In this document: piece after piece, positions 1 to 45,420 of the stretch | Position numbering within the stretch: position 1 is the stretch's first letter | How the letters are laid out: each line of letters begins with the position of its first letter | Assembly: GCA_964649365.1 (NCBI GenBank) | Contig: CAZYPJ010000002.1 | Coordinates: 11,263 to 56,682, forward strand | DNA: 45,420 nt | From: an uncultured Anaerolineales bacterium | GTDB lineage: Bacteria > Chloroflexota > Anaerolineae > UBA1429 | Reading direction: 5' to 3' | Program-made: the position numbers and the translations under genes | The notes under the pieces: generated by a model | What the model saw: the letters and a program-made list of their open reading frames with translations, nothing else | Told to the model about the DNA's origin: nothing | The model's database searches: none

Positions 1-697
1 AGTTGAACCCGACAAGCTGTGAGATTAACAACACGCCGATCAGGATTGTATTGCCATAACGATACAACCCCGAGAGCGTTTGACTGGCCTGCCAGGCCCA
101 GCGCCCTCGGATTAGGCTCAGTATTCCTAACAGAACGGTAAACCCATCTAACGGCGGTAGGGGCAGCAAGTTAAACAACGCCAGGGAGAGATTAATGATC
201 ACACCTACGTTCAAGGCGGAGCGCAGCCAGGTAATATTGTGAGGCGTAAGGCGCAATGCCAAACCAAAGAACAGCGCCAACAGCATATTTGACGCTGGGC
301 CTGCTAGAGCGGTGATGCCCCAGCCCAATCGCGCCCCCAAACGAAAGTTACGCGGCGAAACCATTACGGGCTTTCCCCAGCCAATTCCGAAGCCTGTCAA
401 GGTTGTAAGTACCATCATAATGGCGCCTGCAGGGTCGAGGTGCGCCAAGGGGTTCAGCGTAACTCGTCCCATATAGCGAGGCGTAGGGTCGCCCAACAGG
501 TCAGCCGACCAAGCGTGCGAGAATTCGTGGACAGTGATGGCGATAAGCAGCACTAACAACGATACCAAAATGAGTGGCGAGCCGCTTTGCCAGCGGCCCT
601 GCAAGAGCAGATAGGCCAGGAACAGGCCCACTACTGCCAACCAAAAGATGCGATCTCGCTGAGACCTTGAATTCCAGAACTCTTGAATTTTGTTCAT
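1..697 (-). CDS. Site-2 protease family (peptidase M50) membrane metalloprotease, 3' end cut by window edge
   Basis: Not in the ORF track because it runs off the window. Reverse-strand translation from the ATG (complement of 695-697) gives MNKIQEFWNSRSQRDRIFWLAVVGLFLAYLL...LIAITVHEFSHAWSADLLGDPTPRYMGRVTLNPLAHLDPAG...NLSLALFNLLPLPPLDGF... This contains the HExxH zinc motif and the NxxPxxPLDG motif typical of M50/S2P enzymes. The frame stays open down to position 1. Confidence 0.85.
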   Translation of the reverse strand, partial: MNKIQEFWNSRSQRDRIFWLAVVGLFLAYLLLQGRWQSGSPLILVSLLVLLIAITVHEFSHAWSADLLGDPTPRYMGRVTLNPLAHLDPAGAIMMVLTTLTGFGIGWGKPVMVSPRNFRLGARLGWGITALAGPASNMLLALFFGLALRLTPHNITWLRSALNVGVIINLSLALFNLLPLPPLDGFTVLLGILSLIRGRWAWQASQTLSGLYRYGNTILIGVLLISQLVGFN

Positions 698-875
698 GGG
701 CGCGATTATAGCACACTTTGATATAACAAGGTAAGCGCCTTGAGCGAGTGCGCCGCCGGGCGTACCTCTAAAGGCGTTGTTGCGTCTCTACTTGCAAAGC
801 GCTCGCTTTTACGCGTTAGCTATGCTTGCGCGTTGTGAATTTTCTGTCAAGATGGGATCATGGCTCTGTAATGCG

Positions 876-903
876 TTGACATCACTCCTGGGGTTGCTAT
901 AAT
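876..903 (+). promoter_or_regulatory. Sigma70-type promoter for the giant secreted-protein gene
   Basis: TTGACA (876-881), 16-nt spacer, then TGc-TATAAT (895-903). Both hexamers match consensus perfectly and there is an extended -10 TG. It lies in the ~350-bp lower-GC divergent intergenic region, about 140 nt upstream of the ORF start. Confidence 0.5.
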
Positions 904-1046
904 CCCAATAGGGGTAGTGTTTGTGGCACCCAGAGCTTCCCTGTATCATCGCAGCCACATATAACGGCTCTCCTACTTGAGCAACATTAGAGATCATAGA
1001 CGAATCGCGCATCGTCCGGGGCTTGACGCCGGGCGCTATTCGGGAG

Positions 1047-4000
1047 ATGACGGTGAAACGCATTTATTGGATTGTTATGTTGGTCGTTCTGTCTTTTGCG
1101 TTGGGGGGATCGGCGATTCAGGCCAGGATCGAACGCGACCCAGAGGACGCGTTGCCGGAGACCACGCCGCAGCGTACGCCCGTCGCGCCTGCGCTATCCC
1201 AACCGCCTCTGGACGCCGCCGCTCCTAGCGTTTCGCCGACCCCGTTAGGCTACATTCCGCCCTCCAGACCCCAGGTAGTGCCGATCATCTACCGCTTCTT
1301 TGACTGGGCTAACGACTGGCAAACGTTGCACCCCGAATATGGCCCCATCGGCTCGATCCATTTCACCATGTGGGAGACGGTGAATCCGGCGCAGGGCGTG
1401 TACGATTGGACCGAAGTGGATAACTTGCTCGCCAAAGAGAGCAAGTTCAGTGTCACATTACAGAATGGCCAAGTTATCTCCAAGCCCGTCGTGATCCAAA
1501 TTTTCCCGTATATCTCGAGTTATCCTGGTTGGGATGATGTGTACTTTTACGATGGCACGCCCAAATGGGTCTATGACCGCATTGACGCCGAGAACCCGAG
1601 CAACCCGCGCCCGGTGGTCAATGGCCACAAAGTTGGCTACAAACTCACCGGCTGCGGCAAAGTCGCCGTGCTGCCGATGTACGATAGTCTCACCTGGCAG
1701 AACGCCTATTACGATTGCATTCGCGCATTCGGCGCACGCTACAACAATCACCCCCAGGTAACCGCGGTAGTCATCAACACCGGACTGGACGGCGAGACCC
1801 AGCTTATCAAAGATTTCTATTGTAACTGGGAATATCTGGTCGATACGACCCTACCTGCCGGCGTGCGCTATCGGTTTGGTCAACATCTGACTAAATCTAT
1901 GGATGTTTACCGCGCAGCGTTTCCTAACAAACAGATCTTTATCAACAACGCCCCCGGCGGCAGCGGCATCCGCAAGAGCACTTCGGATTACGCCGCCTCG
2001 CTCAATCCGCCCGTGGGCATCAAACACTCGGGCATGTGGGTGGATCTTGACAGTCATCAGGGATATGGCGACTTTACCGGCTCGTGGGACATGGTCAAAA
2101 CCTACTCGATGACGTTGCCGATCTGGCTGGAATCGCCCTATGGATTTGGCAGCAGCGAGCTAAAGTATTGGGCGTTTCTGGCAGGCCTCCACTATCATCC
2201 CGATGCCATTGACGTTCATCCTGATTTCTTGACCATGACCAATCCCGAGATTTTGCGCTGGGTGGGGCGGCACTTGGGCGTCACCATTCAAGATACGCCT
2301 TCCGTGTGGACGGTGTTGCGCGATTACGAATATCCGTTGCAGAGCTGGGGATCGGGCGGCGTCTCGGGCAAGATGGGCGATTGGTCGTTCTGGTTGGTGC
2401 GTAAGGACATGACCGATGGCCGCGCGGTGCGCATCTGGCGCGAGGACTTGCCCTCTGCTTCGCAGGGCCACATCTTTTCTCGTCAGGCCCGGCGCACGGA
2501 CCAGGCCAATGGGCAACCGTATATGTATTTTGACGTGGATAACGCCTATCCGTATGTGAATCAAAAGCCCGTCGCCGAGTCGGGAGGCAACGTCTCTTTT
2601 CAAGTGCGTTTGATCTTTATGAACTCGGGCAGCGACACTCTTTCGTTGCAATATATGAATTATCAGGGACAGCAAGTATCGCGGACGTTGACCAAAGGCG
2701 CAGCGCTCGGCCCCGTCAATAATTGGGTCACATACACATTTGTCATGCGCGATGCTTTTCTGAATAACAACATCGGCACGTGTGATTTGCGCCTGTCTTG
2801 CAACGGCGATGGCGATGAGATCGTGCACTTGGTCGAAGTGCAGGGTAACTGGGGCGAACCGCCCACGCCCACGCCCACGCCTTCAGCCACGCCGCCGCCG
2901 CCGGCGACCTCTACGCCCACCCGCACATACACGCCGACGGCGACGCGCACGCCGACGCGCACCAGAACCCCCACCGCTACGGCGACGCCTCTTTCGGGCG
3001 GGCCGAGCGTCAGCAATGATGTGGCCATCTACGCCAATGATCCTTCGGCTAACCACGGACTCGACACAGTCCTGTTGCTGAGCGGCGACGGAAGCGGGCG
3101 GGCACTGTTGAGCTTTGATATGGATCAGTTGCCTGGCGGTTCTACGATCACCCAGGCCAAGTTGCGCCTGCGCACCACCAGCGTCACCAGCGGGCCGCTT
3201 ACGGTCTATGCTTATGGATTGAAGCGGGCCTGGGGAGAGATGGATGCTACCTGGCAATTATCCCACGGCAACGAAGTCTGGGCTGAGGCTGGGGCGGATG
3301 ATCCGTCCTACGACCGCGACGGCGCGGCGACGGCGTCTGTTGTTGCCAGCAGCGGCGGAACATGGTACGAATGGGATATTACCGATCTGGTACTGGGATG
3401 GTCCAAGCGCACCAGAGAGAACTATGGTGTTTTGTTGATCGCAACGGGCGGCTCTGGCTCTACCGTTGGTTTTTCGGCGCGCGAGGGGGCCTATTCGCCC
3501 GAGTTGAGCGTGCGCTATTATCCGCCTACGCCCACCGCTACGCCGACGTTGACGCTGACGCCTTCACCCACGAGCACCCCTGGGCCGACGCCTACGCCTA
3601 CTCCGACGCTGGCGCCTACACCTACGCTGTTGCCCGGCGGCAACAGCTATGGCGCCGTGCACGATACTTATATCAGCCAGTGGTACACGGCGTCCAACTA
3701 TGATACCGCGCCGTTAATTGTGGTGCGGCAGGGCGATATTGTCGCTTCGCTGCTCAAGTTCGATCTGAGCAGCATCCCGCCCGATATCGAGATCAACTCG
3801 GCCTCCTTGAACCTGTTTGTTTATCATCGCACCAATACGGGGTCTTTGTACGCCAAGGCATACAAAGTAAGACGCGCTTGGGATAATGACGAAGTCACCT
3901 GGAATCGCGCGTCGAACGCAGTGAGCTGGACGCAAGCCGGCTGCAACGGCGCAGGCACTGACCGCGACTCGGAGCCGGCAGACACAATTCTGCTCAATGC

Positions 4001-7000
4001 CGCGAACTTTTGGTTTAGTTTTGACATCACCGACATGGTGCGCGAATGGGTGCTCGACCCCTCATCGAACCACGGTCTGATTCTCAAGGGCGAGGGCAGC
4101 ATTTCCGTGCAGTACGAGTTCTCGTCGTCCGAATGGGATGATGTAACGCTTCGTCCGCAACTGGTTATCAGTTCGGGCGATCTGCCGCCCACGCCCACCC
4201 CGACAATCACGTTGACGCCTTCCATCACGCCGACGCCCACCGCCAGCCCGACCGCGTCGTTGACGCCCACCCCTGGGCCGACGGCGACCTTTACGCTGAC
4301 GCCCGTGCCGACGTTGACGCCGACCCCGACTCGCACCTTAACGCCCACACGAACGTTGACGCCGAGCCTGACGCCAACGCCATCGAACACGCCGACCCTG
4401 CAACCGAGCTTGACGCCGACGCCCACTGAATACGTGGCGGCGACGCCGACGTTGCCGACGGGCGCGACGCGCTACAATCCCGTTGCAGATACGACGCTGA
4501 ACCAATGGGGGCCGACGGAGAATCTAGGAGATTCGCCGCTGATGCTTGTGCGTCAGGGCGACATCCGCGCTGCGCTGATGCGTTTCGATCTGAGCAACGT
4601 CCCTGTGGGATCGTATGTGCATCAGGCGATGCTCAATATCTATGTGGATCACCGCACCAATAGCGGCCAATTGACCGGCACGATCTATGCGGTGCGCAAG
4701 AGTTGGAATGAGCTAGAGGCCAACTGGAACCAGGCTCGTTCAGGGGTCAACTGGGAGGCGGCGGGCTGCAACGGCAGCGCCGACCGCGACCTGACGCCGG
4801 TGGCGACATTCGAGTTCAACGCCGACGATACCTGGTTCAACATAGACATCACCTCGCTGGCGCAAAGCTGGGTAAATATGCCTGCTTCAAACTATGGCCT
4901 GGTCATTCGGGGCAGCGGCGGGGTTTCTGTGCAATACGAATTGGGGTCGCGCGAATCTACCAACGAGCTCAAAAAGCCGTGGCTTGCGCTCAAGTACACG
5001 CAGCAATCGCCCACCCCCACAACCCGGCCTAGCTCGACGCCGACGCGGACGCGCACCCCGCTGCCTTCGCCGACGGCCACACTGACGCCGACCGAGGGGC
5101 CGTCGCCTACCATCACGCCGACGTTCATGCCCTCGCCCACACGGCTATCGGGCGCTGAGGTTATCGCCATCCAGAGCGATACATATGTGGATCAATGGAG
5201 CATTGACGCCAACTATGGCGCGGGTCCAGCAGTGATCGTGCGCCAGGGCGATATCATGGCCCCGTTGTTCTATGCGCCGATGACGAGCATCGCAACTACC
5301 GAACAAGTGCTTGCAGCCAAACTGCATCTCTATGTAACATGGCGTAGTAATACGGGCGTATTGTTTACCTCCGTCCATCAAGTGCTGCGCGAGTGGAACG
5401 AGCAGCAGGCGAACTGGGTATTGGCCTCATCCGCCAACGAATGGCAAGAATCGGGCTGCAACCAGATCGGCGTGGATCGCGCTGGCGAATCAGCCGATGA
5501 GGTCACGCTCGACGCCGAGGGCGTTTGGGTTGCCTTTGACATTACCGCGATGGCGCAGCATTGGGTGGCTAATCCCGCCACGAATCATGGCTTGATTATC
5601 AAGGGCAGCGGAAGCACTTCGGTGCAATACGAGATCGCTTCAAGCGAGCATCCCGCTGTGGCAATTCGCCCCTGGATCGAAGTGGTGCACAGCCAGTCGT
5701 CGCCAACCCCAACGTTGACCTCGACACGCACCGCAACCCCGACGCGCACGCCAACGCCCACTACGGCAAGCAGCGCCACGCCGACTCCAACGCCGACCAT
5801 CACGTTGACGCCGACGCGCACGCCCTTGCCGACTGCCACGCCGACCGCTACGCAAACACGCACGCCCGCGCCATCGTTGACGCCCAGCATTACTCCCACA
5901 TTGGCGCCAGGAACGGCGATCATCCAAAGCGGCGATGACGCTACCCTGGATTCGTGGGCGGCGACGACGAACTCGGGTGCGGAGGCTTTTCTCCACGTGC
6001 GCCAGGGCGACATCAAGTCGTCATTGTTGCGCTTTGACCTGAGCACACTACCGCCTTCTGCCACGATCACCAGCGCCAAGCTGCGCCTGTATGTAACTGA
6101 GCGCAGCAACTGGCGCGAGTTGAACTTGGTGGCCTATCGCGTGCTCAGAAGTTGGAGCGAGGATAGTGTCACCTGGCAACAAGCCACAGCGGGCCAAACC
6201 TGGGGCGCTGCCGGCTGTAATGGCATCGGCTCTGATCGCGAGGGCGCGGTTGTGGGCCAGGTGAGCCTGCCCGATCCGGGCGCTTGGATTGAATTGGATA
6301 TTACCAGTGTGGCCCAAGCATGGCTCAGCTCGCCCGACAGCAACAAGGGCTTGCTGCTCAAGGGCGAGGCCAGCACGTCGGTCGAGTACAACCTAGCCTC
6401 TTTTGAGCACGAGACGGCAGCGTTGCGCCCGGTTTTGGCGGTCAACTACTCGGTGCCGACTTCTACGCCTTCTCCCACCGTGGCGGCCACACCCACTCGA
6501 TTGCCCAACTCAGCCAGTCTATCCACGACTGACGATACTTATATCAGTTCTTGGTTGCCCGATGGCCAGTTTGGCCAGGAGGCGCAGCTCTGGGTGCGCC
6601 AGGGAGACGTCATCGCTTCACTGTTGCGTTTTGACCTCAGTACATTGCCCAGCAACGCCGTCGTGCAGCAGGCGCATTTGCAGGTCTATGTGGTCGAGCG
6701 CAGCAACGCCAATACGTTGACGATATCAGCGTATCGCGTGTTGCGCTATTGGGATGGTCTCCAAGCTACCTGGCAACGCGCACTGACCAATCAAACTTGG
6801 AGTACAGCGGGCTGTAACGGCGCGGGTACAGATCGGCTGGCTGACCCATCTCGCACGGTCACGCTGGATGCTGTAGGTCATTGGGTGACGCTCGATCTCA
6901 CCGACATGGTACAGTATTGGGCGGCGCATCCAGGTGAAAACTATGGGCTGGCGCTCAAGGGCGGCGCGTCGAGCGTGTCGGTGGGCTATGCCTTGGCGTC

Positions 7001-8186
7001 CAACGATCACCCGCAGGCTGCAGCCCGACCTCGATTGGTGGTGCGCTATAGCGGCTCTACGCCCACGCCCGTCCCGTCGGTCACGCCTACTAGCGGTCCG
7101 AAGCCGCTTTCCACCGTGATAACAGTGGAGGCCGACGCTGCCCTGAATAGCTGGTCGGCCACCAGTAACTATGGTTATAGCGCTTTCCTTACTGTGCGCA
7201 CCTTTGGCTACAAACGTCCTATCTATCGCTTTTCACTGGCGAGTCTGCCCGCCGACGCCACTATCCAGCGGGCCGTGTTCCGCGCCAAGACCAGCGGCAG
7301 CGAGGGGGTGAGCCTGAATATCGAGGCGGTGGGGGTGCTGCGCGCCTGGAACGAAGCGCAGGTGACGTGGAACATCGCGCAGACCGGCCAGACTTGGGCC
7401 AGCCCGGGAGCCAATAACACTGCTTCCGATAGACTACCTAGCTCTGCAGCCATCGCCGCTGTTACGGGCGGCGACCGTTGGTGGGAATGGGATGTCACCG
7501 GTTTAGCGCAAGATTGGATAACGGGCCGAACGCCCAATCATGGGTTGATGCTAATATGCAACGATGCCTCTAGCCATAACGAGATCAATTTCACCAGCAA
7601 AGAATATGGCGTACCCGCGCAGTTGGTGGTCGAATATACTACCGGCCCGGTCTATCGAGATTTCACATTGCACCTTTACGATGGGCTGAACATGGTATCG
7701 TTGCCTGTGCGGCCCGACGACGCTACGACTGAGAGCTTGTTCGCCGGTATTAGCGACCGAATCGTGCGCGTCTGGACGTTCGATGCCGCCGACCCTGCTG
7801 ATCCCTGGAAGCTCTATGAACCATCAGGCGGCGAGGCTAACGATCTGGCGCAACTCTCGGTGGAGCGCGGTTATTGGGTCGAAGTATCGGATGATGTCGA
7901 GGTCACGGTTAATGGCCGCGTTTACTATGGCATGACAATCCCATTGCGCCAGGGGTGGAACTTTATCGGCTACCCTGCCCTCACTGAGCGTAGCCTAGAA
8001 TCGGCGTTGGATGGCATCGCTTCGTTCGTCGAATTGGTCTGGCACTATCGAGCGCAGGATGCCGCCGATCCCTGGAAGCGCTACGACCCTTCCGCCTCGC
8101 CCTGGTCGAACGACTTGACGCGCCTCTCGCCGGGCGAGGGGTACTGGATTCTGGTCAAGCAGGATTGCCAAATGACGTTGCGTTAA
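1047..8186 (+). CDS. Giant (~2,380 aa) secreted multidomain protein: signal peptide, glycoside-hydrolase-like N-domain, 7 DNRLRE/CBM96-like modules joined by Pro/Thr linkers, 2 C-terminal unassigned modules
   Basis: Uninterrupted 7.1-kb ORF. The track start is TTG 1023. ATG 1047 (MTVKRIYW...) or GTG 1053 (GGGAG at 1042-1046, 6 nt upstream) gives a classical signal peptide: KRIYWIVMLVVLSFALGGSAIQA. The N-domain motif MWETVNPAQGVYDWTEVDNLL resembles clan GH-A / GH42-like TIM-barrel hydrolases (weak call). The repeats are described in the next feature. Stop is TAA 8184-8186. Confidence 0.9.
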   Translation: MTVKRIYWIVMLVVLSFALGGSAIQARIERDPEDALPETTPQRTPVAPALSQPPLDAAAPSVSPTPLGYIPPSRPQVVPIIYRFFDWANDWQTLHPEYGPIGSIHFTMWETVNPAQGVYDWTEVDNLLAKESKFSVTLQNGQVISKPVVIQIFPYISSYPGWDDVYFYDGTPKWVYDRIDAENPSNPRPVVNGHKVGYKLTGCGKVAVLPMYDSLTWQNAYYDCIRAFGARYNNHPQVTAVVINTGLDGETQLIKDFYCNWEYLVDTTLPAGVRYRFGQHLTKSMDVYRAAFPNKQIFINNAPGGSGIRKSTSDYAASLNPPVGIKHSGMWVDLDSHQGYGDFTGSWDMVKTYSMTLPIWLESPYGFGSSELKYWAFLAGLHYHPDAIDVHPDFLTMTNPEILRWVGRHLGVTIQDTPSVWTVLRDYEYPLQSWGSGGVSGKMGDWSFWLVRKDMTDGRAVRIWREDLPSASQGHIFSRQARRTDQANGQPYMYFDVDNAYPYVNQKPVAESGGNVSFQVRLIFMNSGSDTLSLQYMNYQGQQVSRTLTKGAALGPVNNWVTYTFVMRDAFLNNNIGTCDLRLSCNGDGDEIVHLVEVQGNWGEPPTPTPTPSATPPPPATSTPTRTYTPTATRTPTRTRTPTATATPLSGGPSVSNDVAIYANDPSANHGLDTVLLLSGDGSGRALLSFDMDQLPGGSTITQAKLRLRTTSVTSGPLTVYAYGLKRAWGEMDATWQLSHGNEVWAEAGADDPSYDRDGAATASVVASSGGTWYEWDITDLVLGWSKRTRENYGVLLIATGGSGSTVGFSAREGAYSPELSVRYYPPTPTATPTLTLTPSPTSTPGPTPTPTPTLAPTPTLLPGGNSYGAVHDTYISQWYTASNYDTAPLIVVRQGDIVASLLKFDLSSIPPDIEINSASLNLFVYHRTNTGSLYAKAYKVRRAWDNDEVTWNRASNAVSWTQAGCNGAGTDRDSEPADTILLNAANFWFSFDITDMVREWVLDPSSNHGLILKGEGSISVQYEFSSSEWDDVTLRPQLVISSGDLPPTPTPTITLTPSITPTPTASPTASLTPTPGPTATFTLTPVPTLTPTPTRTLTPTRTLTPSLTPTPSNTPTLQPSLTPTPTEYVAATPTLPTGATRYNPVADTTLNQWGPTENLGDSPLMLVRQGDIRAALMRFDLSNVPVGSYVHQAMLNIYVDHRTNSGQLTGTIYAVRKSWNELEANWNQARSGVNWEAAGCNGSADRDLTPVATFEFNADDTWFNIDITSLAQSWVNMPASNYGLVIRGSGGVSVQYELGSRESTNELKKPWLALKYTQQSPTPTTRPSSTPTRTRTPLPSPTATLTPTEGPSPTITPTFMPSPTRLSGAEVIAIQSDTYVDQWSIDANYGAGPAVIVRQGDIMAPLFYAPMTSIATTEQVLAAKLHLYVTWRSNTGVLFTSVHQVLREWNEQQANWVLASSANEWQESGCNQIGVDRAGESADEVTLDAEGVWVAFDITAMAQHWVANPATNHGLIIKGSGSTSVQYEIASSEHPAVAIRPWIEVVHSQSSPTPTLTSTRTATPTRTPTPTTASSATPTPTPTITLTPTRTPLPTATPTATQTRTPAPSLTPSITPTLAPGTAIIQSGDDATLDSWAATTNSGAEAFLHVRQGDIKSSLLRFDLSTLPPSATITSAKLRLYVTERSNWRELNLVAYRVLRSWSEDSVTWQQATAGQTWGAAGCNGIGSDREGAVVGQVSLPDPGAWIELDITSVAQAWLSSPDSNKGLLLKGEASTSVEYNLASFEHETAALRPVLAVNYSVPTSTPSPTVAATPTRLPNSASLSTTDDTYISSWLPDGQFGQEAQLWVRQGDVIASLLRFDLSTLPSNAVVQQAHLQVYVVERSNANTLTISAYRVLRYWDGLQATWQRALTNQTWSTAGCNGAGTDRLADPSRTVTLDAVGHWVTLDLTDMVQYWAAHPGENYGLALKGGASSVSVGYALASNDHPQAAARPRLVVRYSGSTPTPVPSVTPTSGPKPLSTVITVEADAALNSWSATSNYGYSAFLTVRTFGYKRPIYRFSLASLPADATIQRAVFRAKTSGSEGVSLNIEAVGVLRAWNEAQVTWNIAQTGQTWASPGANNTASDRLPSSAAIAAVTGGDRWWEWDVTGLAQDWITGRTPNHGLMLICNDASSHNEINFTSKEYGVPAQLVVEYTTGPVYRDFTLHLYDGLNMVSLPVRPDDATTESLFAGISDRIVRVWTFDAADPADPWKLYEPSGGEANDLAQLSVERGYWVEVSDDVEVTVNGRVYYGMTIPLRQGWNFIGYPALTERSLESALDGIASFVELVWHYRAQDAADPWKRYDPSASPWSNDLTRLSPGEGYWILVKQDCQMTLR
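2859..7640 (+). repeat. Seven tandem ~180-aa DNRLRE/CBM96-like modules separated by Pro/Thr-rich linkers (protein-level repeat inside the giant CDS)
   Basis: Modules lie at approximately 2991-3522, 3633-4181, 4461-5000, 5151-5690, 5913-6452, 6507-7055 and 7107-7640. Recurring motifs: DTY(I/V)xxW, VRQGDI, LL(R/K)FDLS, Y(R/K)VLRxWxExxVTW, AGCNGxGxDR, NHGL(I/L)(I/L)KG, SV(Q/E)Y, RPxL. Linkers lie at approximately 2859-2990, 3523-3632, 4182-4460, 5001-5150, 5691-5912, 6453-6506 and 7056-7106, and are almost pure ACN/CCN (Thr/Pro) codons. Confidence 0.8.
7656..8183 (+). repeat. Two tandem ~85-aa C-terminal modules of unknown family (inside the giant CDS)
   Basis: Copy A: ...LYDGLNMVSLPVRPDDATTESLFAGISDRIVRVWTFDAADPADPWKLYEPSGGEANDLAQLSVERGYWVEVSDDVEVTV. 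Copy B: ...LRQGWNFIGYPALTERSLESALDGIASFVELVWHYRAQDAADPWKRYDPSASPWSNDLTRLSPGEGYWILVKQDCQMTL. Shared skeleton: G-N...P...ES...GI...VW...ADPWK-Y-PS...DL..LS...GYW..V..D...T. Confidence 0.6.
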
Positions 8187-8204
8187 GCGGCGCTCTCGTA
8201 AGCG

Positions 8205-8257
8205 AAACCGCCCGCCCGAAGCGTACAATTGGTGCGTCGGGCGGGCGGTTTGGTTTT
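8205..8257. terminator. Bidirectional rho-independent terminator between convergent genes
   Basis: AAACCGCCCGCCCGA (8205-8219) and TCGGGCGGGCGGTTT (8237-8251) are perfect reverse complements: a 15-bp GC-rich stem with a 17-nt loop. The stem is followed by GGTTTTGAG on the + strand. It sits 19 nt after the TAA of the giant gene and 10 nt before the stop of the minus-strand SDR gene. Confidence 0.7.
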
Positions 8258-8266
8258 GAGCTTGCT

Positions 8267-9058
8267 TCAGAAAAGCCCCTGAATATAGCCCCCATCCACT
8301 TGGATCGTCGTTCCCGTGATATAGCTGGCGCGCTCGGAGGCGAGAAACGCGACGAGCGCCGCCAATTCTTCGGGTTTGCCCAAGCGGCGGGCCGGGATTG
8401 AGGCTTCCCACTGGGCCATGACCTGATCCACGGGGACCGCAGCAGCCTTTGCGTTGACGGCGGCCAGGTCGCGCACGCGATCGGTGAGGGTATAGCCCGG
8501 GCAAACGTTGTTGACGGTGATCCCCTCGGCGGCTACCTCGCCCGCCAGCGTTTTGGCCATCGCCACGACGCCTGAACGCACCGCGTTCGAGAGGATGAGC
8601 GTAGGCATGGGCTGCTTCACCGAGACCGAGGTGATGTTGATGATCCGCCCCCAGCGCCGGGCGCGCATTCCAGGCAACACCAGGCGTGTAAGCCGGATGG
8701 CGCTCATCAGGTTAAGGTTAACGGCGTTGAGCCAATCCTCGTCGGATACATCGGTGAATTGGCCTGATTTAGGACCGCCAGCGTTATTCACGAGAATATC
8801 AACACGACCGTAGGCCGTTTCAGCGGCGCGCACCAAGGCCTCTACATCCTTTTCCGCCCCTACATCGGCGCGTAGAGCCAGTGCTTGCGCCCCCGTGAGG
8901 CGACGGATTTCGCGCGCAGCAGCTTGCAAATCGGCGTCGCCGCGCGCCGTGACGACTACCTGGGCGCCCTCGCGCGCCAATTCCAGCGCTGTTGCTTTGC
9001 CCAGGCCGCGACTGGCTGCGACTACCAGCGCTACTTTGTCTTTTAGTCCTAGATCCAC
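8267..9058 (-). CDS. SDR family oxidoreductase (FabG/beta-ketoacyl reductase-like)
   Basis: Contains KDKVALVVAASRGLGKATALELAREGAQVVVTAR (Rossmann dinucleotide-binding site), NNAG, and C-terminal ASYITGTTIQVDGG. The track start (9115) is probably over-extended. The GTG at complement of 9056-9058 is preceded by AAGGAGGGA with a 5-nt spacer, giving VDLGLKDKVALV... (263 aa). Confidence 0.9.
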   Translation of the reverse strand: MDLGLKDKVALVVAASRGLGKATALELAREGAQVVVTARGDADLQAAAREIRRLTGAQALALRADVGAEKDVEALVRAAETAYGRVDILVNNAGGPKSGQFTDVSDEDWLNAVNLNLMSAIRLTRLVLPGMRARRWGRIINITSVSVKQPMPTLILSNAVRSGVVAMAKTLAGEVAAEGITVNNVCPGYTLTDRVRDLAAVNAKAAAVPVDQVMAQWEASIPARRLGKPEELAALVAFLASERASYITGTTIQVDGGYIQGLF

Positions 9059-9105
9059 AGTTCCCTCCTTGCGCGCCGCATGGCCAACCATCGGAGAACG
9101 TGACC

Positions 9106-9134
9106 AGTTTAGCACAGAAAAGCCAGGCCGTCAG
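9106..9134 (-). promoter_or_regulatory. Possible promoter of the SDR gene
   Basis: On the minus strand: CTGACG (complement of 9129-9134), 17-nt spacer, TGc-TAAACT (complement of 9106-9114). This is about 45 nt upstream of the GTG start. Hexamer matches are only partial. Confidence 0.3.
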
Positions 9135-9375
9135 CCGCAGCAGATCGTTCGTGGCCATAATCATTTGGCGTAGCGCCTAGAATGTATATACTCGTTACTT
9201 GACGGCTGTACATGATGACCCGGTTGAAACTCGGCGTATATGAATAAATTGTAACATCCCCCAATGACCCCTTTCATCTCGCCTTCATCTCGTTTCCTTA
9301 TGATAGAACAGATGAAAAAGGGCTTCTGTGTGCGATTATGGCATCGCAGCGATCACAGAACGAGCGGGGGGTCAT

Positions 9376-9825
9376 ATGGTTCTGTACGTCCGAGAACTCG
9401 AGCAAGCGGAAAGAGAGGAGCTTGTATCCTGGCTATCGTCAGATGACGCGGAACTCAGGCATCGCGCTCAAGTAGTGCTCCTTTCAGCGGAGGGCTATCG
9501 CATTCCCGAGATCGCGCAAACGCTCAACTCTCATTCGGCCAACCTGCGCAAGTGGATTCATCGTTTCAACACCATGAGCTGTCAGGGGTTGATAACAGTT
9601 CGTTCGGGGGGGGCCAAGCCGCGCTTTAGTCATGAGCAAAAAGCGCGTATCATCGCTCTAGCCCAAAAGCGGCCTCGCGAACTGGGGCTGAACTTTACCG
9701 CCTGGACGTTGCACAAGCTGGCCGAGCAAGCTGAAAAGCGCAAGATCGTGGATCGCATCAGCCACGAGTATATCCGCCAGATTCTGCGCGAGGCGCGTTG
9801 CCCCTACAAGCAGTATGCGCGCTAA
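9376..9825 (+). CDS. Orphan IS630-family transposase N-terminal HTH / winged-helix domain (no DDE catalytic domain; IS remnant or domesticated regulator)
   Basis: MVLYVRELEQAEREELVSWLSSDDAELRHRAQVVLLSAEGYRIPEIAQTLNSHSANLRKWIHRFNTMSCQGLITVRSGGAKPRFSHEQKARIIALAQKRPRELGLNFTAWTLHKLAEQ... follows the typical IS630/Tc1-type two-HTH layout. The ORF stops (TAA 9823-9825) where the DDE domain would normally begin. The next gene starts 127 nt later. ATG 9376 is preferred over the track start 9328. Confidence 0.75.
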   Translation: MVLYVRELEQAEREELVSWLSSDDAELRHRAQVVLLSAEGYRIPEIAQTLNSHSANLRKWIHRFNTMSCQGLITVRSGGAKPRFSHEQKARIIALAQKRPRELGLNFTAWTLHKLAEQAEKRKIVDRISHEYIRQILREARCPYKQYAR

Positions 9826-9952
9826 TCGTTGATCGGGCTGCGCCAGCCGCCATCTTTCAGCTGTTCTTAACGGCAGCGCCACATGGCGCTGATCGCCGCT
9901 TTGTTGTCTTTGCTCACCGAACGCCCCACCATTCAACCGCTGAGGGAATGTC

Positions 9953-11455
9953 ATGCGCATCGCTTTGGTCTCGCCCAAATGGAACCAGATGGTTAACAGC
10001 TATCCCCCGCTTGGGCTAGGCTATCTGGCCGCAGTGATGGAAGCCGAAGGCCACACGGTGACGATTCTGGATTTGGGGCTGCACCCCGATACCTCGTTGG
10101 AGCAAGACCTCGAACGCCTGATCTCCTTTCAGCCCGATCTGATGGGAGTGACGGCCATGACCAACAACTATCATAGCGCCGAGCGCATCCTGGCGTTGGT
10201 CAAAGCGCGGATCGGCTGCGTGACCGTGTTAGGCGGGCCGCACGCTACGATTTTCCCCGACCGCGTGATCGCCGATCCGAATATTGATTATGTGATCTAT
10301 GGTGAAGGCGAAGAGACGCTGCGCGATTTGACTCGCGTCATTGCTAGCAAGGCCCAACCCGATGAAGCGACGCTTCGGGGCATTGCTGGTTTGTGCTACA
10401 AGGTTCATGGCCAGCCGACCCTCAACCAGCCTCGTCCCCACAACCGCAATATGAACGCTCTACCCATGCCCGCACGGCACTTGTTCGAGCTAGAACGTTA
10501 CCCGCTTTATACCCCCAGCGGCGAGCGCATGGTCACGCTGCTTTCCAGTCGCGGTTGCCCTTATAATTGCAGCTATTGCTTCAAGGGCATCGTGGGGCGC
10601 ACCTATCGGCAGCGTAGCCCCGAGAGCATCATCGCTGAGTTGCATCACCTCAAGGATACTTACGGCTATCGCCATTTCTAGTTTATAGATGCCCTCTTTA
10701 CCCTCGACCGTCGCCGCCTAACGGCCCTCACGACGCGGATGATCGAGGAAAAGCTCGATATTCGCTGGCAATGTCTGGCGAGGGTGGATCGCGTGACGCT
10801 CGATCTGTTGCAACTTATGTATCGGGCCGGTTGCCGCGAAGTGCATTACGGCATCGAATCGGGCAACGCCGAGATCCTGCAGGCGTTGGGCAAAGAGATC
10901 ACCCACGATCAGGTGCGCCGGGCTGTGGCCTGGACGGCGCAGGCGGGAATTATGGCTAAGGGCTATTTCATGCTCGGCTTACCTGGCGATACAGAAGAAA
11001 CCATGCAGCAGACGATCCAGTTCGCCAGCGAGCTAGAGTTGGATCAGGCCATGTTCAGCCTCACCACGCCCTTCCCTGGCACGCGCTTGTGGGATGAACT
11101 CGTAGCGCGCCAGCCCGATGTGGTGTTCAATCGCGATTTTTCGCAAGCGTTCTACTATGCCAATTACGACAATCCCGTCAAACCCTTTTTCAATGTGTCA
11201 CAAGTATCCGACGAACGCCTGACCGCGTTGGCTGCTGAGGCGCAGACGCGCTTTCAGGAATCCAAGCGACGACGCAAGTACGTGCGCGCCTTTGGCTCGG
11301 CGGTGGGACAATTCATGTACAACCTGTCGCGGTGGCGCGGCATTCGCAGAGCGGCGCACCGCCTGCTTAATACCCGCTTGCTGCGCAGCCTGCGCGGCGC
11401 GACCCAGATCGGCGAGTACGACGCCAAAAAGGAATACTCCCAGCGATGGAACTAA
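9953..11455 (+). pseudogene. B12-binding-domain radical SAM enzyme interrupted by one in-frame TAG (10679-10681)
   Basis: Track ORFs 9953-10681 and 10739-11455 are in the same frame, and the sequence between them is open except for the TAG. The first part carries the B12-binding-like N-domain and the CPYNCSYC (CxxxCxxC) cluster. The read-through sequence ...KDTYGYRHF*FIDALFTLDRRRLTALTTRMIEEKLDIRW... aligns residue-for-residue with the intact paralog at 42625 (...RERYKIKIINFQDDTFTLDRDW...). RBS GAGGGA precedes ATG 9953. Confidence 0.75.
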
Positions 11456-12453
11456 TCACCAAGATCGGGCGGCGATTGCAGCGTTACGAGCGTAGCGCCA
11501 AAATGGCCGGCCGGTATATCAACTATAGCTTGCACAATGTGCGCCCGTGGGCTTATCCTGATCGGATGTATCTCGAATCTACCAACGCCTGCAACCTGCG
11601 TTGTATCATGTGCCCTACAGGGTGTGGTCTAGCCAAACGTAAAAAGGGTTTTTTGGATTGGGACCTGTTCCGCCAGATTGTGGACGAGATGGCCCCGCAT
11701 GTAAGCATGACCACGCTGCACATTTGGGGGGAGCCGTTGCTGCACCCGCGCATCGTCGAGATGATCGCTTATTGTCGTGACCGCGGTCTGCACGCCGAGA
11801 TTTCCACCAACGCTGTGCTGTTGACGCCCGAGATCAGCCAAGCGATCCTCGACGCTGGGCTGGGGGCCATCTATCTCTGCCTCGATGGCGTCACCGCCGA
11901 AACCTACGAAAAAGTGCGTCGCGAGGCCAGCTTTGAGCAGACCCGCGAGCACATCCTGAAATTCTTGGAGCTACGCACGCGCGGCGGCTATGAACGCCCC
12001 CGCACCAAATTGCAGATCATCGAACTGGCGCCCACGGTGGATCAAATCGAGGCGTTCAAACACACCTGGAGCGTGCCTGGCGTGGATCAAATCAACGTCA
12101 AGGCATTCGACTCATGGGGCGAGCAGGTCGCCGATATCAGCTCGTTGCGCCCCGGCGAGACGCCAAATTTGCCGCCGCGTTACCATTGTCCCAACCTTTG
12201 GTATCACGCACACATCTATTGGGATGGCACGCTGGTCTGCTGCGACCGCGATTTCGACGCCAAATACCCCCTGGGCAATGTGCAGGACGGCGTCATGAAC
12301 GCCTGGCGCGGCCCCGCTATGACCCGCCTGCGGCTCAAGCACCTCAATCACGATCTCGATGATGTGCCTTCGTGCGGCCCTTGTATCGAATGGGCTTGGT
12401 GGCGCCCCACTTGGACTACCGCTCAGGGCAACGCCCCAGTAGAAAGCAAGTGA
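11446..12453 (+). CDS. Radical SAM / SPASM-domain protein
   Basis: ESTNACNLRCIMCP (CxxxCxxC). The Cys-rich C-terminal region is ...YHCPNLWYHAHIYWDGTLVCCDRDFDAKYPLGNV...VPSCGPCIEW (SPASM/twitch-like). The ATG overlaps the stop of the upstream gene (ATGGAACTAA). Confidence 0.88.
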   Translation: MELITKIGRRLQRYERSAKMAGRYINYSLHNVRPWAYPDRMYLESTNACNLRCIMCPTGCGLAKRKKGFLDWDLFRQIVDEMAPHVSMTTLHIWGEPLLHPRIVEMIAYCRDRGLHAEISTNAVLLTPEISQAILDAGLGAIYLCLDGVTAETYEKVRREASFEQTREHILKFLELRTRGGYERPRTKLQIIELAPTVDQIEAFKHTWSVPGVDQINVKAFDSWGEQVADISSLRPGETPNLPPRYHCPNLWYHAHIYWDGTLVCCDRDFDAKYPLGNVQDGVMNAWRGPAMTRLRLKHLNHDLDDVPSCGPCIEWAWWRPTWTTAQGNAPVESK

Positions 12454-12462
12454 GGCGTTGCC

Positions 12463-13995
12463 ATGAACTCGGATCGCCTCACACTAGCGTCTCGTAATCG
12501 CTGGGCCGCGCCCTTGACCACGCTCGTCCTCGTCGCGTTGGCGACGGCGGCGCGTTGGTTTGGCATTGGCGCCGAGTCGCTCTGGCTCGACGAGGCCACT
12601 AGTCTGATCCTGGCGCGTATGAGCGTGCCCGAACTAGTTCGCTGGACGGCGCTCGATATTCATCCCCCGCTCTATTACACATTGTTGCACTTTTGGCGTT
12701 ATCTGGGCGAAAGCGAGGCCGCTATACGCAGCCTCTCGGCGCTGGCCGGGGTGCTGAATGTGCTGGTCATCGCTGCGCTAGGTCGGACGCTGTTTGAACG
12801 TCGCACGGGTTGGATCGCGGGATTATTGCTGGCGCTGGCGCCGCTACACGTTTGGTATTCGCAAGAGGCGCGCATGTACGCCTGGATCGCGCTGCTGGTT
12901 ACTACATCGTTGTGGCTAGCGATAGAAGCGTGGCTTGAGCCTACACGCTGGGTGCTCTGGGTTGGTTACGTGCTTGCCACCACTGCCGCGCTCTATACGC
13001 ACTATTACGCCGTGTTCGGGATCTTGCTCGCTAACCTGTTCTTTCTTTATCTGCTCATCCGCCGCCGTTTGACCAAACGCCTGTTCTGGAGTTGGGCGGC
13101 GGCGCAGGGGGCGGTGTTCGCCCTGTTTCTGCCGTGGTTGCCCACTTTTCTGTTGCCCATCACCGTGGGCGGGGGCGGATGGGTGGCGCTGGGGATGGGT
13201 AAGCCTTCAGTCGCCGTTTTGGCGCAGACGGCAGTGCTCTATATGGTGGGCATGGGGCGGGCGCTCTATCCGGCGCTGATTCGCCGTGCGGCCTATGCTC
13301 TGTTCGTGGGCTTGTTCCTGGTGGGGCTGTGGCCGCGCAAAAGCGTCGCACAGCCTGGAGAGGAGTCGCCGCGCCTGTTTAGCGAACGCGAGACCGTCGG
13401 TTTTTGCCTGGCCTACCTGGTTGCGCCGCTTGGGATCGCCTGGGTGTCGTCGCAGCTCTTCAAGCCGATGTACTCGGCGCGCTACATGCTACCGTTCTTG
13501 ATGCCTTTTGTGTTATTGACAGCGCGAGGTGTGGGGCGCATTCCCTGGCGCGTAGGACGGATAGCGACGCTGGCGGCGCTGGTGGGTACCCTCGTCGTAG
13601 GGATTGTGGCTCAAACCAAGATGATGGACAAGCCCGATTGGCGCAGTTGGGCGCAGCAGATCGCCGCTCGCGCTGAACCGGGGGATGTGGTAGTGTTCGT
13701 GCCTGGGTGGCATGCCAAGCCATTTGATTATTATGCGCGCGGCGCGGTGGAACTCTATGGCGATGTGCCTGTGCCGGTGGATCAGTTCGGCCAGCAAGCC
13801 CTCGACGCAGTAGCGATGGCCATCCGGAACCACCCTAGAGTATGGTTTATCTGGGAGACCGACCATTACACCGACCGCGACGGGCAGGTATATCGCTACC
13901 TAGCCGAACCCTGCCGCCAAATCGAAGAGCACGACTTGCCGCTGGTGGGGCGCGTGATTGTGTTCGATAATTCCGCAAGCAAAGGGCACCCCTAA
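12463..13995 (+). CDS. GT39 / PMT_2-family (ArnT/Pmt-like) GT-C membrane glycosyltransferase
   Basis: Polytopic membrane protein. Loop-1 motif is AESLWLDEATS followed by DIHPPLYYTLLHFW and HVWYSQEARMY. It has a soluble C-terminal domain. RBS GAGG lies 7 nt upstream of the ATG. Confidence 0.88.
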   Translation: MNSDRLTLASRNRWAAPLTTLVLVALATAARWFGIGAESLWLDEATSLILARMSVPELVRWTALDIHPPLYYTLLHFWRYLGESEAAIRSLSALAGVLNVLVIAALGRTLFERRTGWIAGLLLALAPLHVWYSQEARMYAWIALLVTTSLWLAIEAWLEPTRWVLWVGYVLATTAALYTHYYAVFGILLANLFFLYLLIRRRLTKRLFWSWAAAQGAVFALFLPWLPTFLLPITVGGGGWVALGMGKPSVAVLAQTAVLYMVGMGRALYPALIRRAAYALFVGLFLVGLWPRKSVAQPGEESPRLFSERETVGFCLAYLVAPLGIAWVSSQLFKPMYSARYMLPFLMPFVLLTARGVGRIPWRVGRIATLAALVGTLVVGIVAQTKMMDKPDWRSWAQQIAARAEPGDVVVFVPGWHAKPFDYYARGAVELYGDVPVPVDQFGQQALDAVAMAIRNHPRVWFIWETDHYTDRDGQVYRYLAEPCRQIEEHDLPLVGRVIVFDNSASKGHP

Positions 13996-13996
13996 G

Positions 13997-15517
13997 ATGG
14001 TGCGCGGCGCGTCACTCCAAACTAAGCCAAGATGGGATCTGTGGGTCGTTGGCGGGCTGACTGTCTTGGCCCTGGCTTTGCGCTTCTATCGCCTCACCGC
14101 CGAAAGCCTATGGTACGACGAAGCCTATAGCGTTTGGTCGAGCGCGATGGACATCGCCTCGCCGCGCATCCTGTGGGAGTGGCAGATCGAGTTCCCGCTC
14201 TATTACTGGCTGCTCCATATTTGGATGCGGCTTTTCGGCCAGGGCGAGTTCGCGGTGCGCGCTTTTGGCGCGCTGGCGAGCGCGGCCAGCATCACGCCGA
14301 TGTACTATCTGGCCAAGCGACTGTTCGGCCCCACTACCGGCGAAATCGCGGCTTTTTTATTGGCGATCAACCCCTACCATGTATGGTATGCCCAAGATGT
14401 GCGGATGTATCCTTGGGCGTTGCTGTTTGTCACCGTCTCATTGCTCGCTTTTTGGCGTGTGGCGCAGGGGGGCGACTGGGGTTGGCGACTGGTCTATGTG
14501 CTGGCGACGGGTCTCACTTTTCACTTGCATTACTACATCGGCTGGCTGGTGTTGGCCGAGAACGTGTTTGTGCTGGTCGCGCTGTGGCGCGAGCACGGCA
14601 ACCCCTTTTGTCGCGCCGCATGGCTCAAGCTGCGCTTCTGGCTGGCGGCCCAACTTGGCGTGGCGGCGCTGGCCGCGCCGGCGGCGGCGGTGTTTCTGAC
14701 CAAAGCGGTCACGCTGAACCAGTGGGACTGGCTAGCGCAACGTTACGGCGCGCCTGGCCCGCGTGATGTGATCGCGTTGTTTCTATCCTACACTGTAGGT
14801 ACGTTATTTCCCGCGACCTCATCGGTGCGCTGGGCGGTATTGGCGCTCTTTGGTGGGCTGGCTGCCTGGGGCGTATGGTGGGCGCTGGGGCGTGTTCGTC
14901 GTCACGAAACGCCGGGCGGGGCGCTGGGGTTCACGCTGTTGGCATTGATCCTGCCGTTGTTTGCCTGCTTTGCTCTGGGGCAACGCTATTCGGTATGGGT
15001 GACGCGCTACCTGATCCTGTTCCTGCCGCTCTATCTGATCTTGGTAGCGCAAGGCGTCGTCTCGCTCGCGCCTGAGGGAGCGCCGCCATCCTGGCAGCGA
15101 GTGGCCAGCAGGATGCTGGCGCTCCTTTTGGCGGCGCTTGTAAGCGCCTATGCCCTGTGGGCCATGTACACTACGCCGCAAAAAGAGGATTGGCGCGGCG
15201 TGACGGCCCATATCGCAGCACGGGCCGCACCCGATGATTTGATTGTGCTGATGGACGAAGAGTGTCGCGTACCCTGGGATTATTACTATGGCAGCGGCGG
15301 GCGACGTATCGGGGTGAGCCGCTTTGCTGATGATGCTGGGTTGGATCGTGCGTTGGCCGAGATTCAGCAGCAACAACGCGGCAGATACTTGTGGTTAGTG
15401 GTGAGCCATGCCGATAGCGCTGATCTGGAGCAACGCTTGGCAACCTTGCCCAATTTATCGCCTGTGGAGTCGCCATCTTTTATCGGCGTCAAACTAGTGG
15501 TCTATCGTTGGCGGTGA
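13997..15517 (+). CDS. GT39 / PMT_2-family GT-C membrane glycosyltransferase (paralog of 12463)
   Basis: AESLWYDEAYS, EFPLYYWLLHIW and HVWYAQDVRMY are co-linear with the upstream paralog. ATG 13997 lies 1 nt after the upstream TAA. The track start 13958 would overlap the previous gene. Confidence 0.88.
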   Translation: MVRGASLQTKPRWDLWVVGGLTVLALALRFYRLTAESLWYDEAYSVWSSAMDIASPRILWEWQIEFPLYYWLLHIWMRLFGQGEFAVRAFGALASAASITPMYYLAKRLFGPTTGEIAAFLLAINPYHVWYAQDVRMYPWALLFVTVSLLAFWRVAQGGDWGWRLVYVLATGLTFHLHYYIGWLVLAENVFVLVALWREHGNPFCRAAWLKLRFWLAAQLGVAALAAPAAAVFLTKAVTLNQWDWLAQRYGAPGPRDVIALFLSYTVGTLFPATSSVRWAVLALFGGLAAWGVWWALGRVRRHETPGGALGFTLLALILPLFACFALGQRYSVWVTRYLILFLPLYLILVAQGVVSLAPEGAPPSWQRVASRMLALLLAALVSAYALWAMYTTPQKEDWRGVTAHIAARAAPDDLIVLMDEECRVPWDYYYGSGGRRIGVSRFADDAGLDRALAEIQQQQRGRYLWLVVSHADSADLEQRLATLPNLSPVESPSFIGVKLVVYRWR

Positions 15518-15528
15518 GCGAGGCCCAC

Positions 15529-17439
15529 ATGAGTGCAGCGAGCAACCCGACACGCCGAGTTTGGGCCACGCACCTGGCGGTGATTCTTGCCTATGGGTTG
15601 CTCACGCTGGTCATGACCTGGCCGCTGGCAGCGCGATTCAATCGCGCAGTGTTGGGGCCGCCGGGCGATAATCTGGAATATGTCTGGAAGATGTGGTGGT
15701 TCAAGCACGCATTGCTTGATCTCGGCGTCTCGCCGTTTTTTGCGCCGGATGTGTTCTACCCGTTCGGCTATCCGGTGGCGCTTTCGGAGACAACCGTGAC
15801 GCACACCGTGCTCGGGTTGCCGCTCACCGTGCTGTGGGGCGAGGTAGCATCCTATAACACCATGATAGTGTGCTCGTTCGTACTCAGCGGCTATGGTCTC
15901 TATCTCTATTTGCGCGGAATGGGCTGCGGCGTGGCGGGAAGCTTCATCGGCGGGGCGGCGTTTGCATTTTGCCCTTACCGGATGTCGCATCTAGGCGCGG
16001 GACATCTGCCACTCATGGGCACGGGCTGGATTCCGCTTCTGCTGTTGGCATTGGAGTGGTTGATACATAAGCCAAATGGATGGCGCGGCGCGCTGGTGGG
16101 CGTGTGTTATGCGTTGACGGCGCTTTCCTCGTGGTATTACGCCGTGATGGTGGGCGCCTTTGCTGGGCTGTACTTGCTCGTGCGGGCGCGCCCCTGGCGA
16201 GTGATGCTGGGTTGCGCGCGGTTGTGGCTGGGGATGGAAGTTGCCGCTTTGGTCGCAGCGGCGCTGATCGCCCCCGCCGCGTGGCCCATCGTCAAGTTGT
16301 ACAGCGAAGGGCAGACTACATACAATTACGCTCTCAGTTATGTGGATCAGTGGTCGGCCAGCCCACTGGACTTTGGCTATCCGAATGCCATGCACCCTTG
16401 GTGGGGCGGCTTTCTGACGACGCATTACTATCAAAATATCAACGAGAACCTGGTCTATCTGGGTTGGGCTGCGCTGGTCCTGGCGGCGCTGGGGTTGTGG
16501 GCGCGCCATCGTGATCCCTGGCCTCGAAACCTGGCTCTCTTGGGGCTGATCGCACTGATCCTGGCGCTAGGTACGACATTGCACGTGGCGGGCAAACCGA
16601 TTTATGTTCGCGTGCCCCAGGGGATAGAGTATCAGTTCTCGCGGGCAATGTATGTACTGACGGGCAAACTGGCGTTGCACCGGGTGGATTACAGCCCTCT
16701 ACGCCGCGAGGGGGCCATCGTGTTGCCGTTGCCGACGCTGCTCCTTTATCTATTCGTCCCGACTATGAACGCTATGCGTGTATGGAGTCGCTTTGGCATC
16801 TTGGTGATGCTGATGGTGGCCGCATTGGCGGGCTTGGGCGGCGATGCTTTGCTGGCGCGGATCGGGACGCAGCGGCGTGCGGGGCGCAGCATAATCGGAG
16901 TAGCCCTCGCGTTGCTGGTGCTGGTTGATTTCGCCGCGCTGCCCTATCCCTATGGCTATACGGAGGTCAGGGGGCAGCCGGTGGACGATTGGCTGGCGCA
17001 GCAGCCAGAGGGTACGCCCATCATCCACTATCCGCTAGACAAGACCTGGTACGGCTGGATGCTGTACCCGACGCGGATACACGGCCAGCCCATCGCTTAT
17101 GGCTATGGCACGTTCGCGCCGGAGGCGTACCGCGCGAGCCAACCGACCCTGGAGATGTTTCCTAGCGCCGAATCGCTGGCGCTATTGCGAGAATGGGGCG
17201 TCAAATACGCCCTGGTGGGGGCGCACAGCTATGGCGACGCCTGGCCCGAGATCGAGCGCCAGCTGGCCGCCGCGCCTGGCGTGCAGCTGGTGGCGGTGTT
17301 CGAGGATCGTCCGCTGTACGGCGGCGACCGATTGCTGCATCTGGCGCGACCCAGCGCCGATGTGCCCTCGACTGAGTTGATCAGTGGCCCTTATCAGACC
17401 TATCTGAACGATGAGATTCACGTCTATGCGATCCAATAG
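15529..17439 (+). CDS. Polytopic membrane protein, YfhO/GT-C-like putative glycosyltransferase (paralog of 37605)
   Basis: More than 10 predicted TM segments. N-terminal motif: LTLVMTWPLAARFNRAVLGPPGDNLEYVWKMWWFKHALLDLGVSPFFAPDVFYPFGYPVALSETT. C-terminal soluble part: AYGYGTFAPEAYRASQPTLEMFPSAESLALLREWGVKYALVG. Both segments are conserved in the protein at 37605. The track start is TTG 15508; ATG 15529 is preferred. Confidence 0.75.
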   Translation: MSAASNPTRRVWATHLAVILAYGLLTLVMTWPLAARFNRAVLGPPGDNLEYVWKMWWFKHALLDLGVSPFFAPDVFYPFGYPVALSETTVTHTVLGLPLTVLWGEVASYNTMIVCSFVLSGYGLYLYLRGMGCGVAGSFIGGAAFAFCPYRMSHLGAGHLPLMGTGWIPLLLLALEWLIHKPNGWRGALVGVCYALTALSSWYYAVMVGAFAGLYLLVRARPWRVMLGCARLWLGMEVAALVAAALIAPAAWPIVKLYSEGQTTYNYALSYVDQWSASPLDFGYPNAMHPWWGGFLTTHYYQNINENLVYLGWAALVLAALGLWARHRDPWPRNLALLGLIALILALGTTLHVAGKPIYVRVPQGIEYQFSRAMYVLTGKLALHRVDYSPLRREGAIVLPLPTLLLYLFVPTMNAMRVWSRFGILVMLMVAALAGLGGDALLARIGTQRRAGRSIIGVALALLVLVDFAALPYPYGYTEVRGQPVDDWLAQQPEGTPIIHYPLDKTWYGWMLYPTRIHGQPIAYGYGTFAPEAYRASQPTLEMFPSAESLALLREWGVKYALVGAHSYGDAWPEIERQLAAAPGVQLVAVFEDRPLYGGDRLLHLARPSADVPSTELISGPYQTYLNDEIHVYAIQ

Positions 17440-17459
17440 TCATTCGAAGAGGAGTGAAC

Positions 17460-18551
17460 ATGATCCCTGTCGCTGAACCCGATTTGCATGGCAATGAGCT
17501 GAAATACGTCACCGATTGTGTGGTGACGGAGTGGGTTTCCTCATTGGGCAAGTACGTAGGCGCTTTTGAAGAGCGCATGGCTGCGCTTTGTGGGCGCAAG
17601 TATGGAATTTCGGTATCCAACGGCACGGTAGCGCTGCACCTAGCGTTGGTCACGTTGGGCATCGGCCCTGGCGATGAGGTGATCGTCCCGACTTTGACCT
17701 TTGTGGCTACGGCCAACGCTGTAAGCTATACCGGCGCCACACCTATCTTTGCCGATTCAGAGCCGGCTTATTGGCAGATTGACCCAACTCAGTTGGAAAA
17801 GTTGGTCACGCCGCGCACCAAGGCGATCATTCCGGTGGACCTGTACGGCCACCCGGTGGATATGGAGGCCATCGAAGCGTTCGCGCGCCGCCACAATCTT
17901 TACATTATCGAGGATGCCGCTGAGGCGCACGGCGCTACCTACAAGGGGCGGTTGTGTGGCTCGTTGGGGATCATGTCATGCTTTAGCTTTTACGGCAACA
18001 AGGTCATCACCACTGGCGAGGGCGGTATGATCCTCACCGATGATGCTGCCCTCTATGAGCGTGCTAGGTTGCTGCGCGATCACGCCATGTCGCCGACCGA
18101 GCGTTATTATCACCCCGAGATCGGCTACAATTATCGCTTGACCAACATTCAAGCGGCGCTGGGCCTGGCGCAGTTGGAACGTATAGATGAATTTATCGCC
18201 GCCAAACGCCGCAATGCCGCGCTCTATGCGCAGGGGCTGGCGAATGTGCCCGGCATCACCGTCGCGCCAGAAGCCGAGTGGGCCAAGAACGTCTATTGGA
18301 TGTATTCGATCCTGGTAAATAAGGATTATCCGCTGTCGCGCAAGGAACTGATGGCGGCGCTCAAAGCGCGCGGGGTGGATTCGCGCCCGTTCTTCTGGGC
18401 CATCCACACCATGCCCTGCCACCTGCGCGACATCAAACTGCCGGTGGCGGAAGATTTGGCCGTGCGGGGGATTAATCTGCCCAGCTCGACCAAATTGACT
18501 GCGGAGCAAATCGCTTACATCTGTCAGCAGATTGCTGAATTGGGACATTAG
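17460..18551 (+). CDS. DegT/DnrJ/EryC1/StrS-family PLP-dependent sugar aminotransferase (perosamine-synthase-like)
   Basis: MIPVAEPDLHGNELKYVTDCV...SNGTVALHLAL...GDEVIVPTLTFVATANAV...SFYGNKVITTGEGGMILTDD (catalytic Lys)...YNYRLTNIQAALGLAQLE. RBS GAAGAGGAG lies upstream of ATG 17460. Confidence 0.92.
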   Translation: MIPVAEPDLHGNELKYVTDCVVTEWVSSLGKYVGAFEERMAALCGRKYGISVSNGTVALHLALVTLGIGPGDEVIVPTLTFVATANAVSYTGATPIFADSEPAYWQIDPTQLEKLVTPRTKAIIPVDLYGHPVDMEAIEAFARRHNLYIIEDAAEAHGATYKGRLCGSLGIMSCFSFYGNKVITTGEGGMILTDDAALYERARLLRDHAMSPTERYYHPEIGYNYRLTNIQAALGLAQLERIDEFIAAKRRNAALYAQGLANVPGITVAPEAEWAKNVYWMYSILVNKDYPLSRKELMAALKARGVDSRPFFWAIHTMPCHLRDIKLPVAEDLAVRGINLPSSTKLTAEQIAYICQQIAELGH

Positions 18552-18559
18552 GTCAACTG

Positions 18560-19168
18560 ATGGGTTACCAGGTCATTCCTTTCACGGCGCAACACGCTCG
18601 CGCCGCCGCTGAAATCCATGCCGAGGGGCAGCCGGGCACGTTTCTTACCAGCTTGGGGCCGCCTTTTCTGCGCGCTCTATATGCCGAGATGGCCGCTTCA
18701 CCCCGCTGTTACGGTTTTGTGGCGCTGGAAAGCGATGAGGTGATTGGCGTGGTTGTTGGCGCAACCGATGCCTCGGCGATTTTCAAGGAGTTGATCGTGC
18801 GCCGGGGCGTCAAGCTGGCGTTGCCCGTGCTGGGGGCTATGCTGCGTCACCTCGCGCTATTGAGTCGCGTGGTCGAGACGCTGCGCTACCCCACGCAGCA
18901 ACCCCATGAGCCGGGCGAGGCCGAACTGTTCTACATCGGTGTGCGTAGCGCTCGGCGCGGCGCGGGTGTGGGGGCGGCGCTGTTCGATGCCTTGGCTCGG
19001 GCGTCGCGCCAGCGCGGGATGCGTGCGATGGGCTTGATTGTGGATGACGCCAACGAGACTGCCAAACGCTTTTACCTTAGCCGTGGCATGGCCGCCGTGA
19101 GCGCCTGGCCGATGTATGGGCGGTTGATGAATTGGTATCGTCTGGATTTGGAGAATCTGCCTCAATGA
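18560..19168 (+). CDS. GNAT-family N-acetyltransferase
   Basis: ELFYIGVRSARRGAGVGAALFDALARASRQRGMRAM is the acetyl-CoA-binding (Q/R)xxGxG motif A region. The gene is 8 nt downstream of the aminotransferase gene. Confidence 0.82.
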   Translation: MGYQVIPFTAQHARAAAEIHAEGQPGTFLTSLGPPFLRALYAEMAASPRCYGFVALESDEVIGVVVGATDASAIFKELIVRRGVKLALPVLGAMLRHLALLSRVVETLRYPTQQPHEPGEAELFYIGVRSARRGAGVGAALFDALARASRQRGMRAMGLIVDDANETAKRFYLSRGMAAVSAWPMYGRLMNWYRLDLENLPQ

Positions 19169-21507
19169 CAGTGATGGTAGCTTCCGAAACCCAACGCCGC
19201 CAGGCGCGCATCGGCTGGTTTGTGGCCGTAGTTGCCCTGCTGGGCCTGACGGCATTTCTGATGCGCGGTTGGTTGATGGGTGGGCTGCCCACCTCGTCGC
19301 GCCGCGAGGCGCTCACCGAGTTGACCATCGTCTGGATGTTCAAGCAAGAGCTGCTGCAAGGCCGTTTGCTCAGCGAATGGAATGCGCTGTGGTTTTCGGG
19401 CTTTCCCTGGCTGCGCTTTTTAGCATACCCACTGTATTATATGGTGGCGGCAGTTTCGGCCTGGAGCGATATTCCTCTTGCAGCGGCGATGGTCGCGTTC
19501 TTTTTCGCGGCGCTGGCGGGTTCGGGCCTGGCAATGTTCGGCTATCTCAATCATATCCTGGATGACTGGCGCGCGGCGTTGGTAGGCGCGGTCATCTATG
19601 AGGCTTTCCCGTATCACAATCATGTTGGCGTCGAGACATGGATTCATGCCGCTTTTTGGGTGTTGCTGCCCCTCTCCTTGTGGTTCATCGAGTTGGCCCG
19701 TGCTAAAGGCTATCAGCGCGCCCATTATCTGATCCTGACGGGCGTTGCGCTGGGGTGTTTCCCCGTTCTCAGCAGCGAATATGCTTTGCTGGCAGGGCCT
19801 TTTGTGGTGCTCTATCTGACCTTGAGCGAATGGCGCGATGTGCGCCACAAGGCGCGCAGATTTTGGGCTGCCCTGGGCGGCTATGCTCTGGTGGGGCTGG
19901 TGGCATTGGGCGTGGCTTGCTTTTTCGTGCTGCCCGCGCTGTTTGAAGTGCGATATGTGGGCATCTATGCCAAGCATGGCGCCGGAACCACTTTTACCGA
20001 TCATCTTGTTCGCGAGTATTCCGTTACACCTGCACTGGTGTGGTACGCTATTGCGCGTCGCTTGCATCTTCCAACCGATAGCGTGGGGCTTCCTGGTATT
20101 GTGCAATCGTTCTGGAGTGTGGCTTGGTATCCTGGCGTGGTGACCACAGCCCTGGCAGCGCTGGGTCTCGGCGGCCTGCGACGCCATTTTGCGGCGCGGG
20201 CTGCGTCGGTTTGCCTTGTGTTGTCTGCTTTGCTCGCTACTGGGCCGACCAATCCGCTCAATTTCTTCACGCATATACCGGTGATCGGGCGGCTTTCACC
20301 GTTTCGCGGCCTGTTACTGGTAGCGATGTTTGCGGCAACGTTGGCGGCGTTCGGAGTGCGCTGGCTGTTACGCGCCAAACGGCTCGTTTGGCTCAGTTGG
20401 GTTAGCTGGGCAATCCTTCTGGCGCTGGTCGTCGCCGACTATGCGCCCTCGGCCTCGGCCTACCAGACTACCGAAGCGTATTTCAGCGCCGATGAGCGAG
20501 AAGCCTATACCTGGCTCAGCAGGCAACAGAAGCCCGGCCGCTTGTGGGAGGTCTCGACTCTGCCCCGCGATCTTTACTTGCGCACTTTTACGCTCAGTCT
20601 GTGCTCCCGACCACGTTATATGGGTTACTATGATAACGGCGCGCCGCTTTACACCTGGCAACAAACCACCTGGACCGACCTGCGCACGGCGCTACATCTC
20701 CATACGGTGCGCTATGTGCTGCTTCATGTCGGAGAAGCCGAGTCGGATCGTGTCGCTCCATTGATCGGCGAGGCAGGCTATCAGATGACCTTTGCTTCGG
20801 GCAATGTGCAAATATGGGAAAATCCACAAGTCGAGGGTTATACCCGTTTTTACAGTCAGGCGGCGCTAGACCTTACCCAAGATTTCCACCATCCTTTTGT
20901 AGCGTTGCCCGGTTTCGTCTGGCGGCATATTGCGATGGTGACGCCGTCTTTGTCCTCTCTCGACGAACAGGATCCCATCACGCTCAAAGAGTTCAAGTAC
21001 ATGCTGGTGGATGACGCCGCTGCGCGCGTCACCGTATCGCCCGATAGGTTGCAAAACGCGACGGGTAGGTTGGTGATAGATACAGAGGTAGCTACACTCG
21101 ATCCGGCTCCCGAGGTGCAGGTATCAGCCCGCATCGAGCGATTGCCCTTCAAGGCAATCCAGATCGATCTTCAAGCGCCGACAAAGGGGATCCTGAGCCT
21201 GTCAGAAAGCTGGTATCCTCACTGGCGGGTGCGGGTAGATGGCCAGCCGCGTCCCATTTTGCGCGTGAATTGGGCCCAGATGGGCGTCTGGCTCGAACCG
21301 GGACAACACCACGTCGAGTTTTACTATCAGCGGCCCTGGTATGTGCTCGTGGGCTATGGCGTTACCACCGCTTTCGTGTTGGGGCTGATCGTTTGGTGGA
21401 CGTGGTATGGCGGGTACGCGCTCAATCGCCCGCAACGAATCTTGTGGCCCGATTTGTCAGACCGTAGCTCTGAGACGCCGATAACGTCTATACAGAAGGA
21501 TGCCTAG
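19165..21507 (+). CDS. YfhO-family GT-C membrane glycosyltransferase
   Basis: The N-terminus reads ...FKQELLQGRLLSEWNALWFSGFPWLRF, followed by many TM segments. The C-terminus SESWYPHWRVRVDGQPRPILRVNWAQMGVWLEPGQHHVEFYY plus a final TM is the characteristic YfhO tail. ATG 19165 overlaps the GNAT stop codon (ATGA). Confidence 0.8.
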   Translation: MTVMVASETQRRQARIGWFVAVVALLGLTAFLMRGWLMGGLPTSSRREALTELTIVWMFKQELLQGRLLSEWNALWFSGFPWLRFLAYPLYYMVAAVSAWSDIPLAAAMVAFFFAALAGSGLAMFGYLNHILDDWRAALVGAVIYEAFPYHNHVGVETWIHAAFWVLLPLSLWFIELARAKGYQRAHYLILTGVALGCFPVLSSEYALLAGPFVVLYLTLSEWRDVRHKARRFWAALGGYALVGLVALGVACFFVLPALFEVRYVGIYAKHGAGTTFTDHLVREYSVTPALVWYAIARRLHLPTDSVGLPGIVQSFWSVAWYPGVVTTALAALGLGGLRRHFAARAASVCLVLSALLATGPTNPLNFFTHIPVIGRLSPFRGLLLVAMFAATLAAFGVRWLLRAKRLVWLSWVSWAILLALVVADYAPSASAYQTTEAYFSADEREAYTWLSRQQKPGRLWEVSTLPRDLYLRTFTLSLCSRPRYMGYYDNGAPLYTWQQTTWTDLRTALHLHTVRYVLLHVGEAESDRVAPLIGEAGYQMTFASGNVQIWENPQVEGYTRFYSQAALDLTQDFHHPFVALPGFVWRHIAMVTPSLSSLDEQDPITLKEFKYMLVDDAAARVTVSPDRLQNATGRLVIDTEVATLDPAPEVQVSARIERLPFKAIQIDLQAPTKGILSLSESWYPHWRVRVDGQPRPILRVNWAQMGVWLEPGQHHVEFYYQRPWYVLVGYGVTTAFVLGLIVWWTWYGGYALNRPQRILWPDLSDRSSETPITSIQKDA

Positions 21508-22336
21508 CGTGACGCTGACCCTCGCTCAAAAGGACTATTTGTGGGAATATCTGACCCATGCGCCGGCGGCGCTGGCGCTGTTGCGAGCTATCGAATGTCG
21601 CGAGCTGAATGATTTGGCGACCGAACGCCCACTCTTTGAGCATCCGATGCTTGACCTGGGCTGCGGCGACGGGCTATTCGGACAGGTGTTCTTTGCGCAG
21701 CGCCCCGAATTGGGGTTGGATTACTCGCGACACGAGTTACGAACCGCGGCCAGCCGGGGCGCCTATCGGGCGCTGGTGCAAGGTGATATTACTGCAATCC
21801 CTTGTCCTGACAATGCGTTTGCTTCCGTCTTTTCTAACGGCGTGTTGGAGCATGTGCACGATTTGCCGCAAGGATTGCGCGAGATCGCCCGCGTGTTGCG
21901 GCCTGGCGGACGGCTGATTATGACGGTGCCCACTATGGCCGATGAACTAGAGTTGAGCGCCGCAGCGTTGTTACGGAGCCTGGGTTTGCGACAATGGGCG
22001 CAACGTTACGCCGATTTCTATAATCGCGCTTTTGGGCAGATCAACGTGCACCCGGTGGAGACGTGGCGCGAGTTGCTGGCGGCGGGTGGACTGCGCCTGA
22101 CGTATCATCGCGCCTACGGTTCGGCGGCTGTATTCCGTTTGCACGATCTGACGCTCCCATTGAGCGCGCCTAACTTTATCTGTAAACGCCTGACGGGTCG
22201 TTGGGTGGCGCTGCCGATGCTGCGCCGAGCGACCCTCGCGCCCATTTGGGCGACGTGGTTGCGTGGGCTGTATCTGGATCGCGAATCGCCAGGATGTTCG
22301 TTGTTGATGATCGCTGAATCGAACAAGATAGTATAG
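21500..22336 (+). CDS. Class I SAM-dependent methyltransferase
   Basis: MLDLGCGDGLFG (motif I), SNGVLEHV, LRPGGRLIMTVP. The ATG 21500 overlaps the upstream TAG. An alternative start is GTG 21509, 8 nt after GAAGGA. Confidence 0.85.
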   Translation: MPSVTLTLAQKDYLWEYLTHAPAALALLRAIECRELNDLATERPLFEHPMLDLGCGDGLFGQVFFAQRPELGLDYSRHELRTAASRGAYRALVQGDITAIPCPDNAFASVFSNGVLEHVHDLPQGLREIARVLRPGGRLIMTVPTMADELELSAAALLRSLGLRQWAQRYADFYNRAFGQINVHPVETWRELLAAGGLRLTYHRAYGSAAVFRLHDLTLPLSAPNFICKRLTGRWVALPMLRRATLAPIWATWLRGLYLDRESPGCSLLMIAESNKIV

Positions 22337-22347
22337 CGGAGGTTGGT

Positions 22348-23049
22348 GTGGACGTTTCCGTTGTTTTGCCCACCTATAACGAGCGCGACAATATCGTCCC
22401 CTTGATCGAGGCCATTGATCGCGAGTTGACTAGCGCTGGCATCAGCTATGAGGTGGTAGTGGTAGATGACAACTCGCCTGATGGCACGGCGCAAGCCGTG
22501 CGCGCACGCTTTGACGACCAGGCGAATGTGCGCCTGATCGTGCGCACCGAAGGACGTGGGTTGGCTACCGCTATTGCTTATGGTATTCGCCATGCTGAGG
22601 GCGATTGTATAGCGGTGATGGACACCGACTTTAATCACGACCCTGTGCTGTTGCCGCAAATGGTCCGATTCTTGGATTACTACGATATTATCATCGGCGC
22701 GCGCTTTACTATGGGCGGCGGTATGGAGGAAAAGTGGCGCTACCTGGCCAGCTTTGTGTTCAATTTTCTCGTGCGTCAGGTGCTGCGCACCCAGATTCAA
22801 GATAACTTGTGCGGTTTTTTCACCATGCGCCGCGACAAGCTGATGGCGATGGATATCGAGCGTATTTTCCAGGGTTACGGCGAGTATTTCATGCACCTGC
22901 TGTTTCAGTCCTGGCGTCAGGGCTACAAAATGCTCGAAGTGCCCGCTTTTTACCGCGCGCGCACTTATGGGCAGAGCAAGTCGCGCTTTTTTAGCATGTT
23001 GTATCACTATACCCTGACGGCGATCCGCGTGCGCCTGGGGAAGAGATAG
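22348..23049 (+). CDS. GT2 polyprenyl-phosphate sugar synthase (Ppm1/DPM1-like)
   Basis: VSVVLPTYNERDNIVPLIEAI...YEVVVVDDNSPDGTAQAV...AVMDTDFNHDP. GTG start is preceded by GGAGG with a 5-nt spacer. Confidence 0.88.
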   Translation: MDVSVVLPTYNERDNIVPLIEAIDRELTSAGISYEVVVVDDNSPDGTAQAVRARFDDQANVRLIVRTEGRGLATAIAYGIRHAEGDCIAVMDTDFNHDPVLLPQMVRFLDYYDIIIGARFTMGGGMEEKWRYLASFVFNFLVRQVLRTQIQDNLCGFFTMRRDKLMAMDIERIFQGYGEYFMHLLFQSWRQGYKMLEVPAFYRARTYGQSKSRFFSMLYHYTLTAIRVRLGKR

Positions 23050-23066
23050 GATCGAGGTGATGAGCG

Positions 23067-23846
23067 ATGGTTGAGACCTCCGTGAGCCAGATGGCGCTGG
23101 TGATCGTGCCCACTTACAATGAAGCTGAGAATATCGAGCGCCTAGTGAGCGAGATTCTGGCGCAGCCTGCGCCGCTGCATGTAGTGGTGGTAGATGACAA
23201 CTCGCCCGACGGCACTGGCGTTCTGGCCGATGCTCTGGCCGCTCGAAACGAGCGCGTCGCGGTGATCCATCGCCCAGGAAAGCTAGGCTTGGGTACAGCC
23301 TACGTCGCCGGATTCAAGCATGCGCTAGAACGTGGCTATGGTTATGCCATCACGATGGACGCCGATTTTTCTCACAATCCGCGCTATCTGCCAGCCTTGC
23401 TCGCATTGATGACAAGCTATGATGTGGGTATAGGCTCGCGCTATGTCGCAGGGGGCGGCAGTACGGGGTGTTCCGCTTATCGTATCTTTATGAGCAAGGG
23501 GGCCAACGCTTTTGCCAAGTTCATGTTAGGGCTAAAGGCTCACGATTGCACGGCGGGTTTTCGTTGTTACAAAGCTGAGGTATTGCGCACCATCGAATTG
23601 GATACCATCTTTTCTAGCGGTTATTCATTCCTGGTCGAGATGGTCACTCGCTGCGAGCGGCGCGGCTACACGGTGGGCGAATTGCCGATCATCTTTGACA
23701 ACCGGCGACTGGGTAGGTCCAAGATTTCCAAGATCGAGATCTATAAATCGGTCTATACGATTTTGCGTCTGCGTTTTACCTGGCTGCCTTGGGAACGTTG
23801 GTTGCAGGCGTACAAGCAACGCAAGCACGCGACGGCGCGACGGTAA
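23067..23846 (+). CDS. GT2 polyprenyl-phosphate mannose synthase-like (Ppm1/DPM1-like), paralog of 22348
   Basis: LVIVPTYNEAENIERLVSEI...HVVVVDDNSPDGTGVLAD...GKLGLGTAYVAGFKHAL...ITMDADFSHNPRYLP. RBS GAGGTGA lies upstream of the ATG. Confidence 0.9.
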   Translation: MVETSVSQMALVIVPTYNEAENIERLVSEILAQPAPLHVVVVDDNSPDGTGVLADALAARNERVAVIHRPGKLGLGTAYVAGFKHALERGYGYAITMDADFSHNPRYLPALLALMTSYDVGIGSRYVAGGGSTGCSAYRIFMSKGANAFAKFMLGLKAHDCTAGFRCYKAEVLRTIELDTIFSSGYSFLVEMVTRCERRGYTVGELPIIFDNRRLGRSKISKIEIYKSVYTILRLRFTWLPWERWLQAYKQRKHATARR

Positions 23847-23870
23847 AGCCAAGAGATAAGGAACGCGATC

Positions 23871-24620
23871 ATGAGCGAGCCACGCATTCTCATTATCACC
23901 CCGGCGCACAACGAAGCCGAGAACCTGCCGCACGTTTTTGCCGAGCTACGTCGCTGCCTGCCTGATACGGACATCGTTGTGATAGACGACTATTCGACGG
24001 ATGATACTGCTGCTGTGGCGGCGCGTCTGGGTGGCCGAGTGGTGAGCTTGCCTTGCAACCTGGGCTATGGCGGGGCGGTGCAAACGGGGTTCAAATATGC
24101 CGTCGAGTATGACTATGATTACGGCGTGTTGCTCGACGCCGACGGCCAGCATGACCCAGCCTGTATCCCCGATCTATTGGCCCCTGTGCTTGCTGGCGAG
24201 GCTGACATCGCTATCGGGTCGCGCTTTTTAGGGCAGGTGCAATATCATGTGGGTGGCATTAAGCGGATGGGGATGGCCGTGTTCGGCGCTATCGTAGCGC
24301 ATTTCACCAAACGCCGCGTCACCGATGCCACCTCGGGCTTTCAGGCGATGAATCGCGACGTGTTGTGTTTTTTCGCTCGTGACAACTATCCTTCCGATTA
24401 CCCAGACGCCGACACGCTGTTACTGCTGAACTATGCCGGATTTCGTGTGACCGAAGTTCCTGTGTGCATGAGGGGTCGTATCTCAGGCGTTTCGATGCAC
24501 GACAGCTGGAAGGCGATCTATTACATCTTTAAGATGTTTCTTGCGATCTTTATTGTTTTGTTGCGACAGAGCACGCGCAGTAATGCTCGTCGTCGCTCTC
24601 AGGCGCCGAACAGGTCGTAG
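23871..24620 (+). CDS. GT2 GtrB/ArnC-like polyprenyl-phosphate glycosyltransferase with C-terminal TM segment
   Basis: ILIITPAHNEAENLPHVF...IVVIDDYSTDDTAAVA...GYGGAVQTGFKYA...LLDADGQHDP. The C-terminal hydrophobic segment is IYYIFKMFLAIFIVLL. Confidence 0.87.
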   Translation: MSEPRILIITPAHNEAENLPHVFAELRRCLPDTDIVVIDDYSTDDTAAVAARLGGRVVSLPCNLGYGGAVQTGFKYAVEYDYDYGVLLDADGQHDPACIPDLLAPVLAGEADIAIGSRFLGQVQYHVGGIKRMGMAVFGAIVAHFTKRRVTDATSGFQAMNRDVLCFFARDNYPSDYPDADTLLLLNYAGFRVTEVPVCMRGRISGVSMHDSWKAIYYIFKMFLAIFIVLLRQSTRSNARRRSQAPNRS

Positions 24621-24632
24621 GTGAGCCAAACC

Positions 24633-25505
24633 ATGCGCAATGCGCTTTCGATTGACCTGGAGGATTGGTTCCACGCCGAATTAATCCGCGCGCGCGTGCG
24701 GGGCGCGCGGCCTGAGCGGCGCGTCCCCTGGGCGGTGGAGCCGATTTTAGAGTTACTCCAGCGCTACGATGTGCGCGCTACCTTCTTTGTGGTGGGCGAT
24801 GTGTTGCGCCATCACCCCGATCTGGTGCGGCGGCTCTATGCCGAAGGGCACGAAATCGCTTGTCACGGTTGGAGTCATCGCACGCTTTGGTCGCTGGACC
24901 CGGCGCGCTTTGCTGAGGAGCTGGACGAGTTCGACCGTGATGCGCAAGGTATCGCCCCGGTGAACGAGATCATCGGTTTTCGTGCGCCCACATTTTCGCT
25001 GGATGAGCGCACGGCCTGGGCGGTGGATATCCTGCGCGACCATGGCTATCGCTACGATTCGAGCATTTTCCCGGTGCGCAATTATCTCTATGGCGTGGAT
25101 GGCTGCCCCCGTGCGCCTTATCGGCCCACTCGCGCCGAACTGACAACCGACCATGCTGACGGCGCGCTGATCGAATTCCCGATGACCAGTTGCTCCCTCG
25201 GTGGGTTCGATGTGCCCGTCTCGGGCGGATTCTATCTGCGCACCATCCCGCAGATCATCTTGAAGCCGCTGCTCGCTCACGTCAATTCCGAGGGGCGGCC
25301 CTTTGTGATCTATTTTCATCCCTGGGAAGGCGATGTGCGCACGCCCCGAGTGAAGGGACTGTCGTTGGTGACCCGTTGGGTCACGTATTACAACTCTGGC
25401 GCGGCCCTGCGCAAGCTGGAAGCGCTGCTCAAACGGTTCGAGTTTGCGCCTTTGCGTGACATATTGGGACTTTCCGGCGCACGGCGGACAGGATCGCGGC
25501 CATGA
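24633..25505 (+). CDS. Polysaccharide deacetylase (NodB homology, DUF3473-type)
   Basis: MRNALSIDLEDWFHAE...VRATFFVVGDVLRHHPDLVRRLYAEGHEIACHGWSH...FRAPTFS. AGGTGA lies ~10 nt upstream of ATG 24633. The track start is GTG 24621. Confidence 0.87.
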   Translation: MRNALSIDLEDWFHAELIRARVRGARPERRVPWAVEPILELLQRYDVRATFFVVGDVLRHHPDLVRRLYAEGHEIACHGWSHRTLWSLDPARFAEELDEFDRDAQGIAPVNEIIGFRAPTFSLDERTAWAVDILRDHGYRYDSSIFPVRNYLYGVDGCPRAPYRPTRAELTTDHADGALIEFPMTSCSLGGFDVPVSGGFYLRTIPQIILKPLLAHVNSEGRPFVIYFHPWEGDVRTPRVKGLSLVTRWVTYYNSGAALRKLEALLKRFEFAPLRDILGLSGARRTGSRP

Positions 25506-26755
25506 GCCGTTGGCGGAATGTGGCGCGGCGCTATGGCCCGTGGCTGTTAGTCGGGCTGGTGGCGGCGCTGTGGATGAGCGATCTCGTGCGCGTCTGGCGG
25601 ATGACCAACCACAAAGACCTAGATGTCTTTCTATTGGCGGCGCGCCGTTTGTTGGCGGGCGAAGATATCTATGTTGATGCGGCTGCCTTTCGAGCATCCA
25701 TCGAGGCGGGCGCTTTCAGCATGAAAGATGCCTCGGTAGTTTGGCCTTATGCGTATGCGCCGCTGATTGCCATTTTGTTTACGCCAGCGCTGGCGCTACC
25801 AGCCGAGATAGTACACGTTTTATGGTGGGGCCTGAATATCGTCGCGCTGATCAGCGGGTGCTGGTTGAGCCTGCGCGCCGTGGGGCAGACGAAACCGCTG
25901 GTCGCCGCCCTAATGCTGCTGGCGCTCTATCGCTTCGATCCCGCCGTCGGTGCGCTGCGATTAGGGCAGCTCGAGATCGGGCAGTTCCTGGTGCGCGCTG
26001 TTGCACTCTATGCTCTGAACCGAGGGCGGGAGCGTTGGGCGGGCCTGGCGTTGGGCCTGGCGACGGGGATCAAATTCTTCCCCGGCGCGCTGATCGCTTT
26101 GCTCATCTGGCGGCGGCGGTGGCGCGCCGCAGCTTGGGCGACGGGGACGGCGTTGACCTTGATTGTGGGATCGTTCGCCATCGTAGGATTCGACCGGTGG
26201 CCCGCTTATTGGGATTTCACCGTTATGTATGGCATCGGCGGGGCGTTCGCGGCTTTTCCGCTCAACCAATCGCTGAACGGCTTTTTCAGCCGCAACCTGG
26301 TGCGCAACGTGTTCACCGCTACACTCAAAGGGGTACACTTGCCTGCCCTGGCCAAGAGCTTGACGCTGGGTTGCGATCTGGCGATTGTGGTTAGCAGCGC
26401 CTGGCTCACCTGGCAAAAAGACGGGGGGCGACGACCTAGCGATGAAACGCAGAATCAGCGTTTCGCGCTAGAATTCGCACTGGCGGTGGTGGCGCTGCTG
26501 CTCATCTCGCCGCATTCACAGGTCTATACGTTTGTGTGGACGTTGCTGCCGTTGATGGTGTTGCTGGCACGGTTCACTGTTCGGTTCGATACTCGCTGGC
26601 AATACTGGGCGGGGTTGGCGGTCGCCTATGCGCTCTTGGGGCGAGCGTACACGCTGTACCACCCAGGACTCACCCGTTTGGTGCAGGCGCATTACCTGGG
26701 CGGGGCGCTGATCTTGTGGGGAACGATAGCGGTCATCCTGTGGCGTGACCGGTGA
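25502..26755 (+). CDS. GT87 / DUF2029-family GT-C glycosyltransferase (polyprenyl-P-mannose-dependent alpha-mannosyltransferase-like)
   Basis: HKDLDVFLLAARRLLAGEDIYV...WPYAYAPLIAILFTPLA, followed by ~10 TM segments. This N-terminal pattern is typical of DUF2029/GT87. There is an ATGA overlap with the deacetylase gene. Confidence 0.82.
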   Translation: MSRWRNVARRYGPWLLVGLVAALWMSDLVRVWRMTNHKDLDVFLLAARRLLAGEDIYVDAAAFRASIEAGAFSMKDASVVWPYAYAPLIAILFTPALALPAEIVHVLWWGLNIVALISGCWLSLRAVGQTKPLVAALMLLALYRFDPAVGALRLGQLEIGQFLVRAVALYALNRGRERWAGLALGLATGIKFFPGALIALLIWRRRWRAAAWATGTALTLIVGSFAIVGFDRWPAYWDFTVMYGIGGAFAAFPLNQSLNGFFSRNLVRNVFTATLKGVHLPALAKSLTLGCDLAIVVSSAWLTWQKDGGRRPSDETQNQRFALEFALAVVALLLISPHSQVYTFVWTLLPLMVLLARFTVRFDTRWQYWAGLAVAYALLGRAYTLYHPGLTRLVQAHYLGGALILWGTIAVILWRDR

Positions 26756-26774
26756 TGCTCTGCGGAGGGTTTTT

Positions 26775-27182
26775 ATGGTCTGGCAAGCGCGATTGTTTTT
26801 CGTGGCTCTGGGGCTGGCGGTGCTGATCTTTGTCATCAACCTGGTGCGCACCAAAAAGCTCAAGGAGGAATATGCTCTGCTGTGGCTGTTCATGGCAGTC
26901 ACGCTGGTGGTGGCGCCGCTGTTGATTGATGTGATTGATACCGTGTCATTCGCCATCGGCATTGATTACCCACCCGCGCTGATCATCGTCATCGCCCTGG
27001 TGTGTTTCGCGCTGATCTTTTTCCAAATCTCGGTGACGATCTCCAAGTTCAGTGAGCAGATCAAGTCGCTCAGCCAAGATTTGGCGCTGACGCGCCACCG
27101 CCTGCGCGACCTAGAAGCGCGGCTCGCTTTGGGCGCATCGCAGGATGACGTCGCCCAACATGGCGAGCCAGGTGACAAGTGA
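26775..27182 (+). CDS. DUF2304-family small membrane protein
   Basis: MVWQARLFFVALGLAVLIFVINLVRTKKLKEEYALLWLFMAVTLVVAPL... with 3-4 TM segments plus a C-terminal amphipathic/coiled tail. GGAGGG lies 5 nt upstream of ATG 26775. The track start GTG 26745 overlaps the previous gene. Confidence 0.78.
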   Translation: MVWQARLFFVALGLAVLIFVINLVRTKKLKEEYALLWLFMAVTLVVAPLLIDVIDTVSFAIGIDYPPALIIVIALVCFALIFFQISVTISKFSEQIKSLSQDLALTRHRLRDLEARLALGASQDDVAQHGEPGDK

Positions 27183-27192
27183 GGTGATGCTT

Positions 27193-28863
27193 ATGTCGGC
27201 CCGTGAGACCTCGCGCCCGAATCGCCATGAGCGGCTCTGGTTGCTGCTGCTCGCGTTATTGGCGGCGGGGGTGCGCCTGTATTTGGCCAGCCAGCCTCGC
27301 GTGATCCGCTGGGACGAGCCGGATTATCTCTGGCTGGGCAAAAGCCTTCTGACTGGATATGGCTATACCATTGGCGGCGCGCCCGAACTGCACTATACAC
27401 CACTGTTCCCACTGCTGGCGGGCGGCGTCTATGCTCTGACGGGCAACCCCGAGCTTGGTTCGTCGTTCTGGTATGTGCTGCTGGGCGCGGCGACCGTCGT
27501 GCCGGTATATGCCTTGGCGCGTCGCATCTATAGCTTGCGCGTGGGGTTGACCGCCGCCGGCCTGGCGGCTATCTTTCCGGCGCTCAGTTCGGCAGTGCTC
27601 TATTGGGGCACGATGACCGAGCCGCTGTTCATCTTTTTGGTCTGGTGCGCGCTGTGGGCGGCGCACAGGGCGCTGGAGGACGAGCGCCCTTGGCGGTTCG
27701 GATTGGTGGGCGGCCTGCTTTGCCTGGCCTATCTGGCGCGCCCCGAAGGAATCGTCTGGGCGGCGGCGATAGGTGCTTTGGTTGTGGTGGTGTGGTGGGT
27801 TCGTCGCCGCAAGTGGAGTTGGCGGCTGGCGGCGTGTTTCGCGGTCTATGTGACCGTGTTTCTCTTGCTGGCGTTGCCTTATGCGGCGTTGCTCCACCGC
27901 TACACCGGCAAGTGGATGGCTACCGGCAAGCTCAGCATCACTTACGATATCGGCGAGGCAGTGCTGGAGCGCGACCCCGTGCGCTATGACGAAGTGACTG
28001 CTAGTCTCGACCCTGCTTCGGGTGAGATTCTTTGGTGGTCGGCTAAGCGTTTTGAGCGCGGCGTGCTCGATTACCTTTTAGACGATCCGGCGCTATTCGT
28101 GCAGCGAATGGCGCGCAATTTCCAGCGTATGACGGCGTTCATCTTTGCAGGTATGGTCTTTTCGCGCCTGCTGTTAGCCCCGGTGGTGTTGGGTTGGTTC
28201 CGTCAGCCGTGGACGCGTCGCCGCCTGGAAGATGAGCTACTATTGTGGTTCGGCGCGTTGCCCGTGTTGGCGTTCTTGCCGTTTCACGTCGAGATCAGGT
28301 TTTTCTCACCAGCCTTTCCGACGTTGTTGATCTGGTTGGCTGCAGGGCTGTGGGATGGGGGTCGCTGGATCGCCGAAACGTGGGCGCAGTGGCGCCGGGG
28401 CGATAAAAAAGCCGAGCAAGCTACGGCTCACGCGGCAACCAGGCGCGCGCAAACGCTGGGAGCCTTGGCGTTGGTCGCCGTTGTCACCATCTTTTTCGGG
28501 ATCATCCACGGGCGTACTGTCCGAACCGGCATGAACGATTTGAGCTATGCGCACAAAGCAGCAGGGCTGTGGCTCAAGGAAAATACCCCTACCGATGCCG
28601 CCATCATGTCGCGCGATCTGGCCGTGTCGCTTTATGCCGAGCGGGGCTTTGTGGCGTCGCCTCGCGCCGATTATGGGGACTATTTAGCTTATGCGCGTCG
28701 CAAGGGCGCTGACTATCTCCTGGTGGACGAGCGCGAGTTGTTAGTATTGCGCCCTCACTTGTCGTTCTTGCTCGATGACGCTCATCCGCCCGTCGAATTG
28801 GAACCGGTGTTCAAGTCGCGTGATGGCAAGGGCTTGACCATCGTCTATCGCATCAAGGATTAA
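27193..28863 (+). CDS. GT39/PMT_2-like (ArnT-like) GT-C membrane glycosyltransferase
   Basis: RLYLASQPRVIRWDEPDYLWLGKSLLTGYGYTIGGAPELHYTPLFPLLAG, then multiple TM segments. The C-terminal soluble domain ends in ...YLLVDERELLVLRP...TIVYRIKD. Start is ATG 27193 (or 27187) after GAGG. The track start 27145 overlaps the previous gene. Confidence 0.83.
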   Translation: MSARETSRPNRHERLWLLLLALLAAGVRLYLASQPRVIRWDEPDYLWLGKSLLTGYGYTIGGAPELHYTPLFPLLAGGVYALTGNPELGSSFWYVLLGAATVVPVYALARRIYSLRVGLTAAGLAAIFPALSSAVLYWGTMTEPLFIFLVWCALWAAHRALEDERPWRFGLVGGLLCLAYLARPEGIVWAAAIGALVVVVWWVRRRKWSWRLAACFAVYVTVFLLLALPYAALLHRYTGKWMATGKLSITYDIGEAVLERDPVRYDEVTASLDPASGEILWWSAKRFERGVLDYLLDDPALFVQRMARNFQRMTAFIFAGMVFSRLLLAPVVLGWFRQPWTRRRLEDELLLWFGALPVLAFLPFHVEIRFFSPAFPTLLIWLAAGLWDGGRWIAETWAQWRRGDKKAEQATAHAATRRAQTLGALALVAVVTIFFGIIHGRTVRTGMNDLSYAHKAAGLWLKENTPTDAAIMSRDLAVSLYAERGFVASPRADYGDYLAYARRKGADYLLVDERELLVLRPHLSFLLDDAHPPVELEPVFKSRDGKGLTIVYRIKD

Positions 28864-28869
28864 CACGCT

Positions 28870-30630
28870 ATGTCCAAGCAGAACGTTATACCATTGAGAT
28901 CCGCGACGCTTCAGTCGCCTGTGCGCGGAGCCTACTGGCGGCGCTGGGGATTGCTGTGGGCCATCTGGGGGCTGGGCCTGGGGCTGCGGCTGGCGCTTTC
29001 GCAGATGGATCGCGTCGTCTGGGGTGATGAGCCGTTCTACCTCTGGCTGGGTCGCAATTGGGTCACGGGGCAGGGCTATTCTTTTACTGGCCACCCCGAT
29101 GTGCATCACGGCCCGTTGTTCCCCTGGCTGGCGGGGCTGCTCTACCTGGCGACCAGCGATCTGGCGTTGGCCAGTGAGATTCTCTATACACTCTTTGGCT
29201 CACTTTTGGTGTGGCCAGTGTATGCGCTCGGCCTCGAATTGTACGACCGGCGGGTGGGGTTGGGCGCGGCCGCGCTGACGGCGGTCTTCCCGGCGTTAAC
29301 GGCGGCCATCTTGCATTGGGGTTCGATGACCGAGCCGATCTATATGTTCTGCGTCTATCTGGGGCTGTGGGCCGGGGCGCTGATGGCGCGGCCCCTGTGG
29401 CGATTCGGCGACTCGACCTCTCCGCAGACCCAAGATTCCTGGTGGGCCTATCCGTTGGCAGGGTTGGCGATTGGTCTGGCCTATCTTGCCCGCCCCGAAG
29501 CTATTGGCTACTTTGTGTTGCTGGGAGCGTTCATCATAGTGTTGCGCCTGGCGCGGCGGCGGCTGTGGAGCGGGCGCTTCTGGTTGTTGATGCTGCTTTT
29601 TGTCCTGGCCTTTGGATTGGCTTTCGGCCCTTATGCCTATTACACTCGTCTCAACACGGGCGCGTGGATGGTGAGCGAAAAAGTGGGTGTGGCCTATCTC
29701 ACGGGTATTGGCTTGGCTCACGGCGATACGGCAGCTTTTGACCGTTCGACCTGGGGGCTGGATTCCACTGGCCTGGAGACGTTCTTTTTCTCTTCTGAAA
29801 GCTACAATGTGAGCATGGCGCAGCTTATCTTGGCCGATCCCGAGACCTTTATCACTGTATTAGCGATGAATGTGTTACGCTTTGGACAGGTGTTAGTGGA
29901 TAGTGCGTTACTGCCCGCCCTGTTGTTGCCGCTGATCGTGTTGGGCCTCTTTGCGCGCGGGTGGACGCGCGAGCGTACTCTCAAAGAGTTGTTCTTGCTG
30001 ATCTCGATGGGACCGGTGCTGGCGTTCGTGCTCTTTTTCATTCAGGCGCGTTACATCGTGCCGCTGATCCCCGTCTTTATCTTGTGGACGGCGCTAGGTC
30101 TGCGCGCGTTCAGCGATTGGCTGATCGGCACATGCGCCGCGATGGGTGCGCCTGAGACTGCGACTCCAGCGAGCGCGCCGCGGCGCCGCGCCTGGTTTGC
30201 CTCGGCGCGTTGGCAGGCGGCGCTCGATATTGGGCCGGCGCTACTGGTGATCGCGCTGCTTTTGGCGGCCCAACCGAGAGTAATCCGCGAGGTTACATCA
30301 GTTGGATCGGTGCGCCCGGAACACAAATTGGTGGGCGAGTATCTGGCGGGCATCGTAGGGCACGACGAGGTCATTATGGCGCGCTATCCGGCCATCGCTT
30401 TTCACGCCGACGCGCGTTGGGTTCCCACACCCAACGCCTCGTGGCCCGAAATCTTGCGCTATGCCCAACACAAAGGTGTGCGCTATTTTGTAATTGATGA
30501 GCGTGAGCTGCGCTATCGTCCCCAACTTCAGAACCTGGTGACGGGCGACCAGGCGCCGGCCCCGTTGCAACGTCTCTATCAGATCACCGGCGATGGCGAG
30601 CGCATTGTCGTTTATCGCCTGGGCGATTGA
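28870..30630 (+). CDS. GT39/PMT_2-like GT-C membrane glycosyltransferase (tandem paralog of 27193)
   Basis: RLALSQMDRVVWGDEPFYLWLGRNWVTGQGYSFTGHPDVHHGPLFPWLAG, and C-terminal ...YFVIDERELRYRP...IVVYRLGD. Both are co-linear with the upstream paralog. Confidence 0.83.
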   Translation: MSKQNVIPLRSATLQSPVRGAYWRRWGLLWAIWGLGLGLRLALSQMDRVVWGDEPFYLWLGRNWVTGQGYSFTGHPDVHHGPLFPWLAGLLYLATSDLALASEILYTLFGSLLVWPVYALGLELYDRRVGLGAAALTAVFPALTAAILHWGSMTEPIYMFCVYLGLWAGALMARPLWRFGDSTSPQTQDSWWAYPLAGLAIGLAYLARPEAIGYFVLLGAFIIVLRLARRRLWSGRFWLLMLLFVLAFGLAFGPYAYYTRLNTGAWMVSEKVGVAYLTGIGLAHGDTAAFDRSTWGLDSTGLETFFFSSESYNVSMAQLILADPETFITVLAMNVLRFGQVLVDSALLPALLLPLIVLGLFARGWTRERTLKELFLLISMGPVLAFVLFFIQARYIVPLIPVFILWTALGLRAFSDWLIGTCAAMGAPETATPASAPRRRAWFASARWQAALDIGPALLVIALLLAAQPRVIREVTSVGSVRPEHKLVGEYLAGIVGHDEVIMARYPAIAFHADARWVPTPNASWPEILRYAQHKGVRYFVIDERELRYRPQLQNLVTGDQAPAPLQRLYQITGDGERIVVYRLGD

Positions 30631-30652
30631 TATCAATATACGAGGAAGCCAC

Positions 30653-31375
30653 TTGACTAACGGATTCAATCAGCCGGATGTAAACAAAGAACTCGAGCAA
30701 CAGAGGCGTTTGGGCGAGGCCGACGCCTATCTCTATTGGTTGTTTCAGAATCTGGAGCCGTACATCGGCCAACGCGTGCTCGATGTGGGCTGCGCCATCG
30801 GGAATATCACCCAGTTTTTTATCAACCGCGAGCGCGTGGTGGGGATTGATGTGGCCCCCGAGATGATCGCCGAGGTACGCCAACGTTTTGCGGATCGCGC
30901 CAATTTCGACGCCTGCGTGTACGACATCTCCCAACCTGATGTGCTGGCGTTGGCCGACGAACGACTGGACACCATTGTATGTGTTCACGTGTTGGAGCAC
31001 GTGGCCGACGACCGCGCCTCGCTGATTCATATGCGGGCCTTGTTGCCCAAAGGGGGACGGTTGATCTTGCTCGTGCCGACGGTGAAATGGGTATGGGGCG
31101 CGCTCGACGAGGCTACCGGTCACCAGCGGCGTTACAATTGGCCTGAACTGCCCCCGCTCCTTGCTGACACAGGGTTCGAGATCGAGGATCATTGGTACGT
31201 CAATTTCCTGGCTATCTTTGGTTGGTGGTTTACCGGGCGCGTGTTGCGCCGCGAGATCATCCCCACTGGCCAATACAGTCTGTATAATCGGATTACGCCG
31301 ATCCTGGCGCGCCTGGAAAGGTGGCTGCGTCCGCCCATTGGCCTATCGGTAGCTTGTATCTGCAAGGCAGTGTAG
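30653..31375 (+). CDS. Class I SAM-dependent methyltransferase
   Basis: VLDVGCAIGNIT (motif I), VVGIDVAPEMI, CVHVLEHV, LPKGGRLILLVP. The start is uncertain. TTG 30653 has GAGGAA 5 nt upstream. ATG 30593 (track) would overlap the previous gene by 38 nt. Confidence 0.8.
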   Translation: MTNGFNQPDVNKELEQQRRLGEADAYLYWLFQNLEPYIGQRVLDVGCAIGNITQFFINRERVVGIDVAPEMIAEVRQRFADRANFDACVYDISQPDVLALADERLDTIVCVHVLEHVADDRASLIHMRALLPKGGRLILLVPTVKWVWGALDEATGHQRRYNWPELPPLLADTGFEIEDHWYVNFLAIFGWWFTGRVLRREIIPTGQYSLYNRITPILARLERWLRPPIGLSVACICKAV

Positions 31376-31377
31376 CG

Positions 31378-32724
31378 ATGCGTATCTTGCTGATCGTCCC
31401 ACCGGGCTTGCCGGGTGTGACGCCCAACCACGAAGGCTCTTCGGGTTTAGGCGCCTTAGAGTCTGGCGCTGGGGCGTTTCGCTATCCGCCGCACACCATG
31501 GCGACGGCGGCATCGGCCCTGCGCGCGGCGGGGCATTCGGTCGAGGCGCTGGATGCGCCAGCCACGCAACTCGATGTCGCCGTTTGCGTAGCGCGTGTTT
31601 GGGCGGCTGGCGCTGATTTGATTGGCGTGTTCGTCTCGTGGGCCACCCGCGAGGGAGATCGCGCTTTGCTCGCGGCGCTGCGCGATAGCAGGCTAACCGT
31701 GCCTGTAATCGTTCTAGGGATTAGTGTGGCCTGGATGCACGATGATCTGGCCGCTGCTGACTATCTGCTAGAGGGGGAGCCAGAACTGGCCATAGCCGCA
31801 TTAGCTGATGCGCTAGATAGGGATCGCGTTAGCTTACCGCGAATCGTTACGCCAGCATCACTTGGCTTGCAGGGGTACGACTCTCAGGGTCTCATCGCCG
31901 ATCTGGATGCGCTGCCCGTCCCCGCGTGGGATTTGTGGCCTGTGTCACGCTATCCGTTCCTCAGCGTGCTCAGTAGTCGGGGTTGCGAGGCGCGCTGCAG
32001 CTGGTGTCCTTATGTCGTGGCGCAAGGGCGGCGTTTTCGCTCGCAGTCGCCCGAACGGGTGGTGGGTGAACTGCGCGAGATCGTGCAACGTTATCACCCC
32101 AAGCGTATCGTTTTTCGCGATCCGGCCTTTGCCCACGACTCTCAGCGCGTGGAGGCGATTTGTCATTTGATTTTGCGCGATCCCGTGTTGCAGCCCGGCG
32201 ATAATTTGCTATGGGAGTGCGAATCGCACCCCGAGCATTTCAGCGCGCCGCTCTTGCGCTGGATGGGGCTGGCGGGCTGCGTGGGCATCAAGATCGGGCT
32301 GGAAACGGCAGACGCCGCCGTTTTAGAACGCGAACAACGGCTGTTGCGCGCCGATCGTGATGACTATTTGGCGCATATCGCCATGCTCGCGCGCGAGTGC
32401 GCCCACCGAGGGATCGCCTGCCGGTTATATGTCATTGCGGGCTTGCCCGGCCAGGCTCTGGAGGCTACGTGCGAGACAGCTGCTTTTGCGCAGCGCATCC
32501 GCCCGGCGGCGTTTTCTATCCGTCCGCTCAAGTATTACCCGGGCTGTCAGCTTTCGATGGCGTCGGAATCATCAGCGGAAGAGACGCGTGCCCAAATGGA
32601 GATATTGCTAGAGGCGCAACAGGCCATCGCCCGGGCTGGTGCGCCTTTGGGATCACGTTGGCGGCGACGATTGGATCGGGCGTGGAGCCGCATTGTGTTG
32701 GCGTTCTCGGAGAGGAGGGTTTGA
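31378..32724 (+). CDS. B12-binding-domain radical SAM enzyme
   Basis: MRILLIVPPGLPG... (Rossmann-like B12-binding-type N-domain), SSRGCEARCSWCPY (CxxxCxxC), RIVFRDPAFAHD. ATG 31378 lies 2 nt after the upstream TAG. The track start 31321 is over-extended. Confidence 0.85.
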   Translation: MRILLIVPPGLPGVTPNHEGSSGLGALESGAGAFRYPPHTMATAASALRAAGHSVEALDAPATQLDVAVCVARVWAAGADLIGVFVSWATREGDRALLAALRDSRLTVPVIVLGISVAWMHDDLAAADYLLEGEPELAIAALADALDRDRVSLPRIVTPASLGLQGYDSQGLIADLDALPVPAWDLWPVSRYPFLSVLSSRGCEARCSWCPYVVAQGRRFRSQSPERVVGELREIVQRYHPKRIVFRDPAFAHDSQRVEAICHLILRDPVLQPGDNLLWECESHPEHFSAPLLRWMGLAGCVGIKIGLETADAAVLEREQRLLRADRDDYLAHIAMLARECAHRGIACRLYVIAGLPGQALEATCETAAFAQRIRPAAFSIRPLKYYPGCQLSMASESSAEETRAQMEILLEAQQAIARAGAPLGSRWRRRLDRAWSRIVLAFSERRV

Positions 32725-33701
32725 TGCGCGCCCTGGTAACTGGCGGCACAGGATTTGTCGGTTCGGCGGTGGTGCGCGCTTTGCTGGCCAACGGCGTACA
32801 GGTGGTGTGTTTGATTCGTTCCGGCAGTAACCAAAGGAACCTAGAGGGACTGGATGTAACCCTGGTTGAGGGCGACTTGAGCGACAGCGACTCACTTCGG
32901 CAGGCGCTGCGCGGCTGCCGGCAACTCTATCATGTGGCCGCCTTCTACAGCACGCGTCCCGAGGATGCCAAAGCGATGTTTACAATCAACGTTGAGGGGA
33001 CGCGCAATATCTTGCAAGCGGCGCTAGAATTGGGTTTGGAGCGCATCGTACACACCAGCACCATCGGCGTCATCGGGCGGCCATCCGATGGCCGTCTTCC
33101 CACAGAGAGCGACTTGTTTGACGACTGGGCTAACGCCAGTCCTTACGTCCGTAGCAAACTAGAGGCCGAGCGTATTGCGCTAGAATTGGCTGCGCATGGC
33201 GCGCCTATCGTGGTGGTGAACCCTTGTGCGCCCGTCGGCGCCCGCGACATCAAACCCTCCAGCAGCGGCGCGCGGATCATCGCTTACCTGATGGGACGCA
33301 CTCCGTCGTACCTACCGGGGGGGATCAATTTCGTGAGCGTGGAAGATGTGGCCGCCGGGCATCTACTAGCGGCGCGCCATGGGCGCGCTGGTGAGCGCTA
33401 TATCTTGGGCCATGCCGAGGGCAACCTGACGCTGGATGATTTCTGCGTGTTACTAGAGCGTGTCTCGGGCTTGCCCCAACCTCGCCAGGCGAATGCGAGT
33501 ACTCCACTTGCTGTCTTGCGGGCAGCGCTGCGGCGGCTGCGGGGCGACCCGCGCTCTCAGCTTGCTGCGCCGGGTTATCGCCCGCAGGCGCTGACCGCCG
33601 CCCCTAGCCGCGCCATCCACGAATTAGGCTTGCCACAGACGCCGCTGGAGGTTGCCTTTCGCCAAGCAATCGTTTGGTTTCGCGCCAACGGCTATGCCTA
33701 A
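32724..33701 (+). CDS. NAD-dependent epimerase/dehydratase family protein (HpnA / dihydroflavonol-reductase-like extended SDR)
   Basis: MRALVTGGTGFVGSAVVRALLANG (GxxGxxG), HTSTIG, YVRSK (YxxxK). The ATG overlaps the upstream TGA (TGATG) and GGAGAGGAGGG lies upstream. The 434-aa track ORF from 32397 is a 5' over-extension through the previous gene. Confidence 0.9.
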   Translation: MRALVTGGTGFVGSAVVRALLANGVQVVCLIRSGSNQRNLEGLDVTLVEGDLSDSDSLRQALRGCRQLYHVAAFYSTRPEDAKAMFTINVEGTRNILQAALELGLERIVHTSTIGVIGRPSDGRLPTESDLFDDWANASPYVRSKLEAERIALELAAHGAPIVVVNPCAPVGARDIKPSSSGARIIAYLMGRTPSYLPGGINFVSVEDVAAGHLLAARHGRAGERYILGHAEGNLTLDDFCVLLERVSGLPQPRQANASTPLAVLRAALRRLRGDPRSQLAAPGYRPQALTAAPSRAIHELGLPQTPLEVAFRQAIVWFRANGYA

Positions 33702-33779
33702 TCGGGGGCGCCGTCTTCCAGCCGGCAAGATTGCCGCCTGAAAGATGGCGTTCTCATTATACAGTATAAGGAGTAACCG

Positions 33780-34481
33780 TTGTCCCTAGTTTTCAGCCTC
33801 AAACGATCCCTTGCTCGTTCCTTTATGGAGCTTTCTGCTAAGCCATTGATCGGGCGCGCTTGCCTACGCTTGGCGGGTGCTCTGCGCGGACCATACAAGG
33901 ACAAACGCCTTCTGGCGCATTTGACGCGCCATCCCTATATCTCACCCAAGGCGCAAATCATGTGTCCGAAGCTAACTATCGGCCCGCAGTGCTTTATTGA
34001 TGAAGGGGTGACGATTTTCTCCCATCACGATGGCGGCGAGGTGCGCTTGGGCGAGGGGGTGCACATCTATCGCGGCACAATCATCGAAGTCGGACGCGGC
34101 GGCAGCGTCATCATCGGCGACCACACCCATATCCAGGCCAACTGCAACATCAAGGGTTTTTTGGCGAGCACGCGTATTGGTTGCAACGTGCAGATCGCGC
34201 CGCATTGTGGCTTTAGCCCTTATGAACACCGTTTCGATGATCTGGACGTCAACATTCGCGAGCAGGACATCGTTACGGCGGGTGACATTGTATTGGAGGA
34301 TAACGTCTGGCTGGGCCTCAGCGTGCAGGTGCTCGACGGCGTCACTATCGGCGCGGGCACAGTGGTAGGGGCGGGCGCAGTAGTCACCAAGAGTCTGCCA
34401 TCCAACGCCGTGGCCGTGGGCGTGCCGGCGCGGGTCATCCGGCGACGCGGCGAGGCCAATGGGTCGCCGCGCGCTATATGA
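33780..34481 (+). CDS. Left-handed beta-helix (hexapeptide repeat) acyl/acetyltransferase
   Basis: ...IGDHTHIQANCNIKG...IGCNVQIAPHCGFSPYEHRF...GDIVLEDNVWLGLSVQVLDGVTIGAGTVVGAGAVVTKSLPSNAVAVGVPARVIRRR. TTG 33780 is preceded by AAGGAG with a 6-nt spacer. Confidence 0.85.
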   Translation: MSLVFSLKRSLARSFMELSAKPLIGRACLRLAGALRGPYKDKRLLAHLTRHPYISPKAQIMCPKLTIGPQCFIDEGVTIFSHHDGGEVRLGEGVHIYRGTIIEVGRGGSVIIGDHTHIQANCNIKGFLASTRIGCNVQIAPHCGFSPYEHRFDDLDVNIREQDIVTAGDIVLEDNVWLGLSVQVLDGVTIGAGTVVGAGAVVTKSLPSNAVAVGVPARVIRRRGEANGSPRAI

Positions 34482-34564
34482 AGATATTGTCATAAGACCA
34501 CACTGCGCGGTTCAGCAGAGCTTCATCTTGACCCTTTAGAATACAAGATGGTTGAAAGGGGCGC

Positions 34565-35569
34565 ATGGGCGAACATAGGCGCATCTCGGTAGTAGTGCCG
34601 GTGTACAATGGGGCTTCCACATTGGCCAAATGCTTGGAAGCCCTTTTTGCCTCTGATTACGAGAATTTCGAGGTCATTGTCGTCAACGATGGTTCGACCG
34701 ATGCAACGCCCCAGATTGCTGCGCGTTACCCTTGTCGCCTATTGAACCAGCCTAATATGGGGGCTGCCCGAGCCAAGAACGCCGGCGCGCGCGAGGCCAC
34801 GGGCGAGTTGCTTTTTTTCACGGATGATGATGTTTACGCGCCGCCCCAGGCGCTTGGTTATGTAGCTGAGGCGCTCGCCGATCCGCAAGTGGATGGCGTG
34901 GTGGGGCTGTTAGGGCCGGATTGCCCGCACCCCAACTTTGCCAGCCAATTCAAGAACTTGTGGATGCACTATACCTACCGTCGCCAGCCGCGCCGGGTAG
35001 GATTGTTCTTTACCAGTGCGGCCGGTATCCGCCGCGAGTTGTTTCTGCACGAAGGCGGCTTTGATAGCCACTATGCTGGGGCCAGTATTACCGAAGACAT
35101 CGAATTCGGCCAGCGGTTGTTGAGCAAGGGCTATACCGTTGTCATGGATCAACGCCTGATGGTGACGCACGACAAGCGCTATTCCGGGCGTGAAGTGTTG
35201 CGTACCGATGTGCTTCGCGCGCGTGGGCTGATCCAGACCTGGCTGCGCAATCGCCTGGCGCAAGAAAAGCGCGCTCATTATGCCTCGGTTCCCTGGTTTT
35301 TTGGGGCGGGAGTGGCGGCGTTGGGATTGGGAACGCTTCTGGCGCTGCTGGCGTTGGCATTCTGGAGCGCGGCGCTATTGTGGGCCGCCCTGGCCATGGT
35401 TGCGGCGGCGCTGGCGTTCAACGCGCCTTTTCTCGCCGCGCTGTATCGCTGGCGTGGGCCGCGTTTTTTGGCGCAGAGCGTGACGTTCCTATTGGCCGAT
35501 TTGTTCGCCTCGGGCCTGGGCATCGCGCTGGGGATTTGCGACTTTGCGCTCCGCGGGCGCCGCTACTGA
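34565..35569 (+). CDS. GT2 glycosyltransferase with C-terminal transmembrane region
   Basis: ISVVVPVYNGASTLAKCLEALFAS...FEVIVVNDGSTDATPQIA...LLFFTDDDVYAP (DxD). The C-terminus has 3 hydrophobic segments (WFFGAGVAALGLGTLLALLALAF...). Confidence 0.85.
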   Translation: MGEHRRISVVVPVYNGASTLAKCLEALFASDYENFEVIVVNDGSTDATPQIAARYPCRLLNQPNMGAARAKNAGAREATGELLFFTDDDVYAPPQALGYVAEALADPQVDGVVGLLGPDCPHPNFASQFKNLWMHYTYRRQPRRVGLFFTSAAGIRRELFLHEGGFDSHYAGASITEDIEFGQRLLSKGYTVVMDQRLMVTHDKRYSGREVLRTDVLRARGLIQTWLRNRLAQEKRAHYASVPWFFGAGVAALGLGTLLALLALAFWSAALLWAALAMVAAALAFNAPFLAALYRWRGPRFLAQSVTFLLADLFASGLGIALGICDFALRGRRY

Positions 35570-35581
35570 ACGCATTACGAT

Positions 35582-35610
35582 TTCACGCTTTGTCAAGGAT
35601 TCGCTATAAT
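35582..35610 (+). promoter_or_regulatory. Candidate internal promoter heading the distal cassette
   Basis: TTCACG (35582-35587), 17-nt spacer, TATAAT (35605-35610). It lies in an 80-nt AT-richer gap between the GT2 stop (35569) and the radical SAM start (35650). GGAGGA RBS is at 35640-35645. Confidence 0.4.
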
Positions 35611-35649
35611 GTTTTTGATACAATATCGCTAAATATTTCGGAGGACGGC

Positions 35650-36813
35650 ATGGGTTCTCTTCACTATATGAAATACGCCAAGCGCATCCTTTACAAGCGC
35701 GGCGCCTCTCCTCTCTATTTTGTGTATTTCGTTACCGAAAACTGCAATGCTCGCTGCAAACATTGCCTGTTGGGCCAGCGCGAAGGCCGTGTGACCGGCG
35801 AGCTGACCATTGACGAGATCGCCAAGGTCTCGGCCAGCATGGATGATATGCTCTTTTTTACCCCTACCGGCGGCGAGCCTTTCTTACGCGCCGACCTGCC
35901 CGAGATCGTCAAGATCTTTCACACCAACAACCATGCACTGAATGTGGGTATCCCCACTAATGGCAGCATGACTGCGCGCGTAATGCGCTCGGTGACCAAG
36001 ATGCTGGAAGAGAACGATAATCTCGACTTGCACATTGACGTCTCGATTGACGGCTTGCCCGAATTGCACGACGAAATTCGCGGCGTACCCGGCTTGTTCA
36101 ATCGCGCCATCGAGACCTACCAATCGCTGCGCGAGCTGGAAAAGCACTATCCCAAGTTTAGCACCTGCATTCAAGTGACAGTCTCGGCCTATAATCAGCA
36201 CCAATTGCTCGAACTGTATGACTATTTGAAGCGCGGCGTAGGCGTCAATACCGTGTTCAGCCTACTCACGCGCGGCGAGCCGCGCGACCCCGCCGCCAAG
36301 GGGTTCGACATCAGCAAATACGAGGAATTTCATCGCGTGCTGGAAGAGGACAACAAGAAGCTGATGCTCAGCGGCTACTACAAGATGCCCTTTTCTGATG
36401 TGCTCAATGCCAAGCGCATCGTGCGGCCACGCATCATCGCCAAGACGGTGCGCGAGAATCGTTTCCAAATCCCCTGTTATGGCGGCACATTGGGCGCGGC
36501 GATGTTTAGCCATGGCCAGGTGTTGCCTTGCGAGCTGCGCTACAACGATGTGATCGGCAACGTGCGCGACGTGGACTATGACTTTATGAAGCTCTGGCGC
36601 AGTCCCAAGGCCGAGGAGTATCGGCGCGATATTCGCTGCAACAAGTGTTTTTGTACGTATGAGTGTTTCCTCACTGTCAATATCCTGTTCAACCCACTAG
36701 TTCTGCCTCGAGTGGGGTGGGAATACCTTCAACTCAAAGGGGCCAAACTGCGCCATCGGCTGGCGGGCGGCAAAATCGTTGAGGCGACGCCATTGGATGG
36801 CCCGGCCAGCTAA
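35650..36813 (+). CDS. Radical SAM / SPASM-domain protein
   Basis: MGSLHYMKYAKRILYKRGASPLYFVYFVTENCNARCKHC (CxxxCxxC). The C-terminal region is ...IPCYGGTLGAAMFSHGQVLPCELRYNDVIGNV...IRCNKCFCTYEC (SPASM-like Cys cluster). The track ORF from 35380 is a 5' over-extension. Confidence 0.87.
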   Translation: MGSLHYMKYAKRILYKRGASPLYFVYFVTENCNARCKHCLLGQREGRVTGELTIDEIAKVSASMDDMLFFTPTGGEPFLRADLPEIVKIFHTNNHALNVGIPTNGSMTARVMRSVTKMLEENDNLDLHIDVSIDGLPELHDEIRGVPGLFNRAIETYQSLRELEKHYPKFSTCIQVTVSAYNQHQLLELYDYLKRGVGVNTVFSLLTRGEPRDPAAKGFDISKYEEFHRVLEEDNKKLMLSGYYKMPFSDVLNAKRIVRPRIIAKTVRENRFQIPCYGGTLGAAMFSHGQVLPCELRYNDVIGNVRDVDYDFMKLWRSPKAEEYRRDIRCNKCFCTYECFLTVNILFNPLVLPRVGWEYLQLKGAKLRHRLAGGKIVEATPLDGPAS

Positions 36814-36854
36814 CGATGCCGAACGCGTATTAGCGCAAGGAAAAGGGGTAGGCT

Positions 36855-37595
36855 GTGTACAAGGGGCACACGATCTCGGTGGTCATACCTTGTTATAACG
36901 AAGAAAAGGCCATCGGCGCGACGCTGGCCGATATGCCCAGTATCGTTGATGAAGTGATCGTGGTGGATAACAATTGTGTGGATCGCACGGCCGAAGTGGC
37001 GCGCAGCCTGGGGGCCACAGTGGTATGCGAGACGCGCCAGGGATACGGCGCGGCCTACAAAAAGGGCTTTCGCAGCGCCACTAGCGACATAATCGTGACA
37101 ATGGATGGCGATGGCACCTATCCGCGCAGCTTTATTACCGCGTTGGTAGATGTGCTGCTCGTCGAAGAACTCGATTTCATCACCTGTGACCGCACGGGCT
37201 ACAAGAGCAAAGGATCAGGCACACCCACGCGCGTATTTGGCAATTGGGTGTTGAGTGTAGTGCAGACGGTACTCTTTGGGCAGCGCGTATCCGATTCGCA
37301 ATCGGGGATGTGGGGGTTCAAGCGTTCGATCTTGCCGCTGATCGAATTGACCAGTGATGGGATGCCTCTCTCAGAAGAGATCAAAATCGAGGCGTTCGCC
37401 AATCCCAAGATCAAGGCGCGCGAACTGCCGATCTACTATCGCGCGCGCCTGGGCGAGAGCAAGCTCAATGTATGGAAAGATGGTTTTAGGAATCTGTTGT
37501 TCCTATTTCATAAACGTTGGCAGATGTTTGGCTTTGTGAGGCGGCGACGCGGTTTTCAGCCGGTTATCTCGGCCACAGCGATGGATGACAAGTAG
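36855..37595 (+). CDS. GT2 glycosyltransferase (DPM1/GtrB-like lipid-phosphate sugar synthase-like)
   Basis: ISVVIPCYNEEKAIGATLADMP...VIVVDNNCVDRTAEVA...GYGAAYKKGF...IVTMDGDGTYP. GTG start follows AAGGAAAAGGGG. Confidence 0.86.
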   Translation: MYKGHTISVVIPCYNEEKAIGATLADMPSIVDEVIVVDNNCVDRTAEVARSLGATVVCETRQGYGAAYKKGFRSATSDIIVTMDGDGTYPRSFITALVDVLLVEELDFITCDRTGYKSKGSGTPTRVFGNWVLSVVQTVLFGQRVSDSQSGMWGFKRSILPLIELTSDGMPLSEEIKIEAFANPKIKARELPIYYRARLGESKLNVWKDGFRNLLFLFHKRWQMFGFVRRRRGFQPVISATAMDDK

Positions 37596-37604
37596 GATGC
37601 AGGT

Positions 37605-39605
37605 ATGACGGCTCAACCAGCAGCGATTCCCCAGGCTCGAGCGTGGAATTTACGGCTTGGCTCTTGGACGACCAAGCTATTCGTATTGCTGCTGTTCGCC
37701 ATCCTCACTGTTGGCATGACCTATCCACTTATCCTGAACTTGCGCACCGCTGTGCCCGGCCCGCCATGGGATAATTTCGTTTGGCTGTACGACCTCTGGT
37801 GGTTTCGGCACAGCATCGTAGATTTGCAGCAGTGGCCTACCATCAACCCGACCATCTTTTACCCCTTCGGCTACGATTTGCGCTTGTCCGAGACGACGCT
37901 GGCCACCAAGCTCCTGGCCGCCCCCTTTTTGTTCTGGGGCGATGAAATCTTGGCCTACAACGCCGTGTTGTTGCTCAGCTTTGTGCTGACGGCCTATGCT
38001 ACCTATTTGCTGATTGCCTACCTGACCGATAACAGCTACGCCGCCATCGTTGGTGCGGCGGTGTTTGCCTTTTGCCCATTCCGTATGCACGCCATGGCTG
38101 CGGGCTGGTTGCCCTTGATGGCCACGCAATGGATCCCGCTCACTTTCTTGTATCTAGAGCGTACCCTGCGCGACGGCAAGGCGCGCTATGCCCTGGTGAC
38201 GGGCCTGTTCATGGCGCTCACGATTCTTTCGTCGTGGTACTATCTCTATATCGTCGGCCCAGCAGTTTTGCTCTACCTGCTCATGCGCATGAGCAGACTC
38301 AAAGGATCTATTGATCGCGCCCAGCTCACCCGCAACCTGATGTTTGCCGGCCTGGTAATACTGGTCATGGTGTTGCCGGTAGCGCTGCCCGTCGTCATGC
38401 AACAATCGGGTTCGATGGGCTGGTCGGTGGCGGATGTAGAAAAATGGGCTGCCAGCGCCGAGGATTTCTTCATCCCTAATGTCTATCACCCCTTTTGGGG
38501 CGAATATTTCCTCTCGCTGCGCGCCGAGACCCTACGCTACCCTTGGTATGCGCCTGGGTTCGTCTATCTCGGCGTGGTGGCCATGTTACTAGCGGCAGGC
38601 GCGTTAGGGCGCAAGCGCGGCGCTAGCGACATCACGAGGCCATTCGTCTGGTTGGCTGTTCTCTTTTTGTTGATCGGCTTGGGACTGGTGTTGCACTGGG
38701 GAAACCGGGTAGTGACGATACCGGTGCCGGAAAAGGTAGAAACCTGGTACGTGCGCATCATGTCCACATTGATGAGCAAGCTGGCCTGGCACAAGGCTTC
38801 TTTGTATGATTTCGATTTTCAGCGAGGAACAGTCCCGATCCCTTTACCGGCGTTGTTTTTATACCTCTTTGTGCCTCTGGGCAATGCTATGCGCACCTTT
38901 TACCGTTTTGGCGTCATCACCATCTTTGCTGTGTCGGTGCTGGCGGGCATAGGCGCGGCCCATATCTTGGGAGGCAGCAGGGCGCCCGATATTGGGCCAA
39001 AGGGCAAGTACGACGTGATGCCTGCCCCTGAAGTCAGGCGCAAGAGTCGTCCCAGTATCGCTACTGCTACAGCCATCCTGCTGGGGCTGGTTCTGTTCGA
39101 TTTTTGTAGCGTGCCGTTGCCTTATGGCATGTCAGACATCAAGCCGCAGCCGCTGGATCGCTGGTTAGCCGCCCATCCCGACGATGTGGTGCTAATGCAA
39201 TTCCCTACTATTCGCGCCCTGAGTGGCGACAGCCTCTACCGCACCAAGTTTCATGGCAAGAGGGTGGCCTATGGCCACGGCACATTCTATCCGCAGAAGT
39301 ATCTCAAAGCCATGCCTACATTGGCCACATTCCCCAGCGAGGAGAGCCTCAAACTGCTGAAATCATGGGGCGTCACGCACATCGCTGTCGGCTCGCAAGC
39401 CTATGACGCCGGCTGGGGCGACCAACAAGGTCAGACGTGGGAAACAGTGCGCGCCCAGATCGAAGCCAACCGAAACCTCAAATTAGTAGGCGTCACCTAT
39501 GACGAACCTTTCTGGCGCGACGAGCACGTCTCGGGGATCATCTATGGCAGCCCTCCCGTCGTACCCATCCTGGTTGACAAAGTCTATGTTTACGAGTTGC
39601 GATGA
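37605..39605 (+). CDS. Polytopic membrane protein, YfhO/GT-C-like putative glycosyltransferase (paralog of 15529)
   Basis: LTVGMTYPLILNLRTAVPGPPWDNFVWLYDLWWFRHSIVDLQQWPTINPTIFYPFGYDLRLSETT and AYGHGTFYPQKYLKAMPTLATFPSEESLKLLKSWGVTHIAVG match the same positions in the 15529 protein. Confidence 0.75.
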   Translation: MTAQPAAIPQARAWNLRLGSWTTKLFVLLLFAILTVGMTYPLILNLRTAVPGPPWDNFVWLYDLWWFRHSIVDLQQWPTINPTIFYPFGYDLRLSETTLATKLLAAPFLFWGDEILAYNAVLLLSFVLTAYATYLLIAYLTDNSYAAIVGAAVFAFCPFRMHAMAAGWLPLMATQWIPLTFLYLERTLRDGKARYALVTGLFMALTILSSWYYLYIVGPAVLLYLLMRMSRLKGSIDRAQLTRNLMFAGLVILVMVLPVALPVVMQQSGSMGWSVADVEKWAASAEDFFIPNVYHPFWGEYFLSLRAETLRYPWYAPGFVYLGVVAMLLAAGALGRKRGASDITRPFVWLAVLFLLIGLGLVLHWGNRVVTIPVPEKVETWYVRIMSTLMSKLAWHKASLYDFDFQRGTVPIPLPALFLYLFVPLGNAMRTFYRFGVITIFAVSVLAGIGAAHILGGSRAPDIGPKGKYDVMPAPEVRRKSRPSIATATAILLGLVLFDFCSVPLPYGMSDIKPQPLDRWLAAHPDDVVLMQFPTIRALSGDSLYRTKFHGKRVAYGHGTFYPQKYLKAMPTLATFPSEESLKLLKSWGVTHIAVGSQAYDAGWGDQQGQTWETVRAQIEANRNLKLVGVTYDEPFWRDEHVSGIIYGSPPVVPILVDKVYVYELR

Positions 39606-42598
39606 AACGACATTATGTTTTGTATTTGTGGTGTTTGCCGTTGATTGTTGCGGCGATTGTTGTAGGGCAATTCGGCTCTAGCCCGGTAGTTGCTACGGGG
39701 GCGGTGCCCGGGCCAAGCGCTGGCGTTCCCCGATTGCTGACCACCGTATCTACTACCCTAGAGCTTCGCCGCGGCTTGAATGGTTACAATGGCGTCGCTG
39801 ATACGTATCTCTTGGCCAATGAGGGCGCCGTCAGCCCGCACGGCGGTGAAGATACGCTCCACATCAAAGAGAGCGCCTATGCCACCAAGCGATCGCTCAT
39901 CCGTTTTGATCTGGCTGCCGCCGGGATTCCATCCAACGCTACCATTACCGAAGCCTGGCTCGAGTTATTTGTGAGCTACCGCTATCCCGCCAATCCGGCC
40001 TCGGTCACTGCCTATTATTTGCTTAAACCCTGGGATGAAGCCTCTGCTACCTGGAACGTAGCTTCAACTGGACAAGGTTGGGCGTCGCCAGGTGCGGGCA
40101 GCGCCGGATCGGATTATGAAGCGACCGCCGCCGCTTCCGCCGCGTTCAGCACTTCATATGCTTACAACCGCATCAACGTGAAAAGCGCCGTCGAACGTTG
40201 GCTGCAAAATCCTGATGCCAACTATGGTTTGTTGCTCATGGGCAGCACCATTGACTTACGCGTCTGGAGTTCCGAAGATGTACGCGAAGGCGAGCGCCCT
40301 CGTCTTGTTATCACCTACGACGCGCCTTCCGACTATACGCCCGAACCTACTCGCTCTGCTACACCTACCCGCACGCCGTCGGCTGACGCCAGCCCGACGC
40401 CCACGCCGGCCAATTACATTTATTCTACAGGCTTGACCGAGGCTTTTGGGACTTCATACCCGAACTGCATCGAAGCCGGACCATCGGCGGTGAACCCCGA
40501 TAATACTGAGGTGCTGTTGATCTGGCAGGGCCAGGCTACCACTGCGAAATTGAGCTTTCTCTATTCGGGCAATAACAATCGCCACCATTCGGTGCTGGTC
40601 AACGATCAGATCATCGGCGCGCTGCCGGGCGACAATTGGCAATCGGTGTGCACCGGGGGCAGCTCGGCTCAGCTATCGTTCGATCCCGCGTTGGTGGTGA
40701 GCGGCGAAAACAAGATCAGCATTCTGGCCGATGTGCCCGGCGAGACTAACAGTTGGAGTTTGCAGAATCCCCGCATTCAATTGGGCGGTTACGTTCAGGG
40801 AACCGACATCAGTGTGGTCGAGTTGACTTCTAGTTACGATGGCACCACACAACGGGCGATGATCCAGAAGCCTATCGGCTATTCGACCAGCGTGGCCACG
40901 CCGTTGGTGCTTGGTCTGCACGGTTGGGGCGGGCGCGACTATGATGCTATGACCTGGTTGGCAGAGGCTTGCAACAATCGTGGTTGGCTGTTGGCTTGTT
41001 CCGACACGCGCAACGACAACCAACACACCGCCTCTAAGGCTGTACAGCACGACGTGATGGATTTGCTGAACTATATGCTGGGCAGCGACGAATACAACGT
41101 GGACGCTTCGCGAGTCTATCTCATCGGCAGCTCGATGGGCGGTATGATGGCGGCGACTATCGCTGCCAAATATCCCGACCGTTTTGCGGCGCTGGCGGAA
41201 CTCAAAGGCCCTACCAGCCTGGATGCCTGGTATTACGAAATAGAAGCCTGGCGGCAAGCTGTGATTTACACCGAAATGGGAACTTCGCCAGCCAACGCTC
41301 CTTTTAGTTATCAGCGAGCTTCGGCGGCAGCCATGGCCAGGAACTTGCGCAATGTCCCAACCCTTATCATTCACGGACTGAACGATGTAACAGTCCCTTA
41401 TCATCACGCCGAAGATCTATACACAGCAATGGTCGCTAGTGACGCTACGGATGTGGCTCTGTATCCATTCACAGGAGGGCACAGCGACGATCACCCTAAT
41501 TGGAACAACGACCAGATTATGGGCTTTTTCGCCGAGCATACCTTGAACGCGAACCCGCTGACTGTGACGGTGCGCACCGATGAGCCCAAGTCATATTACT
41601 GGATGAATATATCGCACGGTGTCTCGGACCATTGGACGCAAGCCAGCGCCTACCTCAACCCCGATACGCAGACTGTCACTCTGGAGGTGTTCGACGAACG
41701 CGCTACGCCTGCCTCGGTGGATATTACCCTCGACTTGACCAGAATGGGTTTGCCAACCGGCGTAGCCTATACGGTCGAGGACGCCAACTTGACCACAGGC
41801 GAGTTCTTTCAATACTCGACGCAGGCTAGTTCGACGTTGGTGTTGACTGTGCCCCGCGACCGCCATCGCTTGACGATCTATCCCTTCACAGCCGCCGCGC
41901 CTCAATCCATTACGCTGCGTCAGGGCGAGGGGGGCTATCAGGGGATGGTGGACACTTATATCGAGAGTTATGTTCGTGACGCCAACCACGACGCCGAGGG
42001 CCTGCGCGTGTCTTTTGGCGGCAACCGCACGCCTTTGCTGCGCTTTGACCTGGCGGGGCGCTTTGATGAACGCGCTGTGATCAAATCGGCGCAATTTGGC
42101 GTGTATAGCACCGCCAAGTGGAATTCGAGCGACAGCATCACTACCGGCATCTACAAGGTGCTGACCGACTGGACCTCGACTCAGGCTACCTGGGATGAGC
42201 GCTTCAGCGGCGCATCGTGGAACCAAGCGGGGGCGCTGGGATCGGGCGAAGATTATGATCCGACGCTGGTATCGTCGAACCAGATGGCCAATATCGGCGC
42301 CTGGTATCGCTACAATGTAACCGATTTGGTGCGCGAATGGGTAGCTAACCCGCAGAACAACCACGGGTTGCTGATCCGTGGCGAGACCGGCCTGGGCACG
42401 TTCACGCTCAATTCGAGCGAGGGCGCCTCGTACAAGCCTGAACTGATTATCTATTACACCGAAGCCACTAACACGCCCACGCCGACGATCACACCGACGC
42501 CCACGTACACAGCGACGCCCACCGTCACACGCACGCCGACGCAAAGGCCGACGCCGACGAATGCGGGCCGCGTCTATTTGCCCGCGATCGTGAAATAG
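39602..42598 (+). CDS. Secreted 998-aa protein: signal peptide, DNRLRE/CBM96-like module, Pro/Thr linker, beta-sandwich-like region, alpha/beta-hydrolase (esterase) domain, second DNRLRE module, Pro/Thr linker, short hydrophobic tail
   Basis: - Start and signal peptide: the ATG overlaps the stop of the upstream GT-C gene (ATGA at 39602-39605). Signal peptide is MKRHYVLYLWCLPLIVAAIVVGQFG.
- DNRLRE motifs, N-terminal module: DTYLL...SLIRFDL...LLKPWDEASATWN...NYGLLLMG...RPRLVITY.
- DNRLRE motifs, C-terminal module: DTYIES...LLRFDL...YKVLTDWTSTQATWD...NHGLLIRG...KPELIIYY.
- Esterase core: LVLGLHGWGG...YLIGSSMGGMMAA (GxSxG at ~41126-41143)...IIHGLNDVTVP...GGHSD.
- Pro/Thr linkers: approximately 40321-40413 and 42467-42561. 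Confidence 0.88.
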   Translation: MKRHYVLYLWCLPLIVAAIVVGQFGSSPVVATGAVPGPSAGVPRLLTTVSTTLELRRGLNGYNGVADTYLLANEGAVSPHGGEDTLHIKESAYATKRSLIRFDLAAAGIPSNATITEAWLELFVSYRYPANPASVTAYYLLKPWDEASATWNVASTGQGWASPGAGSAGSDYEATAAASAAFSTSYAYNRINVKSAVERWLQNPDANYGLLLMGSTIDLRVWSSEDVREGERPRLVITYDAPSDYTPEPTRSATPTRTPSADASPTPTPANYIYSTGLTEAFGTSYPNCIEAGPSAVNPDNTEVLLIWQGQATTAKLSFLYSGNNNRHHSVLVNDQIIGALPGDNWQSVCTGGSSAQLSFDPALVVSGENKISILADVPGETNSWSLQNPRIQLGGYVQGTDISVVELTSSYDGTTQRAMIQKPIGYSTSVATPLVLGLHGWGGRDYDAMTWLAEACNNRGWLLACSDTRNDNQHTASKAVQHDVMDLLNYMLGSDEYNVDASRVYLIGSSMGGMMAATIAAKYPDRFAALAELKGPTSLDAWYYEIEAWRQAVIYTEMGTSPANAPFSYQRASAAAMARNLRNVPTLIIHGLNDVTVPYHHAEDLYTAMVASDATDVALYPFTGGHSDDHPNWNNDQIMGFFAEHTLNANPLTVTVRTDEPKSYYWMNISHGVSDHWTQASAYLNPDTQTVTLEVFDERATPASVDITLDLTRMGLPTGVAYTVEDANLTTGEFFQYSTQASSTLVLTVPRDRHRLTIYPFTAAAPQSITLRQGEGGYQGMVDTYIESYVRDANHDAEGLRVSFGGNRTPLLRFDLAGRFDERAVIKSAQFGVYSTAKWNSSDSITTGIYKVLTDWTSTQATWDERFSGASWNQAGALGSGEDYDPTLVSSNQMANIGAWYRYNVTDLVREWVANPQNNHGLLIRGETGLGTFTLNSSEGASYKPELIIYYTEATNTPTPTITPTPTYTATPTVTRTPTQRPTPTNAGRVYLPAIVK

Positions 42599-42624
42599 GG
42601 TCATGCAGTAATCGAGAAAGACAG

Positions 42625-44064
42625 ATGCGAATCCTTTTGATTTATTCTGATATCAGCGGCGCCGAACACTACGGCGCCAAGAAATATTACTCCGGCGTGG
42701 GGTCCATCTCGGCGGTGTTGAAAGCAGCGGGCCATGAGACGCGCCTGCTTTATTTGCAGCGCCAACTCGACCGCGAAGCGTTCTTGGCCGAGGTCGAGGC
42801 GGTCTCGCCCGGAATGGTGGGCTTTTCGACCACGACCCATCAATATCCCTACATCGAGCGTTATGCGGGATATATAAAGGAGACGTGGCCTGATTTACCT
42901 TTGGTTTGCGGCGGCACGCATCCCACGCTCGTCCCGGAGCAAGTGGTTGCCAGCCCGAGTTTCGATATCGTCTGCGTGGGCGAGGGCGAATATCCACTGC
43001 GCGACCTAGCCGAACGATTGGCTGCCGGACAGGACTACGCCGACATCCCCAATCTGTGGCTGCGGCGCAATGGCGAGGTTATCCGCAACCCGTTACGCCC
43101 GCTGATCGCCAACCTCGACGAATTGCCTTACGCCGACCGCGAGTTGTTCGATTATGACGCAATACTGGCGGCCAACGATGGCTGGGTAGATCTCATTGCC
43201 GGGCGGGGTTGCCCTTACAACTGCTCGTATTGTTGTAACCCAGGACTCAAGAAACGCTATGGCGGCTTGGGCAAATACGTGCGTTTTCGCGGAGTGGAAC
43301 ACGTCGTCGGCGAAATCCGTGCGTTGCGCGAACGCTACAAGATCAAGATCATCAATTTTCAGGATGATACCTTTACTTTGGACCGCGACTGGGCATTGGC
43401 TTTTTGCCGAGCCTATGCCGCTGAGTTCGAGTATCCATATTGGATCAACACCCGCGTTGAGCGCATCTTGGGCGATGAAGAGCTGGTCAAGGCGTTGGCC
43501 GATTCCCATTGCGCCGGTATCCGCGTGGGGGTCGAAAATGGCGACGAGACGCTGCGCGCCAATGTGCTCAAACGGCGGATGTCCAACCAAGAGATCATTG
43601 ACGCTTTCCGTCTGGTGCGTCGCTATGGGCTGAAAGCCTATACCTGCAATATGATTGGCATTCCGGGCGAGACGCCCGCGAGCATTCAGGCCACTATTGA
43701 TCTGAACCGCGCTCTGTCGCCTGACGAGTTCCAATTCTCGGTGTTCTATCCTTACCCAATGACCGAGCTGTATGATACCTGCGTGGAGCAGGCGCTCATC
43801 AAGCCGGGCGCTGAGCTGTCCAGCTATTATAGTCAAGAGAGCGTGCTGCGCCTGCCCACGCTGACCGACAAGCAACTGGCCGAGGGGTACGCGCGTTTCG
43901 AGGCGCTCAAATCCGAATTGGCGCTCAAGCGCGCCAGCCCGCTCAAGCACCGACTGTACACCCTTTTGCTCAAGCTCTATCGCGACGATGCGCCTCGCTT
44001 GCAGCGCCATCTGGTTGCGCTGCGCAGGCTGCGTCGTCGTATCCTATCGAGATCGCGAGCCTAA
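42625..44064 (+). CDS. B12-binding-domain radical SAM enzyme
   Basis: MRILLIYSDISG...VGFSTTTHQY...LVCGGTHPTL...DIVCVGEGEYPL (B12-binding-type N-domain), GRGCPYNCSYCCN (CxxxCxxC), IINFQDDTFTLDR. Confidence 0.88.
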   Translation: MRILLIYSDISGAEHYGAKKYYSGVGSISAVLKAAGHETRLLYLQRQLDREAFLAEVEAVSPGMVGFSTTTHQYPYIERYAGYIKETWPDLPLVCGGTHPTLVPEQVVASPSFDIVCVGEGEYPLRDLAERLAAGQDYADIPNLWLRRNGEVIRNPLRPLIANLDELPYADRELFDYDAILAANDGWVDLIAGRGCPYNCSYCCNPGLKKRYGGLGKYVRFRGVEHVVGEIRALRERYKIKIINFQDDTFTLDRDWALAFCRAYAAEFEYPYWINTRVERILGDEELVKALADSHCAGIRVGVENGDETLRANVLKRRMSNQEIIDAFRLVRRYGLKAYTCNMIGIPGETPASIQATIDLNRALSPDEFQFSVFYPYPMTELYDTCVEQALIKPGAELSSYYSQESVLRLPTLTDKQLAEGYARFEALKSELALKRASPLKHRLYTLLLKLYRDDAPRLQRHLVALRRLRRRILSRSRA

Positions 44065-44066
44065 CC

Positions 44067-44756
44067 ATGAACCTTGTGGCTTATTATGACGCCTACTGGC
44101 GCCAAGCGGATGATTCCTTCGACCATGATCGGCTGGCGCTGCTGGCCAAGCACGTTCACCCCGGCGAGACAGTGCTGGAAGTGGATTGTGGTCCCGGAGT
44201 CTTGGCTGCCAAGATGCGCGACCAGGGGGCCATCGTCACCGCCACCGACCTTTCATCTGTGGCGGTGGAACGGGCGCGGGCCAAGGGCATCCCTTGTACT
44301 CAGGTGGTTATAGACAACGAACCATTGCCCTTTGCTGATGCCAGCTTTGAGGTGGTCGTCTCAAACTCGGCTATTGAGCATCGCTTTTTCCACGAAAAGG
44401 TGTTCGACGAGTGCGTGCGTGTGCTCAAACCTGGCGGGCGCTTTATTGTCTGCTTGCCCAATATTGCCCATATCATCTGTCGTTGGTGGCTGCTTACTGG
44501 GCGCTTTCCCTACATCATCAATTCGCCCACCGACGCTATGCACCTTCGCTTTTTCACTGTGCGTGAGGCGACGACGCTTTGTCGCCAGCGTGGACTCAGG
44601 ATCGTCTCCGCTGAAGGCAGCGCCAGCCTGTGGGCGCGCGAGTTCTATCCGCCCTTGTGGCGCAAGCGCCGCCTGCGCGGGCTGATTACGTGGTTAGCCA
44701 AGGTCTGGCCCGCCATGTTTGGGCGCGATTTTGTATTGGTGGGCGTCAAGCAGTAA
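44067..44756 (+). CDS. Class I SAM-dependent methyltransferase
   Basis: VLEVDCGPGVLAAKM (motif I), VTATDLS, VVSNSAIEH, LKPGGRFIVCLPN. The ATG lies 2 nt after the upstream TAA. Confidence 0.85.
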   Translation: MNLVAYYDAYWRQADDSFDHDRLALLAKHVHPGETVLEVDCGPGVLAAKMRDQGAIVTATDLSSVAVERARAKGIPCTQVVIDNEPLPFADASFEVVVSNSAIEHRFFHEKVFDECVRVLKPGGRFIVCLPNIAHIICRWWLLTGRFPYIINSPTDAMHLRFFTVREATTLCRQRGLRIVSAEGSASLWAREFYPPLWRKRRLRGLITWLAKVWPAMFGRDFVLVGVKQ

Positions 44757-44800
44757 ACTCTGTCGTTCGTCGTTGCTACATCGTATAACTGGGGGATGGG

Positions 44801-45409
44801 ATGAGTCTGAGAAGAGATGTGGGCTTGAGCCTGTTCTGGGTGGCTCTGGCTACCATCGGGTCGAAAGGGCTGGCGCTGTTGCGCAAGTTGATTTTGGCGC
44901 GCCTGCTCGTTCCGGCGGATTTCGGTCTGGTGGCCTACGCCTCGTTGGCCATCGGCGTATTCGAGTTGTTCAAGGAACTGGGCTTCAGCTCGGCCCTGAT
45001 TTTCCGGCGGGACGATGTAGAAGAGGCCGCCAACACGACCTTTGTAGCTGTGTTGGCGACGAGCGTGTCACTCTATATCTTGGCCTTTTTCACCTCGCCG
45101 TTGGTGGCTGACTTTTTCCGCAACCCAGCGCTCACCGATGTGCTGCGGGTGCTGTCGCTTACGATGGTGATCTCATCCGTTAGCCAGGTGCCCATCACGC
45201 TCATGGCCAAGGGGATGGGGTTCAAGAAAAAGGTCATCCCCGAGATGATCGCCGAAGTCATCGCCTCGTCTATCTCGGTAGTGTTAGCGCTGCTGGGCTG
45301 GGGCGTGTGGTCCATTGTCTATGGCCAGCTTATCCTTGCTACAATGGTATCTATCTACGTCTGGTTTTTATGCCCCAGGCCGCCCACCTGGAAATATTCG
45401 AGGCGCTAG
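44801..45409 (+). CDS. MOP/PST-family (Wzx-like) polysaccharide/oligosaccharide flippase, N-terminal ~200 aa only; ends at TAG 45407-45409 (probably premature)
   Basis: LFWVALATIGSKGLALLRKLILARLLVPADFGLVAYASLAIGVFELFKELGFSSALIFRRD...VLSLTMVISSVSQVPITLMAKGMGFKKKVIPEMIAEVIASSISVVLALLGWGVWSIVYGQL matches the N-terminal half of Wzx/PST flippases, which normally have >400 aa and 12-14 TM segments. Only ~6 TM segments are present before the stop. Confidence 0.7.
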   Translation: MSLRRDVGLSLFWVALATIGSKGLALLRKLILARLLVPADFGLVAYASLAIGVFELFKELGFSSALIFRRDDVEEAANTTFVAVLATSVSLYILAFFTSPLVADFFRNPALTDVLRVLSLTMVISSVSQVPITLMAKGMGFKKKVIPEMIAEVIASSISVVLALLGWGVWSIVYGQLILATMVSIYVWFLCPRPPTWKYSRR

Positions 45410-45420
45410 GCCAGGGAGTT

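Follow-up and report, generated by a model that had tools for sequence, protein, structure and literature searches.

Why five radical SAM (rSAM) genes of two architectures lie within one large locus for cell-surface sugar assembly is the question raised by a 45,420-nt stretch of DNA (the window) from an uncultured Anaerolineae (Chloroflexota) bacterium of anaerobic digesters. The genes (A to E; Table 1) are set among GT-C and GT2 glycosyltransferase, methyltransferase, SDR and acyltransferase genes (Pfam). Their starts and architectures, as given in the initial annotation, were borne out by Pfam domains and by a CxxxCxxC motif in each protein (A C202/206/209, B C49/53/56, C C203/207/210, D C32/36/39, E C196/200/203), the B12-binding match of C lying below the Pfam gathering score (30.5 against 32.1). 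Five of the ~30 Radical_SAM matches in the 4.67-Mb genome fall within 34 kb (expected 0.22; Poisson p = 3.5e-6), a density that exceeds chance. The tight gene couplings reported initially are also present: A and B overlap by 10 nt, the stop of C and the start of the SDR gene share one base (TGATG), and E and its methyltransferase are 2 nt apart. As first proposed, the locus holds no RiPP precursor: every + strand intergenic gap from 9.3 to 45.4 kb is 127 nt or less, leaving no room for a separate precursor-peptide gene.

Table 1 Features of the rSAM-containing locus (window coordinates; scores in bits).
Feature	Coordinates	Strand	Basis and remarks
HTH protein (HTH_32/HTH_29/HTH_23)	9328..9825	+	Pfam
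rSAM A: B12-binding domain and radical SAM core	9953..11455	+	B12-binding 83.5, Radical_SAM 83.5 (Pfam)
In-frame TAG interrupting A, between GYRHF and FIDALF	10679..10681	+	sequence; GCC (Ala) nearby at 10691-10693
rSAM B: twitch-like radical SAM/SPASM protein	11446..12453	+	Radical_SAM 59.9, SPASM 42.5 (Pfam)
Two PMT_2-type GT-C glycosyltransferases	12463..15517 (12463-13995, 13958-15517)	+	Pfam
643-aa polytopic membrane protein, GT-C/YfhO-like, paralogue of 37605-39605	15508..17439	+	paralogy; no Pfam match
DegT aminotransferase (LegC/PseC-like), GNAT acetyltransferase, 791-aa YfhO-like membrane protein	17454..21507	+	profile matches
Class I methyltransferase, three small Dpm1/PpgS-like GT2s, NodB-type deacetylase with DUF3473, GT87 GT-C, DUF2304	21500..27182	+	profile matches
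Two further PMT_2 GT-Cs	27145..30630	+	Pfam; PMT_2 type immediately upstream of C in all lineages examined
Class I SAM methyltransferase	30593..31375	+	2 nt upstream of C
rSAM C: weak B12-like N-terminal domain and radical SAM core	31378..32724	+	Radical_SAM 30.7, B12-binding 30.5 (Pfam)
Extended SDR, HpnA-like	32724..33701	+	TIGR03466 HpnA 313 against cut-off 368, full-length match
Hexapeptide-repeat (left-handed beta-helix) acyltransferase, WbbJ/WcaF-like	33780..34481	+	profile matches; kept with C and SDR at 52-83% identity
GT2 glycosyltransferase, 334 aa	34565..35569	+	always directly upstream of D
rSAM D: radical SAM and reduced SPASM domain	35650..36813	+	Radical_SAM 47, SPASM 24.5 (Pfam)
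Small polyprenyl/dolichyl-phosphate-hexose-synthase-like GT2	36855-37595	+	AglJ 117; dolichyl-phosphate hexose transferase 115
666-aa GT-C-like membrane protein	37605-39605	+	syntenic gene in L003 annotated YfhO
Secreted CBM96 and S9/BD-FAE esterase protein, Pro/Thr tail	39602..42598	+	Pfam; found in every version of the locus
rSAM E: B12-binding domain and AprD4-like radical SAM core	42625..44064	+	Radical_SAM 80.8, B12-binding 71.6 (Pfam)
MetW-like class I methyltransferase	44067..44756	+	2 nt downstream of E
Wzx (MOP/Polysacc_synt) flippase, N-terminal part	44801..45409	+	window/contig end 11 nt further

In profile comparison none of the five proteins reached an NCBIfam family cut-off, their scores lying 2-10 times under the curated values; the top partial matches are to non-methylases (BchE, HpnJ and the ladderane-lipid rSAM). 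A is 30% identical to E and 27% to C, while similarity between B and D was not detectable. The five represent separate, old and uncharacterised families. Their chemical assignments rest on 20-35% identity to characterised enzymes, and the substrates are inferred. CobS was not found in the genome, so any B12 dependence would require imported corrinoid. A second pair of B12-rSAM and NDP-sugar-SDR genes is present elsewhere in the same genome (C28).

The HTH protein upstream of A is probably the operon regulator and not a transposase remnant; in GCA_014360825.1 (L004) a 62% identical HTH gene immediately precedes the A-B pair, and the order A-B-PMT2-PMT2 is also kept. Among NCBIfam families A partially matches BchE best (200 bits; cut-off 481); in the PDB, AprD4 (91 bits) and QCMT/MgmA (9CCB; 88 bits) rank highest for A. 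The TAG interrupting A is an ordinary stop in this DNA, terminating 10 of 32 genes. Four independent metagenome assemblies have T at 10681 (TAT, Tyr) and A at 10692 (GAC, Asp), restoring FYFIDDLF, and all 14 orthologues in relatives are free of internal stops, indicating that the TAG in the window is a strain allele or an assembly error. Neither the TAG nor the reduced, twitch-like SPASM domains of B and D had been noticed in the first reading. In B the sole invariant non-core cysteines are C248, C266, C310 and C313, leaving the domain cysteines for a single auxiliary cluster. BlsE, BtrN and DesII are the best fold matches of an AF2 model of B (pLDDT 80) and also its nearest enzymes by sequence.

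The order PMT2-(MT)-C-SDR recurs in three other genomes (G061:C19, G012:C257 and G303:C44), and an HpnA-like SDR gene adjoins or is near C in L001, L070, L071 and L072. C has five extra conserved cysteines (262, 281, 301, 341 and 348), and its best PDB match is again AprD4 (68.6 bits). Orthologues of C are fused to a methyltransferase in both orders (in G311 an in-frame MT-rSAM of 771 aa, formed with the counterpart of the methyltransferase 2 nt ahead of C; in G303 an rSAM-MT of 753 aa), although both are from fragmented MAGs, where a frame error could mimic a fusion.

Among the five, conservation is highest in D (84-90% identity within the family), which is the centre of a GT2-D-GT2 triad in L003, L037, L039-L042 and L073; in GCA_040961035.1 the triad adjoins a cassette of GDP-heptose type (SIS_2, GHMP kinase, HAD, NTP_transferase) together with a PMT_2 gene. 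The invariant non-core cysteines of D (C276, C294, C333, C335 and C339, with C173 present in ≥90% of sequences) would probably serve a single auxiliary cluster in a reduced, twitch-like SPASM domain. AbmM (8WM2) and BlsE are solved sugar enzymes near D; in fold searches anSME, SkfB, CteB and SuiB match about as well as BlsE (TM about 0.5).

E has >700 homologues, and AprD4 is its best solved match (120 bits, residues 159-414). L001-L003 and L035-L041 all keep the order E-MT-Wzx, with the partner methyltransferase 62-83% identical in all syntenic loci and a full Wzx followed by GT4s, Wzz and Wzy. Homologues of E with 36-41% identity sit in polysaccharide loci of Omnitrophota and Dehalococcoidia, one of them (Omnitrophota L043) adjoined by a MetW-like methyltransferase gene. 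Among the remaining genes, the membrane protein at 15508 has homologues at the syntenic position in L004, L040 and L041 (tblastn), the GT2 at 23871 scores 92 bits with PpgS, and the NodB-type deacetylase scores 240 bits with TIGR03006 (cut-off 276).

Across 61 relatives, A and B share an identical set of 15 genomes and are always adjacent, while C is found in 13 and D and E in 10 each; eight genomes have all five and 46 have none. Co-occurrence of rSAM pairs gave Fisher p values of 3e-6 to 6e-14 (the tests ignore phylogeny, and the set includes many fragmented MAGs). In a phylum-wide sample of 301 genomes, B, C and E have orthologues in G000, G012, G061 and G077 only, and D in the first three only. 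The five genes, initially treated as independent tailoring enzymes, are instead one co-inherited, nested set (AB ⊇ ABC ⊇ ABCDE), patchily distributed in Anaerolineae, which is a new finding. This patchiness, together with the sub-cut-off NCBIfam scores, does not fit membership in the housekeeping families that the initial annotation had named as the refuting outcome.

Adjacency of the rSAM genes permutes between lineages (e.g. PMT2-A-B-C-hexapeptide AT-CBM96/S9-SDR-MT in G077:C34, and PMT2-C-SDR in G061:C19 and G012:C257), but their partners persist: PMT_2 GT-Cs, HpnA-like SDR, hexapeptide acyltransferase, methyltransferases, Wzx and the CBM96/S9 esterase. Four units recur: (i) A overlapping B and adjoining PMT_2 GT-Cs; (ii) PMT_2, class I methyltransferase, C, HpnA-like SDR and hexapeptide acyltransferase; (iii) GT2, D, small polyprenyl-P-sugar-synthase-like GT2 and GT-C-like membrane protein; and (iv) CBM96/S9 esterase, E, MetW-like methyltransferase and Wzx (then GT4s, Wzz and Wzy). 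Synteny of the D and E blocks persists down to 55-60% identity, and adjacency of rSAM and glycan genes (GT-C, GT2, Wzx, SDR, acyltransferase, methyltransferase) extends to several Anaerolineae families and two further families of the phylum sample, so that the link to a glycan locus is conserved and not accidental. In G061:C26, A-B-E-D are contiguous; their neighbours are GFO/IDH/MocA oxidoreductase, SDR, OYE-type flavoprotein and enolase-superfamily genes, and glycosyltransferase genes are missing within 19 kb.

That A, C and E are classical cobalamin-dependent C-methylases of sugars (GenK/Fom3/GenD1 type), a special case of glycan tailoring, is conceivable but doubtful: A and E have strong B12-binding domains (83.5 and 71.6 bits) and A matches the B12-dependent methylase QCMT/MgmA, yet the B12 domain of C is under the Pfam threshold, the top NCBIfam partial matches are non-methylases, CobS was not found in the genome, and C and E each have their own class I methyltransferase, a partner for which a self-sufficient B12 methylase would have no use. 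AprD4, the closest solved enzyme for all three, binds no cobalamin (PMC12931638), and the step from a B12-binding domain to GenK/Fom3-type methylation is therefore not supported. Tailoring of a membrane lipid or polyprenyl carrier by the rSAMs, the HpnA-like SDR and the methyltransferases (hopanoid side-chain, ladderane or tetraether-like), involving no sugar, is improbable. It would account for the SDR score on HpnA (313 bits against 368), the partial matches of A, C and E to HpnJ and the ladderane-lipid B12 rSAM, weak matches of B and D to tetraether synthase and the glycosyltransferase-free row of G061, but all family scores are far under cut-offs, a genuine squalene-hopene cyclase was not found in the genome (best stretch 23.5 bits), and the genes that persist as partners encode GT-C, GT2, Wzx, sugar aminotransferase and sugar acetyltransferases.

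Maturation of a secreted locus protein before export by B and/or D, possibly with others, is similarly hard to credit. The candidate substrates are the CBM96/S9 esterase and a giant CBM96-repeat protein, with anSME (formylglycine)-, thioether- or epimerase-maturase-like chemistry; the D model is about equally close to peptide-modifying enzymes and to BlsE, and the CBM96/S9 gene occurs in all versions of the locus, placed between D and E or among A-B-C. However, this gene is retained in loci without D (L001, L038), and D is always flanked by two GT2s, even where the heptose cassette replaces the esterase neighbourhood. The two CBM96 modules of the esterase lack Cys at the GCNG position of the giant protein (translation read by eye), no homologue of the latter was detected in the other compared loci, including the L004 gene table, and B has only four auxiliary cysteines and sugar enzymes as its top sequence and fold matches. 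On modification of the glycoprotein itself, also raised initially, the results speak neither for nor against. Peptide maturases are common among SPASM enzymes, and weak partial matches to AhbD/NirJ, MoaA, PqqE and BchE were seen, but maturation of a RiPP or of a housekeeping cofactor (heme, Moco or bacteriochlorophyll type) placed in a glycan locus by coincidence is highly improbable: a precursor gene cannot fit in gaps of 127 nt or less; two small ORFs in a G061 gap look toxin-antitoxin-like (translations read by eye) and are missing from the matching G012 gap; the curated cut-offs are 2-10 times higher than the scores; glycan-gene synteny is kept across families; and the set is missing from 46 of 61 close relatives, hence not housekeeping.

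We consider it rather likely that the five rSAMs form one co-inherited tailoring set that belongs, in Anaerolineae, to an accessory pathway for a cell-envelope glycan or glycoconjugate. Common sugars would be activated, and the Dpm1/PpgS-like GT2s would load several of them onto polyprenyl phosphate; the cytoplasmic rSAMs would then carry out C-H-activating steps on nucleotide-linked or lipid-linked sugars. C and the SDR would most likely act like AprD4/AprD3, radical 1,2-diol dehydration giving a deoxy-keto sugar that is then reduced, before methyl and acyl groups are added by the fused or adjacent methyltransferase and the acyltransferase. B most likely catalyses an oxidation, deamination or decarboxylation of BtrN/DesII/BlsE type via one auxiliary cluster, and A and E, with solid B12-type domains, may catalyse methylation or rearrangement. 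The products would be flipped and then transferred by GT-Cs outside the membrane or polymerised by Wzx/Wzy, and the exported product trimmed by the secreted esterase. The G061 row without glycosyltransferases, the equally peptide-enzyme-like fold of D, and the lipid and tetrapyrrole enzymes among the NCBIfam partial matches count against sugar tailoring.

Co-inheritance and the persistent sugar-handling neighbours point to unstudied radical chemistry acting on surface sugars, which the locus would encode if the tailoring reading is true. Of the reading proposed in the initial annotation, glycan tailoring is supported, by context and by nearest enzymes that act on sugars; GenK/Fom3-type C-methylation is not, given AprD4 and the non-methylase partial matches. 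For A, C and E the nearest solved enzyme is the sugar-acting AprD4 (91, 69 and 120 bits), a 1,2-diol dehydratase (PMC12931638) that forms with AprD3 an established pair of rSAM dehydratase and NADPH reductase (PMC5461906); for B the nearest are BlsE, BtrN and DesII, all likewise sugar-acting.

The source MAG (611 contigs, 4.67 Mb) is 92.6% complete with 7% contamination, and the window (contig C2, 11263-56682) runs up to a contig end. Its proteins have close homologues in MAGs labelled Anaerolineae, Anaerolineales or Chloroflexota, and near-identical DNA is present in biogas, sludge and anaerobic-digester metagenomes; Anaerolineae are filamentous bacteria that abound in anaerobic digesters and sludge. 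All genes between 9.3 kb and the window end are on the + strand, with gaps of ≤127 nt, none large enough for a RiPP precursor gene; the initial annotation had found no small ORF that could be one. The window encodes eight GT-C-type membrane proteins (four PMT_2, one GT87 and three other large GT-C/YfhO-like), four small Dpm1/PpgS/AglJ-like GT2s and another GT2 of 334 aa, DegT, GNAT and DUF2304 proteins, a NodB-type deacetylase directly 3′ of a PpgS-like GT2, three class I methyltransferases (MT), an HpnA-like SDR, a hexapeptide acyltransferase and a secreted CBM96/S9 esterase, and a Wzx gene begins near its 3′ end. Neither a nucleotidyltransferase nor a 4,6-dehydratase is encoded in the window, and no GtrA-type flippase was recognised there.

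Pfam agreed with the initial annotation on five radical SAM (rSAM) proteins, A to E, and on their starts (see table). [quoted passage not shown] With ~30 Radical_SAM matches genome-wide, five fall within 34 kb against 0.22 expected (p = 3.5e-6). Pfam and NCBIfam matches likewise bore out the described company of glycosyltransferases, methyltransferases and an SDR. The coordinates bore out the tight coupling: A runs 10 nt into B, one base is common to C and the SDR, and 2 nt separate E from its methyltransferase. In pairwise comparison A is 30% identical to E and 27% to C, and no similarity between B and D was detectable. None of the five reached an NCBIfam curated cut-off; the best partial matches were BchE, HpnJ, ladderane-lipid B12 rSAM, ApyD and AprD4 for A, C and E, and generic SPASM maturases for B and D.

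Features of the rSAM locus (window positions)
Feature	Position	Strand	Domains or remarks
HTH protein	9328-9825	+	HTH_32/HTH_29
A	9953-11455	+	B12-binding + Radical_SAM (Pfam)
B	11446-12453	+	Radical_SAM + SPASM (Pfam)
C	31378-32724	+	Radical_SAM + B12-binding 30.5 bits, threshold 32.1 (Pfam)
SDR	32724-33701	+	HpnA-like
D	35650-36813	+	Radical_SAM + SPASM (Pfam)
Esterase	39602-42598	+	CBM96/S9, secreted
E	42625-44064	+	B12-binding + Radical_SAM (Pfam)
Wzx	44801-45420	+	N-terminal part only, at contig end

In this assembly A contains an in-frame TAG (10679-10681), adjoined by an Asp-to-Ala codon change (10691-10693). TAG ends 10 of 32 genes and is thus an ordinary stop in this genome; four independent metagenome assemblies have T at 10681 (TAT, Tyr) and A at 10692 (GAC, Asp), restoring the block FYFIDDLF, and all 14 A orthologues in relatives are uninterrupted. 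Recoding of the TAG as pyrrolysine or a sense codon was rejected on these grounds, and the sequences point to a strain-level nonsense allele or an assembly error in the window's A, intact copies being the rule. Contigs of run X14 break exactly at the TAG site, so TAG and TAT alleles may coexist side by side there. A TAG is also found in the Wzx ORF (45407-45409), 11 nt before the contig end and after only 202 aa, where syntenic Wzx genes encode 485-496 aa; this early stop may come from poor sequence quality at the contig end, or may be another nonsense allele.

Among 61 relatives, A and B occur in the same 15, always adjacent, and C in 13 of these; D and E are each present in 10, all five genes in eight and none of them in 46. 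The distribution is nested (AB ⊇ ABC ⊇ ABCDE), with pairwise Fisher p-values of 3e-6 to 6e-14, uncorrected for phylogeny. The five rSAMs form one co-inherited set, which is the main new result of this analysis. Only some genomes of the window's own family carry the set, and the locus is an accessory one. Of 301 genomes sampled phylum-wide, the same four alone carry orthologues of B, C and E, and three of these four also carry D. Automatic internal-stop flags on some orthologues were not relied on; E of genome G061 (contig C26) was read directly as a complete ORF.

The gene order of the window is common to genome G309 and several Anaerolineales MAGs. The block GT2-D-GT2-GT-C-like-CBM96/S9-E-MT-Wzx is kept down to 55-60% identity and is followed by GT4s, Wzz and Wzy, into which the syntenic loci L001-L003 run on. 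The order HTH-A-B-PMT2-PMT2 is kept in GCA_014360825.1, with the HTH counterpart (L004, 8044-8505; 62% identity) directly 5′ of the A-B pair. The HTH protein of the window resembles the N-terminus of an IS630-type transposase; its retention 5′ of A-B in another genome makes it more likely, from sequence comparison, to be the operon's regulator. In G077, PMT2-A-B-C-acyltransferase-CBM96/S9-SDR-MT are contiguous. In G061, A-B-E-D form a contiguous row on C26 lacking glycosyltransferases; as a counter-argument to a glycan role this row was judged to be outweighed, because C, SDR, acyltransferase, MT and Wzx of the same genome adjoin a PMT_2 gene on another contig. The 590-bp gap between the B and E orthologues of G061 (C26; L060, 10362-10779) holds two small ORFs (71 and 72 aa) whose translations, judged by eye, suggest a toxin-antitoxin pair; the matching gap in G012 (L008) is only ~150 bp and lacks both.

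In GCA_040961035.1 (L073, 12715-21200) a GT2-D-GT2-GT2 block is followed directly 3′ by a GDP-heptose-type cassette that ends at an 809-aa PMT_2 GT-C. The cassette has genes for SIS_2/GmhA-like, GHMP kinase, HAD phosphatase, nucleotidyltransferase and transaldolase proteins, along with those for an epimerase, an SDR and GFO/IDH/MocA; a complete heptose cassette beside the D triad makes heptose a candidate substrate for D. C is fused to a class I methyltransferase C-terminally in G303 (contig C44; L074, 1495-3753; rSAM-MT, 753 aa) and N-terminally in G311 (contig C529; L075, 6-2318; MT-rSAM, 771 aa), and in the window a methyltransferase stops 2 nt 5′ of C. Both fusions are in frame, in fragmented MAGs where frame errors are possible. 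Elsewhere in the source genome (contig C28; L062, 7317-10951) a second B12-rSAM (480 aa) precedes an NDP-sugar 4,6-dehydratase-like SDR; membrane GT2, MFS transporter, galactokinase and HAD hydrolase genes run divergently from this pair. Homologues of E with 36-41% identity in Omnitrophota and Dehalococcoidia lie among GT4, GT2, GT9, Wzy, methyltransferase and NDP-sugar genes.

The best solved-structure match of A, C and E is AprD4 (6FD2; E 120, A 91, C 69 bits), over the core and C-terminal part, at only ~25-33% identity confined to the core. Scores against NF033070 (AprD4 diol-dehydratase; E 131, A 116, C 75 bits) fall short of the cut-off of 500, and all three proteins would thus be classed as resembling AprD4 while standing outside its family. 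AprD4 and AprD3 carry out C3′-deoxygenation in the apramycin pathway. With a sugar as its substrate and the NADPH reductase AprD3 as its partner, AprD4 works as a radical 1,2-diol dehydratase (PMC5461906); it binds no cobalamin, though it falls within the B12-rSAM similarity network (PMC12931638). A dedicated NAD(P)H reductase partner of this type is found for C only, which is translationally coupled to an NAD(P)-dependent SDR (SDR start overlapping C stop; pair kept in three families) and so has the two-enzyme logic in common with AprD4/AprD3. However, C is additionally partnered by a methyltransferase and an acyltransferase, and its surroundings are those of a GT-C-containing envelope glycan locus rather than of an aminoglycoside cluster. 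A and E also differ from AprD4 in having a real B12-binding-domain signature (PF02310; 83.5 and 71.6 bits, above threshold), functionally missing in AprD4; C is below threshold, its orthologues reaching 23 bits. Five cysteines beyond CxxxCxxC (262, 281, 301, 341 and 348) are conserved between C and orthologues of 34-58% identity, and could bind an additional Fe-S cluster.

We know of no simple cobalamin-ligand motif for the cobalamin-dependent rSAM class. CobS (PF02654), a proxy for B12 supply, had no match in the 92.6% complete genome, which decides nothing on cobalamin use; the same genome nonetheless has several B12-domain rSAMs, and corrinoid supply would need import of complete corrinoids. 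The B12-dependent methylases QCMT/MgmA (9CCB), TokK, TsrM and CysS score below AprD4 for A, C and E (the last three only 20-45 bits). GenK, GenD1, Fom3, Fms7 and MoeK5 have the same domain order (B12-binding, then radical SAM core) and in several cases a sugar or sugar-like substrate, but no specific similarity to A, C or E was found. C-methylation of the GenK/Fom3 type, put forward in the initial annotation, is a possible activity of A and E but was pointed to by no similarity test, nor did any other test in this analysis point to methyl transfer. No cut-off of the HpnJ, BchE, ladderane-lipid B12 rSAM, HpnR or PhpK equivalogs (NCBIfam) was reached, the best score/cut-off ratios being ~0.4 (A vs BchE, 200/481; A vs ladderane, 158/360).

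B and D match PF13186 (SPASM), but neither has the full SPASM motif of 7-8 Cys (CX9-15GX4C ... CX2CX5CX3C ... C) for two auxiliary [4Fe-4S] clusters. Invariant non-core cysteines in B are C248, C266, C310 and C313 only (CX17C...CX2C); in D, C276, C294, C333, C335 and C339 are invariant, C173 is present in at least 90% and C330 varies. Both thus look twitch-like, each with one putative auxiliary cluster. Against solved structures B matches PqqE and three sugar enzymes, BlsE, DesII and BtrN, best by sequence, and the top three folds for its AlphaFold model (pLDDT 80) are BlsE, BtrN and DesII; scores are weak (23-41 bits; TM about 0.55). BtrN has a ligand pattern for one auxiliary cluster, for which the four invariant non-core cysteines of B would be enough. 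B differs from all three in its own N-terminal helix and Trp-rich C-terminal tail, and in always being paired with a B12-type rSAM (A). For the D model (pLDDT 77), anSME, SkfB, BlsE, CteB, MoaA, SuiB and DesII are about equal (TM about 0.5), and the fold search does not separate peptide-modifying from sugar-modifying relatives. In genomes with 71-79% identity for E and 51-58% for C, D reaches 84-90%, implying unusually strong constraint.

The fold comparison leaves room for anSME-like maturation of CBM96 proteins by D, since its model matches peptide-modifying folds as well as sugar ones. This is less likely, as a changed esterase neighbourhood still leaves D between GT2 genes, and loci without D still have the esterase. 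A related idea, that the SPASM enzymes act on the conserved cysteine of the giant CBM96 protein (a large repeat protein separate from the esterase), was set aside, that cysteine being missing, on a reading of the translation, from the CBM96 modules of the conserved esterase; in the other loci compared, the giant protein had no detectable homologue. A RiPP or housekeeping role for the set fails the refuting checks set in the initial annotation; no NCBIfam cut-off was reached by A-E, RiPP families included, there is no space for a precursor, and presence in the 61 relatives is patchy. A RiPP cluster was rejected on the same lack of room, the small ORFs of G061 having the look of a toxin-antitoxin pair and being missing from the G012 gap.

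Tailoring of a lipid by the set is suggested by the HpnA-like SDR and the HpnJ-like matches, but is weakened by the constancy of the glycan partners and by the genome having no genuine squalene-hopene cyclase (best 23.5 bits); with all scores below cut-off, a hopanoid pathway was rejected. The best-supported reading is sugar tailoring for an envelope glycan or glycoconjugate made by an accessory pathway, which would make heavy use of polyprenyl-phosphate-sugar donors and GT-C transferases and include a Wzx/Wzy branch. C and the SDR would perform a deoxygenation like that of AprD4/AprD3, with methylation and acylation to follow; B may catalyse BtrN/DesII/BlsE-like oxidation, deamination or decarboxylation, A and E methylation or rearrangement, and D a step between two GT2 reactions. 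As the window has four lipid-phosphate-sugar-synthase-like GT2s and a deacetylase but no nucleotidyltransferase or 4,6-dehydratase, tailoring on a lipid-linked sugar is plausible, by analogy with ArnC/ArnD or HpnI/K/J. A fuller version, which we hold only tentatively and consider rather doubtful, is that the rSAM toolkit remodels polyprenyl-phosphate-linked sugars and that non-standard donors feed dedicated GT-Cs. Dpm1/PpgS-like GT2s would load ordinary sugars onto polyprenyl phosphate, rSAM/SDR/methyltransferase/acyltransferase units would deoxygenate, C-methylate, oxidise or rearrange them at the membrane, and GT-Cs would decorate an envelope polymer of Anaerolineae or Pro/Thr-rich surface proteins. 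If so, with related modules also in Omnitrophota, Dehalococcoidia and candidate phyla, glycan biosynthesis would have a widespread branch as yet undescribed.

The analysis places five uncharacterised rSAM families as a conserved, co-inherited part of an Anaerolineae envelope glycan locus. To our knowledge, the envelope chemistry of Anaerolineae is essentially unknown, and sugars are known as rSAM substrates almost exclusively in antibiotic pathways (AprD4, BtrN, DesII, GenK, BlsE). The literature searched contained nothing relevant on rSAMs in glycan loci of Chloroflexota or Anaerolineae and no description of a five-enzyme rSAM set in a GT-C-rich envelope glycan locus. Sugar tailoring would imply surface glycans with deoxygenated, C-branched or rearranged sugars, possibly made at the lipid-carrier stage, and could matter for floc and filament surface properties, phage receptors and new biocatalysts. 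A+B, methyltransferase+C+SDR, GT2+D+GT2 and E with its methyltransferase are testable enzyme units, and clear positive and negative genomes are available for comparative glycan analysis; within one family, G309, G316 and G321 have the locus and G318-G320 lack it.

In its Dpm1/PpgS-like GT2s, GT-Cs, deacetylase and DUF2304, the locus resembles GtrA/B/C, CsbB/GtcA/YfhO, ArnC/ArnD/ArnT and PpgS/Rv3779; among such three-component extracytoplasmic glycosylation systems we know of none with radical SAM enzymes. HpnI, HpnK and HpnJ act on hopanoid-bound GlcNAc, with GT2 loading, deacetylation and ring contraction by a B12-type rSAM, and the combination of a GT2 loader, a deacetylase and B12-type rSAMs on a lipid-anchored sugar would be similar here. 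The SDR is nearly HpnA (TIGR03466; 313 bits over the full length, cut-off 367.65), whereas A, C and E are far from HpnJ (85-164 bits vs a cut-off of 578), and in place of a hopanoid the predicted lipid is polyprenyl phosphate, with acceptors that would be served by GT-C enzymes.

Follow-up and report, generated by a model that had tools for sequence, protein, structure and literature searches.

Wall polymers are glycosylated by multi-component systems of the YfhO/CsbB type (PMC5836110, PMC8035078), and CsbB/GtcA/YfhO (B. subtilis, Listeria LTA), GtrA/GtrB/GtrC and ArnC/ArnT are all multi-component transmembrane glycosylation systems of this kind (PMC5836110, PMC8035078, PMC11127046). The locus described here lies in a window of 45,420 nucleotides, the whole stretch analysed, from an uncultured Anaerolineales bacterium. 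It resembles these systems in that a gene for a polyprenyl-phosphate-sugar synthase GT2 adjoins one for a multi-pass GT-C-fold transferase, an acidic residue is conserved in the first outer loop of the GT-C, and the pair is embedded in a polysaccharide cluster. It differs from them in that its GT-C forms a Chloroflexota-only clade with a marginal PF10131/YfhO score and is translationally coupled to a secreted CBM96 hydrolase, a radical SAM/SPASM enzyme (rSAM/SPASM) is wedged between two GT2s, and the locus lacks an adjacent GtrA/GtcA-type flippase, a DUF2304 protein being encoded elsewhere in the cluster.

Disordered Ser/Thr-rich regions are glycosylated by the YfhO-type GT-Cs PgtC2 and PgfM1, and the adhesin substrates of the S. 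mutans Pgf operon are encoded beside the enzymes (PMC12041528). The present locus shares with Pgf the combination of a GT-A/GT2 with a YfhO-type GT-C; where Pgf keeps the genes for its substrates, which have Ser/Thr-rich regions, in the cluster itself, the protein neighbouring the focal GT-C carries two exposed Pro/Thr-rich (PT) linkers. Unlike in Pgf, glycosylation here is hypothetical, the linkers are Pro/Thr-rich and not poly-Ser/Thr, phylum and envelope are different, the GT-C is often present where the hydrolase is not, and the cluster is otherwise a large one of the Wzx polysaccharide type. The actinobacterial Ppm1/Pmt (GT39) O-mannosylation pathway targets Pro/Thr-rich linkers in secreted enzymes by means of a polyprenyl-P-mannose synthase together with a GT-C. 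The synthase type, its GT-C partner and the PT-rich linkers of a secreted enzyme recur here, whereas the focal GT-C, having neither a PF02366 match nor MIR domains, falls outside the PMT/GT39 proteins; PMT_2-family proteins are encoded by other genes of the cluster. With Thermanaeromonas TtPHBase (PMC12278694) and TM6-N4, the CBM96 founder, of an alginate lyase (PMC9971899), the hydrolase has in common a PHB-depolymerase/CE1-like alpha/beta-hydrolase core and DNRLRE/CBM96 polymer-binding modules. It departs from them in that the core is flanked by two CBM96 modules and accompanied by a further pair of beta domains, by PT linkers and by an LP tag conserved at the C-terminus, and in being encoded in a biosynthetic, not a catabolic, cluster.

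Here, I read the four genes of the segment 35582-42598 (Table 1) as old and inherited members of a much larger Chloroflexota cluster for cell-surface sugars and not as a separately acquired cassette. With a little better than even confidence, the segment can be regarded as a sub-operon with its own internal promoter, part of an ancient Chloroflexota gene cluster that has been passed on vertically and serves a cell-envelope glycan or glycoconjugate; in it, the GT2/GT-C pair most likely performs lipid-linked extracytoplasmic glycosylation. A first-pass annotation had instead proposed a self-contained, separately acquired module in which the GT-C acts on the secreted DNRLRE/PT protein. Its description of the parts was accurate: the four gene coordinates, the 80-nt AT-rich gap with its TTCACG-17-TATAAT element and the hand counts of GC (13/13 lines of 60 nt) are exact, the four gene identities hold, the ATGA overlap is present, and it was right to pair a Dol-P/Und-P-hexose-synthase-like GT2 with a GT-C.

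Table 1. Features of the four-gene segment and its neighbours (window coordinates)
Feature	Position	Strand	Basis
In-window GT-C paralogue, 643 aa	15508-17439	+	36% identity over 661 aa to focal GT-C
Upstream GT2, 334 aa, two C-terminal TM helices	34565-35569	+	Pfam Glycos_transf_2 1.4e-33
Sigma-70-type promoter-like element	35582-35610	+	TTCACG 35582-35587, 17-nt spacer, TATAAT 35605-35610; in gap 35570-35649
Shine-Dalgarno-like GGAGGA	35641-35646	+	Direct reading; 3 nt before ATG at 35650
Radical SAM/SPASM enzyme, 387 aa	35650-36813	+	Pfam Radical_SAM 47 bits; SPASM 24.5 bits (cutoff 21.5)
GT2, 246 aa, polyprenyl-phosphate hexose synthase type (DPM1/AglJ-like)	36855-37595	+	Pfam GT2 glycosyltransferase 2e-24
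GT-C-fold membrane glycosyltransferase, 666 aa	37605-39605	+	Pfam PF10131 PTPS_related (GT-C clan) 27.9 bits (cutoff 26.4)
ATGA overlap, GT-C stop/hydrolase start	39602-39605	+	Sequence
Secreted multidomain serine hydrolase, 998 aa	39602-42598	+	Pfam CBM96 88.5 bits (two modules), Peptidase_S9 74 bits, BD-FAE (alpha/beta hydrolase); NCBIfam DNRLRE 149.5 bits
N-terminal CBM96 (DNRLRE) module, aa 50-240	39749-40321	+	Domain searches, AF2 model
PT-rich disordered linker 1, aa 247-269	40340-40408	+	Composition, AF2 model
Alpha/beta-hydrolase catalytic domain, aa 433-645	40898-41536	+	GSSMG nucleophile elbow
C-terminal CBM96 (DNRLRE) module, aa 782-954	41945-42463	+	Pfam, AF2 model
PT-rich linker 2, aa 955-989	42464-42568	+	Imperfect 18-nt repeats (repeat family D1)
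C-terminal tag RVYLPAIVK	42569-42595	+	Consensus R-x-[YH]-L-P-x-[ILV]-x-K
B12-binding radical SAM gene	42625-44064	+	Pfam; contiguous with block
SAM methyltransferase gene	44067-44756	+	Pfam; contiguous with block
Wzx-type flippase gene, truncated by window end	44801- (block 42625-45409)	+	Pfam

The segment is not self-contained: past the hydrolase, only 26, 2 and 44 nt precede the genes for B12-rSAM, methyltransferase and Wzx, respectively, and a terminator-like site 3' of 42598 was looked for and none was seen. The cluster reaches at least from 9328 to 45420 and runs on past the window end; its other content comprises seven further GT-C-like proteins, three further DPM1-like GT2s, acetyltransferases, a deacetylase, methyltransferases and B12-rSAM enzymes. 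At its 5' side, the gap before the rSAM/SPASM gene is the most AT-rich intergenic gap of the cluster (GC 0.39), and the four genes probably have their own promoter there. This candidate is the highest-scoring site (10/12) in a promoter scan of the 15 kb at 30000-45420, in which the overall number of promoter-like sites is close to chance (8 seen vs 7.6 expected). An internal promoter, plausible as first suggested, is supported because the -10 box does not vary among four close relatives: across the window, L001, L005, L007 and L023, TATAAT is conserved at 6/6 positions, as against 5 of the 61 remaining spacer columns (56 vary). TGnTATAAT is also present in L004 and L016.

The relatives compared are MAG or metagenome contigs only, and synteny labels were assigned from tblastn matches at E<=1e-8. 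The four-gene order is kept in close relatives, and in Anaerolineae-type MAGs the four genes always lie inside the same larger cluster. The notion of an independent unit finds no support, with 0 loci carrying the four genes outside the cluster and the GT2 at 34565 always preceding them. One contig (L027 plus L005) repeats the gene order of the whole window, and the hydrolase-(B12-rSAM)-methyltransferase-Wzx order also holds where the hydrolase homologue is only 29-34% identical. The widely conserved core is GT2-rSAM/SPASM-GT2, which spans the left boundary originally drawn: its first gene, the GT2 at 34565, lies outside that interval, yet directly 5' of the rSAM gene in every rSAM-bearing locus (11 GT-C-orthologue loci and L056-L058). 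The triad also occurs in loci without GT-C and hydrolase.

The focal GT-C belongs to a Chloroflexota-specific YfhO/PTPS_related/DUF6311 clade, its orthologues matching PF10131 in 21/33 and YfhO in 16/33 cases, with a near-invariant Asp56-Asn57 in the first outer loop. As modelled by AF2 (pLDDT 88.3), the protein has an STT3/AftD/ArnT fold, with a Foldseek probability of 1.0 to STT3, AftD, AglB, DPY19, ArnT and PglB at a TM of about 0.5. The fold search does not separate protein-acting (STT3, AglB, PglB, DPY19) from glycan/lipid-acting (AftD, AftA, ArnT) GT-Cs, since matches to both acceptor classes lie at TM about 0.4-0.5 and 9-14% identity. The GT2 paired with it has a DGD motif at aa 84-86 and in NCBIfam scores best against AglJ (117 bits) and dolichyl-phosphate hexose transferase (115 bits), in each case under the equivalog cutoff; the upstream GT2 has TM segments at aa 258-276 and 306-324. 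The rSAM/SPASM enzyme, always found between this membrane-anchored GT2 and the DPM1-like one, shows the highest conservation in the block (84-90% identity with its orthologues). It has CX3CX2C at C32/C36/C39, and further Cys residues cluster towards its C-terminus (276, 294, 330, 333, 335 and 339); among NCBIfam equivalogs, none reaches its cutoff.

The 998-aa protein is predicted from its residues to be a secreted serine hydrolase with an intact catalytic triad, namely Ser511 (41132-41134) in GSSMG, Asp595 and His627; these and G509 and G513 are invariant in 22 sequences. The order of its parts is signal peptide, CBM96, PT linker, beta domain, alpha/beta hydrolase, beta sandwich, CBM96, PT linker and C-terminal tag, and the AF2 model (pLDDT 85.7) has disorder at aa 22-47, 247-269 and 959-998. 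The best PDB matches of the catalytic domain are LC-Est1 esterase (3wyd), PHB-depolymerase-family, feruloyl and acetylxylan esterases, and S9 catalytic domains; since its best Pfam match is Peptidase_S9, the protein may act as a peptidase. DNRLRE is CBM96, a demonstrated carbohydrate-binding module (PMC9971899) that also decorates a PHB-depolymerase-type hydrolase (PMC12278694), and this domain is therefore better read as the hydrolase's binding module than as a glycosylation target. In the more distant homologues P0124 and P0125 a malectin domain takes the place of the N-terminal CBM96, while the composition of linker 1 is conserved across the family. The C-terminal tag, with near-invariant L993 and P994, is restricted to orthologues of the 998-aa protein among 959 ORFs of >=200 aa from all loci.

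In the proposed pathway, the DPM1/AglJ-like GT2 would place a hexose on polyprenyl phosphate at the inner membrane face; after flipping, the GT-C would transfer it on the outer face by means of the loop-1 Asp56. The acceptor would most likely be the polysaccharide of the surrounding Wzx/Wzy-type genes, a polymer on which the other GT-C-like proteins, DPM1-like GT2s and the acetylating, deacetylating, methylating and B12-rSAM enzymes of the cluster may also work. The rSAM/SPASM enzyme probably modifies the sugar, or lipid-linked sugar, handled by its two flanking GT2s, and the secreted hydrolase may bind the polymer through both CBM96 modules and remove or remodel an ester substituent. The tight GT-C/hydrolase coupling would reflect co-expression of two extracytoplasmic steps of one pathway and need not mark an enzyme-substrate pair.

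Two other functional assignments have to be weighed. That the rSAM/SPASM enzyme is a maturase of the hydrolase (anSME-like, or a RiPP-type cross-linker) and does not modify sugars appears improbable, even though peptides or proteins are the substrates of most characterised SPASM enzymes, its NCBIfam matches include maturases of the sactipeptide, ranthipeptide and mycofactocin types, and the hydrolase family has an invariant Cys289 and further conserved Cys. Its constant partners are the two GT2s, it occurs without the hydrolase in L015, L017, L020, L056 and L058 and the hydrolase without it in L002 and L011; moreover, the hydrolase is exported whereas rSAM enzymes are cytoplasmic, and the sugar-acting BlsE is among the PDB sequence matches of the rSAM/SPASM enzyme. 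A more serious candidate, possible but the less probable choice of acceptor, is Pgf-like O-glycosylation, in which the YfhO-like GT-C would transfer the polyprenyl-P-linked sugar to Ser/Thr in PT-rich linkers, the co-translated CBM96 hydrolase being a dedicated substrate and a giant protein with seven CBM96 modules perhaps another. The S. mutans Pgf operon and GtrB/PgtC2 offer the precedent (PMC12041528), and the YfhO matches of the GT-C orthologues as well as the conserved, predicted disordered and exposed linkers agree with it. The GT-C/hydrolase junction is tight, an ATGA or no more than 5 nt, in 9/11 loci bearing both genes, with ATGA shared by L001, L006, L007, L008 and L022, a gap of 2-5 nt in L002, L005 and L011, and about 250-300 nt in L004 and L016; in Ardenticatenales, as in L053, several signal-peptide/PT-linker proteins stand between the GT-Cs and the hydrolase. 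Both observations fit protein glycosylation as well. A glycan acceptor is favoured because GT-C and GT2 occur without the hydrolase in at least 7 loci (L009, L010, L012, L013, L015, L017, L020), because the paralogue at 15508, whose orthologues form the 35-38% identity class (L025-L048), adjoins no secreted-protein gene and has sugar-modifying neighbours only, because GT-C copies stand in tandem in L018, L019, L021, L024 and L049, and because MTase-Wzx-GT1-Wzy_C neighbours are retained beside distant hydrolase homologues while an adjacent GT-C can be lacking, as in L054 (29% identity). PT linkers are, besides, generic in these bacteria, and the four PMT_2 proteins of the cluster are equally good candidates for such a reaction; these points leave room for a protein glycosylation of broad specificity. 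The start/stop overlap, once put forward as the strongest argument for the GT-C acting on the DNRLRE/PT protein, is weak as evidence, such overlaps being usual in the operon (12/30 junctions between 9328 and 45409, with a second, identical ATGA at 25502-25505). Protein glycosylation is the functional half of the earlier proposal, minus horizontal transfer.

The other half, the separate transfer of a self-contained four-gene cassette of different composition, is very improbable. In its favour, total GC is 3 points lower (0.562 vs 0.592 for the rest), the AT-rich gap and promoter stand at the 5' edge, and synonymous-codon distance is mildly but consistently raised in the four genes (per-gene z 1.7-2.0, judged within the window). 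The GC trough noticed in the first pass is real but small, and the GT2 block 22348-24620 reaches equally low values (0.544-0.561). GC3 does not dip (focal mean 0.690 vs 0.701, sd 0.031, Mann-Whitney p=0.46), the dip sitting at codon positions 1 and 2 and being carried by GC1 (0.552 vs 0.613, p=0.0015). Because the same GC1/GC2 dip recurs in orthologues whose GC3, from 0.60 to 0.86, tracks each host genome, it reflects protein composition and is no mark of a foreign origin. The synonymous-codon distance of the block (0.088) falls inside the range of other 6-8 kb gene runs (0.049-0.092). No tRNA, flanking repeat or mobility gene was present at the boundaries, where they were looked for, and the left boundary cuts through the conserved triad. 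In the relatives' loci the same flanking genes are found down to 45-50% identity, and focal-gene identities (53-90%) interleave with those of flanking genes (52-83%). The envelope-glycan cluster occurs in Anaerolineae, Ardenticatenales and Caldilineae.

The four genes running from the radical SAM/SPASM (rSAM) gene to the secreted hydrolase are read here, on balance and with modest confidence, as a sub-operon with its own internal promoter inside an envelope-glycan cluster that was inherited vertically, and this reading includes the biochemical steps proposed below. The window holds one long run of plus-strand genes, and the first-pass annotation described this part of it accurately: the positions of all four open reading frames and its 13 of 13 hand counts of G+C are exact; the preceding GT2 gene does leave an 80-nt gap which, at a GC of 0.39, is the most AT-rich in the cluster; the promoter-like element, with a spacer of 17 nt, lies in this gap; and the ATGA overlap of GT-C stop and hydrolase start is found at 39602-39605. 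Three nucleotides separate an upstream GGAGGA motif from the ATG of the rSAM gene.

Features of the window discussed in the text (window positions; strand where reported)
Feature	Position	Strand	Description
7xCBM96 protein	1023-8186		2387 aa, seven CBM96 modules, long Pro/Thr-rich (PT) linkers between them, non-PT C-terminal domain
Short-chain dehydrogenase gene	8267-9115	-	convergent, between the 7xCBM96 gene and the cluster
HTH protein	9328-9825		165 aa
B12-rSAM gene	9953-11455		broken by in-frame TAG at 10679-10681 (9953-10681 and 10739-11455)
GT-C paralogue	15508-17439		643 aa
DUF2304 protein	26745-27182		145 aa, three TM helices
GT2 gene, upstream	34565-35569		two C-terminal TM helices
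TTCACG	35582-35587		-35-like element
TATAAT	35605-35610		-10-like element
rSAM/SPASM gene	35650-36813	+	Radical_SAM and SPASM
GT2 gene	36855-37595	+	GT2 profile, 2e-24
GT-C gene	37605-39605	+	PF10131 PTPS_related, GT-C clan
Hydrolase gene	39602-42598	+	998 aa, two CBM96 flanking an S9/BD-FAE alpha/beta hydrolase
C-terminal tag of hydrolase	42569-42595		R-x-[YH]-L-P-x-[ILV]-x-K, with a PT linker immediately before it

The same annotation had taken the four genes for a self-contained, compositionally distinct cassette gained horizontally, a proposal rejected here as highly improbable. Compared inside the 45 kb window, the GC trough on which it relied is real, albeit small (56.2% in the segment 35582-42598 versus 59.2% in the remaining window), but it is gone at third codon positions, GC3 being 0.690 in the four genes versus 0.701±0.031 elsewhere (p=0.46). 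A flat GC3 profile had been named beforehand as the outcome that would speak against a foreign origin, so that the argument from composition fails by its own standard. GC1, on the other hand, is low (0.552 versus 0.613 elsewhere, p=0.0015), so that it is amino-acid usage that differs; low GC1 is shared by the gene of the giant 7xCBM96 protein, and the GT2 block at 22348-24620 is as GC-low as the segment. Furthermore, the dip in GC1 and GC2 recurs in the orthologues from six relatives, whose GC3 is the same as in the genes next to them, with host GC3 ranging from about 0.60 (locus L004) to 0.85 (locus L007); third positions have thus equilibrated with each host, which indicates long residence. 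Synonymous-codon distance is slightly raised gene by gene (z of 1.7-2.0), yet for the block as a whole (0.088) it falls within the 0.049-0.092 of comparable gene runs. Neither GC3 nor codon usage therefore deviates within the window as expected of a genomic island, and in the region around 34500-43700 no tRNA gene marks an island edge and no flanking repeats occur, the only repeats being 18-nt ones that encode PT linker. A dip in total GC which is lost at third codon positions is no evidence for foreign origin, and this is a lesson of method.

Synteny points the same way. All window proteins were mapped by tblastn onto 58 loci fetched from relatives, metagenome-derived contigs throughout, whose gene labels are best tblastn matches. 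The GT-C family is restricted to Chloroflexota MAGs, and the complete order of the window, beginning with the HTH gene (9328) and ending with the B12-rSAM gene (42625), recurs on a single contig (loci L027 and L005). The order GT2(34565)-rSAM-GT2-GT-C-hydrolase is found in the window and in six relatives (L001, L004, L005, L006, L007 and L016), which bears out the expected conservation of the four-gene order. As far as sequence reaches, epimerase and hexapeptide-transferase genes always lie upstream and B12-rSAM, MTase and Wzx genes always downstream; that the flanking genes are the same ones in all relatives is at odds with a mobile cassette, and a unit placed in varied contexts with boundary marks was not encountered. 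Nor do the four genes form an independent unit, for nowhere in the 58 loci do they occur without the preceding GT2 or outside the larger cluster. Partial arrangements do exist: GT-C and hydrolase without rSAM and GT2 (L002/L003, L011); GT2-rSAM-GT2-GT-C closing the cluster, with unrelated genes next and the hydrolase missing (L015, L017, L020); GT-C and a GT2 only, amid housekeeping genes (L009, L010, L012, L013); and GT2-GT2-GT-C lacking the rSAM and with the GT-C in tandem copies (L018, L019, L021, L024, L049). Distant hydrolase homologues (29-34% identity) still lie upstream of MTase-Wzx-GT1-Wzy_C, and in L054 such a homologue has no adjacent GT-C.

An internal promoter upstream of the rSAM gene, predicted from footprinting of aligned gaps, is well supported in the close clade because the -10 footprint is conserved: across the window, L001, L005, L007 and L023, TATAAT(G) is invariant (6/6 columns) and a TTTC(A/G)C -35 element stands at a fixed distance from it, whereas 5/61 of the other spacer columns are invariant. 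Promoter-like sites in 30000-45420 number 8 versus 7.6 expected from shuffles, and the best of them is TTCACG-17-TATAAT, with a score of 10/12. L004 and L016 carry TGnTATAAT in place of that element, and the gap shrinks to just ~20-30 nt in the more distant L057 and L058. In L056, the rSAM orthologue is preceded by a 136-nt AT-rich spacer (7865-8000) in which a long imperfect inverted repeat (TTTCAGATT…/…AATCTGAAA) replaces the TATAAT element of the close clade. An Rfam scan of the entire window returned no match, so that the 80-nt gap shows neither a riboswitch nor a leader RNA.

At its 3' end the segment is not self-contained. The next genes (B12-rSAM, MTase, Wzx) follow after gaps of 26, 2 and 44 nt, no terminator-like hairpin was found downstream of 42598, and transcription, as judged from the sequence, most likely continues into them. 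The ATGA overlap, which had been put forward as the strongest argument within the sequence that the GT-C enzymes act on the DNRLRE/PT proteins, is no specific argument for an enzyme-substrate pair, since 12/30 junctions between 9328 and 45409 overlap; an identical ATGA joins the deacetylase and GT87 genes. The GT-C/hydrolase junction is nevertheless tight and conserved: six loci, the window among them, have ATGA, and three are spaced by 2-5 nt; in L004 and L016 the gap is ~250-300 nt.

The GT-C protein belongs to the GT-C superfamily by fold. Its AF2 model (pLDDT 88.3, pTM 0.89) matches STT3, AftD, AglB, DPY19, ArnT, PglB and AftA at a Foldseek probability of 1.0 (E down to 5e-9; TM about 0.4-0.5, identity 9-14%), matches which establish the fold class, within which protein, glycan and lipid acceptors are inseparable by fold. 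PF10131 is matched at 27.9 bits (cutoff 26.4). The window protein does not match YfhO (PF09586) at E<=0.001; among 33 orthologues, 16 do (best 3e-9) and 21 match PTPS_related. Asp56-Asn57, in a PGPPWDN motif of the first outer loop just past TM1, are at least 90% conserved in these 33 orthologues, which suggests a catalytic role for Asp56. No WWD of the WWDYG type (STT3/PglB/AglB) is present, the sole WW lying at aa 65-66 in loop 1, and the PMT/GT39 signature is likewise absent (no PF02366, no MIR; Foldseek to Pmt1/2/4 just E 0.05-1). The paralogue is 36% identical over 661 aa and has sugar-modifying neighbours.

The rSAM protein carries the radical SAM motif (C32-x3-C36-x2-C39) and a SPASM domain (24.5 bits, cutoff 21.5; Cys 276, 294, 330, 333, 335 and 339), and matches no named NCBIfam subfamily at cutoff. 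No other protein of the block is as strongly conserved (84-90% identity to the orthologues); the rSAM family counts 1933 matches, and the best 120 are all >=60% identical. In three sampled contexts (L056, L057, L058) the rSAM again stands between two GT2s, and in L056 and L058 this invariant GT2-rSAM-GT2 triad occurs without the DUF6311-type GT-C and without the hydrolase, so that the conserved core straddles the left boundary which the first-pass annotation had drawn. The L056 triad adjoins genes for a kinase, a nucleotidyltransferase, a SIS isomerase and a HAD phosphatase, neighbours that look like a heptose-type nucleotide-sugar pathway. The GT2 protein between rSAM and GT-C has a DGD motif at aa 84-86, and its top NCBIfam matches, AglJ (117 bits) and Dol-P hexose transferase (115 bits), lie below the equivalog cutoffs of 325 and 375; none of the four proteins reaches an NCBIfam equivalog.

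In the hydrolase, G509-x-S511-x-G513, D595 and H627 do not vary among 22 sequences. The nearest structures are LC-Est1, PHB depolymerases and feruloyl/acetylxylan esterases, with S9 catalytic domains ranking next; the protein is predicted to be an alpha/beta-hydrolase of esterase type, esterase and peptidase being inseparable by sequence. With the complete hydrolase as query, generic alpha/beta-hydrolase matches dominate in Foldseek, and the search gave no identity for its two extra beta domains. The protein has a signal peptide and predicted-disordered PT linkers at aa 247-269 and 955-989. Two stretches match the CBM96 profile PF24517 (88.5 bits, cutoff 26), NF033679 DNRLRE scores 149.5 bits (cutoff 34), and these modules are predicted carbohydrate binders; DNRLRE is CBM96, whose founding member binds alginate (PMC9971899), and CBM96 is also present on a PHB-depolymerase-type hydrolase (PMC12278694). 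Two distant homologues (P0124, P0125) have a malectin domain instead of the N-terminal CBM96, a swap expected for an exchangeable carbohydrate-binding module. The C-terminal tag also ends the orthologues of L002, L004, L005, L016 and L022, and of the 959 ORFs in the fetched loci that reach 200 aa, only hydrolase orthologues bear it and the other 952 do not; the 7xCBM96 giant protein has no C-terminal LP tag. The tag is not LPXTG and has no TM segment behind it; it might serve as a signal for sorting, anchoring or docking.

The following mechanism is my inference and goes further than what gene identity, fold, conserved residues and synteny show. The DPM1-like GT2 would make a polyprenyl-P-hexose, and the GT-C enzyme would move that sugar onto an acceptor on the outer side of the membrane; the rSAM enzyme may modify the sugar, or the lipid-linked sugar, handled by its two GT2 partners; and the hydrolase, tethered to the polymer via CBM96, may remodel an ester substituent. 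Acetyltransferases and a deacetylase are encoded in the cluster. The acceptor would more probably be the cluster polysaccharide than a protein, because the GT-C/GT2 pair, the paralogue and the tandem copies occur without the hydrolase, and because even distantly related hydrolases still have Wzx/Wzy neighbours. The main rival is a Pgf-like O-glycosylation of the PT linkers; in streptococci, disordered regions rich in Ser/Thr are glycosylated by GT-Cs of the YfhO type, and the Pgf operon carries genes for its own substrates (PMC12041528). The conserved tight GT-C/hydrolase junction is consistent with it, as are the extra signal-peptide/PT-linker proteins which L053 has between its GT-Cs and the hydrolase; weighed against the occurrence of the GT-C without the hydrolase, it is held to be possible yet doubtful. 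Its extended form, a Chloroflexota counterpart of Pgf with an additional radical-SAM step, is deemed unlikely: here the triad would build an unusual rSAM-modified polyprenyl-linked sugar, the GT-C would put this sugar on the Pro/Thr linkers of the hydrolase, the 7xCBM96 giant protein and other surface proteins, and the C-terminal R-x-Y-L-P-x-I-x-K tag would be a new recognition or anchoring signal.

Four features differ from the closest known systems, namely a GT-C clade specific to Chloroflexota, the GT2-rSAM/SPASM-GT2 triad, the CBM96 hydrolase coupled to a GT-C, and the conserved tag on that hydrolase; no description of any of them was found in the literature searched, where DUF6311, PF19830 and PF10131 returned a TMTC paper only, and no paper joining Chloroflexi, YfhO and glycosyltransferase was found. 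Sediments, digesters and the subsurface are rich in Anaerolineae and related Chloroflexota, whose cell envelope is poorly understood. The claim of a foreign cassette fails, yet the cluster, which is large, widely conserved and combines Wzx-type polysaccharide genes with CBM96 surface proteins, and the triad, whose rSAM belongs to a family of roughly two thousand protein clusters, are still good experimental targets; the triad, the tag and the pair of clade-specific GT-C and secreted CBM96 hydrolase are each a concrete testable unit.

Elsewhere in the cluster, GT-C-like genes are unusually dense around 12463-30630. Eight are present, the focal one counted: PMT_2 accounts for four and GT87 for one, and the others are a 791-aa protein that matches YfhO weakly, the focal GT-C and its 643-aa paralogue; the same co-directional array holds four DPM1-like GT2s and five radical SAM genes (three B12-rSAM, two SPASM). 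The giant 7xCBM96 gene lies outside the cluster operon, since the convergent dehydrogenase gene intervenes. The HTH protein resembles an IS630 transposase N-terminus (NCBIfam 65 bits, below cutoff); as debris of an insertion sequence it was rejected, being kept at the cluster head in more than 12 loci at 57-70% identity, and it looks like a domesticated regulator. The TAG of the interrupted B12-rSAM gene (…YRHF*FIDALFT…) is Tyr in twelve relatives (NFYFIDDLFT), and the window has Ala in place of the conserved Asp that comes next; conserved recoding was rejected, as the relatives read straight through with Tyr, and the gene is a pseudogene or the TAG a sequencing error. Between the GT87 and PMT_2 genes, the DUF2304 protein recurs in many loci at 50-77% identity and is possibly a small membrane partner for lipid-linked sugar steps, perhaps a flippase.
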